Source: Candidatus Heimdallarchaeota archaeon (lineage in GTDB: Archaea > Asgardarchaeota > Heimdallarchaeia > Heimdallarchaeales > Heimdallarchaeaceae). Taken from it: 64,000 bases of DNA. The position numbers were made by a program, and so were the translations under genes. This document shows, one piece after another, positions 1-64,000 of this stretch. Where the stretch lies: contig JAUVXV010000002.1 in NCBI GenBank assembly GCA_030603365.1, forward strand, positions 160,001-224,000, read 5' to 3'. How positions within the stretch are numbered: position 1 is the stretch's first letter; each line of letters starts with the position of its first letter. The notes below the pieces were generated by a model. It had not been told where the DNA came from. It was given only the letters and a program-made list of their open reading frames with translations, and did no database searches.

Positions 1-1
1 T

Positions 2-799
2 TTGAAAGTACAATTACAAAAGGAATACGATGTCCTCTGTCAAGCAGTAAAAAAAGCACGTGATGCGTTGCTTGATATTGTACAAAATGGTTTTGAAAAA
101 TCTTTTAAAAAAAATGATGATCCTGTCACCACAGGCGATCTTACGGTCAATTCTATTCTCCAAGAAGAACTATCACAAGCTTTTCCTGAGATAGGTTGGC
201 TTTCTGAAGAAACTAAGGATAATCCAGAAAGATTGGAAAAAAATAAGGTATGGATCGTAGATCCAATCGATGGAACAAAAGAATTCATTGAAAGTATACC
301 CGAGTATGCAATATCTGTTGCTCTTGTTGAAAATGGTAAGCCAGTAGTTGGTGTTGTATTAAACCCATTGAAGGATGAACTTTATACTGCTGTCAAAGGG
401 GGAGGAGCATTCCTTAACGGTAAACCCATTCATGTCAATTCAACATTGAATAATAGACCACTAATCGTAGCCAGTAGATCAGAAAACAAACGTGGTGAAT
501 GGGAGGAATTCAAAGAAGAAGCTGAAGTTATTCCTACTGGATCCATCGCTTTCAAATTAGCTCTAGTAGCTTCTGGTCAAGCTGATGCAACATTTAGTTT
601 AAGTCCAAAACATGAATGGGATTTTGCAGCAGGGCATCTGATTGTTGAAGAAGCTGGAGGGGTTGTTTCAGACAAATATGGTGAGAGTTTTATATTCAAT
701 CAAGCAAACACCCTTGTCAATTCAATTGTAGGTACATCCAAAGTAGCTTCAAGTAAGATATTTGAAATGATTGAGAAATCGAGGAATAAAAATGGTTGA
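2..799 (+). CDS. cysQ: 3'(2'),5'-bisphosphate nucleotidase CysQ / inositol monophosphatase family (start may lie at the window edge)
   Basis: DPVT.GD, LSEE, WIVDPIDGT and HEWDFAAG motifs; overlaps the start of sat-cysC. Confidence 0.88.
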   Translation: MKVQLQKEYDVLCQAVKKARDALLDIVQNGFEKSFKKNDDPVTTGDLTVNSILQEELSQAFPEIGWLSEETKDNPERLEKNKVWIVDPIDGTKEFIESIPEYAISVALVENGKPVVGVVLNPLKDELYTAVKGGGAFLNGKPIHVNSTLNNRPLIVASRSENKRGEWEEFKEEAEVIPTGSIAFKLALVASGQADATFSLSPKHEWDFAAGHLIVEEAGGVVSDKYGESFIFNQANTLVNSIVGTSKVASSKIFEMIEKSRNKNG

Positions 800-2522
800 A
801 CAAAATGGATTAATCTCTCCTCATGGTGGAGAATTAGTTGACCTATTAATTATAGATGAAAAAGAACGATATGATCTTGTTGAAAGGGCTAAAACTCTAG
901 TTAAATTGGAATTAACAGAAAGAGTCTTAGCAGATCTTGAATGTATTGCGACTGGAGTCTATTCACCTCTCAAAGGGTTCACAGGAGAGGAAGACTATAA
1001 CAGTATTATCAAAGACATGAAATTGGCAGATGGAACAGTCTGGCCAGTTCCAATCACTTTACAAGTTGAAGAAAACTTTGCAAGTAAAGTGAAAGTCGGA
1101 GATGAAATTGCTTTAACATGGGAAGATACACACTTAGCAATACTAAAAATTTCAAGCATTTACACACCTGATAAAAAGAAGGAAGCAGTAAGTGTTTATG
1201 GTACTGATGAAAGTGAACATCCAGGAGTTGCAGCAGTTTATCAAGGAGGAAGTGTCTATTTAGGAGGAGAGATAATTGTTTTCGAAGATCTTCCACATAA
1301 ATTCTTTAATGAATATAGGTTCACACCTAGAATAACTAGACAGATATTCTCTGAAAAAGGGTGGAAAACAGTTGTTGCATTCCAAACCAGAAATCCAATT
1401 CATAGAGCACATGAACATCTTCAGAAAATAGCTTTAGAATTAGTTGATGGATTATTTGTTAACCCACTTGTTGGTGCAACCAAAAAGGATGATATTCCTC
1501 ATCAAGTTAGAATGGAAACCTATAACGTAATTTTGAACAATTATTATCCTCATGACAGAACTTTTCTTGGAGTTTATCCTGCTAATATGCGGTATGCTGG
1601 TCCTAAGGAAGCTATCCTACATGCAATCAGCAGACAAAATTACGGTTGCTCACACATGATTATCGGAAGAGACCATGCAGGTGTAGGTAAATATTATGGT
1701 ACGTACGATGCTCAGACAATTTTTGATCAATTTTCTAAAGAAGAACTAGCTATCACTCCATTAAAATTCGAACATGCGTTTTACTGTAAATTATGCGAGC
1801 AGATGGTTACTAAACGAACTTGTCCTCACTCAAACGAAGCTCATGTTTTCTTATCTGGAACCAAAGTTAGAGAGATGCTTACAAACAATGAGATGCTTCC
1901 CCGGGAATTCACTCGTCCAGAGGTAGCTATGATACTCATTGATTCTGTTAATAATAAACGAAGAGCAAATGAACAAAAAGGAGTTACTATGCTCTTCACT
2001 GGGTTATCTGGTTCAGGAAAGACAACAATCTCTAAAACAGTTGCTGAAGAGCTAAAGAAACGAGGGTATAAGACCGAAAGACTGGATGCAGATATCGTTA
2101 GACAAAATCTAAGTAAAGGTCTGGGATTCAGTAAAGAAGATCGTGATGAAAATATCAGAAGAGTAGGTTTTGTTTGCCATTTAATGAGCAGAAATGGAAT
2201 TTTTGCATTAATGGCTAACATTGCGCCATATATTTCCGTCCGTGAAGAAATCAGGCAAAGAATTGGAGAATTTATTGAAGTCTATGTTAAATGTCCTCTT
2301 GAAGACTGTGAGAGACGTGATCTCAAAGGTTTATACGCAAAGGCCCGTGCAGGTGAAATTAAAGGATTTACTGGTGTAGACGATCCTTATGAGGAACCTC
2401 AAGCTCCTGAAGTTATCTGTGAAACTGATAAAGAAAGTATTGAAGAAAGTGTACAGAAAGTCTTAGACACGATGGAACAATTAGGATATATTCAACCAAT
2501 AAAGGTTTATGATCCTAACTGA
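792..2522 (+). CDS. sat: Bifunctional sulfate adenylyltransferase / adenylylsulfate kinase (Sat-CysC)
   Basis: FQTRNPIHRAH, MRYAGPKEA and GRDHAG (Sat); GLSGSGKT P-loop and KGLY.KAR.GEIKGFTG.DDPYE (APS kinase); ATG 792 follows GAGGA. Confidence 0.95.
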   Translation: MVEQNGLISPHGGELVDLLIIDEKERYDLVERAKTLVKLELTERVLADLECIATGVYSPLKGFTGEEDYNSIIKDMKLADGTVWPVPITLQVEENFASKVKVGDEIALTWEDTHLAILKISSIYTPDKKKEAVSVYGTDESEHPGVAAVYQGGSVYLGGEIIVFEDLPHKFFNEYRFTPRITRQIFSEKGWKTVVAFQTRNPIHRAHEHLQKIALELVDGLFVNPLVGATKKDDIPHQVRMETYNVILNNYYPHDRTFLGVYPANMRYAGPKEAILHAISRQNYGCSHMIIGRDHAGVGKYYGTYDAQTIFDQFSKEELAITPLKFEHAFYCKLCEQMVTKRTCPHSNEAHVFLSGTKVREMLTNNEMLPREFTRPEVAMILIDSVNNKRRANEQKGVTMLFTGLSGSGKTTISKTVAEELKKRGYKTERLDADIVRQNLSKGLGFSKEDRDENIRRVGFVCHLMSRNGIFALMANIAPYISVREEIRQRIGEFIEVYVKCPLEDCERRDLKGLYAKARAGEIKGFTGVDDPYEEPQAPEVICETDKESIEESVQKVLDTMEQLGYIQPIKVYDPN

Positions 2523-2878
2523 TTTTCCTTTTTTTCCTCTTCTAGAAATATTTTTATCAAATCTCTAGCGATAAATATTGCAGATTCCTTGAATTTGTTC
2601 GGATCTCTATAAAATCCCCATTTTATTAGCAATATATTATCTATCCATGTAAAAATTGTTGGATGAAATAATTCATATAAATGAGTAATTTTTTCAACAT
2701 TAATACCATAATCTTGATTTAAAGCTAAAGCTATTTCTTCAGTTAAGGTTTTAGCTATTTTGTTGATTTTGGCTTCAGATCGATAAAGATCCCACCCTTC
2801 TCTAATAACTGACTCAATCCAGTTTATTAGAATTTCATGAATACTTTCCCAGATGTGTATAGTTTCATATTGCAACAT
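2507..2878 (-). CDS. Hypothetical protein (123 aa, internally duplicated W-I-D/E...W-G/D-x-Y-R motif)
   Basis: ORF track; no recognisable family. Confidence 0.55.
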   Translation of the reverse strand: MLQYETIHIWESIHEILINWIESVIREGWDLYRSEAKINKIAKTLTEEIALALNQDYGINVEKITHLYELFHPTIFTWIDNILLIKWGFYRDPNKFKESAIFIARDLIKIFLEEEKKENQLGS

Positions 2879-2998
2879 TTTTGAATGCCTTCTTTCAATA
2901 TTCTAGTTCTAGTTATTACATATGATATATTGCTAATTTGAGTTTGCCAAATTATTGGAATTAAGTTTTTTGAAATGATTTCTATTCGCTTCAGGCTT

Positions 2999-3193
2999 CT
3001 ACTTCTTTTTCTTTACTTTCATTAGTAATATTTTTCCATCTTCAAACAGTATCCACCTTAATTTGTCACCATTTTTCAATCCAAGTTCATCAACTATTTC
3101 TTTTGGAACCGTTGTTCTTCTTCTACTTTCTCTAATGGTTAGTGAGGTTTCGGATATGAAAATTACTTCATCTATGTTTATCTCTGTCATCAA
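2999..3193 (-). CDS. AbrB/MazE/SpoVT-family DNA-binding protein
   Basis: RTTVPKEIVDELGLKNGDKLRW swapped-hairpin signature. Confidence 0.85.
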   Translation of the reverse strand: MMTEINIDEVIFISETSLTIRESRRRTTVPKEIVDELGLKNGDKLRWILFEDGKILLMKVKKKK

Positions 3194-3223
3194 GTTTTGC
3201 TATTTATAGGACTATTTAAGACT

Positions 3224-3347
3224 TTGGTATCATACCAATATTTATGGTTATTTAACAAGGATGTAATGTATCTATAGACCTTGTTTAAACATATATACGT
3301 GCCAAATGAAATCTTATTGTATTCCAAGGGTATTGGTTTAACACCAA
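3224..3347. promoter_or_regulatory. Two TTGGT-N5-ACCAA palindromes (3224-3238, 3333-3347), each next to a TATA-like box of the divergent abrB/tauE promoters
   Basis: ttggtatcataccaa and ttggtttaacaccaa; tatttaag at 3213-3220 (TATA on - strand) and tttttatag at about 3349-3357. Confidence 0.55.
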
Positions 3348-3394
3348 ATTTTTATAGAAGACAAAAATTCTATTCTTCGAAGGATCTGAGAAAT

Positions 3395-4336
3395 GTGACA
3401 GATGTACAAACTTTTACTATTGGTATATACATTCTCTTTGCTTTCTTAGCACTAATCTGTGAGTATATTGATAGTGCTTTAGGTGGAGGTTATGGCACTC
3501 TCTTGGTTCCTCTGATGATGATTCTTTTCAACGTTCCTAAAGCATTACTTATTCCTGCTGTGCTATTTTCAGAAATCATCACAGGATTTAGTTCAGCTTA
3601 TCTCCATCACCGCATGGGAAATGCGAATTTTGAAATAAAGAGAAATAGTAGTAAAGCAAGTACAAAAACGAAAGCTTTCAAGTTTTCTAACCTTGAAAAA
3701 CCAAATGATCAAATTATTAAAACACAAAATTATCAAAACGGTATTTCCAAAAAAACAAAAGTTTTTTTTCATAATTTCACACTATCAGAAGATTTTCAAA
3801 TCGCTTTTATTCTTGGATTTTTAGGAATAATTGGAGGTATTATCGCCGCGTTTGTTGGTTTGAATATTTCTGATACTGCCGTAAGAACCTATATTGGAAT
3901 TTTAGTTATAATCGTTGGAATAATAGTTTTAATAAGATTAAAATGGAAGTTTTCTTGGTGGAAAATTTCTGGAATAGGACTACTAGCAGCTTTTAATAAA
4001 GGTCTTTCAGGAGGTGGTTATGGGCCACTAATTTCTTCAGGGCAAATTATTGTTGACAGAGATCCTCGTCAAGCTGTAGCTTCTACATCACTTTCTGAAG
4101 CAATTGTCTGTATTGCTTCTTTAGTGATTTATCTTACTGTAGGAAGTGTTGTATTGAATAGTGATTATTGGTTTTTGTTAATCGCACTGTTAATAGGTTC
4201 GCTTCTCTCTGTACCTTTTGCTGTTTTAACAGTAAAATATCTTCCAATTAAGAAATTACAGCCTACAATCGGAGGAATGACAGTATTACTAGGAATTTTC
4301 ATGTTATTGAAAGCATATCTTCCTGCGTTTTCTTAA
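3395..4336 (+). CDS. TauE/SafE sulfite exporter family permease (probable GTG start 3395)
   Basis: DSALGGGYG and NKGLSGGGYGP repeats; multiple TM helices. Confidence 0.85.
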   Translation: MTDVQTFTIGIYILFAFLALICEYIDSALGGGYGTLLVPLMMILFNVPKALLIPAVLFSEIITGFSSAYLHHRMGNANFEIKRNSSKASTKTKAFKFSNLEKPNDQIIKTQNYQNGISKKTKVFFHNFTLSEDFQIAFILGFLGIIGGIIAAFVGLNISDTAVRTYIGILVIIVGIIVLIRLKWKFSWWKISGIGLLAAFNKGLSGGGYGPLISSGQIIVDRDPRQAVASTSLSEAIVCIASLVIYLTVGSVVLNSDYWFLLIALLIGSLLSVPFAVLTVKYLPIKKLQPTIGGMTVLLGIFMLLKAYLPAFS

Positions 4337-4391
4337 TGAAATCTTACTCTGTCTAGAAAATGGATTTTACTTTCTATTTACTAGTTATCTT

Positions 4392-5273
4392 CTACGCTCC
4401 CCATTTTAGAATTGTTGAAACTAGAGTAAAGATTGCTATTAGCAATAATGCTATCCCAATAATAAGAAAAATATATCTTGTTTTCACTTTACCTTTCAGA
4501 AAATTCCCAATTGAAGCTCCTACTACCATTGAAATTGTTAAGGTTAGTACTAACCACCAATCAATAGGTAAGTTTCCTCTTGCTATGTAAGTTATCCCAG
4601 TTGCTAGAACCTTTATTACAATTACAAAGAGAGATGTTCCTGATGCTACCAATGGAGAAAATCCAAAGAGTAATATGAAAATAGGTACTTGAAGCCACCC
4701 ACCACTTACTCCAAAGAATCCTGTAATTAGACCAATTGATAAACCAATTAGAAAAGCTAAAGAAAGACTAACTTGGTATTCAAATTCTCCGTTTTTAATT
4801 TTCAATACTGGAGGTAAAGAGTTTAGCTTTGACCATATCTTCTTTTCTGTACTTTCTAAAACACTAGTATTTTCAGTCTCTTTTTTCTTTTTATTTTCTT
4901 GAAAAACCATCAAAAGCATCCTTAACCCAAATATGAATGCAATCACACTTATGAATGAAACAATCACAATTTCATATATTGATTCTAGTCCTATAGCGCC
5001 TAGAATTGCCCCAATGGTTGAGGGAACAACAAAAATAAGACCTAATTTCCAATCAACTTCTTTCCTTCTCCAAGCTCCTATTGTTCCTACTAAAACTGGA
5101 AGAATAAGTGATAAAATAACAGAAACAATTACAATTTCTTCAGCACCAGGATAGAAAAAGAGTATTAAAAATGGAACTAAAAACACTCCTCCACTAAATC
5201 CTGATATATTCCCAACAATACTAATTACAAATGCAATTATTCCAATAATCGCATAAAATTCAGTGGGAAGCAT
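4392..5273 (-). CDS. TauE/SafE sulfite exporter family permease
   Basis: GFSGGVFLVP, GFFGVSGG..QVP and ASGTSL motifs. Confidence 0.85.
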   Translation of the reverse strand: MLPTEFYAIIGIIAFVISIVGNISGFSGGVFLVPFLILFFYPGAEEIVIVSVILSLILPVLVGTIGAWRRKEVDWKLGLIFVVPSTIGAILGAIGLESIYEIVIVSFISVIAFIFGLRMLLMVFQENKKKKETENTSVLESTEKKIWSKLNSLPPVLKIKNGEFEYQVSLSLAFLIGLSIGLITGFFGVSGGWLQVPIFILLFGFSPLVASGTSLFVIVIKVLATGITYIARGNLPIDWWLVLTLTISMVVGASIGNFLKGKVKTRYIFLIIGIALLLIAIFTLVSTILKWGA

Positions 5274-5317
5274 ATCATTGAAAGATAGAAAATATCTTTT
5301 AAGTTTATGTTTGAGAC

Positions 5318-6778
5318 CTAGTTTTCATCAGAACGCAGTTCTATAATCTCACAAATCGCTTTCTTAATGTTTTGAACTGCTCCGCTTCTAAAGAACTTCT
5401 CAGAATCTGCTGGCTTTACATCCTTATTATGCAATAGTGAAATTAATTCTTTTGCTTTTTCAACCTTTATTGCAGTATTATTATCGATTAAATCTTCCAT
5501 ATAGTCAATTCCTGGTAAATCAACTAAGAGAGTTTTTACACCAAAACTCAAGCCTTCAAACAATGCTGTAGAATATACACCTATCTGTATTTCTGATTCA
5601 GCAAACAATTTGTAAAGAGGTTTTCCCAGATGGTCTACGATTTGTATATTACTCTCAGCCAACCAAGGATAATCTTCATACCAAAAATCAGCTTCAAACG
5701 GATGCAATTTATATAGAATCTTATAATCAAATTTCCTTATTTTGCTTAGTTCAACCGCAAATCTAGAAAGTTGTTCCCCTATAGTCTTTTGGGATATGAA
5801 AAGTATTTGTTTCTTCTTTTTGATATTCTTATATCTCTTTTTCTTGTGTTCAAATTCTGGGTAACCTACACTGAAGATGTGATCCTTTTCTATTGGGTAA
5901 GACACTGAATCTTTCCAATAATTTCCAAAAGTAAGAAGGTAATCTGGAAAAGTATATTTAACTGCATTCTTTTTCTCATAAGAGTATCCAACATGATATT
6001 TAGTAATCACTCCATGCTGTATCTCTGCAACTGGTATTTTCTTGATTTTACATGCTTCAATGAAATCCTCTTTACCATAACTACATACAACTATAACCAC
6101 TTTTGGTTTTATCCTATCTAGTATTTTAAAGAAATATGGTAGACTCCTCTTTCTTTTAGTAAGAATATGAGTTGTTAAGAAAACAAGATCAATTGATAGC
6201 TTAAATCTTGTTTTTATTGTTTGAGAGAGTTTTCGAAGATAAATTATTTCCTCATCTGTCAGTTTAACTCTAGAAAGTTTCAGATATCTTTTCATATCTA
6301 CTAGAAAGTCAATATAAGTTGTGTATAGTAGATTCTTAGTTTTAACTGGCTTTCTATACTTGAAAAATAAATCTCCTTCCAAAGATATAGCGGAATAATC
6401 TAGTTTTTCTATGAAATAGTCTGTATAGATATCCCACCATAGATTGTCTTCTTGAAGCTTTCTTCGAGTACTACTCAAGATGAGGACATCATGTTGTTTG
6501 GCCAACAGTGGATTTCTCTTAAATCTGAAGAAAGTAAGGAAATAATTCCTAAACTTGAGCAAATAAGTACTTATACTCCTCTCTTTTGGAGGTTTCTTTA
6601 TTCTAGGATCTTTGTCTTGATCAATGAGTGTCTTTTGGAATGTTCTTTGAAAAACTGTAAACCTTATACGTTCCCAGAAAAAAACATCATCTATTTTTCT
6701 TTCAAATAAACCTAAATCTTGTTCGAATCTAAGGAATTTGTTGTAAAGAGATTTGAGTGATTGTTTAGATTTGCTCAT
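5318..6778 (-). CDS. GT-B polysaccharide transferase, sialyltransferase/CDP-glycerol transferase-like
   Basis: EIQHG, YKLHP and GVYSTALFEG motifs; glycan cluster context. Confidence 0.55.
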   Translation of the reverse strand: MSKSKQSLKSLYNKFLRFEQDLGLFERKIDDVFFWERIRFTVFQRTFQKTLIDQDKDPRIKKPPKERSISTYLLKFRNYFLTFFRFKRNPLLAKQHDVLILSSTRRKLQEDNLWWDIYTDYFIEKLDYSAISLEGDLFFKYRKPVKTKNLLYTTYIDFLVDMKRYLKLSRVKLTDEEIIYLRKLSQTIKTRFKLSIDLVFLTTHILTKRKRSLPYFFKILDRIKPKVVIVVCSYGKEDFIEACKIKKIPVAEIQHGVITKYHVGYSYEKKNAVKYTFPDYLLTFGNYWKDSVSYPIEKDHIFSVGYPEFEHKKKRYKNIKKKKQILFISQKTIGEQLSRFAVELSKIRKFDYKILYKLHPFEADFWYEDYPWLAESNIQIVDHLGKPLYKLFAESEIQIGVYSTALFEGLSFGVKTLLVDLPGIDYMEDLIDNNTAIKVEKAKELISLLHNKDVKPADSEKFFRSGAVQNIKKAICEIIELRSDEN

Positions 6779-6940
6779 TGGTCAAAATAGACATTCGATG
6801 ACACAATATTAATTTATCGATTAAATTTCGCAGATATATGACTGATCTTGAAAATTTCTCCTACCCATAGCAACAGAATTTTCTTCTTTAATCATTTGAT
6901 TAAATAGATTTAAAAACATCTTCCAAGATTTGATTCAGAA

Positions 6941-8308
6941 ATGAAATACTTTGAAATGAGTGCAGTATTAGCAGAACAATCAATAAAAAATCGTTCTTTA
7001 ACTATTGCTGTTTTTGGTCAAGGAAAAATGGGTCTCCCTATTAGTGTAGTTTTCTTAGAAGCTGGTTACAAAGTCGTAGGTGTTGATATTAATCCAGAAC
7101 TTGTGGAAAATCTCAACAAAGGTTTAGTTCCTGAAATTAGAGAACCTGGAGTTATAGAAGGGATTAGAAAAGGAATCGAATCGACTAGATACTATGCAAC
7201 CATGTCTATAGAACAAGCACTCGAAGATGCAGACATTATCGTGATTATTATTCCTATAATTGTTGATGATGATAAAATTCCCAACCTTAATCCACTTACT
7301 GAGTTAATGGAAAAGATTGGTAGCAATCTGAAGAAGGGTCATATACTCATTCAAGAAACCACCTTACCCATTGGAACAACTGAAGATGTTATTCTTCCTA
7401 TTTTGGAAATTCATTCTGGCCTAACTGCTGGAGTTGATTTTGGTTTAGGTTTCTCTCCTGAACGAACATATAGTGGTAGAGTTCTAAAAGATATTACTGA
7501 AAATTATCCCAAGATTATTGGAGGTATTAATCTAAAAAGCACTGATAGGATGGCTCTTTTCTACAGTTCTTTCGTACAGAAAGGAGTGATTGAAACGAGT
7601 TCAGCAAAGACTGCTGAAACCGTCAAAGTATTCAAGGGTGTATATAGAGACATAAATATCGCTATTGCTAATGAACTTGCAAAGATTGCTGAAAAACTAG
7701 ATGTTGATTTTTATGAAGTAAGAAAAGCTGTTAATTCAGAGCCTTCTGGTAACCTATTACTTCCTGGAGCTGGAGTAGGAGGACACTGTATTCCTGTTTA
7801 TCCTCATTTCCTTATTCAAACCGCTAAGAATCTTGGTGTCAAACCCACGATAATTCAAGCTGGAAGAGAAGTAAATATGTCAATGCCCCAACATGTTATA
7901 AATAAAATTATTCAGGGTTTGACCTACTTAGATAAGGACATTAAAACATCTAAAATTGCTTTACTTGGATTATCGTATCGTGGCAATGTAAAAGAACATC
8001 GTTATTCCCCTAGCATTGACATAATTCGTATCCTAAATGATGATCAACTCAATGTCTATCTACATGACCCTCTTTACAAACCAGAGGAAATAAAAGAAAT
8101 TGTTTCTGTGAATTTCAGTGAAAATTTAGAAGAAGTACTTACTGAAGCTGATTGTATTATCCTTTTGGCAGATCACAAAGATTATGAAAAATCATTAGTT
8201 AGCAAAATGGAATCTTTGGCAAACAAACCTTATATTTTCATAGATACAAGGAACATTTACGAAATAGAAGAAACTGAAGAAAGGAAGGTCTATAGAATCG
8301 GTGTTTGA
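6941..8308 (+). CDS. Nucleotide-sugar dehydrogenase (UDP-ManNAc/UDP-GlcNAc 6-dehydrogenase, WecC/WbpA-like)
   Basis: GQGKMG Rossmann motif, FSPER, AETVK, PGAGVGGHCIP. Confidence 0.9.
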   Translation: MKYFEMSAVLAEQSIKNRSLTIAVFGQGKMGLPISVVFLEAGYKVVGVDINPELVENLNKGLVPEIREPGVIEGIRKGIESTRYYATMSIEQALEDADIIVIIIPIIVDDDKIPNLNPLTELMEKIGSNLKKGHILIQETTLPIGTTEDVILPILEIHSGLTAGVDFGLGFSPERTYSGRVLKDITENYPKIIGGINLKSTDRMALFYSSFVQKGVIETSSAKTAETVKVFKGVYRDINIAIANELAKIAEKLDVDFYEVRKAVNSEPSGNLLLPGAGVGGHCIPVYPHFLIQTAKNLGVKPTIIQAGREVNMSMPQHVINKIIQGLTYLDKDIKTSKIALLGLSYRGNVKEHRYSPSIDIIRILNDDQLNVYLHDPLYKPEEIKEIVSVNFSENLEEVLTEADCIILLADHKDYEKSLVSKMESLANKPYIFIDTRNIYEIEETEERKVYRIGV

Positions 8309-8309
8309 G

Positions 8310-8948
8310 TTACATTTGCCATCTTACAACTTCGAATGCTTCTGCATATCTAGCTCTTATTTGAGTACCTCTAACTGCAGCTAATCCTCTAGCATATTCT
8401 TCACTGAAATATTGTCTATACATTTCCATTTGAGATTTGTAAAATTGTAAAATTTCTATTTTTGAACGCACGTGATCTTCAGTTAATTCAACAAACAACT
8501 GTGTGTTAAATTCAATATGATTCCACGGAAGTTCATAGCAGATTATAGAAGAATGAGTCTTGAATGCTCTAATCATCTCATTTGCCACAACTTGGTGATC
8601 TTGATGGAAATCATGAATTGAAGGTCCAATTACTAAATCAGGTTGGTAATTCTGCCTTACTTTAACAAGGTGATCCAATATTTCTTGCCGATAATCTGGA
8701 AGCTTTCTAACTTCATAGGAAAATATTTCTTTTTTGATTGTCAATATGAATTTGTTTTCTAAATATCCTATCACATCAAGGAACTCATTTCTCAGAGTAT
8801 TCTTATCCACTCCTTCTGGTAATGACTTCTCAGCTGTTGAAAAAACCATCCAGTATGTATCCCAGCCATTTTCCATGAGTTTGCTAAGTGTGCCACCTGC
8901 GCCTAGTTCAACATCATCAGTATGCGGACTTAAAACTAAAACTTTCAT
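8310..8948 (-). CDS. PIG-L/LmbE family deacetylase (probable start 8948)
   Basis: SPHTDD.ELG.GG, HQDH and AEAF motifs. Confidence 0.88.
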   Translation of the reverse strand: MKVLVLSPHTDDVELGAGGTLSKLMENGWDTYWMVFSTAEKSLPEGVDKNTLRNEFLDVIGYLENKFILTIKKEIFSYEVRKLPDYRQEILDHLVKVRQNYQPDLVIGPSIHDFHQDHQVVANEMIRAFKTHSSIICYELPWNHIEFNTQLFVELTEDHVRSKIEILQFYKSQMEMYRQYFSEEYARGLAAVRGTQIRARYAEAFEVVRWQM

Positions 8949-9007
8949 TAAGATAATATTTACTAAATGTTTTAAAAACTTTAAGACTAAAAACGAGTCA
9001 AAACCTA

Positions 9008-10249
9008 TCATTTTAGCTCTTTTTTCACTATATTTGCATATTTTATAGCTAAGTTGAATCTGCCATATTCTGTTAATTTTGTTTTATTACAACCATATTC
9101 AAGTTCGGTGTTTTTCCATTTTTTAAAGAGATTATCTAAAACTTTAGTTATTGAGTCTGCTTTACCTTCAACAAGACTATACTTTTGTTCAATGACATCA
9201 CACCAATCAGAAATTTCTCCTTTACCGCCTATAATCAATATATGGGAGTTTCCTACTGCATAATCATAGATTTTTGTAGCTAATGCGTATTCTACTGATG
9301 ATGGAACAAATACAAAATTTAAGTGTGATTTTTGTATTTCTTCAATTAAGGTTTTTCCTTCCAAATGTCCTAAATCCTCGAAATAAGGAAGTAAATCTCC
9401 TCTAGCAAGATCTCTATGTATAGCTGTTCGTGATGTGAGTCCTGCGTACCTTATTGCAAGCTGTTCAGGATTGAGATTGTTTTTATCAATCATCTCTTTT
9501 AAACCCATAACAAACTCACTAAAGTAAGGTTTGTGTACTTTGTAGTAATTCCCAAAGTATGATATAGTAAATTTATCTTCTATTTTTGGAACTTCTTTAT
9601 CTGGTACATTTGATTCAAAATATCCATTTGGAATAATATGAAAAGTTTCCTTCTCAACACCTGAGCTATCTCCTAACAGCTGTGCGCACTCATTTCCTAC
9701 AGCTACGTTTATGCGTGCATGTCTTGTGATTTTGCTTTCAAGTTTTCTATGTCTTTTCCTAACAATAAATCTGGGAAGAGTAAATGTGGGATTTGATGTC
9801 CAAGGATCTCTATGGTCAACGATTAGAGGGATGTCGTATTTTTTTGACAGTTTATATCCAACAACTGCAGCTGAATAGGGTGGTAAAGTTACCATTATTG
9901 CATCAATTTCAAGTTCTTTCAGAGCTTTTTCTCCTACTTTCAATGCTCTTCGTATCCAAGGAAAGTAAAGATCAGGGAAAAATAGTAGTCTGTCTAGGTT
10001 AAATAATTCCAGACCAACTAGAATTTTGGTTTTATATCCGATTTTTCTAATCTGAGATTCTTTAGCTTGATAAATATCTGATAAGTTGTGATAATTTTTC
10101 AATTCTTCTAATTCTGAAATTTCTTGATTTGCAGTTAAAAGAGCAATATTGATTCCCTCCTCTACAAATACCTTGGTTATACTTGAAGCTCGATGACCTC
10201 CTACTGCTTTATCGGGAGGAAAAAAATAGGATATAAATAAAATTCTCAT
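9008..10249 (-). CDS. Glycosyltransferase family 4 (GT-B)
   Basis: ISYFFPP...GG.R, DHRDPW, IPNG and TKIYDY motifs. Confidence 0.85.
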   Translation of the reverse strand: MRILFISYFFPPDKAVGGHRASSITKVFVEEGINIALLTANQEISELEELKNYHNLSDIYQAKESQIRKIGYKTKILVGLELFNLDRLLFFPDLYFPWIRRALKVGEKALKELEIDAIMVTLPPYSAAVVGYKLSKKYDIPLIVDHRDPWTSNPTFTLPRFIVRKRHRKLESKITRHARINVAVGNECAQLLGDSSGVEKETFHIIPNGYFESNVPDKEVPKIEDKFTISYFGNYYKVHKPYFSEFVMGLKEMIDKNNLNPEQLAIRYAGLTSRTAIHRDLARGDLLPYFEDLGHLEGKTLIEEIQKSHLNFVFVPSSVEYALATKIYDYAVGNSHILIIGGKGEISDWCDVIEQKYSLVEGKADSITKVLDNLFKKWKNTELEYGCNKTKLTEYGRFNLAIKYANIVKKELK

Positions 10250-10282
10250 TCCTTATCACTTCATCCTTTGGTAAGTTGTGAT

Positions 10283-11068
10283 TTATGGTCTTTTAAGGGG
10301 TTTTCCTGGATTACCGATTATAACAGAGTTATCAGGAACATCTCTAATAACAACAGTTCCTAAACCAATAAGAGCATCACTTCCAATAGTTATATTCTCT
10401 CTTATTGATGCATTAGGAGCAACCCAAACATTATCTCCTAAAGTTACGCTACCACTTACTTCAGCACATGCAATTATCAGACAATTCCTTCCTATTTTAA
10501 CTCCATGTGCTATATGAACTAAATTATCTATTTTTGTACCTTCACCTATTATAGTATCATTTAGAGCTCCTCTATCAACTACTACACATGAACCAATATC
10601 CACATTATCTTCAATTACTACTCCGCTTATCTGAGGGAATGTTACCCATTTGTTCTCTTTTTCATCCTTGACATATCCAAAACCTGGTTTGCCAATTACT
10701 GTGTTAGCATGAATAGTGACATTGTTTCCGATCTTCGTATCTCCATAGATTACAACATTTTGGTGCAAGGTGACGTTTTTTCCCAAAACAACATTTTCTC
10801 CAATACTAACGGTTGAATGAATAGAAGATTCTTTTTCGGGTAGATTTTTGTTAACAATTTTAGCAAAAGCTAATCTAGGATCATCAGAAATAATAAATTC
10901 CTCAGCTATATTTAGCAATTTCTTTATCTTTTCTGTCGTTACAATTGTAATGTTCTTTACTGCTCGTTCTTTATATGTTTGAAGGAATTTCTCTACGTAT
11001 TTTGGGGATTTTAAGAAAGTAATACACCCATCTTCCAACTGATCCATAGGTTTTGGATTAATCTTCAT
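10283..11068 (-). CDS. LpxD-like left-handed beta-helix N-acyl/acetyltransferase
   Basis: [35 protein letters not shown]; hexapeptide repeats. Confidence 0.85.
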
Positions 11069-11133
11069 CTTAATTCCTTCTACAATGTCTATTATATTGT
11101 GATACTTAAAGTTTTTATTGATAAGATGAATAT

Positions 11134-11943
11134 TTGATAAGGTTAATAATGGTTTTGGAGATAGAAAGAGAAATAGATGCCAAATACTTCACAATTCCAT
11201 TTGATGAATTAGTTGAAGAAAACCCGGAATTAGCTATTTTTCTTACTTCCATTAAACCTGCAAAATTTGATTTAGGAAATACTGATGTTCTATCTAAGGT
11301 CAATAAATGTCTTTTCAAAAGTGTATTAGGACTAAATATTTCTGTGCCTGAAAAATATCTCATTCCTACTTTAGGTATAAGGTATGCTTATTGCGATACG
11401 ATCGTATCTTATGTTAATTCTAATCTCCCCTTCATAGAAATTGGTACAGGAGCAAGTGCAGCTATTGCACTTATTCTATCTAAGAAATATCAGAAAGAGG
11501 TTATAGCTACTGAATTGAATGAGTTATCTTTTTCTGCTGCTAAAAAAAATGTTGTCGCTAATCAATTAGAATCTTTTGTGAGCTTGTTAAAATCAGAAGG
11601 AGAAATTATTGAGAATCTTATTCCTGAAGGTAAATACGCCTCTTTACTTTGCTATCCACCACATTATGAACAGGATTTAACAAGACTTGAGAAAAAAAGA
11701 GGTTGGAAGGGAACATATGACGAGTTGATTGGTGGAGGAGAGGATGGTATGAATTTTACTAAGAATTTAATAGGTGAGGTATTTAACTCAAAAAAAGTTC
11801 AATTTGAAACTATATCTGTTATGCTAAATAATAGAAATCAAATTGAGAAAGTTCTATCACTTTTACCTGAAAAAGTAGAAAATAAAATCCTTCAATTAAA
11901 TGCTGGGACTAGGAAGCGTTTCATTCTTCTTCTTTATCCTTAA
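11134..11943 (+). CDS. RlmF/METTL16-related SAM-dependent RNA methyltransferase
   Basis: LIPT...[16 protein letters not shown] (NPPF position) and GGE motifs. Confidence 0.7.
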
Positions 11944-13186
11944 AATCAGATGATGCCTTGCTTTCTAAGTATTTCAAGATTAGAAGTGATATCATTGATA
12001 CATATAGAATTACAGTTATTATCCAAGCTGAAATGTAAGTAAAGAGATTTGTTTGGTCATAAGTTAGAATATAATCTGCTGCGATCCCACCTGAAACAGT
12101 ACTTAGCAGAAATATTCCACTCACTAAACCTATATTTCCTTTCTTGAAAAGAGTGATGAAAATAAAGGGAAAAATTATCACAAAATAGGAAAATTGTATT
12201 TTTGGAAAGAATAAGAGAAAAGGCATCAATAATATCATTGTATCTTCGAAAGTCCATTTTTTCTTATCTAGAAGTAGAATTAAACTAAACAAACTTACGA
12301 AGAAAATTGTCACACCCAGAAAAACATAATTGCTTATAGATACATCTGCACTCTTGGTAAACAGATCAAAAAATGCTGATATACCCTGATTTCTAGCATT
12401 ATCAAGAGGGTAATTGAATTGTGCCTTGAAAGCTTCAGAATCAACAAAATAGAATGGGAGGTAAGTTGCTGTTATTCCTAAAAGTGCAAAAAACACCTGA
12501 AATAAACCTTTCCGAATATTCTTATTATAAATCAAGAACAAAGGTAGCAGAAGAATGGGAAAATACTTCAGACCTGCTCCTACGACTAAGGATAATGTAG
12601 CTAGATAATATTTCTCTTTTTCTAGAAGATATATTGGTAAAATTATCAGAAGCGGAACAATACATTCATCTGATCCCCAGAAAGTTACTAGATAAAGAAA
12701 ATAAGGATTTATTGAATAACAGAGTGCAATCCAGAATGACCGTTTATTTTTCTTTGCATCTAATATTTTGAATAATAACACTGCAGATAAAATCAGACAG
12801 ATTGAAAAAAATACTCTGAAAATATATGAAGAAAAGATCATGCTAGAAGAATCTAGATAGGTTGAATACAATAGATATTCAGCTGGAAATTGCCCAGTGA
12901 AAATCATGGATATCAAAACTATTGGAGCCCAAAGATATGGACTTAAAGGAGCAGCTTGTGTATAGAAGTCTCGATATGGAATATCACCTTTCAGAATACC
13001 AGTTCCTCTATTATAGAACACTAATTGATCGGAAATAAAGAGGTTATAGTCTGAATCAACAAAATATATGATTAGACCGTGAAGAACAATAATACATGAG
13101 TAGACAATTATAGAAACAGCTATTAGCTTTGATAGCTCACTCATTTTTAGCTTTCTTAATTGGGTATCTTGTTGTTGTTCTTCCAA
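11921..13186 (-). CDS. Multi-pass GT-C glycosyltransferase (GT87/DUF2029-like)
   Basis: GDIPYRDF, NP, GSDE, GAGLKYFP and NQG motifs; about 11 TM helices. Confidence 0.7.
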   Translation of the reverse strand: MEEQQQDTQLRKLKMSELSKLIAVSIIVYSCIIVLHGLIIYFVDSDYNLFISDQLVFYNRGTGILKGDIPYRDFYTQAAPLSPYLWAPIVLISMIFTGQFPAEYLLYSTYLDSSSMIFSSYIFRVFFSICLILSAVLLFKILDAKKNKRSFWIALCYSINPYFLYLVTFWGSDECIVPLLIILPIYLLEKEKYYLATLSLVVGAGLKYFPILLLPLFLIYNKNIRKGLFQVFFALLGITATYLPFYFVDSEAFKAQFNYPLDNARNQGISAFFDLFTKSADVSISNYVFLGVTIFFVSLFSLILLLDKKKWTFEDTMILLMPFLLFFPKIQFSYFVIIFPFIFITLFKKGNIGLVSGIFLLSTVSGGIAADYILTYDQTNLFTYISAWIITVILYVSMISLLILKYLESKASSDFKDKEEE

Positions 13187-13255
13187 TAGCTTAACTCCTC
13201 TTATTGTATAGGGAAAAATTCAAAAGCTTCTAAATAAATATACTTCTGTAGCATT

Positions 13256-15211
13256 ATGAGGTCTAGTTCAGAATCCTTTAACATCCGTTCTAGTTTTCCA
13301 AAATGGGCACCTCTTATAAGTACTTTACTGTTAGCTGGTGTCACTTATGGAGTTCAACGTACATCTCTTGCTTTATATGCTGAGGAATTATCAGGATCAG
13401 ATATTACTGACATTTTTGTTTTCCTACAAATTGCTTCAACTATAATCGCTTATGGATTGTTTAAAGGTCTCGCTGGTTTTTTCAGTTCTAGACTAAGTTC
13501 TAAGTTTAAGCGAAAAAATACTATGAGAATTGGATTATCTTTGCTAGTTCTTGGTTCTATTTCTATAGTATTAGCACAATATATCAAACTTACTGGGTTG
13601 ATTATAGGTAATATTTTCATTGGTGCAGGTCTCGGTTTGTTTTTCACTGCGTCAATGTCAGCTTTAACTGAGATTGCAGGTTCTGAAGGTAGTGCTTTCT
13701 CTGTTGGATCTATGGAATTTTCTGTTTATCTTGGGTCAAGTATAGGGTCATTTTTCGCTGGGTTAATTGAAGACCTCCAATCAAATGCTTTTACAGCGAG
13801 TTTCATATTTGCATTAGTGGTTGCAGGAGTTGCAGTTACACTAGGTATAGTTTTGCTTAGAAAAGTTGAAACTGAAGAATTAGTCAAAGGTACTAAAGAA
13901 GCGATTTTATTGGATTCTACAAAAGTTGAAACTAAATGGAGAATCAGAAATATTTTCAGAACCCCAACTTTACTCCTATCTTATGTAGCAGGTCATTTTT
14001 CAAGAATAATGGATAGTATGATTGTTCTTTTACTTCCTATTTTAGTTAGTATGCCAGGTTATGATTTCACTCCCACACAAATAGGTCTTGTCATATCAGG
14101 ATTTACTTTGGCATGGGCATTATCAATGCCTATAACGGGAAGAATTAGTGATAGGTTCGGGAGAAAAGAAGCCATTATAATTGGGTTATTTATTGAAGGT
14201 GCTGCAATAATTCTCTTAACTTTCTCTAAAGAACCTATCTATGTAATTCTCCTAGCAATTTTAGCAGGTATTGGAACAGCTATTTATTATCCCAGCCTTC
14301 CTTCAATCACTAGAGATGTAGTTCCAATTGTAAAAAGAGAACAAAGTTTAGGTCTCTATCGTGCCTCTTTAGATTCAGGTTATTTTACTGGTCCATTAAT
14401 TGCTATGGGGTTGACTTTTGCTGCAACAAATCTCACCATTTGGAATAATACATCAGAAATAAGGCTAGAAAATCAACTGAAGTTTCCATTTCTGGTCATA
14501 GGAATAACTCTAGGAGTGATTGCTTTATCTTTTCTCTTCCTAGCAATGGAAACAAGACCAGGGTGGGTTCAAGCAAGTATTTCATTAAAACATAGTAATA
14601 AAGTCAAGGAGTTTTATGCTGAAATAAAGAAAGCATTCAATACTTACATCGAAGGTGAGAACGTTAAAAACTGCTCGAAAGCAATAGAGAAAGCAAAGAA
14701 TATAGAAAAAGAAGCTGATGATTTAGTAATGAAGGTAACGCAAGCATTGTATGGGAGTGTTCGTCCAGCACCTGATGATTATCATTTCTATAAAATAACC
14801 GATACCCTTGATTCTTCCATTGGTTTCACTTTACGATCAATTAGAAAATTAATACTAATTCCAAGAGAAAAACTTCCAAAATCCTTTATTAAATATCTGA
14901 GGAAAGAAAAAGTTCTGTTACTCAAGATGATATCGAAAGCTGTTGAGGTTCTAGAAGTAGTTTGTATTCAACCTCTTGCATCTCATCCTATTTTCGAGGA
15001 AGTTCACAAACTTGAAAATAGACTTGATATCAACAGCCAGGAAGGTCTAGCTATTGCAACTAAAGAATTAGGAAAACTTAATTCTGTAGAATCTATGTAT
15101 ATCATCCAAATTATTGAATCTCTGGAAATATCTGCTAATCTAATTGAAGATGCCGTTGATGTGATGAAGATTGTTGGTCTGAAATATCAAGTCAGACCAC
15201 TAAAATTGTAA
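13256..15211 (+). CDS. MFS transporter fused to a C-terminal DUF47/PhoU-like helical domain
   Basis: GRISDRFGRK MFS motif, 12 TM; C-terminal IEKEADDL / LENRLD / N.IEDAVD pattern. Confidence 0.8.
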   Translation: MRSSSESFNIRSSFPKWAPLISTLLLAGVTYGVQRTSLALYAEELSGSDITDIFVFLQIASTIIAYGLFKGLAGFFSSRLSSKFKRKNTMRIGLSLLVLGSISIVLAQYIKLTGLIIGNIFIGAGLGLFFTASMSALTEIAGSEGSAFSVGSMEFSVYLGSSIGSFFAGLIEDLQSNAFTASFIFALVVAGVAVTLGIVLLRKVETEELVKGTKEAILLDSTKVETKWRIRNIFRTPTLLLSYVAGHFSRIMDSMIVLLLPILVSMPGYDFTPTQIGLVISGFTLAWALSMPITGRISDRFGRKEAIIIGLFIEGAAIILLTFSKEPIYVILLAILAGIGTAIYYPSLPSITRDVVPIVKREQSLGLYRASLDSGYFTGPLIAMGLTFAATNLTIWNNTSEIRLENQLKFPFLVIGITLGVIALSFLFLAMETRPGWVQASISLKHSNKVKEFYAEIKKAFNTYIEGENVKNCSKAIEKAKNIEKEADDLVMKVTQALYGSVRPAPDDYHFYKITDTLDSSIGFTLRSIRKLILIPREKLPKSFIKYLRKEKVLLLKMISKAVEVLEVVCIQPLASHPIFEEVHKLENRLDINSQEGLAIATKELGKLNSVESMYIIQIIESLEISANLIEDAVDVMKIVGLKYQVRPLKL

Positions 15212-15260
15212 TACCTTCATTTCGTTAAATTAAAAAGGAAGGAAGCATATTATTTATAAG

Positions 15261-17150
15261 ATGAAGAGAAAAATTCTGTTATTTGTCACTATTTTAATTT
15301 CTGCTAATTTATTACTAGTCACATCAATTAATCCAGGGACATATGCTAGTCATGTCAAGCAATTGGGTGGATTAGCTGATTATAGTCTGGATACTCCATT
15401 AACATTACAGATCGAATTTCTGGGATTTGATGACGGTTTAATAAACGAAACAGAGATTGAAAGTATGTTATCGTTACAGTTTTGGAAGGGTCAAACTGAC
15501 ATAGGAGAATCCTTGATGAGTTTTGATTTGCTTTTCAATTATGCATCTGAAGATGATTATGCTAATCTTAAATCATATATTGAAACTTACGGAACAAATG
15601 GGACAGGAGTAGGTTATGAACTAAATACAACACAATTGGATCAAGATTTAGCTTCAGGAGAAAGGAACAATATCCTCATACCGCAGGATGGTCTCCTCAT
15701 GGATGCCGAGTTGACTGAAGACTACATCTACAACAACCTATACACAGAGAATACAGAAAATCCAGGGTATACATTATTCTTTCTAAACTTCTCAAGTTTC
15801 GATTCAGAGGATCATAGCTTAGAACATTGGTATAAAACAACATCAACTGATTTTGATACAAACCTGACGATAGACACATGGTTTTCAGGCTATAGTGACA
15901 TTCCTTATGTTCCAACTCTAGGTTGGGGTGGTGACAATCGTTTTTGTTTCTTAGACCTTTCAGCTAGAACCTGGTATTATGATTGGATAGAAACAGCATG
16001 GGGAGATTTGGGAATGGGTAATTTCATTTATTATGATTATAGAGATTTAGACGAACTTGCTCAACTTGTTGACTTGTATTCTGATACAGGGAATTCAATT
16101 TTATCAGAATATATCGGTGACTATATTCAATCATATCTATTCAATGTTTTTTCAGGTTACTATTATCGTAACTCTATTGTAGAATCTTATTCACTGCAAG
16201 TGAAGGTTTTCAACAATTTAACAAATATAGGATACACCTATGAAGATATCAATTGGGTAATTTCAGAAACAAGAATAAAAGAACAACTTGTAAATGATTT
16301 TCCATGGATAGATTGGGTAATTGACATTGAATACGTAAATATCGCTGATTATCCTATTCTTGACGATTGGATTTCTGATAATATCCAATATGGACCTTCT
16401 GGACCATATGTTGAAATTATGAATGAATTCTTTTATCTGCTTGAAGATCAGTTGAATGATCATTTTGATTATACAGCTGCAGATACAGTTCTACCCTGTT
16501 ACTTCTTCCTGAATGATGAAGTTGGATTTGAATATTGGGGTATTCGATTTGCAGGATTGGGCGGAATGGGGTGGGAGATTCTTGTAGCTGATCAGCATGT
16601 TATTTTTGAATCAGGAAATCCTGATTTTCCAAGGCACGGGATGTCTGCTACAATGATTCACGAACTTGGGCACAGCCTAGGCTTTCCACATCCTCACAGT
16701 TCATATTATGGTTGGGGATCTTCATTCTTTGAAGAAGTAATGAATTATTTTTCAGCGGGTGAGGCGGGTTTTAGTGTATTTTACAGAGATGGACTAGGAC
16801 GCGCTCATAGTAATTATTTCTACAGTTACGCAGGATTACAATTGGATTTTGCTTTCGAAGATTTTGTAGATGCAGGTTCCCCAAATGAACTCGTTTCTTA
16901 CATTAATGATGCAGGAGTTCTGCACCAACAAGCTGCTACTAACTATTCTGATATGGAATATAATGCCTGTGTTCAGAAGTCCAAAGCAACTCTTGATGCT
17001 ATAGATTTGTTCTACTATTATCTGGATAACCCAGCAGAAACACCCACTCCAACACCAACAGTAACTGAAACAACAAATGCGATGAATATAATAATGATAG
17101 CAATTACAATATCTCTTTCATTACTTATCATGAGGAAAATGAGAAAGTAA
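15261..17150 (+). CDS. Secreted, membrane-anchored zinc metallopeptidase
   Basis: Signal peptide; HELGHSLGFPHPH followed by a VMNY Met-turn; Thr/Pro linker, TM helix and basic tail. Confidence 0.75.
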   Translation: MKRKILLFVTILISANLLLVTSINPGTYASHVKQLGGLADYSLDTPLTLQIEFLGFDDGLINETEIESMLSLQFWKGQTDIGESLMSFDLLFNYASEDDYANLKSYIETYGTNGTGVGYELNTTQLDQDLASGERNNILIPQDGLLMDAELTEDYIYNNLYTENTENPGYTLFFLNFSSFDSEDHSLEHWYKTTSTDFDTNLTIDTWFSGYSDIPYVPTLGWGGDNRFCFLDLSARTWYYDWIETAWGDLGMGNFIYYDYRDLDELAQLVDLYSDTGNSILSEYIGDYIQSYLFNVFSGYYYRNSIVESYSLQVKVFNNLTNIGYTYEDINWVISETRIKEQLVNDFPWIDWVIDIEYVNIADYPILDDWISDNIQYGPSGPYVEIMNEFFYLLEDQLNDHFDYTAADTVLPCYFFLNDEVGFEYWGIRFAGLGGMGWEILVADQHVIFESGNPDFPRHGMSATMIHELGHSLGFPHPHSSYYGWGSSFFEEVMNYFSAGEAGFSVFYRDGLGRAHSNYFYSYAGLQLDFAFEDFVDAGSPNELVSYINDAGVLHQQAATNYSDMEYNACVQKSKATLDAIDLFYYYLDNPAETPTPTPTVTETTNAMNIIMIAITISLSLLIMRKMRK

Positions 17151-17174
17151 TTTACTTTCTTTAATTTTCATTTT

Positions 17175-19199
17175 TTATTCTATTGTAAAAGGTGCTTCTT
17201 CAAAAATAGCCTCAACTAGATGTGTGAATTCTTCCTGTTTTATTGGATGAGTAGCGATTTTCTGTTTGATAGTGCTCATTGCTTCCTTCAAGAATTTTCG
17301 AACTTGTAGTCTACTTTCAAATGTTTCATTATCAGAGACAAGAACAGCCATAACTTCATCTTGTTTTTCAACAATCACAGACCTACCTTCATGAGTGATA
17401 CTTCTAAGAGTTTCAACTCCTTTCCCTAATACTTCCTGAGAGAAGCTGATTATCGCTGAAATGAGTCCTGATATCAGAAGATCATCTATATTTTCTTTTT
17501 TCGAAAAATTGTAGGAATAGAGTGGTAATCCACCTTCATCAATGACAAGTAAGAGATATAATATAATAGGAATTTTCTTATGAGTACCAAAAGAGAATTT
17601 TCTGATTCGGTAGAATAATTTTCTAGAACCTCTCAATTCTTGAGCTAATGATTTCTTTTCTTCTATTACTGCTTTTAATTCATCAACCCTTTCTTCAAAT
17701 TTGTGCTCTTCTGCGTATTGAATACCTTGCTTCAATGTAGTTACTGCTTCATTTTCCATATTTCGGAATCTATAGTAACCAGCTTTTGTGATTATTGCAT
17801 CCACGTATACCGAATGTTGAATTTCTTCTGTAACAGTAAGAAGACTATCAATATAATATAGAAATTTTAGAGCAAAATCATTGTTCTCTGTTATTCTGTA
17901 CATTTCAAAATAACTATCTGCTAAAGCAGCATAAGTATAAAGTATTCCTTCAAAAATGACTTGATTCTCAAAGAACTCTAAAGCTCTTTCAAAGAACTTA
18001 ACAGCTGTTGCTAAATCGACTTCTTTCTGATGGAACATACCTTTGTAGAAGAAATAGTAAGACATCGCATTGAAATCAAACTGATCTTGAGCCAGTTGCA
18101 TCCCTTTTTCCAGGCTTTCACCTTCATCCTTGCCTTCAAGAAGCTGGATGTATCCGTATACAATTTCTATCATCGGATTCAAAAAACTATACTTCTCATT
18201 TATTACATGAGCTTGATTATAGAATTCTATTGTTTTCTCCATTTCTTCATTTAGTAGATATATTTGACCCATTTTTTCTAAAATCTCTAATTGAACAGGT
18301 GTGAAAACTCTCGAATTTTTGAGTATGTTTTTGTATATCTCAAGAGCAGATGATAAATCTCCTTTCATTTTTTCGATTACTGCAGAATTCAGTAATAATA
18401 TAGATGTAAGTCGTTCAGAAGAGATCTGTTTAGCATGATTCAAACCTTGTTCGAGGTTCTTATTTGCATTTTCTATATCATATTCTTTTAGTGATAGAGA
18501 AGTAAGGAGATCATACAAGATACTTAGCATACCTTGGTTTTCATAGGTTTTCGCTCTTTGAATAGCGCTATCTAACCAAAGATCTTTCAGAGTATCATCT
18601 GCTATGGTATAAGCGAAATTAACCAAATCAGTCATCAAAGCATCTAAGATGAAAGGATATTTTATTGCAACGTCCTCAGGACTAGAAAGATATCTTAAGA
18701 GTTCATTTAGAGCTTTGAATCCAAAATCAGGTCGTTTATGAGTAGTTGATGAGAATTCTTTTAGTGCAAGAGTAAGATAGTCCTTAGAATTTTCCATTTG
18801 CAGTTTTTCGATTATTTCCTGAATTATCTTGTAGGCTTTCTCATAGTCTTCAAATAGAAACATATCTCTTAAAGAAAGCAAATAACAGATGTGAACAGAA
18901 ATATTTTCACCACTAAAATTATCATGGAATTTATTGAATAATTCTATAATTGTTTCATATTCTTTACTCCAATAACAGAGTAGGAAACTTGAGAGAAGTA
19001 GAATTTTCTCATTTTCATCAAGATGTTTTGATTTCAGTTTTAACAGATAGTTAGATAGTAGTTCTCGAATTTTGGAATGTGAAACTTCTTGTCCAAGTAC
19101 TTTGGTTAATAAAGACTTAACTGGCTCTTTATTATCGGTGATATAGAGCTCTAATTCCTTCTGTACAAAAATGGGTAAATTCTCTATCATTCTTCTCAT
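17175..19199 (-). CDS. TPR-repeat protein with C-terminal longin-like domain
   Basis: TPR helices; LLVIDEGGLPLYSYNF...DDLLISGLISAI. Confidence 0.7.
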   Translation of the reverse strand: MRRMIENLPIFVQKELELYITDNKEPVKSLLTKVLGQEVSHSKIRELLSNYLLKLKSKHLDENEKILLLSSFLLCYWSKEYETIIELFNKFHDNFSGENISVHICYLLSLRDMFLFEDYEKAYKIIQEIIEKLQMENSKDYLTLALKEFSSTTHKRPDFGFKALNELLRYLSSPEDVAIKYPFILDALMTDLVNFAYTIADDTLKDLWLDSAIQRAKTYENQGMLSILYDLLTSLSLKEYDIENANKNLEQGLNHAKQISSERLTSILLLNSAVIEKMKGDLSSALEIYKNILKNSRVFTPVQLEILEKMGQIYLLNEEMEKTIEFYNQAHVINEKYSFLNPMIEIVYGYIQLLEGKDEGESLEKGMQLAQDQFDFNAMSYYFFYKGMFHQKEVDLATAVKFFERALEFFENQVIFEGILYTYAALADSYFEMYRITENNDFALKFLYYIDSLLTVTEEIQHSVYVDAIITKAGYYRFRNMENEAVTTLKQGIQYAEEHKFEERVDELKAVIEEKKSLAQELRGSRKLFYRIRKFSFGTHKKIPIILYLLLVIDEGGLPLYSYNFSKKENIDDLLISGLISAIISFSQEVLGKGVETLRSITHEGRSVIVEKQDEVMAVLVSDNETFESRLQVRKFLKEAMSTIKQKIATHPIKQEEFTHLVEAIFEEAPFTIE

Positions 19200-19231
19200 C
19201 TAACGAATATAAAAGACAATAGAGGTACTAT

Positions 19232-21313
19232 TTAAAAATCTACTTTAATGGCATCGCTATAGATAAGATTAGTTCCAAATAGTGATTTTACTTCCTCATC
19301 AATAGAATTACTGATATCAGTTGTTAACTCACCATAGAATTGCCGAGGTATATCGAGTGAAGCTAGTTTGTCAGTTAACTGATGAATCTTTCTTCTTAAT
19401 GAGAACGAATCTAAGGCACTAACTGCAACAGAGCTGAATCCTTTTGGATGTGCCTCTATAATGATTTTGTGGTTTCCATAGGTTATAACAAGCATTTGGC
19501 TTTTTTGTTCTTCAAAAAGCTCTGAAAGCATATCTCTAACTGCTACTATGAACCCACCAAATAATAGCTGATCTTTCACTGCTCGCTTCAAGATAACATA
19601 AGATCTTAATGGAATGCCTGATCTATGCAAGATTATTAGTGCCAGAGGTAAAACTTCCAGTTCAACATATGATTTTTGCATATATCTTATACCAATTTCT
19701 TCCATACTTGAGATTTCTTTTCTGAATGGTTCAACAATCCATTCAATTCCCTCAGCATGTTTTGTGGGAAAAACCTGATTCAACTGCTTAATCCTGTTTT
19801 CAATTAAAGATTGCAATTGTTTGTTTTTATGAATAATTGGAATTTCTCTTGCTTGTTGTAAACTGTTAAATGCTTTGGAATACTCCTCCTTAACTGCAAA
19901 TATTTTGCCTTGAAGTAAATACATTGCAACTTGCTCTTTGTATAATTTATTTTCATCAAAGAAGGGAAGAATATAATCTAAGGTGTTGAGTGTTAAATCT
20001 AGAACTTTTGAATCTTTTTCAAGGTCATATTTTCCTAAGTATAAGAGAATGAGGTTCATGAGAATCTTAGCTGAGAGCTCTCCTCTTCCCTGTTCATCAG
20101 CAATTTTTAATGCTTCCGAGAATGATTCTTCTGCTTTACCATAATTAAGTTTTTTTACATTGAACATTCCTTGTAGTGATAACAAATATGAGTGGATTAT
20201 GGGAGAAGGATTACTTCTTATTTCTTCTTCGATTAATTTAATTATCACTTCAAATTCGTTGAGTTTTCCTGTTTGAAGGTATAGCTCTGCTAGAGTACAA
20301 TACTGATAAGTTTCTTTGAGATTAAGTTTTTCAAGAATCTTTGTTGCTTCTTCATACAAGTTTATAGCAGTTTCATATTCTCCTTTGCATAAAGCAATTT
20401 CTCCAAGAGATCTAATAGTTAACGAAAATAATCTATTACTATCTAACTTTCTAAAAACTTCAAGAATTTCCTTGAAAATTACTTCCGCTTTATCAAACTG
20501 CCCTAGTATCACATTAATTGTACCAATATTACCTTTTACTGCTGCCAAAAGCGTTTTATTTCCTGTTTCAATTAGGAGCTCCTGAGCTTTGAATGAAAGG
20601 TTAAGAGAGTCCTCTATTTTTCCACTATCTCTCTGAATTAAAGCGAGAAGGTAGTAAAATCTAGCAATCTGGTACCTGTTTTCTAATTCTGTAGCAATAT
20701 GAAGAGCAACATTTATCTTATTTTCAAGTTTTATTCTTTCCTCAACATAACGATCTACAAAGTAATGGTCTCTGTGTCCATCTAATAGAATTTCATTTAC
20801 TATAGGTTTTTTCTCTCTGGGTAATTGATGAGTTGTTAGAGCTTCTTCAAAGAGGAAGTTTAGATAAATTCGACACTGCTCATAGTTGCCTAAATTTAGA
20901 TATCCATAAGCAATTGACCTGAGTAGATGCAATCGATAAATAATTGGCAGCTCTTTGTTTTCTTTAATTTGAGAAGCAGTTTTTATAACATCTTCATTGG
21001 AACCTTTTTCAAGATTTACACGAATATCCCAGAGTTCCAAACCAACGGAAGGATATTTCTTACTAAAAATTTTGATACGGTCATAATCAGAAATCATGAA
21101 AAGGATTCGACCTAGAACAAACAATAAATTATCTGAAGGTTGAGGGATTGCAGAAATGTAATCTTGAAGCATTATAACTATTTTATCCAAAGAATCATCA
21201 TCATGGAAATTCCCATTTTCTTTCTCCAAATCTTCCTGTTCTGTTTGAGACAAAATAGGTAGATAGATAGAAAATTCCTTTGGGAACCCCACATTATCCC
21301 CTTTATCCTTCAT
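19232..21313 (-). CDS. TPR-repeat protein with C-terminal longin-like domain (start 21313, or GTG 21292)
   Basis: TPR repeats; LIILHRSGIPLRSY...DQLLFGGFIVAV. Confidence 0.7.
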   Translation of the reverse strand: MKDKGDNVGFPKEFSIYLPILSQTEQEDLEKENGNFHDDDSLDKIVIMLQDYISAIPQPSDNLLFVLGRILFMISDYDRIKIFSKKYPSVGLELWDIRVNLEKGSNEDVIKTASQIKENKELPIIYRLHLLRSIAYGYLNLGNYEQCRIYLNFLFEEALTTHQLPREKKPIVNEILLDGHRDHYFVDRYVEERIKLENKINVALHIATELENRYQIARFYYLLALIQRDSGKIEDSLNLSFKAQELLIETGNKTLLAAVKGNIGTINVILGQFDKAEVIFKEILEVFRKLDSNRLFSLTIRSLGEIALCKGEYETAINLYEEATKILEKLNLKETYQYCTLAELYLQTGKLNEFEVIIKLIEEEIRSNPSPIIHSYLLSLQGMFNVKKLNYGKAEESFSEALKIADEQGRGELSAKILMNLILLYLGKYDLEKDSKVLDLTLNTLDYILPFFDENKLYKEQVAMYLLQGKIFAVKEEYSKAFNSLQQAREIPIIHKNKQLQSLIENRIKQLNQVFPTKHAEGIEWIVEPFRKEISSMEEIGIRYMQKSYVELEVLPLALIILHRSGIPLRSYVILKRAVKDQLLFGGFIVAVRDMLSELFEEQKSQMLVITYGNHKIIIEAHPKGFSSVAVSALDSFSLRRKIHQLTDKLASLDIPRQFYGELTTDISNSIDEEVKSLFGTNLIYSDAIKVDF

Positions 21314-21377
21314 TATCTTCAATAAGATAATATATCTAATGAATAAAAATATTCTCTTTTGCAAATTTAAAACAGAA

Positions 21378-23423
21378 TTATGGACTAATACCTTTGATTC
21401 CAAAAAGATTCTTCACAACTGAATCTAATTCATATGTTTCTATTTCGCTGATATCTCCACGGTATTTATCTCCTGAAAGACCTTTAAAGGAGAGATTTTC
21501 TACAAGTCTATGCATTTTTCTTCTTAGCATAAAGCTATCGCGAAGAGCAATCACAACAACCGAGAAAATGTTGCTATAGAATTCGATAAGCAATTTGTAT
21601 TGTCCATGATCTATTGAAAGTACACCCTGTTTTTGATCAACAAACAATTCATTCATCAGATGACGAATAGCTGAAACAAATCCACCAAACAACAAATCAT
21701 CGCTTACGGTTACATCTTCACTTAAATAGGTTCTAATGGGGATTCCAGAACTGTGTAATATTAGTACGGCAATTGGTTTTTCTTCTTTTGGTGCAGCAAG
21801 TTTCTTTGATTCTTTTCTTAATACTGTAGAAATAGGTTTGATATCATCGATGAATTCAATCACGCTGTCATCATGTATTTTATCAACATGGCTTTCTATC
21901 GCTGCTTTAACTTGCTCAATTCTTTCATTATAATCATTTATTAATTTTGGAGTGTAGTTTCGAGCAAATTCCTCTCCTTTCTTCAAGAGGAATAAAGCTG
22001 TTTCAAAATCCAGTAAAACTATTTTGATTTTCGATCTAATATAGTAGATTATAGATAATGATTCATATTTTGCTTTTTCTTCCAAATATGTTATAATATC
22101 GTCCAAGCATTTGTCTGCTTCAATTAATTCTTCTAAACTCATTGTTATTGTGTATTTTTTCAGAAAAACTATTGTAAGAAGTACAAGTGTTTTGGAGCTG
22201 AGAATTTCATTTCCAAGCTCGTCTGCCATCAACATTGCTTTTTGTAGAAAATCTTGAGCATTACCATAATTATTTTGCTTGTATTCTATGAAACCCAAAA
22301 GAAATAGATAATAAGATTTTTGAGAAGGAGACTGTTGTGATTTGCTTTCCACATCAATTTTCCTCAGTAATTCTTCACTTTGAGAAATCTCATCTAGATA
22401 AAGAAGTATTTCAACATATTTCATCATCATTAACACATTTTTGAAATGTCTTTCTTTCAAAATCGTTAATACTTTCTCCATTTCTTGTTTTGCTTTTTCA
22501 AATTCTTCTTTAGCAAAATAAACATCTGCAAAGCTTGAATGGATCATGAAAAGAGAGCGATAATCATTTACCCAGCTTTTTATCTCTTTGTAGCTTTTAT
22601 TATACCAAAACATAGCTTCCTCATGATGTCCCATCTGTAGATAAACATCACCAATACTCGCCGTGACATGCCCTATTAGTCTATCAATTTTAACTTCTTT
22701 TGCTATTGCATCTCCTTTAAGAAAGAGCTGGTGAGCTAATTGGAAATTTCCTCTTTCTAATTCAATCATTCCTATTGTATTGTAGGTTTGTGCAAGATTG
22801 ATTCTGTCATTAAGAGCTTTGTTGATATTTAATGATTCTTTTGTCTTATCCCTTGCTAATGAAAGAATGTTTGTGTTCTGAAGATAGATAGAATCTAATT
22901 CTAGCATGTATATTTGGATTAATTTGAATGTATCCCTTGTTGAATCTGAATGAACACTCTCACTCAAAACATAGAAATTATAACAGTTTTCTCTGTTAGT
23001 AATATATGCTTCATAATCTTGAATTAAATAAGCTTCTACGGCAAGAACATAGTAAATAAAAGCATAAAAGATAGAATTCTCAAGTTCTTGTTTCAATTTC
23101 TGAATCTTGTCAAGGTAGATTTCTTTTTCTCCTGCATATAGATGACTCAAGGCGCACCAAAGTCCTAAACCTGGATCACCCTTTTTAGTATGTAGTTCAC
23201 AAATCTTATTCAATTTTCCTCGATGATAGAGTATCCTTCCTAAGAGAAAAGTAAAAGCATTAGATGGTTTATCAAGCTTTGAATAAAGTGTCAGTAACAG
23301 AGTTTCCAATTCATCAAGCTTTGATTCTGGTTGAAGACTTCCTTTCTCAAGTAGTAAGGTCTTTTCTTCCTCTGATAATAGAAGATAAACCGACATAAAC
23401 TCAGGAGGAAGTTTGGTCTTCAT
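21378..23423 (-). CDS. TPR-repeat protein with C-terminal longin-like domain
   Basis: TPR repeats; VLILHSSGIPIRTY...DDLLFGGFVSAI; clear paralogue of the previous gene. Confidence 0.7.
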   Translation of the reverse strand: MKTKLPPEFMSVYLLLSEEEKTLLLEKGSLQPESKLDELETLLLTLYSKLDKPSNAFTFLLGRILYHRGKLNKICELHTKKGDPGLGLWCALSHLYAGEKEIYLDKIQKLKQELENSIFYAFIYYVLAVEAYLIQDYEAYITNRENCYNFYVLSESVHSDSTRDTFKLIQIYMLELDSIYLQNTNILSLARDKTKESLNINKALNDRINLAQTYNTIGMIELERGNFQLAHQLFLKGDAIAKEVKIDRLIGHVTASIGDVYLQMGHHEEAMFWYNKSYKEIKSWVNDYRSLFMIHSSFADVYFAKEEFEKAKQEMEKVLTILKERHFKNVLMMMKYVEILLYLDEISQSEELLRKIDVESKSQQSPSQKSYYLFLLGFIEYKQNNYGNAQDFLQKAMLMADELGNEILSSKTLVLLTIVFLKKYTITMSLEELIEADKCLDDIITYLEEKAKYESLSIIYYIRSKIKIVLLDFETALFLLKKGEEFARNYTPKLINDYNERIEQVKAAIESHVDKIHDDSVIEFIDDIKPISTVLRKESKKLAAPKEEKPIAVLILHSSGIPIRTYLSEDVTVSDDLLFGGFVSAIRHLMNELFVDQKQGVLSIDHGQYKLLIEFYSNIFSVVVIALRDSFMLRRKMHRLVENLSFKGLSGDKYRGDISEIETYELDSVVKNLFGIKGISP

Positions 23424-23522
23424 TAAGTAATAATTTTTGTTATTCTTAAAAAAGATGACGAAAGTTCGCAGAGAAGGTTTTTAAGAAAAAAAATGAAATG
23501 GTAATGGAAACTTGGAAAATTT

Positions 23523-25538
23523 ATGACTGAAAGAACTTCACAAAATAATCTAGAATCGAGTGTTGAATTACTTTTATCCTTAAATCTGAAAGAAGAACAG
23601 GCTCACTCTATTCTTATTAAACTCTGGTTCCTAATTCGTAAAAGAAAGGAACTTCTGAGGTTTAGCAATAACCAAAAGCTCTCTATCGAAGATATGCTCA
23701 TTTCATGTTCTGAATCTTGGGGAGGTGTTTTACACAATTTTGAATATTACAAAGTTTCGAAAATAAAAATTAGCTTTAAACTATTCAAGAAACTGGAAGA
23801 ATTTCTAAAAGGAATAGACATCACTACTTTGATATATCGAATTAAAGATGACCAAACTCAAAAACTGCATGGTCGTTTCTTCTCACCTCATTTTGTTATT
23901 AATCCAATCCTCGATCAAATCAAGAACGAATTGCATCATTCTATCAGATTTTCAATTATTGATTTTTCAGCTGGATTAGGTTATTTTCTTACATCATTTC
24001 TTGGAATCCCACAAAGCACAGTATATGCTATAGAACTTGATCCACTTACTTTCGAAGTGATGCTACTTAGCTTTCTCTTCAATCCTGCACCAAGTAATCA
24101 CCAAAAAATGAGACTACTTCTCACTGTCAAGCAAGGAGATTCTTTACTCGGTTATCATGAAGACCTTTTCAATAGAATACTAAATAATTCCAAACAAAAG
24201 GAATTACTAATCGAATACATGAATACTAGACTTTCGATTCTTGATAAAGAAACAAATGATATTTCTCACCGTCTTAAAGAATGTTTTAGACTTCGAAACG
24301 AGATTTCAAAAAGTGATAATAATTTTAGTGACTTCAATTGGTTTATTGACTTTCCTGAGCTCTTTATTGATGCATATGGAAAGAAACTGGTCAAACCTGG
24401 AGTTGATTATGTGATAGGCAATCCACCTTGGATTTCTTATCCACAGATTAATCTTGAAAAGTATAGTAGGATTTTCAAACAATCTGAGTTTGCAGATTTG
24501 TTACATGGTAAGTTCAATTTCTATTTACCTTTTGTAATCCTAGCATATAAAATCGCTAAGATAAAAGGTGGAATGATACTGCCACAAGCACTGTTTACTG
24601 AAGCTTATTCTCACAAATTTAGAGAATTTATTTTCAAGAATCAATCTCTTTATAATATTAGGCTTTGGGGTGCTAAAGGGTTTAAAAAAGTAGTCAATGA
24701 GTTTTGTACAGTAATGTGGGATCAGGAGAAAAAATCGGATACAATAAATTTAGTTTCCTCCAAAAGAGAAATTGATTCTAAAATAAGCTATTCACATATT
24801 CAATCACCATTTTACAGACTTCCCCTTATGCCAGCATACATCCTCGAAGATATAAAAGACATAATAAATCAGTCAAACAGATTAGATAAATTCATTGTTA
24901 CTAGAAGAGGTTTTACCCTAACCAAAAAGTATCAGATGGAATATAACAATAATAAATCAAAGAGTGATGAAAGCCAATTTAAGAAGATAGTTCGAAATAG
25001 TATTTTCACTGCAAACGAGAAGAAAGGAATATTCAACTTCCAAGTTTTTTATTCAGCTGATCAATTCGTTTACGATAGAAATCTTCTTGGAGCACCAGGT
25101 TCTGAAGAGATATTTGAACGACCAAAAATAATAAGGAGAAATAGAGGAAGACAATGGTTCATTGGACTGGATTTAGATCAGAATTTGTATGTTAATGATA
25201 TCTTTGACATCATATATGTACAAGATGATAAGATTTCTCTAAAAGCTCTATTTGGTTATCTGTGTTCTTCATTCATACAACTTCTTGCAGAAGGGTACTT
25301 ACAAAGAGATATTACATCAAATATTGTTAGGTCTCTTCCAATTCCTAATCTGGGAATAAAGGAACTTAGTCTCTTAGAACAAGAAGTGGATGGATGGATT
25401 AAATCAAGAAAAACTTTGAAAGATTTCGAGACATTGAGGAAAGGTATTGACTTAATACTATCGGAAAACTGTGGTTTCTTTTATAGTTTGGTTAACTATC
25501 TTAAGACTGAAGTTAAAATCAACTGGAAAGAAGTTTGA
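23523..25538 (+). CDS. N6-adenine DNA methyltransferase (Eco57I/TaqI-like, gamma class)
   Basis: G.FFSP, DFSAGLGYF (motif I), GDSL, FNW..DFPE, VIGNPPW (motif IV); TaqI-like target-recognition C-terminus. Confidence 0.8.
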   Translation: MTERTSQNNLESSVELLLSLNLKEEQAHSILIKLWFLIRKRKELLRFSNNQKLSIEDMLISCSESWGGVLHNFEYYKVSKIKISFKLFKKLEEFLKGIDITTLIYRIKDDQTQKLHGRFFSPHFVINPILDQIKNELHHSIRFSIIDFSAGLGYFLTSFLGIPQSTVYAIELDPLTFEVMLLSFLFNPAPSNHQKMRLLLTVKQGDSLLGYHEDLFNRILNNSKQKELLIEYMNTRLSILDKETNDISHRLKECFRLRNEISKSDNNFSDFNWFIDFPELFIDAYGKKLVKPGVDYVIGNPPWISYPQINLEKYSRIFKQSEFADLLHGKFNFYLPFVILAYKIAKIKGGMILPQALFTEAYSHKFREFIFKNQSLYNIRLWGAKGFKKVVNEFCTVMWDQEKKSDTINLVSSKREIDSKISYSHIQSPFYRLPLMPAYILEDIKDIINQSNRLDKFIVTRRGFTLTKKYQMEYNNNKSKSDESQFKKIVRNSIFTANEKKGIFNFQVFYSADQFVYDRNLLGAPGSEEIFERPKIIRRNRGRQWFIGLDLDQNLYVNDIFDIIYVQDDKISLKALFGYLCSSFIQLLAEGYLQRDITSNIVRSLPIPNLGIKELSLLEQEVDGWIKSRKTLKDFETLRKGIDLILSENCGFFYSLVNYLKTEVKINWKEV

Positions 25539-25569
25539 ATTTTTTCTGCCCTTAAATACTAATTTGTTG

Positions 25570-25720
25570 ATGATGTGGTTTTGTCATCTTGTCATATTAG
25601 CAAGAAAAGTTAAATATCTTTCTTAGAGTTCATCATGTAGAGCAGTGTAAATGTTCTATACTCACTCTGAGGGGATACATCACATATCCTCCTACCCCGT
25701 TCACCTTACACTTGGGTAAA
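25570..25720 (-). ncRNA. Putative omega/reRNA scaffold overlapping the tnpB 3' end (boundaries approximate)
   Basis: Hairpins at 25638-25658 and 25671-25692; position matches known TnpB omegaRNAs. Confidence 0.4.
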
Positions 25721-26892
25721 GCTTTCGGATCGCTTTTAACTAAAATATTGTAAGCTGCATTAACATCAGCATTGATAAAATGTCCTTGAGAAGATTTAAA
25801 CAACCCCCGTTTAACTCTTTTCCCCATATATCTGGTTTGAGTTTGGGGAAACTCGTTATCGAGAAAACTGCACTTAGAAGTGTACTCTTCTGGGATGAGC
25901 TCAACCTTTATCCCCCGTTCTGCAGCTTTATACGTGAGCATATTAATGATCCGCATGAAGGGGATGGTGACAAACATTTGGGTGACTTTTTTCCAGAAAT
26001 GCACCCCTTGTTTCCACTTCTTGTTGTAACCAATAACCACCTCGTGAAGATCTCGTTCAACCCACAATTCAACTAGATAATGGGTGAGTTTGTGGATAGC
26101 ATCTTTGAGTTTCATCCTCCACTTTTCACGCAATTGGTAGAAGGTTTTTCCATACTTCAATTTATTCTTGATTTTCAGCTGCTGACGTTGTTGCAGGACA
26201 TATTGTTCTCGTAATTGTGTCTGGTTTTTCAAATAATATTGAGTTATTGATTTTATTCCTCTCCCGTGATCCTTGATAACAATCGGTTGATTCCCGAGGT
26301 TATCCACAAAGGTCACAAGATTGGTCATCCCTAAATCGATTGCTCCCTTACGTCTGGGACGTTTCTTTAACTGAGGTAAGGTCTTGAGATAAATCAGTTC
26401 TATCGTATAGCCCACTTGTCTTGGTACGATTCGTACTTCTCGTAATTTCGTACTTGCTGTTAGTCTTGTCTTATAGTAATATCCTACCTTCTTGGGTAAC
26501 ACTAGCCACCCGTTCCTTATCATAGCTTGTTGGTTGCTGAAGATAGCCATCACCTCCCCATCTTTAGGTTTGTACCCAGGGGGACGGGGCATAGCGAAGA
26601 ACAACTTGGGATTCTTCTTCCACTCCTTGATTGCTCGAAAGAACGCTTTCCAATTTCTGGATAGGAGTTTGAGGGTATGCTGGGCTGTATGAACTGGTAA
26701 AATCTTATAGCATTCTTCGTTTTTGAGCAAAGAGTTGAGGTCATAATAGTACAGGAGCTTGTTCTGCTTATTAAGAGAGGTTTTGAAAAGGAAATTAGCT
26801 CGATTATAGAGATTCTTCACTTGATGACAAAGCTTGCTCAACGCTGGATGATAAGACACTTCTATACATTCAACTCGTAAGACCTGCGTCAT
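25633..26892 (-). CDS. tnpB: TnpB RNA-guided endonuclease (IS200/IS605/IS607 family, rearranged RuvC-II type)
   Basis: KNLYN.A, WK.F, P.PP.YK, AIDLG, VIGYN..WKQ, EEYTSKCS, INADVNAAYNI. Confidence 0.93.
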   Translation of the reverse strand: MTQVLRVECIEVSYHPALSKLCHQVKNLYNRANFLFKTSLNKQNKLLYYYDLNSLLKNEECYKILPVHTAQHTLKLLSRNWKAFFRAIKEWKKNPKLFFAMPRPPGYKPKDGEVMAIFSNQQAMIRNGWLVLPKKVGYYYKTRLTASTKLREVRIVPRQVGYTIELIYLKTLPQLKKRPRRKGAIDLGMTNLVTFVDNLGNQPIVIKDHGRGIKSITQYYLKNQTQLREQYVLQQRQQLKIKNKLKYGKTFYQLREKWRMKLKDAIHKLTHYLVELWVERDLHEVVIGYNKKWKQGVHFWKKVTQMFVTIPFMRIINMLTYKAAERGIKVELIPEEYTSKCSFLDNEFPQTQTRYMGKRVKRGLFKSSQGHFINADVNAAYNILVKSDPKALPKCKVNGVGGYVMYPLRVSIEHLHCST

Positions 26893-27153
26893 CAGTAGTT
26901 CAGTTGTATTTCCCTATAAAAGCTCCAGTAATATCTGGTCTAACGCATACATTCAAGGTATTTCGTTGTTCATTTAACATGACTACATGACAAAAACACA
27001 TCATAAACTAGCACAAAACGACGATAACATCATTTTTGTCGGTTATTTTTAGATTTTCAACAAAAAATTTGGTCTGTATGTAATACTCTAATCTAAGATG
27101 TATTACTTGAAGTTGAAAATTTTTTTTGATTAAATGAATAGTTAAGTCTTTCA

Positions 27154-27354
27154 TCACATCTTATGAAGTTGCTCAGACTCCCTTATATTGAGTTTATCTG
27201 GGATATTACGCTCATAATCCTCCTTTTCTAAGAATTCTGTAAGCGCATCTCGTACAAGCTCTGACCTCGAATCATAATTCCCCATTGACATCATGTCACT
27301 CATCCATTTAATCATGCTATCAGTGACTTTGAAAGTTATTAATCTCTTCTTCAT
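27154..27354 (-). CDS. Ribbon-helix-helix (CopG/Arc/MetJ) regulator
   Basis: LITFKV beta strand, then G.YDSRSELVRDAL. Confidence 0.85.
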   Translation of the reverse strand: MKKRLITFKVTDSMIKWMSDMMSMGNYDSRSELVRDALTEFLEKEDYERNIPDKLNIRESEQLHKM

Positions 27355-27622
27355 TGGTTGACCAAGCTATAAATTACGCACATCACATATATATTTTTTG
27401 TCGGTAACCTAAGAAAAAACGAAAATGTAATACCCAGATGTTACGACGGTATTATTAATTACATAAAGTTGACTCAAAAAACAGCTGATTCACTGTTTTT
27501 ATATTAGAAAATTTACTAGTATTTTAAAAATTATCAGGAACAATTTACAATTTATAATAGGCTTTTAAAAATAAACTAGACCCTAAAGAAAAAAACTTAT
27601 TTGTAAATTGAAAAAAATGATG

Positions 27623-28783
27623 TTATTCAGAGTCTTTATCAAATTCATCCAAGTCGTCCATGTCACTAGCTTCTTTCTTCCAGGTAGAGTATTTCTTCAT
27701 TATTGATTCAAGATCACCTGAAATTGTACGGGCTTCAGCTACTTGTGATGGTGGTAGTGGTAGTGGTTGCGGTTGCGGTTTTGGTTTTGATCTCTTCAAA
27801 TCATCGAACGATTTGATTTCCTTAATATCTATAATAGGCTTTCCTTCAATTTTCTCCTTTGATTCCTTCTCTTCTTCTACTTTTTCTAACCAGATTCTGT
27901 ATCGATCAATGTCTTCTACTTCTTTCTTATGATCTTTTATCATATTGAAAATTTCTGATCTGATTGGTTTAGAAGTGTCCCAACACATTTGCCACACTAA
28001 ATCTGTCTGATATTTTGAAAACTTTCGCGACATTTTTTTTTCCATGAATTGAGCGAATCTCCAGAATTTTTCTCCTAGTATTTCTGCAATTTTCTTCTCT
28101 GCAGTAACTTCATCTGATTCAATGCTTAAAACGGTTTGAATTCCCTCCAGCTGTTCATAAACATACTTCCTGATATAAGGCCATAAATTTGGAAATTCCA
28201 ATAATTCTTCTCTTTCAGAAAGTTGAACAATTGCTGGTGTTTCATCAACATGTTTTGTTTTCTTCGCCTGAACCGATCTGAGAAGAGCCTCTACATCTTC
28301 GTAGCCATTAGTTCTTGCAATCATTTTTAGTGCTGCATCAATTGAATATAACAAAGAGGCTTGATGTTCCAATTTGGATTCTGCCATTAAATCTTCTACG
28401 GCCAATTCAGAACCTATAGCACCTAGTGATAAAGCAACTCTACTTTTTATACTAACATTTGGGTCTTTTGTCAATGACACCAATAAAGCAGATATTGCTT
28501 GAGGTGAAGCAAATTTACCTAAAGCTCGTGATGCAGCTAATCGTATCTCAACTTCATTATCCATCAGACAGTAGATTAAGGTCTCAATAGATCTATGGTC
28601 AGAAATTTCAGCTAGAGCAATAATTGCATATGTTCTGTTCTCCAACGTATCCTGATTCACTACTTTAATTAGAGGTTCAACAGCTCTTTCATCTCTTAAA
28701 TCGCCTAGAGCAAGTATTGCTTCCTCTCTCTTTTCCTTTTCATCATGACTGAGCTGCTTGATTAACTTGTTAATATTAACCAT
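27623..28783 (-). CDS. HEAT (PBS-lyase-like) repeat protein with Pro-rich and acidic C-terminus
   Basis: R..AI.ALG.L.D.RAVEPLI repeats. Confidence 0.8.
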   Translation of the reverse strand: MVNINKLIKQLSHDEKEKREEAILALGDLRDERAVEPLIKVVNQDTLENRTYAIIALAEISDHRSIETLIYCLMDNEVEIRLAASRALGKFASPQAISALLVSLTKDPNVSIKSRVALSLGAIGSELAVEDLMAESKLEHQASLLYSIDAALKMIARTNGYEDVEALLRSVQAKKTKHVDETPAIVQLSEREELLEFPNLWPYIRKYVYEQLEGIQTVLSIESDEVTAEKKIAEILGEKFWRFAQFMEKKMSRKFSKYQTDLVWQMCWDTSKPIRSEIFNMIKDHKKEVEDIDRYRIWLEKVEEEKESKEKIEGKPIIDIKEIKSFDDLKRSKPKPQPQPLPLPPSQVAEARTISGDLESIMKKYSTWKKEASDMDDLDEFDKDSE

Positions 28784-28868
28784 TACAGTTAAACAAACTA
28801 CGCCAAATATTTAATTTTATTGCTAGAGAAAAGATATTTCACTCTCAATGATTGTAAAATAAACAAAT

Positions 28869-29834
28869 TTAGAGAAATTTTCTATTGCTATAATCTTCTT
28901 TAGCAATTAAAGTAACAGCTGAATCCTCTTTGTAATCGATAATCCTTAGTTCAGAGTCTTCAATTATCTGATCAGAGAAACTCTTTATCTTTTCAAACCT
29001 TGGCATAATCTCATATGAAAGCCTTTGTCGAGCATCCCCTACTGACATGAACCCTTTAGGTTCTAAATAATGAGCTTCTGATTTAAGAAAGAGATCTTTA
29101 TACAGAAGAGGTTCATCCATGTTATATCCTGGAACCAATGTTAAACGCATAACCTTCCTTGTATTGAGTGATGGTAAAAGGTCTACTGTATCCATTATTT
29201 TGTTCCAAGCATTTTTATCACTTGGTCTTGCTGTTTTGTCAAATAACTCTTGAGTAGGAGCTATCATTGTCACATACAATTGAGTAGGAAGAGGATCTAG
29301 TTTCTCCAAAACTTCAGGAGTTGTTCCATTGGTTACTAGAAAAGTAGTCATGCCTCTAGAATGGAATTCTTCAATAAGTTCACCAATTCTGGGGTAGAAT
29401 GTTGGTTCACCGCTCAGTGATATTGCAGCATGTTTAGGATTGAAAGCTTCTTCATACATAGATTCAGGTACTTTCGAATGTTTGTTGTAGCCAGCAATCA
29501 GCTTTCTCTGGTAGTAAATCATCTCGTCAACAATGTGTTCTGGATCATCAACTTTGCAATCCATCATCTTTTTATTATACCACGAAGCACTTCTCCAACA
29601 AAAAATACACTTTAAATTGCACCATATGGTTGCTGGAGTACATTGTAAGCATCTATGGGAATCAATACCATAAAATTTGCTTTTGTAGCAGACACCTTCT
29701 CCCTTTAATGAATGCTTTAACCATGTGCACGTTTTGACAGCAGAATGAGAACCAGCAATTCTATACTGTTGTTTCTCAAGCTTTTGTTTTACTTTTTCCG
29801 GAATAGTGCAATGTTCCTCTATCATGGTAACCAC
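28869..29834 (-). CDS. taw1: tRNA 4-demethylwyosine synthase Taw1/TYW1 (radical SAM)
   Basis: HSAVKTC.W, CYK.KFYGI.SHRC, CNLKCIFCWR, H.AISLSGEP. Confidence 0.95.
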   Translation of the reverse strand: MVTMIEEHCTIPEKVKQKLEKQQYRIAGSHSAVKTCTWLKHSLKGEGVCYKSKFYGIDSHRCLQCTPATIWCNLKCIFCWRSASWYNKKMMDCKVDDPEHIVDEMIYYQRKLIAGYNKHSKVPESMYEEAFNPKHAAISLSGEPTFYPRIGELIEEFHSRGMTTFLVTNGTTPEVLEKLDPLPTQLYVTMIAPTQELFDKTARPSDKNAWNKIMDTVDLLPSLNTRKVMRLTLVPGYNMDEPLLYKDLFLKSEAHYLEPKGFMSVGDARQRLSYEIMPRFEKIKSFSDQIIEDSELRIIDYKEDSAVTLIAKEDYSNRKFL

Positions 29835-29871
29835 AAAAAGGATATGATAGATAATATTACATTAAAGATTC

Positions 29872-30270
29872 TTATCTATCTACAAGACTGTCCAATGTAA
29901 TTTCATCCAAAAAACCAAATCTACTTTGATCGCTTAACCAAGATTGTGCTTCGAAATCGTTGGTAAAAGATCTAACTTTGTCCTTTAGTTCCTTGTTTTT
30001 TATTTTCTTCTTCTTCTTAGCGTAATAAAAGGCCATATTTTGAACTACATTACCTTTAGACCCCAATTTATCCGCTACAATATTAGCTAGATTTTCAGAT
30101 TCATCCCCCTCATAATTAGATAAATCTAACAAATAAAATAAAGGTTTTTTAGCATTCTCAACTTGTTCTTTAATGCACCTGGCTAACTCTTTTTCCATCT
30201 TGTCGTTGTACTTTCCCTCGAAATTCATACGAACAATTACTTTTGATAAGTATCTTACATGAATTGTCAT
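29872..30270 (-). CDS. Hypothetical protein, possibly STAS/SpoIIAA-like
   Basis: LLDLS.Y and F....EA..WL pattern. Confidence 0.5.
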   Translation of the reverse strand: MTIHVRYLSKVIVRMNFEGKYNDKMEKELARCIKEQVENAKKPLFYLLDLSNYEGDESENLANIVADKLGSKGNVVQNMAFYYAKKKKKIKNKELKDKVRSFTNDFEAQSWLSDQSRFGFLDEITLDSLVDR

Positions 30271-30412
30271 TGTTCACTTTACACCTATTATAACTCAGCT
30301 TCGTTGGAATATTTAAAAAAGATTTGTTCTAACCATATTTGCCTTACATGTGACTAATAATGTTAGAGAAAATCCTTAATAAATGGAATGTATCAGCTTT
30401 AAATGAACTATC

Positions 30413-31018
30413 ATGGTCCAGAAGGAAAATGAAGAAAAAAAAGACAAAGCAGATGAAGAAGAATCCTTTTTCAACAAATCAAGACGTTTAAGGGTTCTGA
30501 AATTTGGAATTGTAAGCTCTGTTGGATTAAGTATTAATTATTTGATAGTTTTCTTGATGCTATTGATTCTAAATATCGCTATTTTTTCACCATATTTCTG
30601 GTCATCAAAAATTATAAGTTCACCAGATTTTCTTGCAAGATTTTTCACTGACACTGATATTCTCTTCAGCATTTGGTTCTTAGATATTTCAAGAGTACTC
30701 GTTTCTCAAGCTGTAGCAATTCTGATAGTTATGATTTATAACTATTTCATTAATAAGATTTGGACTTTCAAGGAACAGGAAGAAGAAGCAGAATTCAACA
30801 CTTTATATCAATTCATTAAATTCGCTGCTGTCGGAGCACTTGGAACAGTTATCAATCTAGGTCTAGTGTATCTCTTTTATGATGTCATTGGATGGAATGA
30901 ATACCTTGCAATTACTATCGGGTTTGTGGTTTCAGTTTTCTCCAATTTTATTCTAAATGATATCTGGACATTTAATCCTAAATTTGGTAAGAAGAAAACA
31001 GAACAAGAATCAAACTAA
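30413..31018 (+). CDS. GtrA family flippase-like membrane protein
   Basis: KF..VG...T.IN and N(Y/F)..N.IWTF, each occurring twice. Confidence 0.85.
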   Translation: MVQKENEEKKDKADEEESFFNKSRRLRVLKFGIVSSVGLSINYLIVFLMLLILNIAIFSPYFWSSKIISSPDFLARFFTDTDILFSIWFLDISRVLVSQAVAILIVMIYNYFINKIWTFKEQEEEAEFNTLYQFIKFAAVGALGTVINLGLVYLFYDVIGWNEYLAITIGFVVSVFSNFILNDIWTFNPKFGKKKTEQESN

Positions 31019-31377
31019 ACTTCTTTACCACAGCTTGAACAGAAGGTTGAATCAGTTTCCATTCTAAAACCACAGTTTTCACAAAAACTTACTGTTGGGT
31101 CATTATTTTTTAAATGGACTAATTGTTGATCGCTCTTATATCTCTTCTGAACATTACCATAGTAACTGTTCAAGTTATCATACATCACTTTGGTTCTTGA
31201 AGAAACGCCTCTTCTTGCTAAAAACCATAACAAACCTGCTATGAAAATGCAGATACCAGATACAACGAAGAATACCGTAATGTCATCATAAAAAAGGAAG
31301 TAAACTCCCACTAGTGCAGCTGCTAAAAGGAACCAAGAAAAACTACCAAAACGGTATCGTTTACGTTCCCCAGCCAT
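31015..31377 (-). CDS. Membrane protein with C-terminal double zinc ribbon
   Basis: Two TM helices; FCENCG...FCSSCG. Confidence 0.75.
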   Translation of the reverse strand: MAGERKRYRFGSFSWFLLAAALVGVYFLFYDDITVFFVVSGICIFIAGLLWFLARRGVSSRTKVMYDNLNSYYGNVQKRYKSDQQLVHLKNNDPTVSFCENCGFRMETDSTFCSSCGKEV

Positions 31378-31403
31378 AGTGAATCAATCTTAAACATAGA
31401 CGA

Positions 31404-33155
31404 TTATAAGTCATTCCTTTTGGAATTTGGCGAAAGAAATTCAAATTCTAGGATTTTCAATTGTTCTAGATGAAACGGAAATGGTTCAGGTAATAAAGAT
31501 AGTTTTTTTCTCCAATCTTTCTTATCTGTTATCCATGAGTTAGAATCAAGTGGATTTATTGGTGCATCGAATCTTATAGGTTTGTCAACCTTTCCTTCAT
31601 CCATTATTTCATCGATTTGCTCTCTGAATTTTTCATAATAATAGATTTCAGATTCATTAAGAATATTGAGCAATTTTGCGTCTGTGAATTCATCATCTGC
31701 GCGCATTAGATACATTTCTGCTCTCGTTTTGTTTTTGTTGAATACTTGATATATTGCCATCATTGTATAACTATAGATAGGTACAAAACGATTATTAAAA
31801 AGCATAAGATATACTTCTGCTGCTCTATCGAAGTAATTTTTCGAGTTAGCTAAATATTCAGGATCTTCTCCTTCAGCCCATCTGAACAACCAGAACCTGG
31901 CTAACAATAAAGACAGTTCTGGATCACCCTTATCAATTCCTTGAGTTTTGATAATTTTTTCCATTTTGGTGGTATCAGTCACTAAATCATATACAAATGC
32001 TCCAAAAGCAATCTTTGCATAAATCCCAATTAAATTGAAAGAAATTCCTAATTCTTCTCTTCTTGATCTACTCAGAAGTTCATTAACAAAATCTTCTATT
32101 TCTCGGAGAATTTCTTCTACTTCAAACTTGATAACAGACCTTGTTATTTCTGGTTTGTCGTCTTTGATATCTCCAACTAGTTTTGAGTTCTTGTATTGTG
32201 TTGCAATTAGATTATTCAAAATCTGGTAAAATCTTGTTTCTAATAATAGCGATTTCTGTTGAATGAAAAAGCTTCTAATTGTATCTCCAAACTCAGGATC
32301 ATTTATGTAAGGTTGAATTTCCGCCAATGCGCTACTATTTTCAATGTATGCCAGATTAAGCTGTTCAGTGATGTCTTCATTTGTGAATCGTACTCTCAGT
32401 TGGTGTAATTGTGCTTTCAAAGAAAACAAAGAAGATTCAGAAGTTTTTATTCTTAAGAGCTCAAACGGTTCTTCCTCAATTTCCTTGAGATAATGATGCC
32501 CTAGTCTAGCTTTTTCTATTGCGTCTTCAAATAATCCGCACCAATCCAAAAGATCTTCTTTGGAAATAACAGGGACTGTAACAAGGAAATTGTAAAGAGT
32601 AAGTACCAACAATTGAGCATAATTGGTAGCTGATTTTACAATATTCAGCTTGTCAGTTTCAGATAGATTTAGCCGTAGAATGGAATCAAGTTGCATATAA
32701 TCTATCAAAAAATTTAGATTCTGATTTTCTTTAGAGAGTAATTCACTGATTTTGTCTTTAGGAGGAAGCTTCCCATATTGAATTGTTCCTTCTAAAACAG
32801 CATGAAGAGTATAATAGGGATTTAATCCTTTGAGTTTAGAAAAAAGATCAATAAATGCAGATAAAGCAGGATAAAGCATAAACTGTGAGCTGCAGTTTTC
32901 TACTGCCTCCCACATTACTTTAATACTATACACAAGAAAATCAAAGTATTCTTTCTTGTAAACCCCAGATAATCGATATAAGCGCGAGATAAATGATTTG
33001 AAATGAGCAATTTTTGTGATGAATGAATCTACATCTACGTTTCTTTCTGAGAGAGTCAGAACTATCTCATCTACTTTACTTCGAACGAAATATATCATTT
33101 CTCTTGGTTGTAAACTTAAGAACTCATTTTGTTCTTGATCGAATGAATTGCTCAT
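31404..33155 (-). CDS. Hypothetical all-alpha protein (583 aa)
   Basis: Long ORF; no family recognised. Confidence 0.65.
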   Translation of the reverse strand: MSNSFDQEQNEFLSLQPREMIYFVRSKVDEIVLTLSERNVDVDSFITKIAHFKSFISRLYRLSGVYKKEYFDFLVYSIKVMWEAVENCSSQFMLYPALSAFIDLFSKLKGLNPYYTLHAVLEGTIQYGKLPPKDKISELLSKENQNLNFLIDYMQLDSILRLNLSETDKLNIVKSATNYAQLLVLTLYNFLVTVPVISKEDLLDWCGLFEDAIEKARLGHHYLKEIEEEPFELLRIKTSESSLFSLKAQLHQLRVRFTNEDITEQLNLAYIENSSALAEIQPYINDPEFGDTIRSFFIQQKSLLLETRFYQILNNLIATQYKNSKLVGDIKDDKPEITRSVIKFEVEEILREIEDFVNELLSRSRREELGISFNLIGIYAKIAFGAFVYDLVTDTTKMEKIIKTQGIDKGDPELSLLLARFWLFRWAEGEDPEYLANSKNYFDRAAEVYLMLFNNRFVPIYSYTMMAIYQVFNKNKTRAEMYLMRADDEFTDAKLLNILNESEIYYYEKFREQIDEIMDEGKVDKPIRFDAPINPLDSNSWITDKKDWRKKLSLLPEPFPFHLEQLKILEFEFLSPNSKRNDL

Positions 33156-33221
33156 TAATAACTAATGATTATGGAAACTGATAAAGGTGACGAAATTGTC
33201 AAAATTGAAAAAAAGAAAATG

Positions 33222-35039
33222 TTAGGCTAAATCTAACTTTTCTAGTTCTTCCTTGGTAGGATAACCAAGTTCATCCAAACCTCGTTTTTCGTAAAGCTTT
33301 GCTCTTGATTTAATAAAATCTTCATTATCGACAAAAGCAGTTTTACCTTCTGCTCGACCAGTAGGTAGAGGTTCTTCCATAAATCGTTTAGGAAGGTTAT
33401 CAAATTTAATTGGAGCTTTATCCCCAAATTCTCGAATATTGAACATTCTCTTCAGTATCCAAACTCTGCGAGCTACATTGATTAGCTCTTCCTCAGTAAC
33501 TTCCCTATCCCATACAGCTGACATAATGTCAACACAATCATCAAAACCTAAAGCTGGTTTGATACTATGTGTAAAGTGGCAGATGGAAAGACAATCTTTG
33601 ATAGTCTTGAGATCTTGTTGTTCAATCAAAGAATCTAGAACTTCAATCGCACTCTTATCAGGAACATCACTAGTAGTTGGCCATCCTCTCAAATGACTCG
33701 CACCAACAGCAGCTGTAGCATAACTGAGTCCTAAACCTAGTTTAGCTCGTGGATCCCAAGCTGCGAAAGGTAGTTTCTTAACATGAATAGCTAGATCCTC
33801 AATGTTCCAATGTTCAGCTGCTTGAGCTATTCCTTCAGCAAGAACATCACCTATATCCTTACGATAAGCTATCTTATCAATTAGTTCTAGAAATTTATCC
33901 ATATTTCCAAATTCGACATCATCAAATTCTGGTCCTTCGACTAATCCTTTCTCTTTGGCTTCCATGGTCATGGCTATTGCACTGCCAGTTGAGATAGTAT
34001 CTAGTCCTAGTTGGTTGCACAAGTAATTTGCATGAATAACAGCTTCAACATCATTTATCCCACAATTACCTCCAAGCATGGCAAGTGTTTCATATTCTGG
34101 TTTAGCAATTTCCTTTCTGTCTTTCTCAACCCAGTCAAAAACAGAAGCATCAAGAGTTTCACTGCAACCTATTGGACATTGAAAACATGGACGCCTGAAT
34201 CGTTTGTATTTCTCATCAAAAATTTCATGGCCAAGATTATCTACATCCTCAAATTCCCCTGATTGCCAATTACGAGTAGGGTAGTGATCAAGATTACTAG
34301 CTACTTGAACCAACCAGCTGGTTCCATGTTGATGGAGTAAATGACCATCATCCTTAGCATTTTTTGCTCGTTGAATAATATCTTTTCTAATATCAGCTAT
34401 TTGATCTTGATTGCCTTCTTTTGGACGAGAAGAACCTTTGACAGCTACAGCTTTAAGATTCTTTGAACCAAAAACTGCACCTAATCCTCCTCTTCCAGCA
34501 TTTCGAAAACCATCAGAAGTTGTACAAGCGAATTTTACAAGATTTTCCCCTGCAGGACCTATGGTCATTACTCTTACTTTTGGTTCTCTTTCTAACTCTC
34601 TAAGCAGTACTTCAGTTTCATAAACGAAGTAACCCCATAAATCGGTAGCATCCTTAATCTCAACTTTTTGATCTTTTATGGAGATATAGACTGGCTTAGA
34701 GGATTTACCTTCGATGATAATCAAATCGTAACCAGTAAATCTGATTTCTGGTCCGAAAAATCCTCCAGCATTACTATCCAAATACAAGCCTGTTAAAGGA
34801 CTCTTAGTCCCTATTGCATACCTGCCAGAAACAGGAATCTTTGAGCCTTGTAAAGGACCAGGAGCAATTATTATTTTATTTGCTGGTGAGAGAGGATCAA
34901 TATTAGGCTCTAACTCTTTATGCAAATAGTAAGTTATGAAACCTGTTCCTCCGATATAATCATAAATAACAGAATTCGGGATTTCTTCTGTTGAAACCGA
35001 TTTATCTGTTAGATTTATCCTTAGAAGCTTATTATTCAT
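33222..35039 (-). CDS. aor: Tungsten aldehyde:ferredoxin oxidoreductase family (probable start 35039)
   Basis: KSPLT, GPAGENLV, GRGGLGAVFGSKNLKA, C..CPIGC, EYET, GLDTIS. Confidence 0.93.
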   Translation of the reverse strand: MNNKLLRINLTDKSVSTEEIPNSVIYDYIGGTGFITYYLHKELEPNIDPLSPANKIIIAPGPLQGSKIPVSGRYAIGTKSPLTGLYLDSNAGGFFGPEIRFTGYDLIIIEGKSSKPVYISIKDQKVEIKDATDLWGYFVYETEVLLRELEREPKVRVMTIGPAGENLVKFACTTSDGFRNAGRGGLGAVFGSKNLKAVAVKGSSRPKEGNQDQIADIRKDIIQRAKNAKDDGHLLHQHGTSWLVQVASNLDHYPTRNWQSGEFEDVDNLGHEIFDEKYKRFRRPCFQCPIGCSETLDASVFDWVEKDRKEIAKPEYETLAMLGGNCGINDVEAVIHANYLCNQLGLDTISTGSAIAMTMEAKEKGLVEGPEFDDVEFGNMDKFLELIDKIAYRKDIGDVLAEGIAQAAEHWNIEDLAIHVKKLPFAAWDPRAKLGLGLSYATAAVGASHLRGWPTTSDVPDKSAIEVLDSLIEQQDLKTIKDCLSICHFTHSIKPALGFDDCVDIMSAVWDREVTEEELINVARRVWILKRMFNIREFGDKAPIKFDNLPKRFMEEPLPTGRAEGKTAFVDNEDFIKSRAKLYEKRGLDELGYPTKEELEKLDLA

Positions 35040-35180
35040 GCGAGAAGAAAACAAGAAGATTTTTTAAAGGTTGTTTTTCAACAATTGAACATAATTAACT
35101 CCTCATGTAAGAAAAAGAAGGGATGAAGGTTTTGTTCATGTTATTACTTCTTTTCTATGTAGTTTCTGACAGCTGTTCCA

Positions 35181-36263
35181 TTATTTCTTTAACTTCTTCG
35201 AGATTATCCTTGGGAGAAATAATATAACTATGGGAAGAAGTAGAGTTAGTAAAATGATTTGTGGATATTCAGCTACTACAGGTTCTCCAAGAGGATATAA
35301 ATCAACAGCATCAGCTGAACCATCAATAGAATAAGCACCTGTTCCTGACCAATCTGACCAATAGTTACCCTCTTGTGTTGCAGTATCATACCAGGTATTA
35401 TTAATTCCATCATCATACGCTTGGGAAGTACCACCAAGATTATTATCTACAAAGGTATTATGGTGAATAAGATTATTTTCAGAATTGTATCTTAAGTATA
35501 CTCCATAGTCTTCATTTTCTTGTAGAAGATTGTAAGTAATGTAACAGAACTCTGAATCGCTAATATATATACCATGAGTGTTATTATTACAAGTATTGCT
35601 GGTAACAGTAGAACTACCAGAAGAGTAAAGTGCGATGCCCTCATAGTTGTTGTTGCTGCAAGTGTTGTTGGCAACAGTAGAACTCCTAGAATTGCCAATA
35701 AAGATGCCAGAACGACCCCTGTTATTGTTGCATGTGTTGTCAGTAACAGTAGAATTACTAGAATAGACAAGTTTGATGCCATCACTGTTGTTGTTGCATG
35801 TGTTGTTAGTAAAAGTAGAATTAGCAGAAGATTTTAAGTAAATGCCGCAATAATCGTTATTGCAGGACGTGCTGTTAGTGACAGTTGCTGTTCCATCAGC
35901 TGCATTATCGATATAAATTCCACAATCTAAAGCATCAACATAACAGTTGCGAATAATGAAATATTTAGTTGTATGTTCTATAGAAATCCCCTTACTCTCT
36001 GTTGTAGAAATATTATATCCTTCAATAATGTAAGGATCAGTTTCTATACCTGTTCCAGGAAAACCATAATCAGTGAAATTATCATCAGAGATTATTTCAA
36101 TGGCTTCATGGGGTGTTAAGGCTAGAAGAGAAGGATTTCTGATTTGGTCGTCTGTGATTGATAATGTAATATTAATTGAACTTTGGTTAATAGTAAAAAC
36201 CAGCAGTATAGAAACAATTATTCCTAAGATTGTTCTTCTCAAGAAGACATTACTTTTTTTCAT
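35181..36263 (-). CDS. Secreted NosD/right-handed parallel beta-helix surface protein (probable start 36263)
   Basis: G.G...DPYIIEG, NNTC..N...GI repeats, GNYWSDW, D.YP; C-terminal TM and basic tail. Confidence 0.85.
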   Translation of the reverse strand: MKKSNVFLRRTILGIIVSILLVFTINQSSINITLSITDDQIRNPSLLALTPHEAIEIISDDNFTDYGFPGTGIETDPYIIEGYNISTTESKGISIEHTTKYFIIRNCYVDALDCGIYIDNAADGTATVTNSTSCNNDYCGIYLKSSANSTFTNNTCNNNSDGIKLVYSSNSTVTDNTCNNNRGRSGIFIGNSRSSTVANNTCSNNNYEGIALYSSGSSTVTSNTCNNNTHGIYISDSEFCYITYNLLQENEDYGVYLRYNSENNLIHHNTFVDNNLGGTSQAYDDGINNTWYDTATQEGNYWSDWSGTGAYSIDGSADAVDLYPLGEPVVAEYPQIILLTLLLPIVILFLPRIISKKLKK

Positions 36264-36457
36264 TTTTTTACCTCGATCAATGTAACTATAATGATTGGCT
36301 TTTAATTGTAATAAACTTTGTCTAATCTTAGAGAAAAATAACAATTTTGTCGTAAAACTAAACCATTTCTAGAAAGCCTTATTTACTATAAAATGTATAC
36401 ATTATAATTTCAAATAGTTGAACTAAACTATTTGAGGTTTGAAAAGAGTTGATAAAA

Positions 36458-38482
36458 ATGAACAAGAAAAAAAGAATAATAGTTATAAGTTTAAGCCTTC
36501 TTCTTATCGGTTTTCTACTAAGTATGGATTCTTTTAGCAGAGTTTATTCCTTGAATTCTCAAACAAATAATAATTTCCAAAACATTCTGAATTCATATGA
36601 TAAATCTTCATGGGTATGGAGTCAAGTAGATGTTATTTCGACGGATAGTACAAGCAATTCCCAGAATCCATCTTCTTTTGTAGATTCTTATGGGAATGTG
36701 CATGTAGCTTGGTGGGATTTTACTGATTATGCTGGGGCTGGACCAGATGCAGATGTTTTTTACAAAAAATGGGATTTTTCTTCTTCTTCCTGGACAGCAA
36801 CAGAAGTCGTCTCAACAGAAAGTACAAGTGATTCGCCCTATCCATCTCTTGCTGTTGATTCAACAGGAAATGTGCACATCGCTTGGGTAGATTTGACTAA
36901 TTATGCTGGTTGTGGAACTGATTTTGATATTTTCTATAAACACCGGAATGTAACAACTTCTCTTTGGACACCCACTGAAGTCATTTCTGTTGAAGGATCT
37001 AGTGGTGTAGGTCCTACCGCTCTTACTGTAGATCCTAAAGGTAATCCACACATTGTCTGGATTGAATCCTATGATTATCTAGGCTGTGGTACAGATGTTG
37101 ATGTTTTCTATAGAAGGTGGGATGACATTTCACAAACCTGGACAACTACTGAGGTTGTTTCCACTGAGAGTACTGATAGATCTATGGATCCTTCTATTGC
37201 TGCTGATTCCAAAGGGAATATTCATGTTGCTTGGCACGATTATACTGATTATGATGGTGCAGGAACAGATTATGACATTTTCTACAAATTATGGAATGTT
37301 ACTGCTGCTTCTTGGACAACTACTGAGGTTGTGTCTACTGAAAGTACAAGTAGTTCTAAGTATCAAAAACTTAAAGTTGATTCTATTGATAATGTGCATA
37401 TAGCGTGGGAAGATAGTACAGATTATGTGGGGAGTGGAACAGATACAGACATTTTCTATAAAAGCAAAGATGCTTCTTCAATGATATGGACAACTACTGA
37501 GGTTGTGTCTACTGAAAGTACAGGAAGTTCCAGAACCCCTTCCCTTTCTTGTGATTCAGGAAGTAATGCGTATATAACGTGGTATGATAGTACCAACTAT
37601 ACTAACTGTGGTACAGATTGGGACGTTTTCTACAAATACTGGGATTCTTATTCAATATCATGGACTGCAACAGAGGTCATTTCTTCTGAGAGCACAGGTT
37701 CTTCTGCGTACCCCTCTATTGTTGTCGATACAGCTGATAATGTCCACATTCTTTGGCATGATACTACTGATTATAATGGTTCTGGAACAGATTATGATGT
37801 TTTTTATCGAGTATTTTCTGGACCTCCTGTAAATCCTATTTTAGCATTTATCGTTCCTAATCCTAGCAAATCTGGTAATATAATCTTAGACTGGAATGAT
37901 GTTATAGGTGGAACAATATATCATGTTTATCGATCTTCTTCCTATATATGGTCTGTAGATGAATTGACACCTATAGCTTCAATTTCTCAAAGTTATTATA
38001 CAGATGTAATCAGTTCAGAAGGATTTTATTATTACTCTATAGTAGCAGAAAGTATAACTGGAGAAAAATCTTTTTCTAATTGCGAATATGTTGAAGTAAA
38101 ATTCTCAGAGCTGAAACCACCAATTTTAGCACCTATAATACCAAATCCTACAGAGAACAATGTTATAGCCCTAGATTGGGATGACGTGGAAGGAGCTATT
38201 CAATACTGTGTATTTCGTTCTACTTCCTTTATTTGGACAATAGAGGAGCTAACACCAATAGCATGTATTTCATCAAGTGATTATATAGACACATTACCGG
38301 ATCAGGGTTTCTACTACTACGTTGTTACTGCAAGCGATAGCATTTCTAATAGTACTTCTAATTGTCATTATGTTGAATACGAAGTCCCTCATATTCAAGA
38401 ATTTACAATTATTATTGGAGCAGTATTTGGTGTCATTGTAATTCTAGTAGGAATCAATAAACTGAAAAGAAAGAAACAATAA
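36458..38482 (+). CDS. Secreted surface protein: about 7 x 58-aa repeats (probable beta-propeller), two FnIII-like domains and a C-terminal anchor
   Basis: W..TEVVSTEST..S..PS...D..GNVHIAW.D.TDY.G.GTD.DIFYK repeats; LDW.DV.G...Y.V.RS twice. Confidence 0.8.
   Translation: MNKKKRIIVISLSLLLIGFLLSMDSFSRVYSLNSQTNNNFQNILNSYDKSSWVWSQVDVISTDSTSNSQNPSSFVDSYGNVHVAWWDFTDYAGAGPDADVFYKKWDFSSSSWTATEVVSTESTSDSPYPSLAVDSTGNVHIAWVDLTNYAGCGTDFDIFYKHRNVTTSLWTPTEVISVEGSSGVGPTALTVDPKGNPHIVWIESYDYLGCGTDVDVFYRRWDDISQTWTTTEVVSTESTDRSMDPSIAADSKGNIHVAWHDYTDYDGAGTDYDIFYKLWNVTAASWTTTEVVSTESTSSSKYQKLKVDSIDNVHIAWEDSTDYVGSGTDTDIFYKSKDASSMIWTTTEVVSTESTGSSRTPSLSCDSGSNAYITWYDSTNYTNCGTDWDVFYKYWDSYSISWTATEVISSESTGSSAYPSIVVDTADNVHILWHDTTDYNGSGTDYDVFYRVFSGPPVNPILAFIVPNPSKSGNIILDWNDVIGGTIYHVYRSSSYIWSVDELTPIASISQSYYTDVISSEGFYYYSIVAESITGEKSFSNCEYVEVKFSELKPPILAPIIPNPTENNVIALDWDDVEGAIQYCVFRSTSFIWTIEELTPIACISSSDYIDTLPDQGFYYYVVTASDSISNSTSNCHYVEYEVPHIQEFTIIIGAVFGVIVILVGINKLKRKKQ
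36613..37810 (+). repeat. Intragenic 174-bp tandem repeat (about 7 copies)
   Basis: tggacaactactgaggttgtgtctactgaaagtaca is identical at 37313 and 37487. Confidence 0.8.
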
Positions 38483-38769
38483 GATGAAGCTAAATTTCTT
38501 ATCTTTCCTTTCCTTTTTCTTTTTTACATTCTTCAGTGTTTTAGATTTAGAAAAGTTTAGAATTTTAAACTCCTTATCAATGAACAATAGATAGGTGTCT
38601 ACTAAATATAGAATTTTATCAATTGGGACGTTGATTGTGTTTTTTTCTTTTTTCAGCAAATTATTTCCCAATTGATAGTAATCTTTTTTGTTAAAGAGGA
38701 ATGTTTTGATGCAAATTGTGCTTATTTGTCAATAAAATTAATCTTTGTGAGAAAAAGGAAATACATGAA

Positions 38770-38801
38770 AATCTAGCTTAAATTGCTAGATTCCTTTTTT
38801 T
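38770..38801. terminator. Hairpin between convergent genes (possible terminator)
   Basis: aatctagc-ttaaatt-gctagatt, followed by a T-run on the + strand. Confidence 0.4.
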
Positions 38802-38803
38802 CA

Positions 38804-40621
38804 TTAGTTTATATCTAATTTATCAATTTCTTGTTCAGTGGGAACTCCGTATTCATCTAGTCCTCGTTTTTCATATAACAATTGAAGTGATTTTTCAAAA
38901 TCCTCTTCGCTGACAAAAGCTTTACTTCCTTCCGCTCTACCTGAAGGTAAAGGTTCATTCATGAATCTATTGGGAAGAACATCATAATCAATTGGTTTGT
39001 AATTATCGAACTGGTTGATATTGAAAAGACGTTTAGTTATCCAGATTCTTTGGGCTATTTCCATCATCTCTTCTTTAGATACATCTCTGTCCCATAAGGC
39101 AGATAGTATTTTCTGTCTATCTTCAAATGAGAATCCTCCATCAATTACATAGGAGAAGGTACAAACTACTAGACAATCTATTAGAGATTTGTAATCCTGT
39201 TGTTCAATCAGGGAATCAATTACATCTAATGCGCTCTTATCTGGTACTTCAGCTGTCGCTGGCCATCCTCTCAAATGTGAAGCTCCAACAGCAGCTGTAG
39301 CATAACTCAGTCCAAGACCAAGTTTTCCTCTGGGATCCCAAGCAGCAAAAGGAAGTCCTTTGACATGTATGGCTAAGTTCTCTATTCCCCATTCTTCTGC
39401 AGCTTGAGCTACACCCTTAGCTAATACATTTCCGAATCCTTTTCTATATGCAATCATTTCAATGATTTCTAATAATTTCTCTCCGTTTCCGAATTTCACT
39501 CCTTCAAACTCTGGTCCTTTGAGTAAACCTTTCTCAACTGCTTCCATAGTCATTGCTATTGCACTTCCTGTTGATATTGTATCAAGTCCTAGTTGGTTGC
39601 AGAGATAGTTAGCATGAGAAATAATATCGTTATCACTAATTCCTACATTTCCTCCAAACATAGCAAGAGTTTCGTATTCAGGTCGAGCTATTTCTATCTT
39701 GTCTTCAGGAACCCAGTCAAAGTCTTTTGCATCCAAAGTAGATGAGCATCCTATTGGACAACCGTAACATGGTCTCTTAATTGCTGTATAAGCTTCTGCC
39801 ATATCAGGACCACCTATTTTTTTGTAATCTTCATATTCTCCTGATTGCCAATTACGTGTTGGATATTGGCTCATCTCATTAGCGAAACTAACAGCACTGC
39901 TAGTTCCGTAGGTAAACATTTCTGAACCAGAATCTTTTGCTTTCTTAGCTCTTGCCATTATATCTTTTCGAATCTCATCTATTTTCTCTTGATTTCCATT
40001 AGCAGGTTTTTCTGAACCTTTTACTGCTAAAGCTTTGAGATTCTTTGATCCAAAGACAGCTCCTAATCCTCCCCTGCCGGGATTGCGGTGACTATCAGCT
40101 GTTGGGCAAGATATAGCAACAAGATTTTCTCCAGCTGGACCAATACAAATAACCCTCATTCTGGGTTCGTTTTCATCTTCTTTTATCTTATCTTCAGTTT
40201 CATAAGAGAGTTTACCCCAAAGATGTTTTGCGTCCTTGATTTCAATGGCATCGTCTTTGATTGATACATAAACTGGATTAGATGATTTACCTTCCAGAAT
40301 AATAAGGTCATATCCTGCAAATCTGATTTCGGGTCCCAAAAATCCTCCTACATGACTATCTAGAAAATGGTTTGTGAGAGGACTCTTAGTACCTACTGCA
40401 TAACGTCCAGTGATTGGTATGCGTGTACCTGATGCTGGACCTGGTGCGATTATGATCTTATTTTCAGGTGATAAGGGATCAATTTTTTTCTGAAGTTCTT
40501 TGTATAGATAATATGAAATAAATCCAGTTCCACCTATATATTTCTTGTAAACGTCTTCTGGAATTTCTTCTTTTTTCATTGTTCTGTTTGAAAGATTTAT
40601 CCTTAGAAGTTTATTTCTCAT
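38804..40621 (-). CDS. aor: Tungsten aldehyde:ferredoxin oxidoreductase family (paralogue of 33222-35039)
   Basis: Same AOR motifs; long peptide blocks shared with the first copy. Confidence 0.93.
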   Translation of the reverse strand: MRNKLLRINLSNRTMKKEEIPEDVYKKYIGGTGFISYYLYKELQKKIDPLSPENKIIIAPGPASGTRIPITGRYAVGTKSPLTNHFLDSHVGGFLGPEIRFAGYDLIILEGKSSNPVYVSIKDDAIEIKDAKHLWGKLSYETEDKIKEDENEPRMRVICIGPAGENLVAISCPTADSHRNPGRGGLGAVFGSKNLKALAVKGSEKPANGNQEKIDEIRKDIMARAKKAKDSGSEMFTYGTSSAVSFANEMSQYPTRNWQSGEYEDYKKIGGPDMAEAYTAIKRPCYGCPIGCSSTLDAKDFDWVPEDKIEIARPEYETLAMFGGNVGISDNDIISHANYLCNQLGLDTISTGSAIAMTMEAVEKGLLKGPEFEGVKFGNGEKLLEIIEMIAYRKGFGNVLAKGVAQAAEEWGIENLAIHVKGLPFAAWDPRGKLGLGLSYATAAVGASHLRGWPATAEVPDKSALDVIDSLIEQQDYKSLIDCLVVCTFSYVIDGGFSFEDRQKILSALWDRDVSKEEMMEIAQRIWITKRLFNINQFDNYKPIDYDVLPNRFMNEPLPSGRAEGSKAFVSEEDFEKSLQLLYEKRGLDEYGVPTEQEIDKLDIN

Positions 40622-40659
40622 AGATTTCTTATCTATTACACGCTTTTAAGTATTATCAA

Positions 40660-40689
40660 GAAAAAAAAAGAAGGAGAGTTTTCACTCTC
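40660..40689 (-). terminator. GAAA-tetraloop hairpin plus U-tract downstream of the interrupted gene
   Basis: Minus strand reads gagagt-gaaa-actctc-cttcttttttttt. Confidence 0.5.
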
Positions 40690-40720
40690 TTTCTATTTGT
40701 CATTTAAACAAGGTGAAATA

Positions 40721-41412
40721 TTAGTTAGGTATTAGAACGCACGTTATGAAACTTGGTTAAACTTACCAGAAGGCGCCTAACCGTCGTTTAAGTGGGTCCC
40801 CTCACGTGCGTTGAGGGGAAGTTATGCAGATTTAGGTCTGCGATAGTTGGTGGAGCATCAGCACCGAGCTAGCTAGGCCCCCTGGTTCAAGGTAGATTTA
40901 CTGAGGGACAACCACTTGTGTAGTTGCGAACCAGATACATGCTGAAACGCACACCTTCTAACTTGCTATGTGTACTTTCATATATAAACTCGTAGAAAAA
41001 TCGCTCAGGGTTACTCGCTCCTGCTACTCTTTTTACCCGGGTAGAGAGCGTATGGCAAGATCAGTCAACTTTCCTGCTCTCAGTGGACGACGGTTCCAAG
41101 AAAACCATTTGTCGTACCATCAATATTCCATAGAATACCAAACAGTTTCATTCCTTCAAAATCCTCAAAGCCTTGTAATGTAAACATCCCATAAAGCATT
41201 CCACCTACTTTCTTAGCCATGATAGTTCCAGTGAAATATCCTGATAGATCTCCCCATGTGATGTAAAACCAAGTTTGTCCATTGACTACAAGAACTCCTG
41301 TTGCTAGGTCTATTTTAGCATTGAACAATGATTTTGTCCATCCAGTTATTATATCGTCTCCAATAGTTCCACCTAATAAGTGCATAGACCAGTAATCTTT
41401 GATATGAAGTAT
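40721..41412 (-). pseudogene. 5'-truncated small beta-rich protein gene, interrupted near its 3' end by a 353-bp insertion
   Basis: Removing 40740-41092 gives ...GGA ACC GTT CTA ATA CCT AAC TAA (GTVLIPN*); the 5' end runs into the divergent pseudogene. Confidence 0.6.
40740..41092 (+). mobile_element. ORF-less, GC-enriched, highly structured 353-bp insertion with a duplicated ACG core
   Basis: ACG at 40737-40739 and 41090-41092; several hairpins; removal restores the host ORF. Confidence 0.65.
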
Positions 41413-42157
41413 GTGGAACCTGCAATTACTACACATGGATATTCCATAGTTAACGATATTCCGTTTACTGCTAATGTTTCTGACACTTTAGTAAAATCAT
41501 GTGGCCCTTTTGTGCTTGATACTTTTAATGTCGCAGAACAGACAATAAAGCTTATTCCCAATCCTTACTGGAATAATATCACCGCATCAAGCGGAGAAGA
41601 TGCTAAATTAGAAGAATTACAATTACACTATATCCCAGATATAAATGAGGCATTATCAAAACTAGTCAATGATGAAGTTGATATTGTAACAGATGAAGTA
41701 TGGAGACTTAAACCATTCACTCAGAATTTAAACATAACCTATCTAAATAGTTTAGCTGGGATAAGTGGACTAATTCTTAACACGAATATTCTCAATCAAA
41801 TTGAAGTAAATATGCTTCACCCAATAATTGGAACAGGTGAACTAACTCCAGAAGGAACAGCTGAGGCAGCACTTAACATAAGAAAAGCTATTAGTCATGC
41901 AATTCCCCGACAAACTATCATTGATAATGAATTTGATGGTATAGGAACTCCTAGTATTTCTCCAGTTCCTGATTCATGTGCAGGATTTGATTCAAGTCTA
42001 ACTCCTTATATTTATGACATAGATTTAGCAAAATCATATCTTGAACTAGCAGAATATACTAGTGAGAAAGCATCATTTAGTGGTTATATCATTAATTGTA
42101 TTTAGTTTACTAGGATTATCTAGTATAGTATCCCTTATACGAAAAAGGAAGAAATAA
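41413..42157 (+). pseudogene. C-terminal fragment of an ABC family-5 (Opp/Dpp) solute-binding protein, 5'-deleted, with a frameshift before the TM anchor
   Basis: CGPF, L.PNPYW, RKAISHAIPR..I and YD.D.AK..L motifs; anchor VISLIVFSLLGLSSIVSLIRKRKK* lies in the +1 frame ending at 42157. Confidence 0.75.
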
Positions 42158-42242
42158 ACTCTGATTTCCTCTTTTTTTCTCTTCTATTCAAAATTGTATT
42201 TAGACGAAAATTAAAAATAGTTCAAGATTTCTTATTACTTAG

Positions 42243-42539
42243 ATGATTTACGAAACCGTTGCCCCTTGTAAGAAGAAGAAGGGATTTGAAGGTATCCCGG
42301 AAGAGTTTCATGAAGTTCCTTTAGGGGACCTGAAGAATGAGCTCCTTCATAATCTTAAATCTTACAAATTATTGCGTGAAACTAGAGTTATGCTAATCTT
42401 TCTTGATGACGAAAAAGGCAATAAAATTTCCATCTATCCTTCTTGTCGTGTTTTTGTTCATGGAGATATACAAGAAGATGAAGCGAAAGAGATTATCAAC
42501 AAAATCGGTAAATCAATAGAGAAAATTACTGCTTCTTAG
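42243..42539 (+). CDS. Hypothetical protein (98 aa)
   Basis: ORF track; ISIYPS.RV.VHG...E.EAK resembles a small alpha/beta domain. Confidence 0.6.
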   Translation: MIYETVAPCKKKKGFEGIPEEFHEVPLGDLKNELLHNLKSYKLLRETRVMLIFLDDEKGNKISIYPSCRVFVHGDIQEDEAKEIINKIGKSIEKITAS

Positions 42540-42597
42540 AAACTTTTTTCTTTAAATTGCAAAAATATTAAATATTCAATCTGTTTTAATTACATCT

Positions 42598-43392
42598 GTG
42601 CAAGGCGGAATACACCTCTTATCTGGACTCTTACTAGCTAGTTTAACTAAGAGAAAAGAGTTCAAGTTAGGTGCTGTATTTGGGGCAATTTTACCTGATA
42701 TAGATATTGTAGTTTCTGCAATTGTATATATAATTACTAGAGATAGAGACTTAGCTATAGCAATCCACAGATCTCTAACCCACAGTTTATTATTCATGAT
42801 TTTAGTTCCTTTGATTATCTTATCCATTAGTTTTATTCCGTATGTTAAGAGGAAATACAAGTATGATTTTGTAGGTCTTGCTCTTGGATTATTTGCAGGT
42901 ATAACCATACACATTTTTCTGGATATGCTCTACCTATATGGTGTTTATTTACTATGGCCTTTCAGCAATCAAATGGTTGGCTTTCCGATTGTTCCATTTG
43001 AGAGCTTTAATGAGTTCTTACCAAGAGATATGTTTAAACTAAAACTCTTACAAACTACTGACTTTTACACTGATATTTTCTTTTTTTATGTGCCAATGAT
43101 TTATTTAGCCTACAAAATGGACTTACTTAAAGGAGTTAGACAGCTTTTCATCATTTACACTGTTATCAGTTTTATCACCATAACAGCCTTTTTTGGTTTA
43201 ATGTATAATTATAATATTTCTTATGAAAACCATGTTATTTATCTCTATATTCCAGGAACATTCTTCTTACTTTTTTCAGTAATATCACCTATTTTATTTC
43301 GGAATGTTATTCGGGAATTCAAAATGAATGTCTGGGAGATGTGTATTGTTGTATCCTTGATAGTATTTTCTCAAATACTCTTTTACATTTAA
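42598..43392 (+). CDS. Membrane metal-dependent hydrolase (YdjM/DUF457 family)
   Basis: H, GA.LPD.D, HRSLTHSL, H..LD and LLWP motifs. Confidence 0.85.
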   Translation: MQGGIHLLSGLLLASLTKRKEFKLGAVFGAILPDIDIVVSAIVYIITRDRDLAIAIHRSLTHSLLFMILVPLIILSISFIPYVKRKYKYDFVGLALGLFAGITIHIFLDMLYLYGVYLLWPFSNQMVGFPIVPFESFNEFLPRDMFKLKLLQTTDFYTDIFFFYVPMIYLAYKMDLLKGVRQLFIIYTVISFITITAFFGLMYNYNISYENHVIYLYIPGTFFLLFSVISPILFRNVIREFKMNVWEMCIVVSLIVFSQILFYI

Positions 43393-43395
43393 CTT

Positions 43396-45030
43396 TTAAA
43401 AGTAGTCTTCAATCTTTAATTCTGTAAGAAGTAAGAAAATATCATCCTTAACTAAGGTCTTACTTACAATTTCCATTAATTTGTTAACAACTTTTTCAGG
43501 TACTACTCGTTTATCAGATATCATTAATTCTTTGAAGATGTTAACTAATCCTTCTAAGATTTCTGGATCAGTTGACACATACAAAATTGTTTTGATAAAT
43601 TGTTTCACATCACTTGGAATAAGATGTCGAGTTGTAATCAGCTCTGAATAAGTCAAAAGTATTTGTTCTATAACACCTATATCTTTGTGAAGTTTCAAAC
43701 AATCTACAAATGTTTCAGCAAAGTCCAAAGTGAATTTTTCTGGATTGTTTAAGATTATACTCTCTACAATGTTATATGCTCTAAAAGCCAAGAATGGATG
43801 ATAGGATTTTAGAGTTATATCTCCCAATGTTCTTAAGATTATCAAAATTAGATCAGTATCTAAAGGCATGAAAGTGTATTTCTCAATGTTTTGAAGAGCA
43901 GTATAACAGATGTTCTCTTCTTTTGTATTCAGTACAACTTTCATGATAACTTTTATTGAGGTTTCAACAACTTCTGGGTTTGATTGGAGAATAACTTGAG
44001 TAAATAGCTCAATTGCTGTTGTTCTAACATTTTTTGTATGATGCGACTTAAGGATTTTAATTATTCTCTGAACATTGAGGTCAGAGAGATTGTTGCGAAT
44101 AATAATTGCTTCAAGAGCTTTAAGTCCCATTTCTCTTAACATATCTTCATAAGTAGCTCGAACAACACCTATGATAAGATCAACTAGAAAAGGAATTTTC
44201 TCTTCTCTTGTCAGAACCAAATCAGGATAAGCACACATAGCAATTTCTCTTATTTTTTGATCATATGAGAATGTTAGTAGTTTCACTATATCATTTGTAT
44301 ATTGATTTAATTTTGCTAATGTTTTCCTTTTAACTATTATTTCCTCGAGGCATTTAAACGCAGTAATCCTCATTTCAAAATCTTCAGACGCTTTGAACAA
44401 CATAATATATGCTTCAGCGATTCCGAAATAGGGTGTATATTTGTCAATATTTGTTATTATATTATTAAGGCAGCCAATAGCAGTAAGTCTCTCAGTTTCT
44501 TCTGTACTTACCCTAAGAATTTCTCCTATTCCGATTGCGACATCTCTCCCCATGTCTGGATTGTCAATAGGGAGTAGAAGTATGGAATTTATCAGAGTCT
44601 TTACATTAGGTTGTTTTTTGAGATAACGATCTTTGTCTACTGCCCTAAACAATTGACGTAGTTCGATTGAATCCTTTAGATTATATTTTTCTTTTTTCAT
44701 TCCTTTACGGATTATTTCAAATTCCTTTGACAGATTGAATAAATCACTACCTAAAGTCGGATCTATATCTTTACCTTCTGATTTCAATTCTTCAACTATT
44801 CCTTCATCAAAATCTTCTGAAGTGATTAAGGATGCAAGAGCTTGAGAAGCCGCATCTCTTACTTTGGGATTAGGATCCTGCAATTGAGCATTTAGCAGAG
44901 CTTCTAAAGCTTTTGAGTGACGAAAATTAGCAAGAATATAAGCAGCTCTTTCTCTTTGTAAAGGTATAGAGCTATATTTTAGCTGCTTAATTAAAGCAAA
45001 CATATCAGAAGAATCTGTATCATCACTCAT
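43396..45030 (-). CDS. HEAT-repeat alpha-solenoid protein (probable start 45030)
   Basis: DP...VR.AA..AL, then repeated R..A...L..II units of about 38 aa. Confidence 0.75.
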   Translation of the reverse strand: MSDDTDSSDMFALIKQLKYSSIPLQRERAAYILANFRHSKALEALLNAQLQDPNPKVRDAASQALASLITSEDFDEGIVEELKSEGKDIDPTLGSDLFNLSKEFEIIRKGMKKEKYNLKDSIELRQLFRAVDKDRYLKKQPNVKTLINSILLLPIDNPDMGRDVAIGIGEILRVSTEETERLTAIGCLNNIITNIDKYTPYFGIAEAYIMLFKASEDFEMRITAFKCLEEIIVKRKTLAKLNQYTNDIVKLLTFSYDQKIREIAMCAYPDLVLTREEKIPFLVDLIIGVVRATYEDMLREMGLKALEAIIIRNNLSDLNVQRIIKILKSHHTKNVRTTAIELFTQVILQSNPEVVETSIKVIMKVVLNTKEENICYTALQNIEKYTFMPLDTDLILIILRTLGDITLKSYHPFLAFRAYNIVESIILNNPEKFTLDFAETFVDCLKLHKDIGVIEQILLTYSELITTRHLIPSDVKQFIKTILYVSTDPEILEGLVNIFKELMISDKRVVPEKVVNKLMEIVSKTLVKDDIFLLLTELKIEDYF

Positions 45031-45137
45031 GGTATAAGCTTTACTAGTTACTAGACTATATGAAGGTTTTTTTGTGGTTAGCTGAACCAATTTGTTCTAG
45101 CATAAAGTCTTTAAAACTGGAGTTTTCCACAAAAATA

Positions 45138-46133
45138 ATGAATGTACTTTTAATGGGCAACTTATCTGAAGAAGACAAGACAGCTGCTAAGAACATCATT
45201 GATAAATCTACGATTCTAACCTTTTTCCAGGATCTGAATGAAGATGAAAAAGAAGAATCATTAACCAAAGCTGAGATAGTTGTTGGAGGTAGTCTTTCTG
45301 ATGAACAATTGTCAAAAGCTAAGAAACTAAAAATGCAGCAAATCTTTGGAACAGGAGTTAATAGACACAATTTACAGTTTTTCAAGGAGAATGGAATAAT
45401 ACTCTGCAATTCTCATGCACATTCTTTTATCATAGCAGAACATGGTTTTTCAATGCTTGTTGCAGCGTCAAAGAATCTTCTAACAAGTGATCAATTACTA
45501 CGTCAGGGAATTTGGGATCCTCAAAGAGGAACTTCTGTAACTCTTTTCAATAAAACAATACTCTTCTTAGGATTTGGTGAAATTGCTAAGAATTTCAAAA
45601 AATTCTGTAAACCTTTTGATATGCGATACATAGCACTAAAGAGATCAGAAACATGTGATGATCCAGAAGTTACGGTGTTCTTACCTGATAAGAAGAAAGA
45701 GGCTATAGAACAAGCTGATTTCATATTCAATAGTCTCCCTTTAACACCTAAATCAACTGATTTTCTAGATGCAGAGGATTTCATGGTGATGAAGCCTGAT
45801 ACAATAATTGTTAATGTTGGAAGAGGTGCAACTATAAACGATAAAGCATTATATGATGCACTAAAGGACAGAAAAATCAGAGGAGCAGCTATTGATGTCT
45901 GGTACGATTATCCCGATAGAAGAGGTGGAGGAGAACAAGAACAACAACCAAACCCCTGCTATCCATCATCATATCCTTTTCAAGAATTAGATAATATCAT
46001 CATGAGTGCTCATCGAGCATGGGTAACTGACCTTTCTTTTATGGACCTAAGAAAAGAACTCTTTCTGAACGTTAACAGGTTCATCAAAAGAGAGCAGGTG
46101 AAAAATATTGTAAATCTTGAGGAAGGATACTAA
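45138..46133 (+). CDS. D-isomer-specific 2-hydroxyacid dehydrogenase (probable start 45138)
   Basis: GFGEIA, LPLT, NVGRG, AAIDVW and SAH motifs. Confidence 0.9.
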   Translation: MNVLLMGNLSEEDKTAAKNIIDKSTILTFFQDLNEDEKEESLTKAEIVVGGSLSDEQLSKAKKLKMQQIFGTGVNRHNLQFFKENGIILCNSHAHSFIIAEHGFSMLVAASKNLLTSDQLLRQGIWDPQRGTSVTLFNKTILFLGFGEIAKNFKKFCKPFDMRYIALKRSETCDDPEVTVFLPDKKKEAIEQADFIFNSLPLTPKSTDFLDAEDFMVMKPDTIIVNVGRGATINDKALYDALKDRKIRGAAIDVWYDYPDRRGGGEQEQQPNPCYPSSYPFQELDNIIMSAHRAWVTDLSFMDLRKELFLNVNRFIKREQVKNIVNLEEGY

Positions 46134-47038
46134 GTTGCAGATTCTTCTTGTACATTATTTTCTACTATATCCTTTTCATTTTTAATTTCTTCAGTTTTGG
46201 ATTCAGTTAGTTGAACTAAATCTCTTTTCTTCTGAATTCTATTTGATACAATTGTAGCAACTACAAACATCAAAATCAAAACACCAAAAATGATGTAGAA
46301 TATAAGATTAAAGTTTCCAGCTGCTGTATCCAATTGTTCAGGAGTAAGATTGTGAATATCAATCCAACCTGGAGCAGTGACCATTTGATAACCGATTACA
46401 GCATAGAAAATTGCTCTAGGAATAGAACCAATAAAAGTTGCAAGATTATACATCTTCCACTTTATATTAGATATCCCAGCTGCATAAGAGATGGGATCGA
46501 ACATAATGACTGGTATGGCTCTTCCTGTAATAATCGCCCATATACCCCATTTCTCGATCCAGAGATCCATTGCAAAAACAAATTTATCAGCTATTTTCAC
46601 ATATTCTCCCGTAGCTTCTAGAATAGGTCTTCCACCTTTATTTGCGATATAGTATGTAACGACTCCACTTAAAACTGAACCAACAACACCTACTGCAACT
46701 CCTAACACAACACCCCATGCTCCTAACCAGGACCCATATAACATACCTCCTGCAAGCAGAACTAATTCTGAGGGAATAGGTACAATCAAACTTTGTACTA
46801 TCATTAAAACTAAGAACAAAAGAATCGACCAATATCCTATAGCTTCAAGTGGTAAGAGAAAATAATCGCGTACTAGTTCAAACAAGAAAGTCTTTTTTAC
46901 AAAAGATACGATCAGAACTGCAATAGAAACGAGTACTAACAGAGAGAAGAGTATTACCATCAAGATTCTCTTTTTCGTCCATTCTATTTTCTTTCTTCCA
47001 GCTTCTGTTAAAAGCTTAGTTTCTTCAGTTTTGTCCAA
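46130..47038 (-). CDS. DedA/TVP38/TMEM64 (VTT) family membrane protein
   Basis: PIPSE....AGG..YG, R.IP...FD.ISYAAG. Confidence 0.88.
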   Translation of the reverse strand: MDKTEETKLLTEAGRKKIEWTKKRILMVILFSLLVLVSIAVLIVSFVKKTFLFELVRDYFLLPLEAIGYWSILLFLVLMIVQSLIVPIPSELVLLAGGMLYGSWLGAWGVVLGVAVGVVGSVLSGVVTYYIANKGGRPILEATGEYVKIADKFVFAMDLWIEKWGIWAIITGRAIPVIMFDPISYAAGISNIKWKMYNLATFIGSIPRAIFYAVIGYQMVTAPGWIDIHNLTPEQLDTAAGNFNLIFYIIFGVLILMFVVATIVSNRIQKKRDLVQLTESKTEEIKNEKDIVENNVQEESAT

Positions 47039-47339
47039 GTTAATAACCTCTGGGTGTGGTGAGTATCAGTCTTCTACCTTTCTTGGTCTTCCAAGTTTCA
47101 TAACTATTTAAATGTTTCAAATGAAAGCCAATTGGAGTAAGAATGCATTTCTTAAAGATTAAGAATTTCATTCTCATTCGTGTAAAAATATAAATATAGG
47201 CAAGTATTGAATTATCCAGTTAGAAGCCTTAACATCTGAAGAATGCTTTCTCACAATAAGCTTTTAAATTTGTTTAAAAAAAGAGTTAAGTAAACAAGTC
47301 AGCAATGAACTTATAAATGTTAGAATATTGGGAAGTCTA

Positions 47340-50300
47340 ATGAAGTTTAGGAATAGAATAACGTTATTTGTATTATTATTTTCATTTGTAACTAGTTCTT
47401 TGATTATTCAAACAGGTTCATATGCTTTAGAAGATGGAGTAAATGAAGATCTTTTTCTACTTACTGAAAGAACAGATGAGGAAACAGATATAGAGACGAG
47501 AATAATTTTTGATAATTTTAGCAACTTTCACTTCTTTGCTAAGATAGTTTACGAAAATGACACTTTCAAAATAATCCATGTGGTTAATGATGAAACGACA
47601 TTAATAATAGTAGACGAATATCCCTTAGATTTCTTCGAAGTGTTTGCAGTAGAAGATGGGGTCGTTTTATTCTATTCATATCATGCGTTTTATGATATCA
47701 CTTTCTTCCATATGTACACTTGGACGCCAGAAGAAGGAGGATATGATTTTGAGGTTTACCAATACAATTCAAGAGCTAACTATCCACGCATTAGGGTATT
47801 TCCAGATGGACTTAGACATTTTGATTTATTTCTCATATTCATAGCTAATTATCCGCCAACTTCAGAAAATGCGTATACGAAATATCAACATTATAGAGTA
47901 TTCAGAGATAATGTAACAACAAACCTTTGGTATACTGATGAAGATTTTGTAGAAGTTTGGTCTACTGAAGAAGAATTCGATTATATGATGGATATGCATT
48001 ATGCTGATGGTATGGTGTATACAGGATATCAATATATATTTCAAGGAAATCCTGACCATTTTTATATAACAACGGTTGCCAATAGCTCAACTGGTATATC
48101 AAATATCACCAATGTTATGTTGTTAAATGAAGGAAGGTTTGATCCTAGATTTTTCGTTACGAAGGACGGAATGTTCAATCTTGTTTTAGCTAGAAATTCA
48201 AAATTGTATACAATCAGATATGGAGTTAATGATACTACATCCTTTTCAAACTTCACAGAAACAGATATCGGGATTTTCAACTATGATAGTTTCATCGTTG
48301 AAGAAAAAGATAACTATACTGAGTATATTTTCAATTCAGAGCCGTATCTTGAGTATGATGAGTTCTTTGTTGGTGAAAAATTAAAGTCAACTATTTCCAT
48401 TATAAGAGACAATTATACAGGTATTTTTGAGCTGGAACAATTTGACATCTATAATGTTCCAAATAATAAGAATATCCATTCATTTACCTCACTGGAAACA
48501 GACGATGGAGATCGTATATACACACATTCTACATCATTAGAGGAAGAAGAGGTAGAAGAAGCTACAATCTCTGAAGAGAAACTTATTGGATTTTATGTTT
48601 CGAATACAATTGATTTAGGAGTATTTTTTGAACTGCATGTCTCACAAATAGAGATTGTTGGATCTTTGAATTTGTTCTGGCATTCTGCAGGAATTTATCT
48701 AGTTGTTTTTATTGGTTTGATAGGAATTACGATATTGGTCTTTAGAAGGAGAGTCAAGTTAATGTTCATAAACGCGAAAGCATTTTTGACTAGACCATTC
48801 TATGAAGGTAAATCCAAATTTCTACTGGTTTTAACTAATTTATGGTATTTATTATTCAATTCGCTTTCAGCGATTTATACACTATTTAAAACGAATAAAA
48901 AACGGCATATGATGAACCTTATTGGTATGACAGTTCTTGCCGTTATCATAATAACTAGTACTACCGTTTATAGTTCTAAGCAAGGAGTTTTACTTGATGA
49001 GTATTCTTCTAGAATTGACCTACTCAACTCTGGGATTCCTAGTATGACTTTTACCTTGAATTATGACACAGGAGGTTTTGGGGCTCGAAATCCATTATTA
49101 AAGAATTTTGAACAACTTGCTTTAGGAGAAGTTTTAACAGAATTTTATGTGAATTATCCAAATTTAGCTAGTATAATATCCGATTACGAATATATGACAA
49201 CATTTTATGTAACATTAGACAATCCTGAGATTCCTGGTTTAAATTACGTCAATGCAAATTATATAAGTTTGTCAGAGAACTATTCCACAATCATCAGTGA
49301 AAATCTAGTCTCCGGAAGAATGCCTACAAGCAAAGGAGAAATACTAATAGGTCAGGACTTATTAGGTAATGCCAACCTAAATATTACTTTAGGAGGAAAT
49401 TTCACGCTTTGGGGTTCTCAAGTTAACGTCTATAATACTGAAACTGGAGACACTAATGTTTCATTAGAAGTAGTGGGAGTATATGTACCCCCCTCAGGAG
49501 CAAATTATAGCAGAATTTGGAATGAATACAATCTTCCACTAGATGCAATATCAAGTCTCGATGGATTTTTTTCAACAATATTAGGATGTGGCGAGCTGGC
49601 TTGGCAGAATTTGGAAGATCTTTATCCGTATTATATGTTTGTTTCCACTGTTATACAGTTTATCTACGACTTTAGTGACCTTTCACCTAATCAGCTAACC
49701 CTTCTTAGTCAAGAGAATGAGGAGTTAAAAGGTCGTCCAGATACATTCTTCAGTTTTGAACCAACTTATCGCAATTCAAAATGGGATTATTCAGGAGAAA
49801 TATCAGATATGCTTGACATATTAGAACCAAATCTAAATTCATCTGTTTTCTTGTTCTTTACTCTTGCAATGCCCATAATCTATTTAGCAATGTTTCTGAT
49901 CTCTGAGACTAATGAATTATATACTCAAAGTCTAGAACAGGAAATCGAGATATTCCAATCTAAGGGAGTAAAATCAACGCGGATTGCAGTTAATTATATA
50001 TCATTGAAAGTTGTGGAATCTGTAATTGCTACGGCAATAGGATTTGGAATTTCAGTAGCACTAGCACCTGCTCTTCTGAGAATAGATTCGTTTATATCGT
50101 TTAATAATCCATCATCATCTTTGCAGTTCGCTGGAGTAGGTGTAGCTGTTGCTTTTACTATTCTTGGTTTAGTGTTTATAGCAACTCCTAAAATATGGCG
50201 TATGTCCAAAACTAAAAGGGTTAGATTCCAGAAAACACCACAAAGAATTGCTAGTTTATTCAAGCAGATCAGATTACCTCCAATACTTCTTATTGTGGGA

Positions 50301-51722
50301 GGAGGATTAATGGCTTGGGGATCTCTTGCACTATTTCAGCTTCTATTCCAAAGTATTGGAGGAACAGCTAGCACATCCATTTTAATGGTGTTCATCTACC
50401 TAGCAGGTTTTGGAGTTTTACTAATATTCTTAGGTTTAGGTTTACTGTTAAAAGATTTGTTTTCAATTTTAATGATAGCGATCAGCAAAATTTCGTGGAA
50501 TATTAGAAAAAGTTTAGGAACATTCAGTTTAGTTGAAATAAGATCAGATATTAAATTATTCAAGAATATTTACTTAGCATTTCTACTTATTGTGGGAATA
50601 ACACTACCATCTATAATAAGCCCTACTACTTTACAGCTTAATTTTGAAAAAGATGTCTACTTCTATAATGGTGCAGATTTATATATCAATAATTGGATGA
50701 ATTTCAATGAGTCAGTACTTCTACCCCTAGTACAAAATATAACTGGAGTTGAAAATACAGCTTTTGTTAGAGAAATAGAAGGAGCTGTTGTCAATTATGA
50801 TGCTGTTCAAGTATATCTAATTCAGAATACGACGGAATATTTAGCAACGTCTTATCGACCACCCAGACGGATGTTCAAAGATTGGGATAATCAGATAACC
50901 AAATTGAGCGAAAACACTTCAATGATGGCAACCTACATCTTCAATAAAGAGTTTGCAGAAAATGAGGATACATTTACATTTACTGAGGTTATTCCTCCAA
51001 TGGATATAACATTCAGTATCACTGGTGAATTTGATTATATACCTATTTTCTATACTGTAGGAAAATATGTTCCTGGAGAGACAAGCCGAATAGCAGCGGT
51101 TCTTATGACTGAAGCAAACTATGCATTGATAAAACCGATTATTCATCCCGGTCATTCAGGAGAGAATATAAACGATAGACTACTTATCAAAGTGGCTAAG
51201 GGATTTGATCACATAGCTGTCAAACACCAAATAGAAGAGGAATTAGGAATAAGTGTCAAATCTTCAGAAGAAGATATTGAAACAACTAAATTTGAAAGTT
51301 TCCCATTCTATAATATAATCTCAGCTGAATTTGTGTTATCAATTTTAATCTGTTTAATAGCGATTGTATTTATTAGTATAAGTAATCCATTAAAGATTCT
51401 TCAACAAAGAACAAACAAGAATGACAGACTAAAGAAAATGGGAATATCAACGAAGCGTATAATACAGCTAACGATGACAGAAACGTTTATGGCAGGAGTA
51501 CTACCAGGAATGATTATAGGAACAGGAGCAGCGTTCGGTCTGATTTCACTCTTCCTGATGGTAATAAAGAATTACTTCTATTCAGGAATTAATTTCTTAA
51601 TAGATTTCAATTTAGGAGCGATGATTATAGCGTATATCATCGCGCCAGTGCTGTTCATGTCAATATTCTACTTCTCGATGAAAGCGAATTATGCAAAATA
51701 TATGCCAAGGAACCTGGAGTGA
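47340..51722 (+). CDS. Giant FtsX/MacB-type ABC permease with an extra N-terminal extracellular domain
   Basis: Signal peptide; GRMP....EI, EI....SKG, GAD and LKKMG motifs of two MacB/FtsX modules. Confidence 0.8.
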   Translation: MKFRNRITLFVLLFSFVTSSLIIQTGSYALEDGVNEDLFLLTERTDEETDIETRIIFDNFSNFHFFAKIVYENDTFKIIHVVNDETTLIIVDEYPLDFFEVFAVEDGVVLFYSYHAFYDITFFHMYTWTPEEGGYDFEVYQYNSRANYPRIRVFPDGLRHFDLFLIFIANYPPTSENAYTKYQHYRVFRDNVTTNLWYTDEDFVEVWSTEEEFDYMMDMHYADGMVYTGYQYIFQGNPDHFYITTVANSSTGISNITNVMLLNEGRFDPRFFVTKDGMFNLVLARNSKLYTIRYGVNDTTSFSNFTETDIGIFNYDSFIVEEKDNYTEYIFNSEPYLEYDEFFVGEKLKSTISIIRDNYTGIFELEQFDIYNVPNNKNIHSFTSLETDDGDRIYTHSTSLEEEEVEEATISEEKLIGFYVSNTIDLGVFFELHVSQIEIVGSLNLFWHSAGIYLVVFIGLIGITILVFRRRVKLMFINAKAFLTRPFYEGKSKFLLVLTNLWYLLFNSLSAIYTLFKTNKKRHMMNLIGMTVLAVIIITSTTVYSSKQGVLLDEYSSRIDLLNSGIPSMTFTLNYDTGGFGARNPLLKNFEQLALGEVLTEFYVNYPNLASIISDYEYMTTFYVTLDNPEIPGLNYVNANYISLSENYSTIISENLVSGRMPTSKGEILIGQDLLGNANLNITLGGNFTLWGSQVNVYNTETGDTNVSLEVVGVYVPPSGANYSRIWNEYNLPLDAISSLDGFFSTILGCGELAWQNLEDLYPYYMFVSTVIQFIYDFSDLSPNQLTLLSQENEELKGRPDTFFSFEPTYRNSKWDYSGEISDMLDILEPNLNSSVFLFFTLAMPIIYLAMFLISETNELYTQSLEQEIEIFQSKGVKSTRIAVNYISLKVVESVIATAIGFGISVALAPALLRIDSFISFNNPSSSLQFAGVGVAVAFTILGLVFIATPKIWRMSKTKRVRFQKTPQRIASLFKQIRLPPILLIVGGGLMAWGSLALFQLLFQSIGGTASTSILMVFIYLAGFGVLLIFLGLGLLLKDLFSILMIAISKISWNIRKSLGTFSLVEIRSDIKLFKNIYLAFLLIVGITLPSIISPTTLQLNFEKDVYFYNGADLYINNWMNFNESVLLPLVQNITGVENTAFVREIEGAVVNYDAVQVYLIQNTTEYLATSYRPPRRMFKDWDNQITKLSENTSMMATYIFNKEFAENEDTFTFTEVIPPMDITFSITGEFDYIPIFYTVGKYVPGETSRIAAVLMTEANYALIKPIIHPGHSGENINDRLLIKVAKGFDHIAVKHQIEEELGISVKSSEEDIETTKFESFPFYNIISAEFVLSILICLIAIVFISISNPLKILQQRTNKNDRLKKMGISTKRIIQLTMTETFMAGVLPGMIIGTGAAFGLISLFLMVIKNYFYSGINFLIDFNLGAMIIAYIIAPVLFMSIFYFSMKANYAKYMPRNLE

Positions 51723-51728
51723 TGAGAA

Positions 51729-53468
51729 ATGATTAGATGTTTAGACTTAATAAAAATATATCACGACAAAGTGACAGATTATAAGGTTTCAGCCCTTAGA
51801 GGGCTAGATTTGGATGTAGCTGATGGAGAATTAGTGTCCATTATTGGTCCTTCAGGAGCTGGAAAAACCACTCTGATCAATTTGCTATCTGGAACAGATG
51901 TTCCAACTGGTGGACTAATCTTAATTGGTGGAGTACAGATTGACAGATTAAATGAGAAAGAAAGGAGAAAATTCAGATACGAAAGAATAGGACTGGTTAA
52001 TCAATTCACAAGTAGAAACCTATTCTCAAATCTTACTGCGAAAGATAATCTGCTAATGCCTATGAAAATGAAACACACTCCAAGAGAAATCGCAAAGAAA
52101 GAGATGGAAGAACTCCTAACTTTATTTAACCTTCAACATGTCAAGATCAACAGAGCAGCAAAACTGAGTGGAGGAGAATCAATGAGATTATCAGTAGCTA
52201 TTGCTTTAGCTAGGCAACCAGAGTTTGTTTTGGCTGATGAACCCACTGGTCAGCTCGATAGTACAAATACATTTGAAATAATTGATACTTTGAAGGAAGT
52301 AAATGAAGAATTAGGGACAACCATGGTAATTGTAACTCATGATGTGAGATACAGGAATGCATTCAGAAAAAGTTTCCTTATTCGTGATGGAAGATTGGTT
52401 GGAGTAGGTTATGAATCAGATAAATCTCAAATGGATTTCTTAAAGGATGCTTCTGTTTTAAACACTGTTTATATAGATGCTTCCAATTTCATCCAAATCC
52501 CTGAAAAAATCAAATCATCAGCTGCTTTAAGAGATGTTGCTGAATTTGAGGTTCATCCTTCGAAAAAACTTGCCATGATGTGGAATCCTGATCTTGTAAC
52601 TAAAGAAGAAGTATTCAATATTCTTCAGCAATCTCCTGAGGAATATAAGGAAACTGTGGACGAGATTTCTTTTGATGATATTGATTATCTTTTCGATAGA
52701 GAATTCAAACCTAACCCCAAAGCCAAAACTCTAGTTAAAATTAAAGAGGTTCATAGAGGTTACAGGATATTCGGTAAAAATTATCCAGTTATCAAAGGTG
52801 TTGACTTAGAAATTAAGAAGGGTGATTTTATCTTCATGTCTGGACCTTCAGGTGTAGGAAAAACTACTTTACTCAATTTAATAGCTGGTTTACTCAAACC
52901 TGATGAAGGAGAGTTAACGATTGATGGATTCAAAATCAGTCATGGAGATGATACATCTGTTTCAGATTTCAGATTAGCTAATATTTCCTATATCACTCAA
53001 TATCATAGTTTATTCGAACCGATAGAGCTGAGAGATAACTTATTGATTCCTTATCTATTCCAAGGTAAAGATTATGATCCTAGATTAGGTGAAGAGGTAG
53101 CTAAACAATGCCATATTCAACACAAACTTGATTCTTACCCAGATGAACTGAGTGCAGGAGAAAAACAAAGAGCAACATTAGCGTTAGCTCTTACCAGACA
53201 AACTCAGGTTCTACTAGCAGATGAACCTACAGCTAACATGGATTCAGATTTAGCTCGAACTCTGATGGATGTCCTAATAGATGCTGTTGAACAGAACGAG
53301 GTTACCTTCATCATGTGCTCTCATGATTTATCTCTACTACGTCCTGGATTTAGACACATAAGATTAACAGATGGTAAAATCACAGAAGATTCAAGAATAA
53401 CTAAGAATTCTCTAAAGAAAATCTTGAAAGAATATCTGCAGATTCAAGAAGAAAACAATAATAAATAA
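51729..53468 (+). CDS. LolD/MacB-type ABC ATPase with two NBDs and a central AbrB-like segment
   Basis: GPSGAGKT/LSGGE/DEPTG and GPSGVGKT/LSAGE/DEPTA; YID...FIQIPE linker. Confidence 0.9.
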   Translation: MIRCLDLIKIYHDKVTDYKVSALRGLDLDVADGELVSIIGPSGAGKTTLINLLSGTDVPTGGLILIGGVQIDRLNEKERRKFRYERIGLVNQFTSRNLFSNLTAKDNLLMPMKMKHTPREIAKKEMEELLTLFNLQHVKINRAAKLSGGESMRLSVAIALARQPEFVLADEPTGQLDSTNTFEIIDTLKEVNEELGTTMVIVTHDVRYRNAFRKSFLIRDGRLVGVGYESDKSQMDFLKDASVLNTVYIDASNFIQIPEKIKSSAALRDVAEFEVHPSKKLAMMWNPDLVTKEEVFNILQQSPEEYKETVDEISFDDIDYLFDREFKPNPKAKTLVKIKEVHRGYRIFGKNYPVIKGVDLEIKKGDFIFMSGPSGVGKTTLLNLIAGLLKPDEGELTIDGFKISHGDDTSVSDFRLANISYITQYHSLFEPIELRDNLLIPYLFQGKDYDPRLGEEVAKQCHIQHKLDSYPDELSAGEKQRATLALALTRQTQVLLADEPTANMDSDLARTLMDVLIDAVEQNEVTFIMCSHDLSLLRPGFRHIRLTDGKITEDSRITKNSLKKILKEYLQIQEENNNK

Positions 53469-53546
53469 TCTCTTCTTCCTCTTTTTTTATTATCAATCTT
53501 CGGAAAAGTTAAAATGAGATAACATTTTTCTTTTAATGATAATAAC

Positions 53547-55088
53547 ATGAAACACTACTTAGCTGCATCTTTCACTCTGAGTGGTCCTCTACCAGATGAA
53601 AGCGCCGAAGACATAAAAGAATTCTTTACTCAATTTACTGAGAATACACAACAAGCTAGAAAAGATGGAGAATTTGCAATAACCAACATTAATACAGCTG
53701 ATAATCAACTAAGCTTAGTTATAGCATCCATTAATTCTCTCCCTCCTCATGTAGCTATCCTTAGAATTCGAAAACAATTAGCTGAAGCTATTGGTAAAAA
53801 GTATAGAGTCGGATTAAGAGGATTTACTTTTACTAAGTATACTATTGAAACAGAAATTGAACAGGAACCTCTCAAAGAATTTACACTTCCTTTAACCAAG
53901 AAAATTGAATTCAGCAAGAAAGAAGACAAATTCTTTGCTAAAATCGAAATTGACCCTGAAATTTCTGAAGATTTTGTAGAAAAAGGAACTATCGAGCGTA
54001 TAGTTCGTAGAGTCAATGATAAAGCAGTAAAACAGCACTATGGAGCAAAGAAAGAACATCATGAGATAGTTTGGTCAAGTGAGGAAAAAGAACTATTTAC
54101 AGACGATAATCCAACAACCCTAATGCAAGATGCTAATTGGATCCAAAGAACAAATTATCGAAATCAGTGGATTCTATCACCAACAATAACAAAACTTGCT
54201 GAAGCTTTGAAACAAATTATGGTAGATTACATTTACAAACCATTAGAATTTGAACAAATGATGATTCCAAAACTTGTTGACTGGTCTATTTGGCTTAGAT
54301 CAGAACACGCAGAAGGGCTCTATCAAGGTGGTTTTGAACCTTACTTCGTTGTGCAACCCAAAGATCCAACCCCTGAGTATTTTGAGGAAATAGCTGATTA
54401 TATTACTATTACAAAAACAATCCCAACTGAAAAAATAGGAGAAAAAGTAACAGCACCTATTGGAGGGTTATCATATGCTCAATGTCCTCCATTTTGGGCT
54501 TGGTTACAGGGAAAAACACTTACTAAAAGCAGCCTTCCAATTAAGATCTATGATTGGAGTGGTCCTACATATAGGTATGAAGCAGGATCTGCTTATGGTT
54601 TTGAAAGAGTTGATGAGCTCCACCGTATTGAAACCTTATTTATAGGTTCTCCAAAACAAACTAAGAAGATAGGAACTGCTGTTAGAGATAAAATGAGAAT
54701 AATATTCAATGAAGTACTTGATCTTGAATTAAGAGAAGCACAAGTCACGCCATGGTGGTTACAACAATCAGCAACTGAACAAAAAATGGATAGATCAACA
54801 GACCTTGTTGGAACAGTTGATTTCGAAGCTTATATGCCTTATCGTGGGTCAAGAGATGAAAGTGAATGGCTTGAAATTCAAAATGTTTCGATTATTGGTA
54901 CAAAATATCCTAAAGGTTTCTCCGTAAAAGCTGAAGGAAATATTGAGTTATGGTCAGGCTGTTGTGGTGGATCTTTTGAAAGGTTTCTCACAGCATTCAT
55001 TTCTCAGAAAGGACTAAACCAGAAGAACTGGCCTGAGACTTTTCTGAAATATGTTGATAAACTACCAAAGCCAATTAAATTTCACTAA
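53547..55088 (+). CDS. serS: Seryl-tRNA synthetase, methanogen-type (type 2)
   Basis: YAQCPPFW, D.SG.TYRYE.G...G.ERVDE.HRIE, EWLE.QN.S..G.KY..GF and WSGC motifs. Confidence 0.9.
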   Translation: MKHYLAASFTLSGPLPDESAEDIKEFFTQFTENTQQARKDGEFAITNINTADNQLSLVIASINSLPPHVAILRIRKQLAEAIGKKYRVGLRGFTFTKYTIETEIEQEPLKEFTLPLTKKIEFSKKEDKFFAKIEIDPEISEDFVEKGTIERIVRRVNDKAVKQHYGAKKEHHEIVWSSEEKELFTDDNPTTLMQDANWIQRTNYRNQWILSPTITKLAEALKQIMVDYIYKPLEFEQMMIPKLVDWSIWLRSEHAEGLYQGGFEPYFVVQPKDPTPEYFEEIADYITITKTIPTEKIGEKVTAPIGGLSYAQCPPFWAWLQGKTLTKSSLPIKIYDWSGPTYRYEAGSAYGFERVDELHRIETLFIGSPKQTKKIGTAVRDKMRIIFNEVLDLELREAQVTPWWLQQSATEQKMDRSTDLVGTVDFEAYMPYRGSRDESEWLEIQNVSIIGTKYPKGFSVKAEGNIELWSGCCGGSFERFLTAFISQKGLNQKNWPETFLKYVDKLPKPIKFH

Positions 55089-55863
55089 AATTATTTAACT
55101 TCTGTTTGAAATAGATATTTTGAGCATTAGTTTTCTTTTCATTTATTTTCTGTGCAACAGTAAGGATAGCATTTGATGATTTTTCCAAATTACAAACCTT
55201 GAAACCATTAATTATTAGGTATAATCTCAATTCATCCTCAGTAAAAGCTCGAAGAGTGATTTCATCATCAAAAGATGTTTTCTGTTCTTCTTCTATTATT
55301 TCATAATGAGATTTCCATTTCCAAGTCCAACCATGTTCTAAATCAAAAGATGTTTCGCTTAATCTGAGATACTTTCTATTATCATATTGAGACTTATGTT
55401 GAGATTCTTCTCTGAAATCTGTAAAAATCACAGATGCATCAAAATTATCAAATATTAACCATCCTTCATGATTTAAAACTTCATGAATTGAATTCAAAGC
55501 AAACATTACATCATGATTAGTAGTCATGTGAGTAAAAGTTCTTCCTGTAACAACAACTGCATCATAGGTTTCATTTAACTCCAGATGTCGCATATCACCT
55601 CTGATAAAATTCCCTTTTGGCACATATTCCTTCGAGAGCTCAATCATCTCTTTCGAAATATCTAGGCCAGTATAGTTGTATTTATTCTCAATGAATAATT
55701 TAGCCATATTTCCGCTCCCACTGCCTATTTCAAGAATTTTCTTAGCTTTAATCTTTGAAAGATATTTATCATAAATCTTGAATTCTTCCTCATAATCGAA
55801 TATTGTTTGATACATCTCATGATATGCACGAGCATATTCAGAGTAAATCTTGAAAATCTTCAT
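55075..55863 (-). CDS. Class I SAM-dependent methyltransferase
   Basis: ILEIGSGSG, GLD.S..M, GDMR. Confidence 0.88.
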   Translation of the reverse strand: MKIFKIYSEYARAYHEMYQTIFDYEEEFKIYDKYLSKIKAKKILEIGSGSGNMAKLFIENKYNYTGLDISKEMIELSKEYVPKGNFIRGDMRHLELNETYDAVVVTGRTFTHMTTNHDVMFALNSIHEVLNHEGWLIFDNFDASVIFTDFREESQHKSQYDNRKYLRLSETSFDLEHGWTWKWKSHYEIIEEEQKTSFDDEITLRAFTEDELRLYLIINGFKVCNLEKSSNAILTVAQKINEKKTNAQNIYFKQKLNNFSEI

Positions 55864-55971
55864 GATATACTTGCATAAAAGTACCCATATAAGTTTCTTT
55901 CTCGAATTGAGTTAATTTTCAAAAAGGTTCATATGTCTTCTCTGATAAAGTATTATTCTAGGTAACTCGCA

Positions 55972-56550
55972 ATGAAAACTAAAACCTCCTTCATTCTTAG
56001 TTCTTCATTTGTCTTTCTTATGATTTTATTATTGAGCAGTTCTACTAGTTATACCTGCTCAACAGAACTTTCTGAAGATTCAGTACATAACTTTGTAATT
56101 CCTACAAATGAACCATTGGATGAAACAATACTTGAAATCACAAAAATAGAGACATACCCATCACCAGCAATATTGAATCAGCCACTTTTCGTCAATATCA
56201 CTGTAAAGAATAGTGGTCAATTCACTATGGCAGAAATTAAAAATGTAAAGGCGGAAGCTGATGTAAATATAAGCCAAGACGTACTTGTGTTAGAGGGTTC
56301 AATTACCGGTCTTGAGCCTGGACAGCAACAAATAGCTAGGTTTAATCTTACTTTCCTTGAAATAGGTGTAGCAAATGTTACTTTTACAATTTCAACTGAT
56401 AATACTCAAGCTGTTTCTAAATCTGTATTAGTAGAAGTAATTGATGATGGAAATACAGCAACTTTATCCTTAAGACAAATTTCAATGATACTTAGTCTAT
56501 TACCAGTCTTTCTAATTCTCAAATTCAGAAAAAAGAAAAGAATCAGATAA
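55972..56550 (+). CDS. Secreted CARDB/Ig-like protein with C-terminal anchor
   Basis: Signal peptide, VKNSG, LEPG; TM plus RKKKR tail. Confidence 0.65.
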   Translation: MKTKTSFILSSSFVFLMILLLSSSTSYTCSTELSEDSVHNFVIPTNEPLDETILEITKIETYPSPAILNQPLFVNITVKNSGQFTMAEIKNVKAEADVNISQDVLVLEGSITGLEPGQQQIARFNLTFLEIGVANVTFTISTDNTQAVSKSVLVEVIDDGNTATLSLRQISMILSLLPVFLILKFRKKKRIR

Positions 56551-56581
56551 CTTTAAATTTGCTTAATTTTCCGAAAATACA

Positions 56582-57604
56582 ATGATAGACTTACGTTCTG
56601 ATACTTTTACTCTTCCATCCAAAGAGATGATGGAATCTATTATGAATGCGAAATTGGGTGATGATGTCTGGGAAGAGGACCCAACAGTAATTGAACTAGA
56701 AGCCCTTATAGCTAAAAAATTAGGTAAAGAAGCAGGATTGTTAGTAACTAGCGGAACGCAAGGAAATTTGGTTTCACATATGACACATCTTGCTAGAGGG
56801 GATGGAGTAGTTTTAGAAAAAGAGAGTCATATTAATTTGTATGAAGTTGGAGGGGTTTCTCAAGTATCAGGAGCTTATCCAATGATAGTTAATGGTGAAA
56901 ATGGATTAATGGATCCAAAGGACATAGAATCTATTTTCACAACTCCTTATAATGTTCACAAAGTTATTCCAAGATTACTTTGTCTTGAAAACACTCACAA
57001 CAGGGGTGGTGGAAGAATAATTCCAAAGGATAACATTGATACTTTGTCAAAAATAGCTAATGAGAATGGTGGATCAGTTCATCTAGATGGAGCTAGATTA
57101 TTTAATGCTGCAGTTGCTACTGGCATATCTGCAGCTAAACTTGCTGAGAAGGTAGATAGTGTTCAAATATGTTTGAGTAAAGGTTTAGGTTGTCCTATTG
57201 GCTCATTGATTGTAGGAACAGAAGATTTTATTTTTAAATCTAGAAGAAATAGAAAGATTGTCGGGGGCGGAATGAGGCAAGCAGGAATAATTGCAGCACC
57301 AGGGATCTATGCGTTGACTAATATGATTGATCGTTTAGCTGAGGACCATAATCATGCTAAAATGCTTGGTAAAGCATTAGAAGAGATTCAAAACTTCAAT
57401 GTTAAGCCGTATGATACTAATATCGTCATAGTAGATACTACAGAAAGCAAGTTATCAGCTGGAGATGTAGCTGATAAACTAGAGAAAAAAGGTATTCTAG
57501 TAACTTTTATGGAAGATCAGCTGTTTAGAATGGTTACATACTTTGGCATAACAAAAGAAGACGTAGAATCTGTGATTAGCTCAATTTTTGAAGTTTTGAA
57601 ATGA
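56582..57604 (+). CDS. ltaE: Low-specificity L-threonine aldolase
   Basis: DLRSDT, GDDV..EDP, SGT.GN, LENTHN, HLDGARL, CLSKGLG, GGGMRQ. Confidence 0.93.
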   Translation: MIDLRSDTFTLPSKEMMESIMNAKLGDDVWEEDPTVIELEALIAKKLGKEAGLLVTSGTQGNLVSHMTHLARGDGVVLEKESHINLYEVGGVSQVSGAYPMIVNGENGLMDPKDIESIFTTPYNVHKVIPRLLCLENTHNRGGGRIIPKDNIDTLSKIANENGGSVHLDGARLFNAAVATGISAAKLAEKVDSVQICLSKGLGCPIGSLIVGTEDFIFKSRRNRKIVGGGMRQAGIIAAPGIYALTNMIDRLAEDHNHAKMLGKALEEIQNFNVKPYDTNIVIVDTTESKLSAGDVADKLEKKGILVTFMEDQLFRMVTYFGITKEDVESVISSIFEVLK

Positions 57605-57688
57605 TAACTATCAGTTTTTTTTAAAATTTTTAAATTGATAATTTTGAGGAATATCATAGACTTTTTATATTTCTTTTTTGGAGTTTAC

Positions 57689-58531
57689 ATGATACATGTG
57701 TCAATTGATGATTATCTAGATGGTCTCTTATCTGGTAGTTCTGAAACCTCTAAGAAAGCCATTATGAAGCTTACCAAATTGATTGAAAATTTCGGTGCGA
57801 TAATGGTTAAATCAACCGAGAGGATGGAGGATTATATGAATGTATTAGATTCAAGAATAAATGCGGTTGAAAGAGCGTTAGGCGTAGCTTCAGCAGCAGC
57901 AGCAGCAGCACCAGCAGCAGCAGCAGCAGCACCAGCAGCAGCACCAGCAGCAGCACAATCAGCACCTTCCCTCGAAGGAGCTAATCCTGGTTCAGTAGGC
58001 GCACCAAATCTTTCTGCAGCACCAAGTGGAGGAGCTCCAGATTTAAGTGCAATGCCAGCACCTGCAGGAGCTCAGGGTTCAACTGGTGGAGGTATTAGTA
58101 GTGATGATTTAATGAAAGCAGCAGCTGGTTTACAGAAAGCTCCTGAACAAACTGCAGCAGCTGGAGCACCAGGAGATCCAGATGGAGCACCAGCTACTTT
58201 CAGTCCTTTTGGTGTTAGTGCAAATGATATTCAAGGTATACGAGCAGGGTTAACTAAAGTAGACCCTGATGAACATAGGAAAGAAAGAGCAGCAGCAGCA
58301 GGAGAATCTGAGTCAATGCCCGCATCCTTTGCACTTAACATGGAAGTTAAAGATGCTTTAGCTAAACGAGCTTCTCGAATTTCAGAAGCCGATGATGAAG
58401 AAAAAGAATTCGGACCATCTGATGCACCATCAACTCCAGCTAGATCAACAAAACAAATGAAAGAAGCCTTACAAGGTGAGTTAAGAGACGCTTTTAGCAG
58501 TCTTCTTGAGAGCGATACAAACGAAGATTAA
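57689..58531 (+). CDS. Coiled-coil plus Ala/Pro/Gly-rich protein with putative WH2-WH2-C-acidic region (probable start 57689 or 57698)
   Basis: Motifs described under findings; the ORF itself is clear. Confidence 0.6.
   Translation: MIHVSIDDYLDGLLSGSSETSKKAIMKLTKLIENFGAIMVKSTERMEDYMNVLDSRINAVERALGVASAAAAAAPAAAAAAPAAAPAAAQSAPSLEGANPGSVGAPNLSAAPSGGAPDLSAMPAPAGAQGSTGGGISSDDLMKAAAGLQKAPEQTAAAGAPGDPDGAPATFSPFGVSANDIQGIRAGLTKVDPDEHRKERAAAAGESESMPASFALNMEVKDALAKRASRISEADDEEKEFGPSDAPSTPARSTKQMKEALQGELRDAFSSLLESDTNED
57891..57956 (+). repeat. (GCA)n/CCA trinucleotide tract encoding poly-Ala/Pro
   Basis: cagcagcagcagcagcagcaccagcagcag... Confidence 0.9.
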
Positions 58532-58622
58532 CGACACTCTTATTTCTTATTAAATTATTCAAAAAAACAATTCACATTATATAAAACATTTTACATTTCA
58601 ATAATTTACAAGGTAATTAGTA

Positions 58623-60722
58623 ATGACAAACGACATTAAACAATACTTAGAATACATCATGAAAATTAAGCCAAACATTAAACTTAGCAAAATTTATCAG
58701 ACAATTTATGATGATTGCAGGGAATTTGTGAAAATAAGTAACGATCCCTATTTTACATGTAAGAATACAAACATTTCGAATATTTTCGATATCTCTTGGG
58801 TGGGATTAACTGAAAATTTCTCTGAAGTTTCAGAATATTATTTATTTGATTTATACTGGCTAGATGCCATCAATTTCGAGGTATTTAGAACAGTTATTCA
58901 AGAACTAGAGAAGAATATGATTCTGGAAAACGAACTCCTAGTATACGCTTTTTGGCTATACTCAAAGAAGAGAAAAATCATTTTCAACTACTTTAGCTTT
59001 CTGGAATTTACCAAAAAGCTAGGAGTAAAACCATTGGGTTTCTCTGATTTCTTTAAATTTACAAAAAAGAATATTTCTAATATCACTTTATCAGAACAGG
59101 AAATCTATGTGGGTAATGAGATTGATAGAATTCTAAAAAATCTTCAAACCAGATCTCAATATTTGGAAGAGATTGCTAGTTCAGTTTCTCCAAAATATTA
59201 TCGATACCTAGATTTCCTAATTGATCAAAATCTGCTGAATGAACTATCCTATCACTATTCAAAACATCAAAGTTCGGAAATTAAGCTTGAAAAGAAAACT
59301 TCAATGGCTGAATTCCAGAAGAAGATTGAGAAGAAGTACAAAGAAAACGAATTCCCTACTGTACCTACTGTTGTAGATCCAATATTACAAAAACATCTTT
59401 CGAAAATCGATGCAAAAGCAGTTTCTATGGAGAAATTAGCTAAACTTCCAAATGAAATAATAAAAGAATTTGCGACCATCCGTGCTTATTCTAGCCCTTC
59501 TGTTGCCCAAAAGATTAGGATAACTTTCCTCGGAGGAGGGAATATAGGTAATATGGGTATCTTAATTCAACATGACAACAACGCAATCGTGATAGATTAT
59601 GGTATGAGTGTAGCTAATGGCTCAATCCCTCGTTGGCATCCAGCACTAAAATATGTTAAAGCAGTTCTTGTCACTCATGCACATTTAGACCATACTGGAG
59701 CACTTCCTTATCTTATTACTCCTGAAAATGGTAAAAGATGGTATGCAACACAGTCAACAAAAATGCTGACTGAGCGATTGTTAAATTCAACAACTTCTAT
59801 TTTGAGGATGAATGGAATAACAAAGAAAAAAGCATCACCCTTACAGTCTGCATATCTTAATAAATCAAACATAATTAACCTATTCAATGTTTTTAACCCA
59901 ATTAAACCTAAAAAGACAATTGAAGTAAGTCCTGGCTTTGAAGTTACACCTTATCCTGCATCACATATCTTTGGCAGCTGTGGGTACAAAATAGATGTTT
60001 TTGGGAAAAGTATCTTCTTCACAGGTGATTTTTCATTAGATTCTAGTGAATTATTTAAAGGTGCAAACTTCCCTACTGATAGCGATGTAACTATTTTTGA
60101 TGGAACCTATTATAATCGTCAAACAACTTTTGCTGACCCTAATACTGTGATTCTTCAAGCTTCTGAAAGTTGCGATAAACTCATTATTCCTGCATTCTCA
60201 GTAGGTAGAACTCAAGAAATGATTAAACGATTGGAAAGATTAAGAATTTCAACCAAGAAGAATATTATAACTACTGGAATGGCTGGGGAAGTTTCCAAAA
60301 TTATGGGAATTAAAGCTAAATATGATATTGAGAAAAGTGTCTCTCCAGATAAATTCAAGGAGAATGATATCGTAGTAACTGGTCATGGAATGTTACAAGG
60401 AGGAACCGCAAGAAATCTATTAGATGCTACAAAAGACGAGAGAGATACTGGAGTTCTGTTATGTGGTTACCAAGCTCCTAATACTGTAGGATTTGCTCTG
60501 CAAAATTCTCTACCTGTTGCTAAACAGAGATATCATCAAAAAATCTTTTCTGCTCATATCAGCGGCCATACAAACTCACAAGGGTTGAATGATTTTATTG
60601 CCAATCTCGAAGGCAAGAAAATAATGGTACATACTCCTGATGACTCTGTTGTTAGAAAAGAACACAAAAATGTTCTAATCCCTGGCTATAACAAGGAAGT
60701 TGTTATAAGAAATCAAGTTTAG
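58623..60722 (+). CDS. MBL-fold beta-CASP ribonuclease with a ~290-aa N-terminal extension
   Basis: FLGGG..G, DYG, THAHLDHTG, SHIFG, FTGD, IPAFSVGR.QE, GYQA and SGH motifs. Confidence 0.85.
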   Translation: MTNDIKQYLEYIMKIKPNIKLSKIYQTIYDDCREFVKISNDPYFTCKNTNISNIFDISWVGLTENFSEVSEYYLFDLYWLDAINFEVFRTVIQELEKNMILENELLVYAFWLYSKKRKIIFNYFSFLEFTKKLGVKPLGFSDFFKFTKKNISNITLSEQEIYVGNEIDRILKNLQTRSQYLEEIASSVSPKYYRYLDFLIDQNLLNELSYHYSKHQSSEIKLEKKTSMAEFQKKIEKKYKENEFPTVPTVVDPILQKHLSKIDAKAVSMEKLAKLPNEIIKEFATIRAYSSPSVAQKIRITFLGGGNIGNMGILIQHDNNAIVIDYGMSVANGSIPRWHPALKYVKAVLVTHAHLDHTGALPYLITPENGKRWYATQSTKMLTERLLNSTTSILRMNGITKKKASPLQSAYLNKSNIINLFNVFNPIKPKKTIEVSPGFEVTPYPASHIFGSCGYKIDVFGKSIFFTGDFSLDSSELFKGANFPTDSDVTIFDGTYYNRQTTFADPNTVILQASESCDKLIIPAFSVGRTQEMIKRLERLRISTKKNIITTGMAGEVSKIMGIKAKYDIEKSVSPDKFKENDIVVTGHGMLQGGTARNLLDATKDERDTGVLLCGYQAPNTVGFALQNSLPVAKQRYHQKIFSAHISGHTNSQGLNDFIANLEGKKIMVHTPDDSVVRKEHKNVLIPGYNKEVVIRNQV

Positions 60723-61098
60723 AAGAATAGAATGATAATTTGATTTTCTCATGTTGGCATAGTGGGGGTTTCTGTGTTTATAGAGAGAAAACAAGAAAAA
60801 CTTCTGATTTCTGCAATTTATATAAGTAAGAAGGAAAAAAAAACTGATAAATGCTTGGTGATAGTAACAGTCAACGAAGCTGGATATGGATATGGTTTCC
60901 TAAAAGAGGATAGTGAACGAGGAAGGTGAGAAAAGCTAAGTATGGAATAGAAACAAGATTTTAGGGAGAATTTATGAAATTTAGAGAACAAAAAAAAGAG
61001 AACTAAAGGGTATTAAGAAAAGTATCCACTCAAATAATCTAAGTTCTAATTTTATTTATAAACTGGAAAAAAAAAAGATTAGAGGAGAGAAGGTAAGT

Positions 61099-62697
61099 TT
61101 ATTCTTTCCTCCGTTTTTGAACGATCAGAACAACAACAAACGAGAATAGAATACTGAACGAAAAGAAAAGCAGAGAGAGAGTCTGGAACTCAGGAACAAC
61201 GGGAGAGGATACAGTAAAAGAGTAGTATAAACCATTGTTGTCCTCAGTAGCTTCGTTATGTTCAGGACAATTGTCAGTAGCTGTGATGTAATAACTAATA
61301 ACAGTATCAACGGTAAAAGGACCAATGGGTACTTGGTACGTAGAACCAGTTGAAAGAGTCATAGAAACAACTACCCATCCACCAGCATTTATACGATAAT
61401 GGAGCATGACAGAATCAATGCCGGAAGAGTCAGTAATTGTTGCAGAGATGGTGATGGCACTGGAGTTTGTGGGGGGAAATGGACTGTGAGTGACGTTTTC
61501 GATACGTGGAGGAGTTTGAGGATATTCAGAAGGATAAGGATCAAAGGAAGTACTACTCCCATCAATAGAATAAGTGGTACTTCCGTCCCAATCTGACCAA
61601 TAGTTGCCACTTGATGATAATTGATCAAACCATTGATTATCAACGCCATCATCATAAGCTTGTGAAGGACCACCAAAATTGTTGTTATCAAAAATATTTC
61701 CGTAGATAAGGTTGGTAAATGATAGAATCGAGATACGAACGCTATAAGCACCATTATCATGTAAAAAGTTGTCAGTAATGAAAGTATAACTTGATTGGCT
61801 TAGAAAGATACCATAGATGGTATTGTTGCTACAATTATTCGCACTTACAGAATTATCACTAGAAGAAAGAAGACCGATACCAGCCTGGGTGTTGTAGCTA
61901 CACGTATTCGAAATTAAAGAATTATTAGTACTACCAGAAGAACCAAGCAAAATACCATAGTGGCTGTTGTAGCTACACGTATTCGAAATTAAAGAATTAT
62001 TAGTAGTACTAGCACCAAGACGGATACCATAGGTGTTGTTTGTACACGTGTTCGCACTTACAGAATTATAACTAGAAGAATAAAGACGGATACCACCATA
62101 GGTGTTGTTTGTACACGTGTTCGCACTTACAGAATTATTAGTACTAAAATCAAGACTGATACCATAGTCAATGTTGTTTGTACACGTGTTCGCACTTACA
62201 GAATTATTATCACTAGAAGAAAGCTGGATACCTTTGTAGTTGTTTGTACACGTGTTCGCACTTACAGAATTATTATCACTAGAAGAAAGCTGGATACCAA
62301 AGTTGTTATTGCTTGTACAAGTATTGTTCAGTATTGTTGCCGTACCATCAGCGATGCTGTCTATATGAATACCAACAAGGTTTGCGTCGACATAACAGTT
62401 ATGAATAACGAAATATTTCGTTGTGCTAGCAATATAAATACCTTTATCACTCGTTGTTGTAATATTATACCCTTCGATCACATAGGGATCTACAACAGTC
62501 CCTGTTCCAGGAAAACTGCTAAAACCGCTATCATCAGTGATGCTTATTGCGCTGTGTGGGGTAAGAGCTGAGACGAATAGTGGAGTAGATTTAGAGTTTT
62601 TTTGCGCATAAGTAGTTACTAGAGAAGAAATCAAGAGTACACTTAGCAAAATTATCGTTCTAGAGAACTTTGTTTTCTTGTTTTTTACTATTTTCAT
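61099..62697 (-). CDS. NosD/parallel beta-helix surface protein with an Ig-like domain and a PEF-type C-terminal anchor (start 62697 or 62721)
   Basis: DPYVIEG, NTC.NN..GI repeats, GNYWSDW; VPEF then TM then RRKE. Confidence 0.85.
   Translation of the reverse strand: MKIVKNKKTKFSRTIILLSVLLISSLVTTYAQKNSKSTPLFVSALTPHSAISITDDSGFSSFPGTGTVVDPYVIEGYNITTTSDKGIYIASTTKYFVIHNCYVDANLVGIHIDSIADGTATILNNTCTSNNNFGIQLSSSDNNSVSANTCTNNYKGIQLSSSDNNSVSANTCTNNIDYGISLDFSTNNSVSANTCTNNTYGGIRLYSSSYNSVSANTCTNNTYGIRLGASTTNNSLISNTCSYNSHYGILLGSSGSTNNSLISNTCSYNTQAGIGLLSSSDNSVSANNCSNNTIYGIFLSQSSYTFITDNFLHDNGAYSVRISILSFTNLIYGNIFDNNNFGGPSQAYDDGVDNQWFDQLSSSGNYWSDWDGSTTYSIDGSSTSFDPYPSEYPQTPPRIENVTHSPFPPTNSSAITISATITDSSGIDSVMLHYRINAGGWVVVSMTLSTGSTYQVPIGPFTVDTVISYYITATDNCPEHNEATEDNNGLYYSFTVSSPVVPEFQTLSLLFFSFSILFSFVVVLIVQKRRKE
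61891..62298 (-). repeat. Near-identical intragenic tandem repeats (66-75 bp period)
   Basis: gttgtttgtacacgtgttcgcacttacagaattat at 62035, 62104, 62173 and 62239; a 40-mer at 61891 and 61966. Confidence 0.85.
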
Positions 62698-63013
62698 AAT
62701 TAACCATCTAACCAAAGTCATGTAATAAAACGTGAAACAATATATAACCTTTGTGCCTTTTTTGTTCTTATTTTTTTGCTGTTTAACTAATGTAGCAAAG
62801 AGTATCTTTTGAAGGATTCTAGCTATGCCCCAAATTCCTGGTGATCCTCAGGGACACCCTCTACACGATGAAAAGCGGGTCGTAAGTATCCGTTCTATAA
62901 GCTGTGAGTGGTGAAATAGGGTATGTGGTTTATCTTCTCATAGTAAGCTATTCAGCGATGAAACTCTAGCAAAGATGGTGTTATATGACTAGATGACAGA
63001 ATCAAATCATGGA

Positions 63014-64000
63014 TTATTTTCCCAAACCTATACCATAATAGATGACTCCTTCTGCTCTCATTTTTGCAGGATCAAAGAAGCGTCTACCATCTATTAGAAT
63101 AGGTGTTTTCATTGATTCAGCAAAAATTTTAGGGGTTAGAAGTGCAAACTTTTTCCATTCAGTAACAAGGATACATGCATCTGCATCTTCTAAAGCTTCT
63201 GCAGGATCTTTCACGAAATGAAGATTTGAGTGATCAAGATATCCTTTTGCATTTTCTATAGCAATAGGATCAGTTGCATAGATTATTGCATCTTTATCTA
63301 ATAAGTGGTTTATAATAGGGATTGATACCGCATCTCTCATATCATCAGTATCTGGTTTAAAAGCTAATCCAAGGATAACAATTTTCTTTCCTTCAAATGA
63401 TCTATCTTCTAATGCACTTTTTAATATCTCAACAGCCCTTAGAGGTTGTTTCTTATTTGCCGCAATTGTAGATTCAAGTAGCTTGGAAGGAACACCTACT
63501 TCTTTAGACTGATGATAGAGTGCGCTAATATCTTTAGGAAAACATGATCCACCCCAACCGAGACCAGCTCTAAGAAACTTATCTGAAATACGATGATCTA
63601 GACCCATTCCTTTCGCAACATCTTGTATGTCACTTCCAATCTTCTCTGTTATGTTTGCTATTTCATTTATGAAAGAAATTTTCATAGCAAGAAACGAATT
63701 AGAAGTTATCTTGATCATTTCTGCTGTTGTGGGATCTACTTCTAGAATTGGGGAATCAAAATCCTCAAAGACAGTTCTTATACTCTTGATTGATCTTTCA
63801 TCTATCCCTCCTATTACTATTCTATCTGGATTCAAGAAATCTTCAACAGCAACTCCTTCTCTAAGAAATTCAGGGTTAAAACCAAGACCAAAATCTTCTC
63901 CACTTTCCTTTCCACTAGTTTCTTCTAAAATTGGTTTAATCAGATTTAATGTAGTTCCTGGAGAACATGTACTTTTAATCACAACCACTTTATAATCATC
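63014..64000 (-). CDS. ugd: UDP-glucose/GDP-mannose 6-dehydrogenase (5' end outside the window)
   Basis: KST..PGT, NPEFLREG, AE..K...N.FLA.KISF.NE, G.GGSCFPKD, GLAFKP.TDD.R. Confidence 0.92.
   Translation of the reverse strand, partial: DDYKVVVIKSTCSPGTTLNLIKPILEETSGKESGEDFGLGFNPEFLREGVAVEDFLNPDRIVIGGIDERSIKSIRTVFEDFDSPILEVDPTTAEMIKITSNSFLAMKISFINEIANITEKIGSDIQDVAKGMGLDHRISDKFLRAGLGWGGSCFPKDISALYHQSKEVGVPSKLLESTIAANKKQPLRAVEILKSALEDRSFEGKKIVILGLAFKPDTDDMRDAVSIPIINHLLDKDAIIYATDPIAIENAKGYLDHSNLHFVKDPAEALEDADACILVTEWKKFALLTPKIFAESMKTPILIDGRRFFDPAKMRAEGVIYYGIGLGK

Follow-up and report, generated by a model that had tools for sequence, protein, structure and literature searches.

The 28-bp motif that recurs in the window (the whole stretch of 64,000 nt analysed here) is almost certainly the end sequence of a transposase-less tnpB mobile element common in Heimdall (Asgard) archaea, with about 30 element-end copies in the source genome and hundreds across its relatives. 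Four copies, A to D, delimit two units of different character: A–B is an ordinary full copy of the tnpB element, and D–C, in which element ends enclose a host gene for a beta-helix surface protein, is a single decayed event, not a system. Taken as a whole, the findings are probably best explained by an IS607-derived, non-autonomous tnpB element of the Heimdallarchaeaceae, with D–C as an accidental, one-off composite.

For a TnpB family that is abundant in Asgard archaea and has a rearranged active site, exact ends, a TTAT target and a guide boundary are now available, and these boundaries allow the direct design of nuclease and transposition tests; the family also raises the question of which enzyme is responsible for mobilising hundreds of copies, none of which carries a gene for one. 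D–C documents a host gene delimited, at a precise site, by tnpB-element ends; events of this type may provide a minor path by which genes duplicate in the closest archaeal relatives of eukaryotes.

Motif copies in the window

The coordinates of all four copies agree with the preliminary description, as do the identities that it listed over 28 bp (A/B 24, A/C 24, C/D 21) and the distances to the stop codons of the MTase (31 bp), beta-CASP (12 bp) and ugd (3 bp) genes; the further pairwise identities are A/D 21, B/C 23 and B/D 20 of 28. A scoring matrix trained on other loci, with the window copies left out, returned four sites only across the window, the four copies themselves, with scores of 41.0, 40.9, 33.6 and 20.4 bits, against a mean best score of 7.8 in 200 dinucleotide shuffles; the score of D was reached in 2/200 shuffles and those of A, B and C in 0/200. 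Comparison with 78 right ends assigns copy A (25570–25597, minus strand), terminating in an invariant ATCAT, as the right end of the tnpB element, and end comparison likewise assigns copy B (26977–27004, minus strand), preceded by a TT|AT target, as its left end, the high A/B identity arising because the outer 11 bases of left end B resemble a right end. Copy D (60735–60762, plus strand) is a left end of subfamily S3 with a flank, TG|AT, that is atypical for the family (0/42 among full elements), and copy C (62983–63010) closes an S3-type right-end region (62918–63010, plus strand) with 81/93 identity to the S3 right ends of genomes G017 and G033.

Architecture of the element family

A census of 57 paired elements comprised 42 with a full tnpB, 7 with a deleted tnpB, 6 empty pairs and 2 with host genes. 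Full or deleted tnpB is thus held by 49/57 pairs, and tnpB is therefore the resident gene of the element and not cargo, which removes one of the 'two unrelated cargo genes' originally proposed; a host gene is clear only in D–C. Internally deleted copies, gene-less copies and many orphan ends also belong to the family, which includes an element of 54 bp made up of two ends and another of 113 bp with a right end on either side. In G004, a pair spanning 742 bp was considered as a possible tnpA-only partner but proved to be a deleted tnpB copy.

Every end carries two TGAC units at 8-bp spacing, inverted between the ends, and a terminal AT. The ends are nonetheless unequal: the left end follows the TT|AT target (before 34/42 full elements, an IS200/IS605-like insertion 3′ of a short motif) and varies strongly over its terminal 10 bases; the right end holds the guide-RNA scaffold and finishes in ATCAT, with conservation over its last five bases of A100 T99 C100 A100 T100 % (n = 78). 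A short hairpin is discernible by eye at the right end, and a complement of 4–6 nt lies upstream in 85/97 right ends, a count made without a null. Left and right ends share on average 20.8/28 bases within elements versus 19.3/28 in shuffles, and 0/5000 shuffles matched the observed co-variation, a value calculated over elements whose kinship makes them non-independent; in a divergent subfamily, the 8-bp unit is altered at left and right end alike. Both the co-variation and the unit change at both ends are as expected for protein-binding sites.

In silico excision of the element with one AT kept restores orthologous empty sites in gapless alignments. The earlier statement that no target-site duplication is visible requires some correction, as AT is common to both ends and the empty site holds exactly one AT; judged by sequence, this dinucleotide could equally well be a crossover core or a target duplication, of 2 bp in either case. 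No right-end/left-end junction (circle joint) was present in the sequences examined, where contigs can show presence only. The motif was found in no viral contig, the window contained no Rfam match, an 18-base scan of metagenomes gave matches resembling chance and was set aside, and the source genome held no TTAT-plus-guide self-target elsewhere.

The tnpB element A–B

The intact tnpB (25633–26892, minus strand) encodes 419 aa with a rearranged RuvC site, comprising D186, G288 at the canonical Glu position, an alternative E335, and D376, and with the zinc finger cut down to a single Cys. The protein is 37% identical to the TnpB of Helicobacter pylori IS607 and the family forms a separate long branch in a quick tree, so that a switch of transposase is possible. 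Homology to gene-less mini-elements places a predicted omega (guide) RNA scaffold at 25570–25790 (minus strand, limits approximate), overlapping the tnpB 3′ end in what would be the arrangement of known TnpB systems. A TATA-like box (26915–26921, minus strand) within the left-end region recurs upstream of family tnpB genes and is the putative tnpB promoter. TnpB and its guide RNA would cut empty TTAT sites, keeping the element in place. The synteny comparison proposed for the flanking MTase and RHH genes gave no clean empty site for A–B: in relatives, a conserved gene of ~170 aa lies between these two genes, and it is missing from the A–B locus.

The beta-helix unit D–C

At the second locus, the proposed synteny comparison did reveal empty sites: beta-CASP and ugd are adjacent, 10–17 bp apart, in 7 relatives, and none of the relatives examined carries an element at this site. 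Removal of D–C (60735–63010) leaves a gapless 254-nt match to G016, with a stop-to-stop distance of 17 bp both in G016 and in the element-free reconstruction. The flanking beta-CASP metallo-beta-lactamase gene (58623–60722, plus strand) and ugd (UDP-glucose dehydrogenase; 63014–64000, minus strand, running off the window) lie outside the element. D and C both match subfamily S3; very probably, the unit represents a single precise insertion into an otherwise empty beta-CASP/ugd site and has cognate ends.

Copy D is followed by an S3 left-end promoter and 5′ UTR up to the expected tnpB start (60763–60807, plus strand), identified by its sequence match to G007, in which the S3 left end is identical to 60735–60807 at 53/73 positions, ungapped. 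Next is an AT-rich spacer (60808–61098) that includes the cargo downstream region and for which neither the genome nor the retrieved loci gave a homolog. The cargo gene (61099–62721, minus strand) is antisense to the element and encodes 540 aa (probably 531 from the ATG at 62694), a parallel beta-helix (NosD-like) protein with a CBM56-like domain and hydrophobic segments at the N- and C-terminus, from a very large host paralog family. The cargo's own upstream or promoter region (62722–62769, minus strand) matches at 80% the region upstream of an end-less homolog in G037; an inner degenerate left end once considered at 62740–62769 was dropped (score −22.6), the stretch being this promoter. The promoter and 5′ part of a decayed, stand-alone omega-RNA mini-element lacking a terminal left end (62770–62917, plus strand) align from their first base with a mini-element of G038, directly after the 30-bp left end of the latter; such minis are multi-copy in relatives, occur with S3 ends in G038 and G011, and the guide scaffold in D–C is decayed (fold z −0.59).

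It is likely that the block arrived as a unit. The beta-helix gene would have come to lie between an orphaned left end of S3 type and, close by, an omega-RNA mini-element whose right end is also S3, the outer ends then carrying a 2.27-kb block into the beta-CASP/ugd gap, where the composite would have decayed after insertion. Public low-depth contigs span the beta-CASP/D and cargo/mini junctions, the C/ugd junction not being among the listed pieces; they contain no excision joint, and may derive from the source samples.

The mobilising enzyme

That the element is non-autonomous, with its enzyme encoded elsewhere, is supported: no copy encodes a transposase, no genome examined has a transposase gene enclosed by family ends, and serine tnpA, found inside 0/57 paired family elements, occurs only within elements having other ends. 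IS607-type serine transposases, initially named as one candidate, emerge as the best, and the element is read as IS607-derived and mobilised in trans because the transposase neighbours of related TnpBs (32–43% identity), where there are any, are IS607 TnpA (several other relatives being solo), an IS607 tnpA is present in the source genome (contig C14, 342860–343453), and no Y1 was found in 25 genus genomes. Full-length-coverage copies of IS607 tnpA, several with stop codons, were found in 9 relatives, all carrying the tnpB family, and in 0/7 relatives without a family pattern match; two family carriers, G005 and G013, gave no tnpA match. The ends of resident IS607 elements are different, with a GT core, an ACCGT target and a 10-bp spacing of AAWCTTRCC units, the sole likeness to family ends being the 8-mer ATCTTGCC versus ATCTTGTC. 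On balance, the enzyme leans towards the serine type; most likely an IS607-type recombinase supplied in trans, it would bind the 8-bp units and exchange strands across the AT dinucleotide.

Alternative explanations

A less probable alternative is that tnpB was captured by a cut-and-paste element bearing terminal inverted repeats and that a DDE or Asgard Cas1-like transposase produced AT as a 2-bp target duplication. Symmetry and an equal distance from the termini set the family ends apart from IS607 ends as described in PMC6188088, the 54-bp and 113-bp elements show that the family ends are interchangeable, and PMC10691335 gives inverted terminal repeats for TnpBs linked to DDE enzymes and for those linked to aCas1 in Asgard archaea. 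However, DDE elements of five rich genomes have ends unrelated to the family, the motif is absent from the flanks of solo Cas1-like remnants, which were rejected as an enzyme source, and the high variability of the left-end terminal 10 bases is unusual for DDE tips. Unrelated ends also led to the rejection of an IS1182-like gene on contig C12 and, in relatives, of elements resembling IS4/IS5; no DDE transposase sharing family ends was found with PF01609 and PF13358 in a few genomes, no IS630-type transposase in the source genome, and no aCas1 beside tnpB or within family ends using PF01867, which could miss divergent aCas1.

For D–C itself, remodelling in place is rather unlikely: an S3 element would have entered the beta-CASP/ugd site first, the beta-helix gene and a mini fragment later replacing tnpB by ordinary recombination, so that the ends never moved cargo. 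Searches found neither a second copy of the D–cargo–C unit nor a donor site for the block, the interior is a mosaic from three sources with a decayed guide scaffold, and common orphan ends may bracket host genes by chance (as at L336 in G007), all of which suits this account; against it, a 1.4-kb element must have taken up a foreign gene together with its promoter, plus a further element piece, while keeping both cognate ends exact, and the site is unoccupied in the relatives examined. A more far-reaching reading, improbable as a whole, is that an IS607-derived Asgard family has evolved symmetric AT-core ends recognised by a so far unrecognised transposase, and that its many orphan ends and guide-RNA minis move host genes on a regular basis and so contribute to the dispersal of the very large beta-helix surface-protein family among Heimdall genomes.

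It is very unlikely that a Y1 HUH enzyme mobilises the family as an IS200/IS605-type (IS1341-like) element, inserting it at TTAT and cleaving on the right at TCAT. Insertion 3′ of a tetranucleotide and an invariant right terminus would yield the same empty site, but Y1_Tnp was matched neither in the source genome nor in 25 genus genomes (72–92% complete), control genomes being positive; family ends are, moreover, inverted repeats of each other, and right-end invariance may instead reflect the RNA pairing suggested by the upstream complements.

Equally doubtful is the dedicated cassette system of the preliminary description, thought to shuffle single genes routinely into gene-end regions. The precise cargo insertion of D–C is joined by one weak second candidate, L336, with non-cognate ends and no clean site, but 55/57 pairs are either empty or contain tnpB or what is left of it, and cargo homologs lack element ends. 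Nor was the preference for gene ends upheld: elements also lie within coding sequences and at ATG start codons, 11/29 of the right ends with a following G opening an ORF of at least 90 aa, versus a background of 15%. A transcription-factor operator, suggested by left-end copies at a fixed distance from the TATA box, is refuted by the pairing of copies at element boundaries and their absence from empty sites.

Comparison with known systems

In composite transposons and transporter insertion sequences, the outer ends of two element pieces flank an unrelated gene and insertion is precise. D–C is similar in that element-derived ends bracket an unrelated gene at a precise empty site, and differs in being a decayed single copy with transposase-less remnants on both flanks.

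DDE- and aCas1-linked TnpB elements, the aCas1 group being from Asgard archaea, resemble the family in the inverted terminal repeats around tnpB (PMC10691335), yet neither a DDE nor an aCas1 enzyme is linked to family ends, from which the GTTCACTCA motif is also absent. A motif similar to GTTCACTCA ends another Heimdall tnpB family (L078–L085).

IS607 ends are described as carrying short direct repeats, inverted in their arrangement, and a core of 2 bp (PMC6188088; bioRxiv 2023.11.20.567912). Compared with IS607 of H. pylori, IS1535, ISC1926 and the C. botulinum IS607 IStron, the family shares repeated short end motifs that are inverted, a terminal dinucleotide common to both ends, a target motif ending in that dinucleotide, a guide RNA at the right end and, going by transposase neighbours and a quick tree, a TnpB from an IS607-associated lineage. 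In contrast to IS607, no family copy has tnpA, the shared dinucleotide is AT and not the GG core of most IS607 members, the unit spacing is 8 bp instead of about 10 bp, and the ends are near-symmetric 28-bp inverted repeats, whereas IS607 is without terminal inverted repeats. An AT-ending target ascribed to ISFba1 proved wrong, its target being AGGAG.

By sequence comparison, the active site resembles that of RuvC-II-rearranged TnpB2/RIIr proteins (TvTnpB, PMC10530073; Ealt, PMC10711439) in that Gly takes the place of the canonical Glu while an alternative Glu lies 47 residues further downstream, the reduced zinc finger of the family being a difference. The solo TnpB elements and stand-alone mobilised omega RNAs of Altae-Tran 2023 (PMC10691335) have ends matching a transposase-bearing element, unlike this family, for which none was found; they share with it copies that consist of tnpB and the ends, presumably mobilised in trans, and the presence, within one genome, of guide-RNA copies that lack the gene, with rare cargo noted for some branches.

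The 28-bp motif as the ends of a tnpB element family

The four motif copies of the preliminary description were confirmed in position, mutual identity and distance to neighbouring stop codons: A (25570-25597, right end) and B (26977-27004, left end) bound a tnpB element, while D (60735-60762, left end) and C (62983-63010, right end) bound a unit enclosing a beta-helix gene. A matrix built from loci outside the window finds exactly four sites within it, at 41.0, 40.9, 33.6 and 20.4 bits, compared with a mean best score of 7.8 bits in shuffled windows (n = 200); the score of copy D, the weakest, is matched by 2 of the 200 shuffles, but homology and the D-C empty site settle its identity.

The source genome holds ∼30 copies, nearly all of them belonging to outward-facing pairs ∼1.4 kb apart around tnpB, to two gene-less pairs of 346-347 bp, to contig-break halves or to a few orphans. 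An end model gives 16-60 matches per genome in 13 of 31 family genomes (background ∼3-8), and no more than background in the two single-contig genomes of another genus. The 57 distinct paired elements examined at sequence level comprise 42 with full tnpB, 7 with internally deleted tnpB, 6 without a gene and 2 enclosing host genes; further pairs in 12 genomes, judged by eye from coordinates, have the same sizes. That the copies are ends of a mobile element is borne out by the pairs around tnpB and by empty sites. However, tnpB, previously regarded as cargo, is the resident gene of the element (49 of 57 pairs hold it, full or deleted), and a dedicated cassette-shuffling system is not upheld where 2 of 57 pairs enclose host genes.

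The window tnpB is intact, with a rearranged RuvC site (D186, G288, alternative E335, D376) comparable with that in PMC10530073; its nearest relatives (64-87% identity) all derive from Ca. Heimdallarchaeota assemblies, which places the source among the Heimdall-group Asgard archaea. No paper describing this family was found in the literature searched. A-B is a full copy of the ordinary kind and shares 93% identity with one on contig C5. Its site, between MTase and RHH genes, is not the clean empty site anticipated: relatives carry a conserved ∼170-aa gene there, which was not found in the source assembly, where the tnpB element occupies the interval instead (25539-27030). The gene is interrupted by a family member in G012 (L388). 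Divergent tnpB copies at approximately C9:88102-89390 and C12:20850-22230 of the source genome have the 8-bp unit altered at both ends (TTCCGTTA-like) and AT termini retained; elsewhere, a 54-bp element consists of two ends and nothing else (L038:2709-2763), and a 113-bp element of two right ends (L352:2691-2803).

End anatomy and target

The left and right ends differ from each other. The right end (A and C) lies 3' of a guide-RNA-like region and always terminates in ATCAT, its flank being free; the left end (B and D) starts with AT, and in 34 of the 42 full elements TT stands directly before it. Deleting the element with one AT kept restores gapless alignment with orthologous empty sites, several within coding sequence, and AT is accordingly either a core common to both ends or a duplication of 2 bp, two readings that predict the same sequence. 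Left and right ends of one element agree at 20.8 of 28 positions versus 19.3 in shuffles (reached by 0 of 5000, related elements not being independent), so that the pair-specific bases noted earlier represent co-variation within elements, suggesting protein-binding sites that drift jointly. Family-wide, the right end and a flanking G often form the ATG start codon of a gene, whose promoter is thereby split from it.

D-C as a probable composite insertion

Seven relatives have beta-CASP and ugd side by side in convergent orientation, with 10-17 bp between them; removal of 60735-63010 with one AT kept yields a 254-nt gapless match to G016 with the same 17-bp spacer, an empty site as the preliminary description had envisaged. 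On the left, copy D and the 45 bases that follow it agree without gaps at 53/73 positions with an S3-subfamily left end, as far as the point where tnpB would begin; on the right, the final 93 bases share 81/93 positions with S3 right ends. The source assembly contains no full S3 copy. The interior begins with an unassigned spacer, followed by the beta-helix gene in antisense orientation and this gene's upstream region, which extends to about 62769 and recurs at an end-less homologue in G037. Next come a mini-element promoter and guide-RNA body, which align, beginning at the first base, with the part of a G038 mini-element directly after the latter's left end. Mini-elements with S3 ends and the same RNA body occur in G038 and G011; the D-C guide RNA carries many changes at conserved positions and folds no better than shuffles. 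The cargo family has dozens of source-genome paralogues (nearest ∼58-60% identical), and the ends are absent from every close homologue examined. D-C is accordingly one precise insertion, in which a host gene is combined with two pieces of element origin. Tandem 69-bp units (61807-62325) in the cargo gene encode beta-helix turns.

Composite transposition offers the simplest history: at a donor site, the beta-helix gene would have lain between a mini-element and an orphan left end, the block then moving between beta-CASP and ugd. Orphan ends are common. In-place replacement at the beta-CASP/ugd site is a less likely alternative, suggested by the failure of searches to find a second copy or donor site of D-C and by the copy D flank (TG|AT), which is atypical of the family. 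Apart from D-C, two host genes in L336:348-1959 (G007 C61), both absent from the corresponding source-genome site, lie between a left end and the remnant of a right end that is non-cognate; this is possibly a second composite, but its site is not clean.

Other mini-elements and tnpB families

A gene-less mini-element of ∼358 bp (40737-41094, minus strand) is bounded by the same ends as the resident IS607 elements, ACCGT on the left and GTGCGT on the right, and its other copies break contigs C2, C3, C6 and C7. A second gene-less family of ∼240 bp (source genome, approximately C3:19308-19546; L179, L185, L190, L194-L196) combines a promoter and an omega-RNA-like body with imperfect inverted ends of 19 bp, AT at the termini and a TTAT target; some relatives yield at least a dozen matches each. 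In L359:285-2354 (G010 C112), a motif copy and the promoter half of this 240-bp family lie on either side of a 604-aa gene. A third Heimdall tnpB family (L078-L085; 38-40% identity, TGAT target) ends on the right in GTCACTCAT, which resembles the GTTCACTCA motif that has been reported for TnpBs linked to aCas1.

Candidate enzymes

No transposase gene was found inside family ends, and 25 genus genomes yielded no Y1 transposase. A serine enzyme is modestly favoured: the source genome contains three IS607 tnpA genes, of which two are intact, and where related TnpBs had a transposase neighbour it was IS607 TnpA. The IS607 ends described in the literature consist of short direct repeats, inverted between the two ends, and exchange takes place across two bases that both share (PMC6188088; bioRxiv 2023.11.20.567912). 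Nevertheless, resident IS607 elements differ in having a GT core and a unit spacing of 10 bp, two family-bearing genomes gave no tnpA match, and a quick tree places the family TnpB alone on a long branch. Mobilisation by some other, inverted-repeat transposase is unlikely; DDE-linked and aCas1-linked TnpBs both have repeats at their ends (PMC10691335), and the DDE elements (two families searched) and Cas1-like remnants examined have other ends or none. Broken Cas1-like genes occur stand-alone, outside CRISPR loci, in L414 (G037 C36), L405, L406 and L412.

Comparison with known systems

In its behaviour the family resembles a known kind, the non-autonomous IS607-type element accompanied by stand-alone guide-RNA copies; however, it lacks a resident transposase and the GG core, and has the terminal repeats that IS607 lacks, and is therefore a variant of that type rather than a member. 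What is new here is the cargo composite D-C, together with its empty site.

What the first reader, a model, noticed from the sequence alone, without database searches (positions are those of the whole stretch)
40737..41095. ORF-less 353-bp structured insertion with internal guides matching both of its own junctions (bridge-RNA-like element)
Seen in the sequence: a GC-enriched island with no long ORF, flanked by a duplicated ACG (40737-39, 41090-92). Excising it restores a minus-strand gene end (G-T-V-L-I-P-N-stop) followed by a hairpin/U-tract terminator. Internal 40779-40790 (aaccgtcgttta) is complementary to the right junction tggacg-ACG-gtt: 9 Watson-Crick pairs, 12 bp with two G-U, including 3 host bases. 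Internal 40804-40812 (acgtgcgtt, centred on the loop of the tcccctca/tgagggga hairpin) is the exact reverse complement of the left junction a-ACG-cacgt. A third loop (about 40943-40964) holds aacgcac and ttctaa, which match the two halves of the left junction. More stems lie at 40826-41, 40844-71, 40882-934 and 41016-50, with most G-U pairs favouring a + strand RNA. Established knowledge: IS110/IS1111 elements recombine at a short shared core, guided by an element-encoded bridge/seek RNA that pairs with target and donor. Inference: this is a non-autonomous RNA-guided element, or an unknown self-targeting RNA, mobilised in trans. Caveats: the canonical bridge-RNA loop layout and a clean left-target guide are not evident, and gtcaactttcctgctctcagtggacg also resembles IS200/IS605 end hairpins.
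Basis: partly seen in the sequence, partly recalled or inferred. Interest (0 to 1): 0.88.

Follow-up and report, generated by a model that had tools for sequence, protein, structure and literature searches.

The report
Protein-less IS607 transposon carrying guide RNA
This is a real 353-bp gene-less mobile element inserted in the end of a Heimdallarchaeal gene; it shares its ends with full-size IS607 transposons of the same genome and carries the guide-RNA scaffold of their TnpB-like nuclease, so it is a known kind of hitch-hiking transposon and not a bridge-RNA element.

Summary
The insertion is real. Removing 353 bp and keeping one ACG gives an exact match to the uninterrupted orthologous site in a sister genome. 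Homologues of the host protein end in GT(L/V)LIPN-stop.

The element is multi-copy. It occurs in 21 of 24 genomes searched in its genus, whose public records are titled Candidatus Heimdallarchaeota. It shares about 50 nt at one end and 85 nt at the other with 2.7-kb elements of the same genome. Those elements encode an IS607-type serine-recombinase TnpA and a 640-676 aa TnpB-like protein.

- Loop 40805-40810 pairs with the element's terminal bases 40738-40743. Five of seven tested pairs show compensatory changes across 63 copies. This is the loop-to-guide-flank pseudoknot described for TnpB reRNAs.
- "Guide 1" (40779-40790) forms one strand of an internal helix.

Structure, G-U pairs and a TATA-box promoter all point to a minus-strand RNA, not a plus-strand one.

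The terminal trinucleotide (CGT or TGT) always equals the target-side trinucleotide, as expected for serine-recombinase crossover at AC(C/T)GT targets. No IS110 recombinase was found.

Verdict: a non-autonomous IS607-family element carrying a guide-RNA gene. It is a new member of a known kind, of moderate interest.

The parts
40737..41092 (-). The inserted element. It is 353 bp plus one extra copy of the 3-nt core (ACG on the plus strand, CGT on the minus strand), so it can be written 40737-41089 or 40740-41092. Orientation is given as in the full-length relatives: left end (LE) at 41089/41092, right end (RE) at 40737.
   Evidence: copies and shared ends; empty orthologous site; five more empty sites for sister copies.
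41090..41094 (-). Target motif ACCGT (minus strand), lying 5' of the LE. CGT (41090-41092) is the crossover core shared with the RE. AC (41093-41094) is host DNA and a likely TAM and/or TnpA target preference.
   Evidence: ACCGT at 19 copies, ACTGT at 8, two decayed exceptions; the motif is present in uninserted alleles.
41053..41089 (-). LE block CGTCCACTGAG...AAAGTTGAC..ATCTTGCCA, shared with the autonomous IS607-type copies. It forms an imperfect subterminal inverted repeat with 40749-40770 and is the presumed TnpA binding region.
   Evidence: LE/RE complementarity.
40972..40999 (-). Archaeal promoter-like box TTTTCTACGAGTTTATATATGAAAGTAC, with the TATA box at 40981-40988. It points towards the RE. 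The predicted transcription start is about 40955-40960.
   Evidence: Nearly invariant in 7 species and shared by both mini-element subfamilies. The same box lies about 30-50 nt upstream of three host ATG start codons.
40822..40960 (-). A structured 5' RNA domain specific to the mini-elements. Helix P3 pairs 40928-40934 with 40882-40888. Hairpin P4 pairs 40920-40927 with 40908-40915. There are further stems.
   Evidence: 96.9% of cells paired, 6 pairs with double changes, 0/500 shuffles reach the covariation score; covariance model R1 finds the domain only in mini-elements and not in 27 full-length loci.
40797..40819 (-). Hairpin H1 (UCCCCUCA / UGAGGGGA) with apical loop 40805-40811.
   Evidence: helix 1: 96.8% of cells paired in 63 copies.
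40738..40743 (-). 3' strand of the pseudoknot: the element's last bases pair with loop bases 40805-40810.
   Evidence: helix 2: 5 of 7 tested pairs have compensatory double changes, and no shuffle reaches the observed whole-structure measures.
40749..40789 (-). Long hairpin H2: 40786-40789 pairs with 40749-40752, and 40778-40782 pairs with 40755-40759.
   Evidence: helices 3 and 4: 3 of 5 pairs in the upper helix have compensatory changes; 97-99% of cells paired.
40717..40736 (-). Host flank immediately 3' of the RE. It is the predicted guide segment of the read-through RNA, and also the displaced last codons of the host gene (L-I-P-N-stop, 40721-40735).
   Evidence: The flank is unconstrained in 67 copies. 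The guide role is inferred from TnpB biology (PMC10711439).
41093..41436 (-). The interrupted host gene, a conserved hypothetical with no Pfam family. Its reading frame now ends ...GTVVH-stop inside the element, at 41080-41082.
40661..40702 (-). Hairpin plus T-tract terminator of the host gene, now 353 bp further from the coding region.

Best explanation
The segment is a protein-less, non-autonomous member of an IS607-family transposon lineage of Heimdallarchaeia. Statements are marked shown or inferred.

ARCHITECTURE
It keeps the roughly 50-nt left end and the 85-nt right end of 2.7-kb autonomous elements in the same genome. Those elements encode, in order, an IS607-type TnpA (MerR helix-turn-helix plus serine recombinase) and a 640-676 aa TnpB-like RuvC/zinc-finger protein. 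Between the two ends the mini-element carries its own archaeal promoter and a structured RNA domain specific to the mini-elements.

MOBILITY (inferred from anatomy)
- TnpA supplied in trans recombines the two ends at a shared trinucleotide, CGT here and TGT in a sister lineage.
- It then recombines the resulting junction with the same trinucleotide in an AC(C/T)GT target.
- This leaves no duplication other than the shared core.

RNA (structure shown, use inferred)
- The minus strand is transcribed from the internal promoter through the right end into host DNA.
- The last 85 nt fold into hairpin H1, long hairpin H2, and a pseudoknot between the H1 loop and the bases just before the flank.
- This is the reRNA/omega-RNA architecture of TnpB nucleases. 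The flank (UCUAAUACC...) would act as the guide.
- A TnpB-like nuclease made by an autonomous copy would load this RNA and cut the empty site (AC(C/T)GT plus flank). That would favour retention of the insertion by homologous repair, as shown for other TnpB elements.

For: MULTI-COPY WITH SHARP ENDS
- 13 matches in the window's own genome, and matches in 21 of 24 genomes of the genus.
- The right end stops at ...CATAACGTGCGT in 67 copies, with unrelated flanks beyond it.

AUTONOMOUS RELATIVES
- They lie at C14:340819-343551, C16:51276 to about 54000, and C16:152732 to about 155450, and share both ends with the window element.
- Their TnpA scores 167 bits on NF033518 'IS607 family transposase' (cut-off 110) and matches ISC1926/IS1535 TnpA structures.
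- Their second ORF matches TnpB/Cas12f only over residues 469-626, with D-E motifs and a zinc finger.

EXACT INSERTION
- One empty orthologous site for this copy.
- For five of six sister copies checked, the joined flanks are gap-free across the junction in the window's own genome.

CORE MATCHING
- 16 of 16 CGT-type and 7 of 7 TGT-type copies have the same trinucleotide at the LE junction and at the RE end.

RNA
- Pseudoknot and H2 covariation; central-domain covariation.
- Minus-strand z = -3.54 against plus-strand z = -0.38.
- Promoter box shared with host genes.

PRECEDENT
- IS607 reRNAs need a pseudoknot between an apical loop and the nucleotides flanking the guide, and IS607 recombines at matching dinucleotides (PMC10711439).
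- Protein-less PATEs that encode omega-RNAs acted on in trans are described for IS200/IS605 (PMC10055086).
Against: - No expression data: no RNA run holds the stretch.
- No Rfam family matches, including the IS607-associated RAGATH-18.
- The nuclease partner is atypical. It is about 250 aa longer than usual, it falls below the TnpB family cut-offs, and its RuvC-III motif reads THDNAA (THKNAA in one copy). Its activity is therefore unproven.
- Only about 135 of the 353 bp are shared with the autonomous copies. The promoter and the 5' RNA domain are absent from them, so the element is not a simple deletion derivative.
- The G-U against A-C strand count in the right-end module is only 31 to 18, and the cells are not independent.
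Confidence: 0.85

Rival explanations
1. Inert MITE. The element is mobilised by IS607 TnpA, but its RNA is not made or not used. The conserved right end is conserved only as a TnpA-binding DNA site and as a relic of the parental reRNA.
For: There is no expression evidence. The right end must in any case be conserved for transposition. The subterminal LE/RE inverted repeat never varies, as a protein-binding site would.
Against: Compensatory double changes at five pseudoknot positions and three H2 positions across 63 copies imply selection on base pairing, not on a fixed protein site. Mini-elements of two subfamilies keep a promoter box and a covarying 5' domain that the autonomous copies lack. 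The minus-strand fold has z = -3.54.
Confidence: 0.08
2. Functional RNA, but not a TnpB guide. The promoter-driven RNA might instead act as a regulator or decoy of the transposon's proteins. Alternatively its loop might pair with the core DNA to assist TnpA recombination, which would be a bridge-like role within an IS607 system.
For: The loop is complementary to the very bases that include the recombination core, and it covaries with them. The 5' domain is absent from elements that encode the nuclease. RuvC-III of the partner is unusual.
Against: The same loop-to-3'-end pairing is the established reRNA pseudoknot (PMC10711439). Serine recombinases of this family act without RNA (established knowledge; Chen et al. 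2018 as cited in that paper). Nothing pairs with variable flanks.
Confidence: 0.05
3. One reading: a non-autonomous IS110/IS1111-type element whose bridge/seek RNA pairs with target and donor junctions.
For: A short shared core at both junctions, internal loops complementary to junction sequences, and no ORF.
Against: No DEDD/IS110 transposase in the assembly, while the control genomes give matches. The longer copies carry IS607 TnpA and a TnpB-like ORF instead. The loops pair with the element's own sequence and do not track flanks. The RNA strand is opposite to the one proposed.
Confidence: 0.02

Closest known systems
IS607-family insertion sequences (IS607, IS1535, ISC1926, ISXfa1, ISFba1)
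   Same: The autonomous partners encode a MerR-HTH serine-recombinase TnpA followed by a TnpB-type ORF. There are no terminal inverted repeats at the tips and no target duplication beyond a short core shared by LE, RE and target. The reRNA lies at the right end.
   Different: The window copy has no genes. The core behaves as a trinucleotide (C/T)GT preceded by AC in the target, rather than the GG dinucleotide of IS607/ISXfa1. The TnpB-like partner is 640-676 aa, against an average of about 390 aa (PMC11061315). The host is Heimdallarchaeia.
PATEs: protein-less IS200/IS605 derivatives that encode omega-RNAs (Meers et al. 2023, PMC10055086)
   Same: Minimal elements that keep only the transposon ends plus a guide-RNA scaffold. 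They depend on TnpA and TnpB supplied in trans.
   Different: PATEs are moved as single strands by a Y1 (HUH) transposase that recognises subterminal hairpins. This element has IS607-type ends and serine-recombinase logic. It also carries its own TATA-box promoter and a 5' RNA domain not found in the autonomous copies.
TnpB reRNA / omega-RNA (ISDra2, ISXfa1, ISFba1; Rfam RAGATH-18)
   Same: Same strand as tnpB, running to the right end and into the flank. There are stem-loops plus a pseudoknot between an apical loop and the nucleotides that abut the guide.
   Different: No sequence or covariance-model similarity to any Rfam family. The conserved core is only about 85 nt. Expression and protein binding are untested.
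IS110/IS1111 bridge (seek) RNA elements
   Same: Recombination at a short core shared by the element ends and the target, and a structured non-coding RNA encoded by the element.
   Different: No DEDD recombinase, no target- and donor-binding loops that covary with flanks, a different recombinase family in the full-length copies, and the RNA lies at the 3' end of a nuclease gene.

Membership tests
IS607 family (as a non-autonomous member) | The autonomous relatives encode a serine-recombinase TnpA with an N-terminal MerR-type HTH. | tested here: met
   PF00376 plus PF00239. NF033518 scores 167.5 bits against a cut-off of 110. Three such genes in the genome, all inside elements with these ends. 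Structures of ISC1926 and IS1535 TnpA match.
IS607 family (as a non-autonomous member) | The window element shares both termini with those autonomous elements. | tested here: met
   RE 85 nt at 89-95% identity. LE CGTCGTCCACTGAG...ATCTTGCCA is shared with the C14 copy.
IS607 family (as a non-autonomous member) | Insertion by crossover at a short sequence identical in LE, RE and target, with no other target duplication. | tested here: met
   Empty sites. LE-junction core equals RE core in 16/16 CGT and 7/7 TGT copies.
IS607 family (as a non-autonomous member) | A double-stranded circular intermediate, with TnpA sufficient for movement. | not testable with these tools
   Needs excision or circle-junction PCR, or a mobilisation assay.
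TnpB reRNA / omega-RNA | Encoded at the 3' end of tnpB, on the same strand, reaching the transposon right end and reading into a variable flank. | tested here: met
   In full-length copies the tnpB stop lies 64 nt before the RE. Flanks are unconstrained in 67 copies.
TnpB reRNA / omega-RNA | A pseudoknot between an apical loop and the nucleotides adjoining the guide. | tested here: met
   5 of 7 tested pairs have compensatory changes, and no shuffle reaches the observed whole-structure measures. The definition of the feature is from PMC10711439.
TnpB reRNA / omega-RNA | The RNA is expressed and bound by the nuclease, and directs TAM-dependent cleavage. | not testable with these tools
   No test of expression, nuclease binding or TAM-dependent cleavage could be run with these tools.
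TnpB reRNA / omega-RNA | A match to a curated reRNA family such as RAGATH-18. | tested here: not met
   No Rfam match at the gathering threshold in the window, and none at E up to 10 inside the element itself apart from one chance snoRNA-model hit (E 3.8) across its right junction.
TnpB family (the partner protein) | RuvC D-E-D triad with a zinc finger, scoring above the family threshold. | tested here: inconclusive
   Only residues about 470-626 match: PF07282 at 24-26 bits (cut-off 26.3), NF040570 at 19-29 bits (cut-off 100), and PDB 8hr5 at E 3.6e-6. GVDIN and KIE(R/Q/E)L are present. RuvC-III reads THDNAA or THKNAA.
IS110/IS1111 bridge-RNA elements | A DEDD (RuvC-like) plus Tnp recombinase encoded by autonomous copies. 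| tested here: not met
   PF01548: no match in the 89%-complete assembly, while 6 of the 14 control genomes give matches. The longer copies carry other genes.
IS110/IS1111 bridge-RNA elements | RNA loops whose guides pair with target and donor flanks and covary with them. | tested here: not met
   Each copy's own flanks match its interior no better than foreign flanks do. The loops covary with the element's own bases.
IS200/IS605 PATE | Mobilised by a Y1/HUH TnpA through subterminal DNA hairpins. | tested here: not met
   Every full-length copy with these ends carries a serine recombinase and no Y1 gene.

The most novel reading that the evidence does not exclude
The mini-element may be more than a stripped transposon. 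It may be a self-contained, promoter-driven guide-RNA gene.

Its 5' domain (40822-40960) is absent from every nuclease-encoding copy searched, yet it is kept with covariation in two mini-element subfamilies. That domain could give the RNA an advantage in capturing the oversized TnpB-like protein, or could serve another role.

The same three terminal bases serve at once as the recombinase crossover core, as part of the target/TAM motif, and as a pseudoknot strand. Target choice and RNA fold therefore have to co-evolve. In this reading a Heimdallarchaeal IS607 lineage has split into a protein-coding partner and a separately evolving RNA-only partner.
Probability: 0.15. Interest if true: 0.6.

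Novelty: new member of a known kind. Interest (0 to 1): 0.4.

Why it matters
It replaces an exciting but wrong reading (a bridge-RNA element in Asgard archaea) with a well-supported one.

It documents, with exact empty sites, an RNA-only hitch-hiker of IS607/TnpB transposons in Heimdallarchaeia. These archaea are among the closest relatives of eukaryotes, and IS607 TnpBs are the proposed source of eukaryotic Fanzor2.

It gives a natural covariation data set for the reRNA pseudoknot: 63 copies, five pseudoknot pairs with compensatory changes. It shows that one trinucleotide is shared by the recombinase core, the target motif and the RNA fold.

It also points to a compact (about 85 nt) guide-RNA core and a candidate AC(C/T)GT TAM for an unusually large TnpB-like nuclease. 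Both could be tested directly.

Tried and rejected
- Rfam, at gathering threshold and at E up to 10: no family matched. This argues against housekeeping RNAs (RNase P, SRP), group II introns and RAGATH-18.
- ARAGORN: no tRNA-like gene.
- Public runs: no RNA holder is listed, so nothing can be said about expression.
- Contigs of four cold-seep or sediment metagenomes laid on the locus gave no contig bridging an empty site. They did show many different flanks starting at 40737, and one starting at 41095.
- A second empty site for the full-length C14 copy: the only homologue found is a diverged beta-helix paralogue, so this was uninformative.
- Homology of the mini-element's central domain to the 3' coding part of tnpB: none by BLAST, and none by covariance model R1 in 27 full-length loci (best E 0.39).
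- The idea that 'guide 1' (ACGACGGUU) tracks the target motif: TGT-type copies mostly keep ACGGU. The G/A change at that position covaries instead with its helix partner.
- The idea that contig ends C7, C6, C3 and C2 are a full-length parent: 177 + 139 nt is less than 353, and a metagenome contig joins the C3 flank to a mini-sized copy. They are more likely two further mini-copies that broke the assembly.
- A hammerhead-like CUGAUG in the 5' domain is not conserved among copies.

Full report
THE OBSERVATION

The region 40737-41095 contains no ORF of 40 aa or more wholly inside it. Its GC content is about 0.46, against 0.26-0.40 around it. A minus-strand ORF (41436 to 41080) runs into the segment and stops there as ...GFLGTVVH.

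Six-frame protein searches of the genus found seven homologues. All end GT(L/V)LI(P/H)N-stop, followed by a hairpin and T-tract. The closest is in genome G018 at 81% identity. It reads AATGGTCTTCTTGGAACCGTCCTAATACACAACTAA. The window with 353 bp removed and one ACG kept reads AATGGTTTTCTTGGAACCGTTCTAATACCTAACTAA. The two align base for base. Removing 359 bp instead would lose two conserved codons.

So the insertion, its size, the duplicated ACG and the restored gene end are all confirmed.

WHAT IT IS

The segment is repeated. There are 13 matches in the window's own genome, and matches in 21 of 24 genomes of the genus. None was found in 16 genomes of other genera of the order. Public records that carry the associated nuclease gene are titled Candidatus Heimdallarchaeota, including AB_125.

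Three copies in this genome are 2.7 kb long: C14:340819-343551, C16:51276 to about 54000, and C16:152732 to about 155450. On the strand corresponding to the window's minus strand they encode two proteins.
- The first is a 197-aa protein with MerR HTH and resolvase domains. It scores 167 bits on NCBIfam 'IS607 family transposase' (cut-off 110) and matches the solved ISC1926 and IS1535 TnpA catalytic domains.
- The second is a 640-676 aa protein. Only its last 160 residues or so match TnpB/Cas12f models. They carry GVDIN, KIE(R/Q/E)L, an H/C-x2-C...C-x2-C zinc finger, and THDNAA.

The window element shares with these copies the last 85 nt of the right end (RE, at window 40737-40821) and the first 50 nt or so of the left end (LE, at 41053-41089).

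It is therefore a non-autonomous IS607-family element. No IS110-type DEDD gene was found in the 89%-complete assembly, while control genomes gave matches.

BOUNDARIES AND TARGET

In 67 copies the RE ends sharply at ...CATAACGTGCGT, and the flank beyond it is unconstrained.

At the LE, 19 copies read nACCGT followed by the element, 8 read ACTGT, and 2 decayed copies differ. The empty G018 site already contains AACCGT, so AC(C/T)GT is host DNA.

I then joined the flanks of sister mini-elements from other genomes. For six of them, both flanks aligned as one stretch in the window's own genome. Five of these are gap-free across the junction. One example is AAAAGCGAACCGTAAGCATC in C3. The sixth (locus L024) has a 12-nt extra piece, described under minor observations.

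The trinucleotide at the LE junction equals the last three bases of the RE in 16 of 16 CGT-type copies and 7 of 7 TGT-type copies. This is the signature of serine-recombinase crossover at a short sequence shared by both ends and the target, as described for IS607 with GG dinucleotides (PMC10711439).

THE 'GUIDES'

I aligned 63 right ends of 95 nt each (alignment A2) and counted pairs for a structure that I specified myself.
- The 7-nt loop of the UCCCCUCA/UGAGGGGA hairpin was tested as seven pairs against the element's last seven bases (40805-40811 with 40737-40743). Five pairs show compensatory double changes (C-G to U-A, G-C to A-U, A-U to U-A and so on). The pair that involves the terminal U is not supported, which leaves six supported pairs (40805-40810 with 40738-40743).
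- The whole-structure measures are reached by 0 of 500 shuffles and exceed all slid controls.
- The intermediates are mostly G-U pairs on the minus strand.
Its partner is the element's own terminus, not host DNA.
Three of the five upper pairs show compensatory changes.
- Its resemblance to the right junction is limited to this subfamily's LE sequence plus the constant ACCGT.
- The 'third loop' match (ttctaa) is conserved in copies from G024 and G012 that have different flanks.
- In seven complete copies, each copy's own flanks match its interior no better than other copies' flanks do.

A pseudoknot between an apical loop and the nucleotides adjoining the guide is the published hallmark of TnpB reRNAs, including IS607 ones, where it is required for activity (PMC10711439; PMC11061315).

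STRAND AND TRANSCRIPTION

Several lines favour the minus strand.
- The minus strand of 40717-40962 folds to -78.3 kcal/mol, z = -3.54, with 0 of 200 shuffles as good. The plus strand gives z = -0.38.
- RNAalifold on seven species favours the minus strand, -52.2 against -45.8 kcal/mol.
- Helices P3 and P4 of the central domain (40882-40934) are 96.9% paired in 13 copies of two subfamilies, with six doubly changed pairs. Their conserved G-U pairs exist only on the minus strand.
- The most conserved stretch of the LE half is TTTTCTACGrGTTTATATATGAAAGTAC (40972-40999, minus strand). Near-identical boxes lie 30-50 nt upstream of three host start codons.

I therefore read that stretch as a BRE/TATA promoter. 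It would drive an RNA of about 220 nt through the RE into the flank. This last point is an inference. No RNA data are available.

NOT A SIMPLE DELETION DERIVATIVE

Neither the promoter box nor the central domain occurs in the full-length copies.
- BLAST finds nothing.
- A covariance model of P3/P4 (R1) scores 62-80 bits on the three assembled mini-elements of this genome, and at best E 0.39 in 27 full-length loci.

Mini-elements of 251-406 bp occur in at least two subfamilies and in many species. Mean column identity is 85% over the whole length in seven species.

Copies 96-99% identical to the window copy lie at four contig ends of this assembly. A metagenome contig shows that one of them is mini-sized. 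This suggests recent activity.

MECHANISM

Shown:
- the ends, the core logic and the target motif;
- the RNA fold with covariation;
- the association of the same right end with tnpA and a tnpB-like gene.

Inferred:
- mobilisation in trans by TnpA through an excised circle;
- transcription from the internal promoter;
- loading of the RNA by the TnpB-like protein, with the flank as guide and AC(C/T)GT as TAM;
- cutting of empty sites so that the insertion is restored by repair, as demonstrated for IS605-family TnpB and proposed for PATEs (PMC10055086).

The terminal trinucleotide is at once the crossover core, part of the target motif and a pseudoknot strand. This explains the three-way covariation.

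COMPARISON AND VERDICT

The element works like, and belongs to, the IS607/TnpB world. It is not an IS110 bridge-RNA element.

It differs from described cases in four ways:
- it is RNA-only yet has IS607-type ends;
- it has its own promoter and 5' domain;
- its host lineage is Heimdallarchaeia;
- its nuclease partner is oversized.

I score it as a new member of a known kind, of moderate interest.

Earlier first-stage notes of this scan, made on other pieces of the same genome, had already flagged the oversized TnpBs and a predicted omega-RNA pairing at the C14 right end. I tested that pairing by covariation here.

MINOR OBSERVATIONS

- The host gene also lacks its N-terminal 50 residues or so. 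It abuts a truncated SBP_bac_5 fragment on the other strand.
- One sister copy (locus L024) has the first 10-11 nt of its LE repeated after its RE, like a circle or tandem junction.
- The RE module is hundreds of times deeper than its flanks in one sediment metagenome.

Noticed in passing
window 41380-42105 (+) and 41386-41436 (-): An SBP_bac_5 solute-binding ORF matches only profile positions 106-282 of 368 and has no N-terminal part. It abuts, head to head, the interrupted host gene. That gene itself lacks the roughly 50 N-terminal residues (signal peptide) present in its 153-168 aa homologues. The G018 orthologue has no SBP fragment at this place. This looks like a rearrangement breakpoint or a pair of gene remnants.
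   Followed up: partly
L009:886-2811 (-), L010:830-2776 (-), L011:799-2826 (-) (= G000 C14 and C16): The TnpB-like ORFs of the autonomous copies are 640-676 aa. RuvC-I appears only after about 430 residues of unassigned sequence. RuvC-III reads THDNAA, with His where the solved homologue 8hr5 has the Asp, and THKNAA in the C16b copy. The first zinc ligand is His. The C16a copy has a TnpA without its HTH.
   Followed up: partly
L024 (G020:C11), RE end at locus position 1501: This 251-bp mini-copy is followed directly by AGACTTCTGT, the first 10-11 nt of its own left end. That piece is absent from the empty orthologous site in G000 C14:12745-13053. It looks like the remnant of a tandem copy or of an integrated circle junction (RE-core-LE).
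   Followed up: partly
L016 (G008:C1), LE flank, locus positions about 1480-1499: The host flank of this copy (agttatatatgaaagatata) shares a 13-nt exact match with the interior of the mini-elements, at their promoter box. This suggests insertion into another copy or into a similar promoter.
   Followed up: no
window 40737-40822: In the contigs of one marine-sediment metagenome the summed word depth over the 85-nt right-end module is 1200-3200, against about 5-25 over the rest of the element and its flanks. The module is extremely abundant in that community.
   Followed up: no
window 38804-40621 (-): An aldehyde:ferredoxin oxidoreductase gene (AFOR_N plus AFOR_C) starts about 115 nt downstream of the element on the same strand. 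Only the host gene's terminator lies between it and the element's outward-reading promoter, so read-through into this gene is conceivable.
   Followed up: no
G000 C14:115077-115104 and C17:16815: A solo 28-nt right-end tip and a solo left end (AACCGT|GAACAACTGAAAG...ATCTTGCCA), each without a partner end nearby. They are probably fragments of decayed copies.
   Followed up: no

What the first reader, a model, noticed from the sequence alone, without database searches (positions are those of the whole stretch)
57689..58531. Candidate WASP/WAVE/WASH-like actin nucleation-promoting factor in an Asgard-type archaeon
Seen in the sequence, in order: an N-terminal amphipathic/coiled-coil block (AIMKLTKLIENFG...MNVLDSRINAVERAL); an Ala/Pro/Gly disordered linker; two helix+L-x-K-x motifs, ISSDDLMKAAAGLQKA (about 58094-58141) and SANDIQGIRAGLTKVD (about 58217-58264); then LNMEVKDALAKRASRISEADDEEKEF (about 58334-58411). 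Established knowledge: WH2 is an amphipathic helix followed by LKKT/V; the WASP-family C region is a helix ending in basic residues (e.g. MQKRSRAIHSSDE) followed by an acidic tract; WAVE and WASH begin with coiled-coil assembly domains; Asgard archaea encode actin, profilin and gelsolins. Inference: this is a prokaryotic VVCA-like actin regulator. Caveats: there is no acidic-region Trp (Phe instead), no true polyproline run, an extra C-terminal helix is present, and short motifs can arise by chance.
Basis: inference. Interest (0 to 1): 0.8.

Follow-up and report, generated by a model that had tools for sequence, protein, structure and literature searches.

The report
Asgard VASP-like multi-helix actin-binding candidate
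This gene is the long Heimdall-lineage form of an unnamed protein family found across Asgard archaea; it is built more like the actin-binding half of animal VASP than like a WASP/WAVE nucleation factor, which makes it a testable but unproven candidate actin regulator.

Summary
It is the Heimdallarchaeaceae member of an unannotated, mostly single-copy family with matches in 334 of 400 Asgard genomes: a trimer-type N-terminal coiled coil, a disordered Pro/Ala/Gly arm and a conserved end helix. The 'extra' last helix is that family hallmark. Long forms add 1-3 helix+LxK repeats and a second, basic helix. It is not a WASP/WAVE/WASH protein: no acidic-region Trp (0/52), no WHD/WAHD match, and only an ARPC4-like Arp2/3 subunit was found. 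The basic helix instead resembles the F-actin-binding (FAB) motif of Ena/VASP: a profile from long forms picks FAB in 8/8 VASP proteins above 1.25 million background windows, and spacing is the same (31 aa). This protein's own copy has drifted, and the WH2-likeness is weak. Against actin: the expressed Lokiarchaeum ossiferum orthologue (short form) is not enriched in a published Lokiactin co-IP, and the module also ends Arf/Rag GTPases. The actin complex could not be modelled. Best reading: oligomeric VASP-like actin binder (0.42); rival: docking adaptor for another partner (0.35). The scan found this family before on other DNA.

The parts
57689..58531 (+). ORF, 280 aa (P0001): long form of the pan-Asgard coiled coil - Pro/Gly arm - end-helix family
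57704..57727 (+). short acidic/hydrophobic N-terminal helix (aa 6-13), conserved; a similar helix opens the short forms
57743..57877 (+). coiled coil (aa 19-63) with the R-h-x-x-h-E trimer motif at 57854-57871; inferred homotrimerisation domain
   Evidence: pLDDT about 90; motif in 52/52 close homologues, in 59/88 family members against 2.2% background; most top PDB hits are trimeric coiled coils
57878..58093 (+). disordered Ala/Pro/Gly arm with A-P-N-L repeats; no PPP run here, true polyproline in Loki-type short forms
58094..58144 (+). repeat 1: short helix + L-x-K-A-P (WH2/GAB-like by pattern only)
   Evidence: 52/52 conserved; no Pfam WH2 match; weak against VASP GAB
58217..58303 (+). repeat 2: short helix + L-x-K-V-D, followed by a charged helix (aa 193-205)
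   Evidence: 48/52 conserved; aligns in register with VASP GAB, weakly; 1-3 tandem copies in sister families
58322..58378 (+). basic amphipathic helix E-h-K-x-x-L-x-x-R, like Ena/VASP FAB; 31 aa after the Leu of repeat 2
   Evidence: this copy alone ranks only 391 of 3369
58379..58411 (+). acidic tract, no Trp, least conserved region (0.31)
58442..58519 (+). end helix L-Q-x-E-L-R-x-A-F: second copy of the family's hallmark helix, most conserved part (0.95)
56582..57604 (+). upstream neighbour, threonine aldolase-type (Beta_elim_lyase); same neighbour in the family loci read; no link to actin
58623..60722 (+). downstream neighbour, metallo-beta-lactamase/beta-CASP protein with long N-terminal extension; no link to actin

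Best explanation
An oligomeric, multivalent actin-binding adaptor that works like the EVH2 half of Ena/VASP, with the oligomerising coil moved to the N-terminus. Shown: a conserved family with a trimer-motif coiled coil, a disordered arm, tandem helix+LxK repeats, a FAB-like basic helix and a conserved end helix. Inferred: three chains join through the coil; the basic helix (and perhaps the end helix) holds a filament side or end; the LxK repeats bind monomers weakly in the barbed-end cleft and hand them on. The result would be elongation, tethering or bundling without Arp2/3. Short forms in other Asgard lineages keep only coil, arm and one helix, and would only tether or cross-link.
For: A profile of the basic helix from ten Heimdallarchaeia long forms picks the FAB motif in 8/8 Ena/VASP proteins, scoring above all 1.25 million background windows; this holds with the near-identical f31 sequences left out. 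Reverse test: a VASP FAB profile scores 13 of 27 family members above every window of this genome, and the family helix is the top six-frame hit in 5 of 8 f31 genomes. Profile-profile probability 94%. Order and spacing match GAB then FAB: 23-35 aa in long forms, 31-43 in VASP. LxK repeats vary in copy number, 1-3. The family is nearly as widespread as Asgard actin. The genome has a eukaryote-type actin and gelsolins. Papers state that Asgard nucleation machinery is undiscovered (PMC9433394) and name no VASP-type polymerase (PMC13716822).
Against: This protein's own motifs score poorly: FAB rank 391, GAB rank 886 of 3369. The LxK repeats match GAB only in the last nine columns and hit no WH2 structure. 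The FAB comparison was chosen after seeing the likeness, the motif is 15 aa, the background is archaeal, and basic amphipathic helices are common. The L. ossiferum orthologue (short form; identifier inferred by adjacency and mass) is well expressed but absent from all stored Lokiactin co-IP rows down to log2 ratio -1.06, while gelsolins and a profilin are enriched. Gene neighbours are housekeeping. No polyproline in this genus. I could not confirm a fusion to gelsolin.
Confidence: 0.42

Rival explanations
1. A portable docking adaptor for a partner other than actin. The coil oligomerises and the end helix is a short linear motif that docks on a common hub, such as a small-GTPase, roadblock/longin or AAA-ATPase system. 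The FAB likeness is convergence.
For: The whole module (coil, Pro arm, end helix) forms the C-terminus of Arf/Rag-type GTPases in several lineages, of a HEAT-repeat protein and of a helical-repeat-like protein; the helix alone sits in a 697-aa membrane protein. The short orthologue is not enriched with Lokiactin. The most conserved helix here is net acidic.
Against: Reuse in many proteins is also what an actin-binding motif does. It does not explain the tandem LxK repeats ahead of a FAB-like helix at VASP spacing. No partner gene is linked.
Confidence: 0.35
2. The helices are membrane-targeting amphipathic helices (MinD/FtsA/SepF type, from my own knowledge); the trimer tethers something to the membrane or cross-links membranes.
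For: Terminal position, a hydrophobic face and basic ends in the short forms.
Against: In this protein the repeats are neutral and the end helix is net -1 with an acidic tail. The invariant Glu and fixed register suggest a protein site.
Confidence: 0.1
3. A true WASP/WAVE/WASH-type nucleation-promoting factor (VVCA) that activates an Arp2/3-like complex.
For: Motif order coil - arm - repeat - repeat - helix - acid. An ARPC4-like gene is in the genome. The coil aligns without gaps to BRK1 over 41 residues; BRK1 and CCDC53 are trimeric coils (10.64898/2026.09.18.752629).
Against: No Trp in 52/52 and an unconserved acidic tract. BRK1 scores E 0.3-44, no better than haemagglutinin or GCN4 coils. 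No Abi, WAHD or CCDC53 match and no specific HSBP1 match. No ARPC2 match (control blank). No WASP/WAVE chain hit.
Confidence: 0.06
4. The last helix is a MIT-interacting motif (MIM1-like) and the protein is an ESCRT/Vps4 accessory factor.
For: Some long forms end in L-x-x-R-L-x-x-x-F-K, close to MIM1 (recalled, not tested by profile).
Against: The register is one residue longer than MIM1; this protein has Glu where MIM1 needs Arg; no ESCRT gene is among the neighbours read.
Confidence: 0.05

Closest known systems
Ena/VASP EVH2 module (human VASP GAB 223-239, FAB 259-278, tetramer coil 343-380; PMC10340426, PMC3034019)
   Same: Disordered Pro-containing arm, then an LxK-type motif, then a basic amphipathic helix that matches FAB by profile, at the same spacing; an oligomerising coiled coil.
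   Different: No EVH1; the coil is N-terminal with a trimer motif, not a C-terminal tetramer; 1-3 LxK repeats with a shorter helix-to-Leu link; a second end helix; no polyproline in this genus; no activity shown.
WASP/WAVE/WASH nucleation-promoting factors (VCA)
   Same: N-terminal trimer-type coil, Pro-containing arm, then repeat(s), helix and acidic stretch in that order.
   Different: No acidic-region Trp, no WHD/WAHD homology, no profile match to WH2 or to WASP/WAVE chains, no complete Arp2/3 complex found.
BRK1, CCDC53, HSBP1 trimeric coiled coils
   Same: A 45-residue coil with the R-h-x-x-h-E motif in the same register as BRK1.
   Different: Scores are no better than unrelated trimeric coils; homology not shown.
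Asgard gelsolins with a WH2-like motif (2DGel; PMC9433394) and 1DGelX (PMC7444086)
   Same: Shows that LKKT-like motifs bind actin in Asgard archaea.
   Different: No gelsolin domain here; my profiles did not match the gelsolins scanned.

Membership tests
WASP/WAVE/WASH NPF | WH2 (V) domain | tested here: inconclusive
   Pfam PF02205 negative and no WH2 structure hit, but Pfam also misses the GAB of VASP itself
WASP/WAVE/WASH NPF | Central (C) amphipathic helix | tested here: inconclusive
   A basic amphipathic helix is present, but its profile finds no WASP/WAVE chain in the PDB at E up to 10; WASH C not tested
WASP/WAVE/WASH NPF | Acidic (A) region with conserved Trp at the C-terminus | tested here: not met
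   0 of 52 homologues have any Trp; tract identity 0.31 and not terminal
WASP/WAVE/WASH NPF | Polyproline region | tested here: not met
   No PPP in 52/52; present only in short forms of other lineages
WASP/WAVE/WASH NPF | N-terminal WHD/WAHD assembly domain | tested here: not met
   PF11945, PF07815, PF10152 do not hit the family; BRK1 E 0.3-44
WASP/WAVE/WASH NPF | Arp2/3 complex as target | tested here: inconclusive
   ARPC4-like present; ARPC2 not found, control blank; three actin-family genes, none a clear Arp2/Arp3; genome 89% complete
WASP/WAVE/WASH NPF | Activates branched nucleation | not testable with these tools
   needs a bench assay
Ena/VASP | EVH1 domain | tested here: not met
   no Pfam family at E up to 10; N-terminus is a coiled coil
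Ena/VASP | GAB motif | tested here: inconclusive
   in-register alignment at P 0.004; rank 886 of 3369
Ena/VASP | FAB helix after GAB | tested here: met
   met at family level; weak for this protein's own copy
Ena/VASP | C-terminal tetramerising coiled coil | tested here: not met
   no PF08776 match; oligomer coil is N-terminal with a trimer motif
Ena/VASP | Binds actin and speeds elongation | not testable with these tools
   complex prediction was not run by the tool; published co-IP negative for the short orthologue

The most novel reading that the evidence does not exclude
The family is the missing Asgard actin polymerase/tether, present since the Asgard ancestor, and its repeat-plus-basic-helix unit is homologous to the GAB-FAB (WH2-C) unit of eukaryotes. 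The Heimdallarchaeia long form (trimer coil, arm, tandem WH2-like repeats, FAB-like helix) would then be the closest living model of the protein from which Ena/VASP and WASP-family tails arose, before Arp2/3.
Probability: 0.22. Interest if true: 0.9.

Novelty: new variant of a known kind. Interest (0 to 1): 0.6.

Why it matters
Asgard archaea crawl with actin-filled protrusions, yet only profilins and gelsolins are established regulators, and the papers read say nucleation or elongation machinery is still undiscovered (PMC9433394; PMC13716822). A small, soluble, near-universal family with a named member in a cultured species (L. ossiferum NEF87_002201, inferred) makes that question directly testable with peptides and recombinant protein. 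The long form in Heimdallarchaeia is the version with WH2-like repeats. Even if actin is not the partner, a near-universal Asgard docking module reused on small GTPases is not described in the papers I could search.

Tried and rejected
RNA runs: none was listed. Pfam on the protein, the repeats and the helices: nothing. WH2, CCDC53, Abi_HHR, WASH_WAHD and HSBP1 profiles over genomes: no specific hit on the family. PDB sequence searches: only generic coils, haemagglutinin HA2 and a chance NSF stretch. BRK1 homology: gap-free alignment but chance-level score, rejected as evidence. Gelsolin fusion reported by earlier notes: not found in about 30 gelsolin-type proteins scanned; not excluded, since B35_Gel1/Gel2 were not fetched. 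'Heimdall-only' range: rejected. Profilin Pfam search of the genome: blank, with a blank control, so uninformative. Full-library search with the single protein reached only 12 clusters. Literature searches found no description of the family or of its L. ossiferum accession. Synteny gives no functional clue.

Full report
Observation. The ORF at 57689-58531 encodes 280 aa between a threonine-aldolase-type gene and a metallo-beta-lactamase/beta-CASP gene. It has no Pfam family at E up to 10. Homologues named by their sources are from Candidatus Heimdallarchaeota/Heimdallarchaeaceae; 26 of 30 genomes of the family match, essentially in one copy. AlphaFold2 shows separate helices in a disordered chain, pTM 0.22.

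The family is pan-Asgard. A profile of the long forms reached long forms in four more families of the class, with one to three helix+LxK repeats, and weakly reached short proteins of 130-190 aa in other classes. A profile built only from those short forms matched 334 of 400 Asgard genomes, mostly once (the weakest matches may be unrelated coils). Its best hit in this genome is this protein, E 2.9e-10 against 4.6e-4 for the next. Profile-profile comparison links the two N-termini at 98%. The ESM Atlas gives the same three clusters for this protein and for the L. ossiferum short form (scores 0.82-0.83 for this protein, lead level). All named hits of the short-form search are Asgard. The shared plan is a short helix, a coiled coil, a Pro/Gly/Ala arm and an end helix. 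This protein carries two copies of that helix: aa 256-272 ranks first and aa 211-227 within the top 27 of 1.24 million windows for an end-helix profile from short forms only. So the 'extra' helix is the family hallmark.

The coil. The R-h-x-x-h-E motif, a known trimer signal (own knowledge), is in 52/52 close homologues and 59/88 family members, against 2.2% of background N-termini. Most top PDB hits are trimeric coils. A homotrimer is inferred, not shown. BRK1 aligns without gaps but at chance level; Abi, WASH, CCDC53 and HSBP1 profiles do not single the family out. WAVE/WASH homology of the N-terminus is therefore not supported.

The tail. The VCA reading fails on the A region: no Trp in any of 52 homologues, and the tract is the least conserved part. 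The helix profile finds no WASP or WAVE chain. The genome has an ARPC4-like gene but no ARPC2 match, and its three actin-family genes are not a clear Arp2/Arp3 pair. The measurable likeness is to Ena/VASP. With VASP-family sequences fetched here, a profile of the basic helix from ten long forms picks FAB in 8/8 proteins above all 1.25 million background windows; so does the family-wide profile without the f31 sequences. In reverse, a FAB profile scores 13 of 27 family members above every window of this genome and finds the family helix as top hit in 5 of 8 f31 genomes; hhalign gives 94%. Repeat 2 and the helix align together with GAB and FAB, 31 aa apart in both. Limits: I chose FAB after seeing the likeness; the motif is short; this protein's own helix ranks only 391 of 3369 and its repeats 886; the repeats match GAB only around the LxK end. 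Pfam WH2 is negative, but it also misses VASP itself.

Experimental data. G137 is L. ossiferum; its orthologue lies between NEF87_002200 and NEF87_002203, so it is NEF87_002201 by position. In the tables of Radler et al. (10.1101/2025.11.30.690169), GNAMCCOK_02218 has the mass of the upstream neighbour, so the orthologue is GNAMCCOK_02219 (inferred). It is expressed at 18.5, between the two profilins, but is absent from every stored Lokiactin co-IP row from the top down to log2 ratio -1.06. That counts against stable actin binding by the short form. It does not test the long form with repeats, and weak binders can be lost.

Reuse of the module. Coil, arm and end helix form the C-terminus of Arf/Rag-type GTPases in several lineages, of a HEAT-repeat protein and of a helical-repeat-like protein; the helix also sits inside a 697-aa membrane protein. 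This shows a portable docking unit. It does not name the partner. A gelsolin fusion reported in earlier notes was not confirmed.

Mechanism. Most likely (0.42) a trimeric VASP-like actin binder: the coil gives three arms, the basic helix holds a filament, and the repeats bind monomers weakly, giving elongation, tethering or bundling without Arp2/3; VASP's GAB plus FAB suffice for this when clustered (PMC3034019). Every step after the sequence features is inference. Close rival (0.35): a docking adaptor for a non-actin hub. Membrane targeting 0.10, true NPF 0.06, MIM-type 0.05. The decisive complex prediction was not run by the tool.

Verdict. Not a member of the WASP or Ena/VASP families; it may work like EVH2. 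I found no paper describing the family, and papers state that Asgard nucleation machinery is unknown. The scan has reported this family several times on other DNA; my reading was noted before those look-ups. Interest 0.6.

Noticed in passing
window 58623-60722: 699-aa metallo-beta-lactamase/beta-CASP protein with a 300-aa N-terminal extension of no known family; a similar gene follows in the family loci read.
   Followed up: no
window 53547-55088: Class II tRNA synthetase with PF18490 tRNA-binding domain, probably the methanogen-type seryl-tRNA synthetase.
   Followed up: no
window 47328-53468: 1464-aa ABC permease-like protein with a long N-terminal region, followed by a 579-aa protein with two ABC ATPase domains.
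   Followed up: no
G000 C15:373119-373427: ARPC4-like gene over the Pfam cut-off; also in two other genomes of the family.
   Followed up: partly
G000 C13:60771-61961 and C2:78729-80177: A second close actin and a divergent actin with an N-terminal extension, besides the main actin at C1:309232-310374.
   Followed up: no
L179:1383-2009: 209-aa protein with a gelsolin-like N-terminal domain (by eye and by its hits) and a C-terminal helical part; found in 13/13 genomes of the family.
   Followed up: partly
G000 C1:145088-145750; L172:1108-1677; L173:1093-1665: A second family with a similar N-terminal coil but a C-terminal helical domain; the Loki-type copies lie next to a longin-like gene.
   Followed up: partly
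L161:664-2754: 697-aa protein with C-terminal membrane helices that carries a Pro tract and the family end helix in its middle; no Pfam family.
   Followed up: partly
L064:2583-3423; L245:1371-2288; L242:707-1576: Tandem duplicate of the short form in one lineage; two other proteins carry several copies of the end-helix motif.
   Followed up: no
L255:1528-2124: Short form in family f5 has PPP runs and ends in Trp plus acidic residues after the helix, the only A-region-like end seen.
   Followed up: no
L121:5237-5854: The Elf1-like upstream neighbour of the L. ossiferum orthologue is mildly enriched in the Lokiactin co-IP (log2 1.36); several stronger hits (GNAMCCOK_00333, 02751, 04250, 04085) were not identified here.
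   Followed up: no
L240:1092-2105; L241:1066-2118; L251:1004-1900; L257:1043-1612; L065:2949-3503: Longer forms outside Heimdallarchaeia also place an L-L-K-P motif ahead of the conserved helix.
   Followed up: partly
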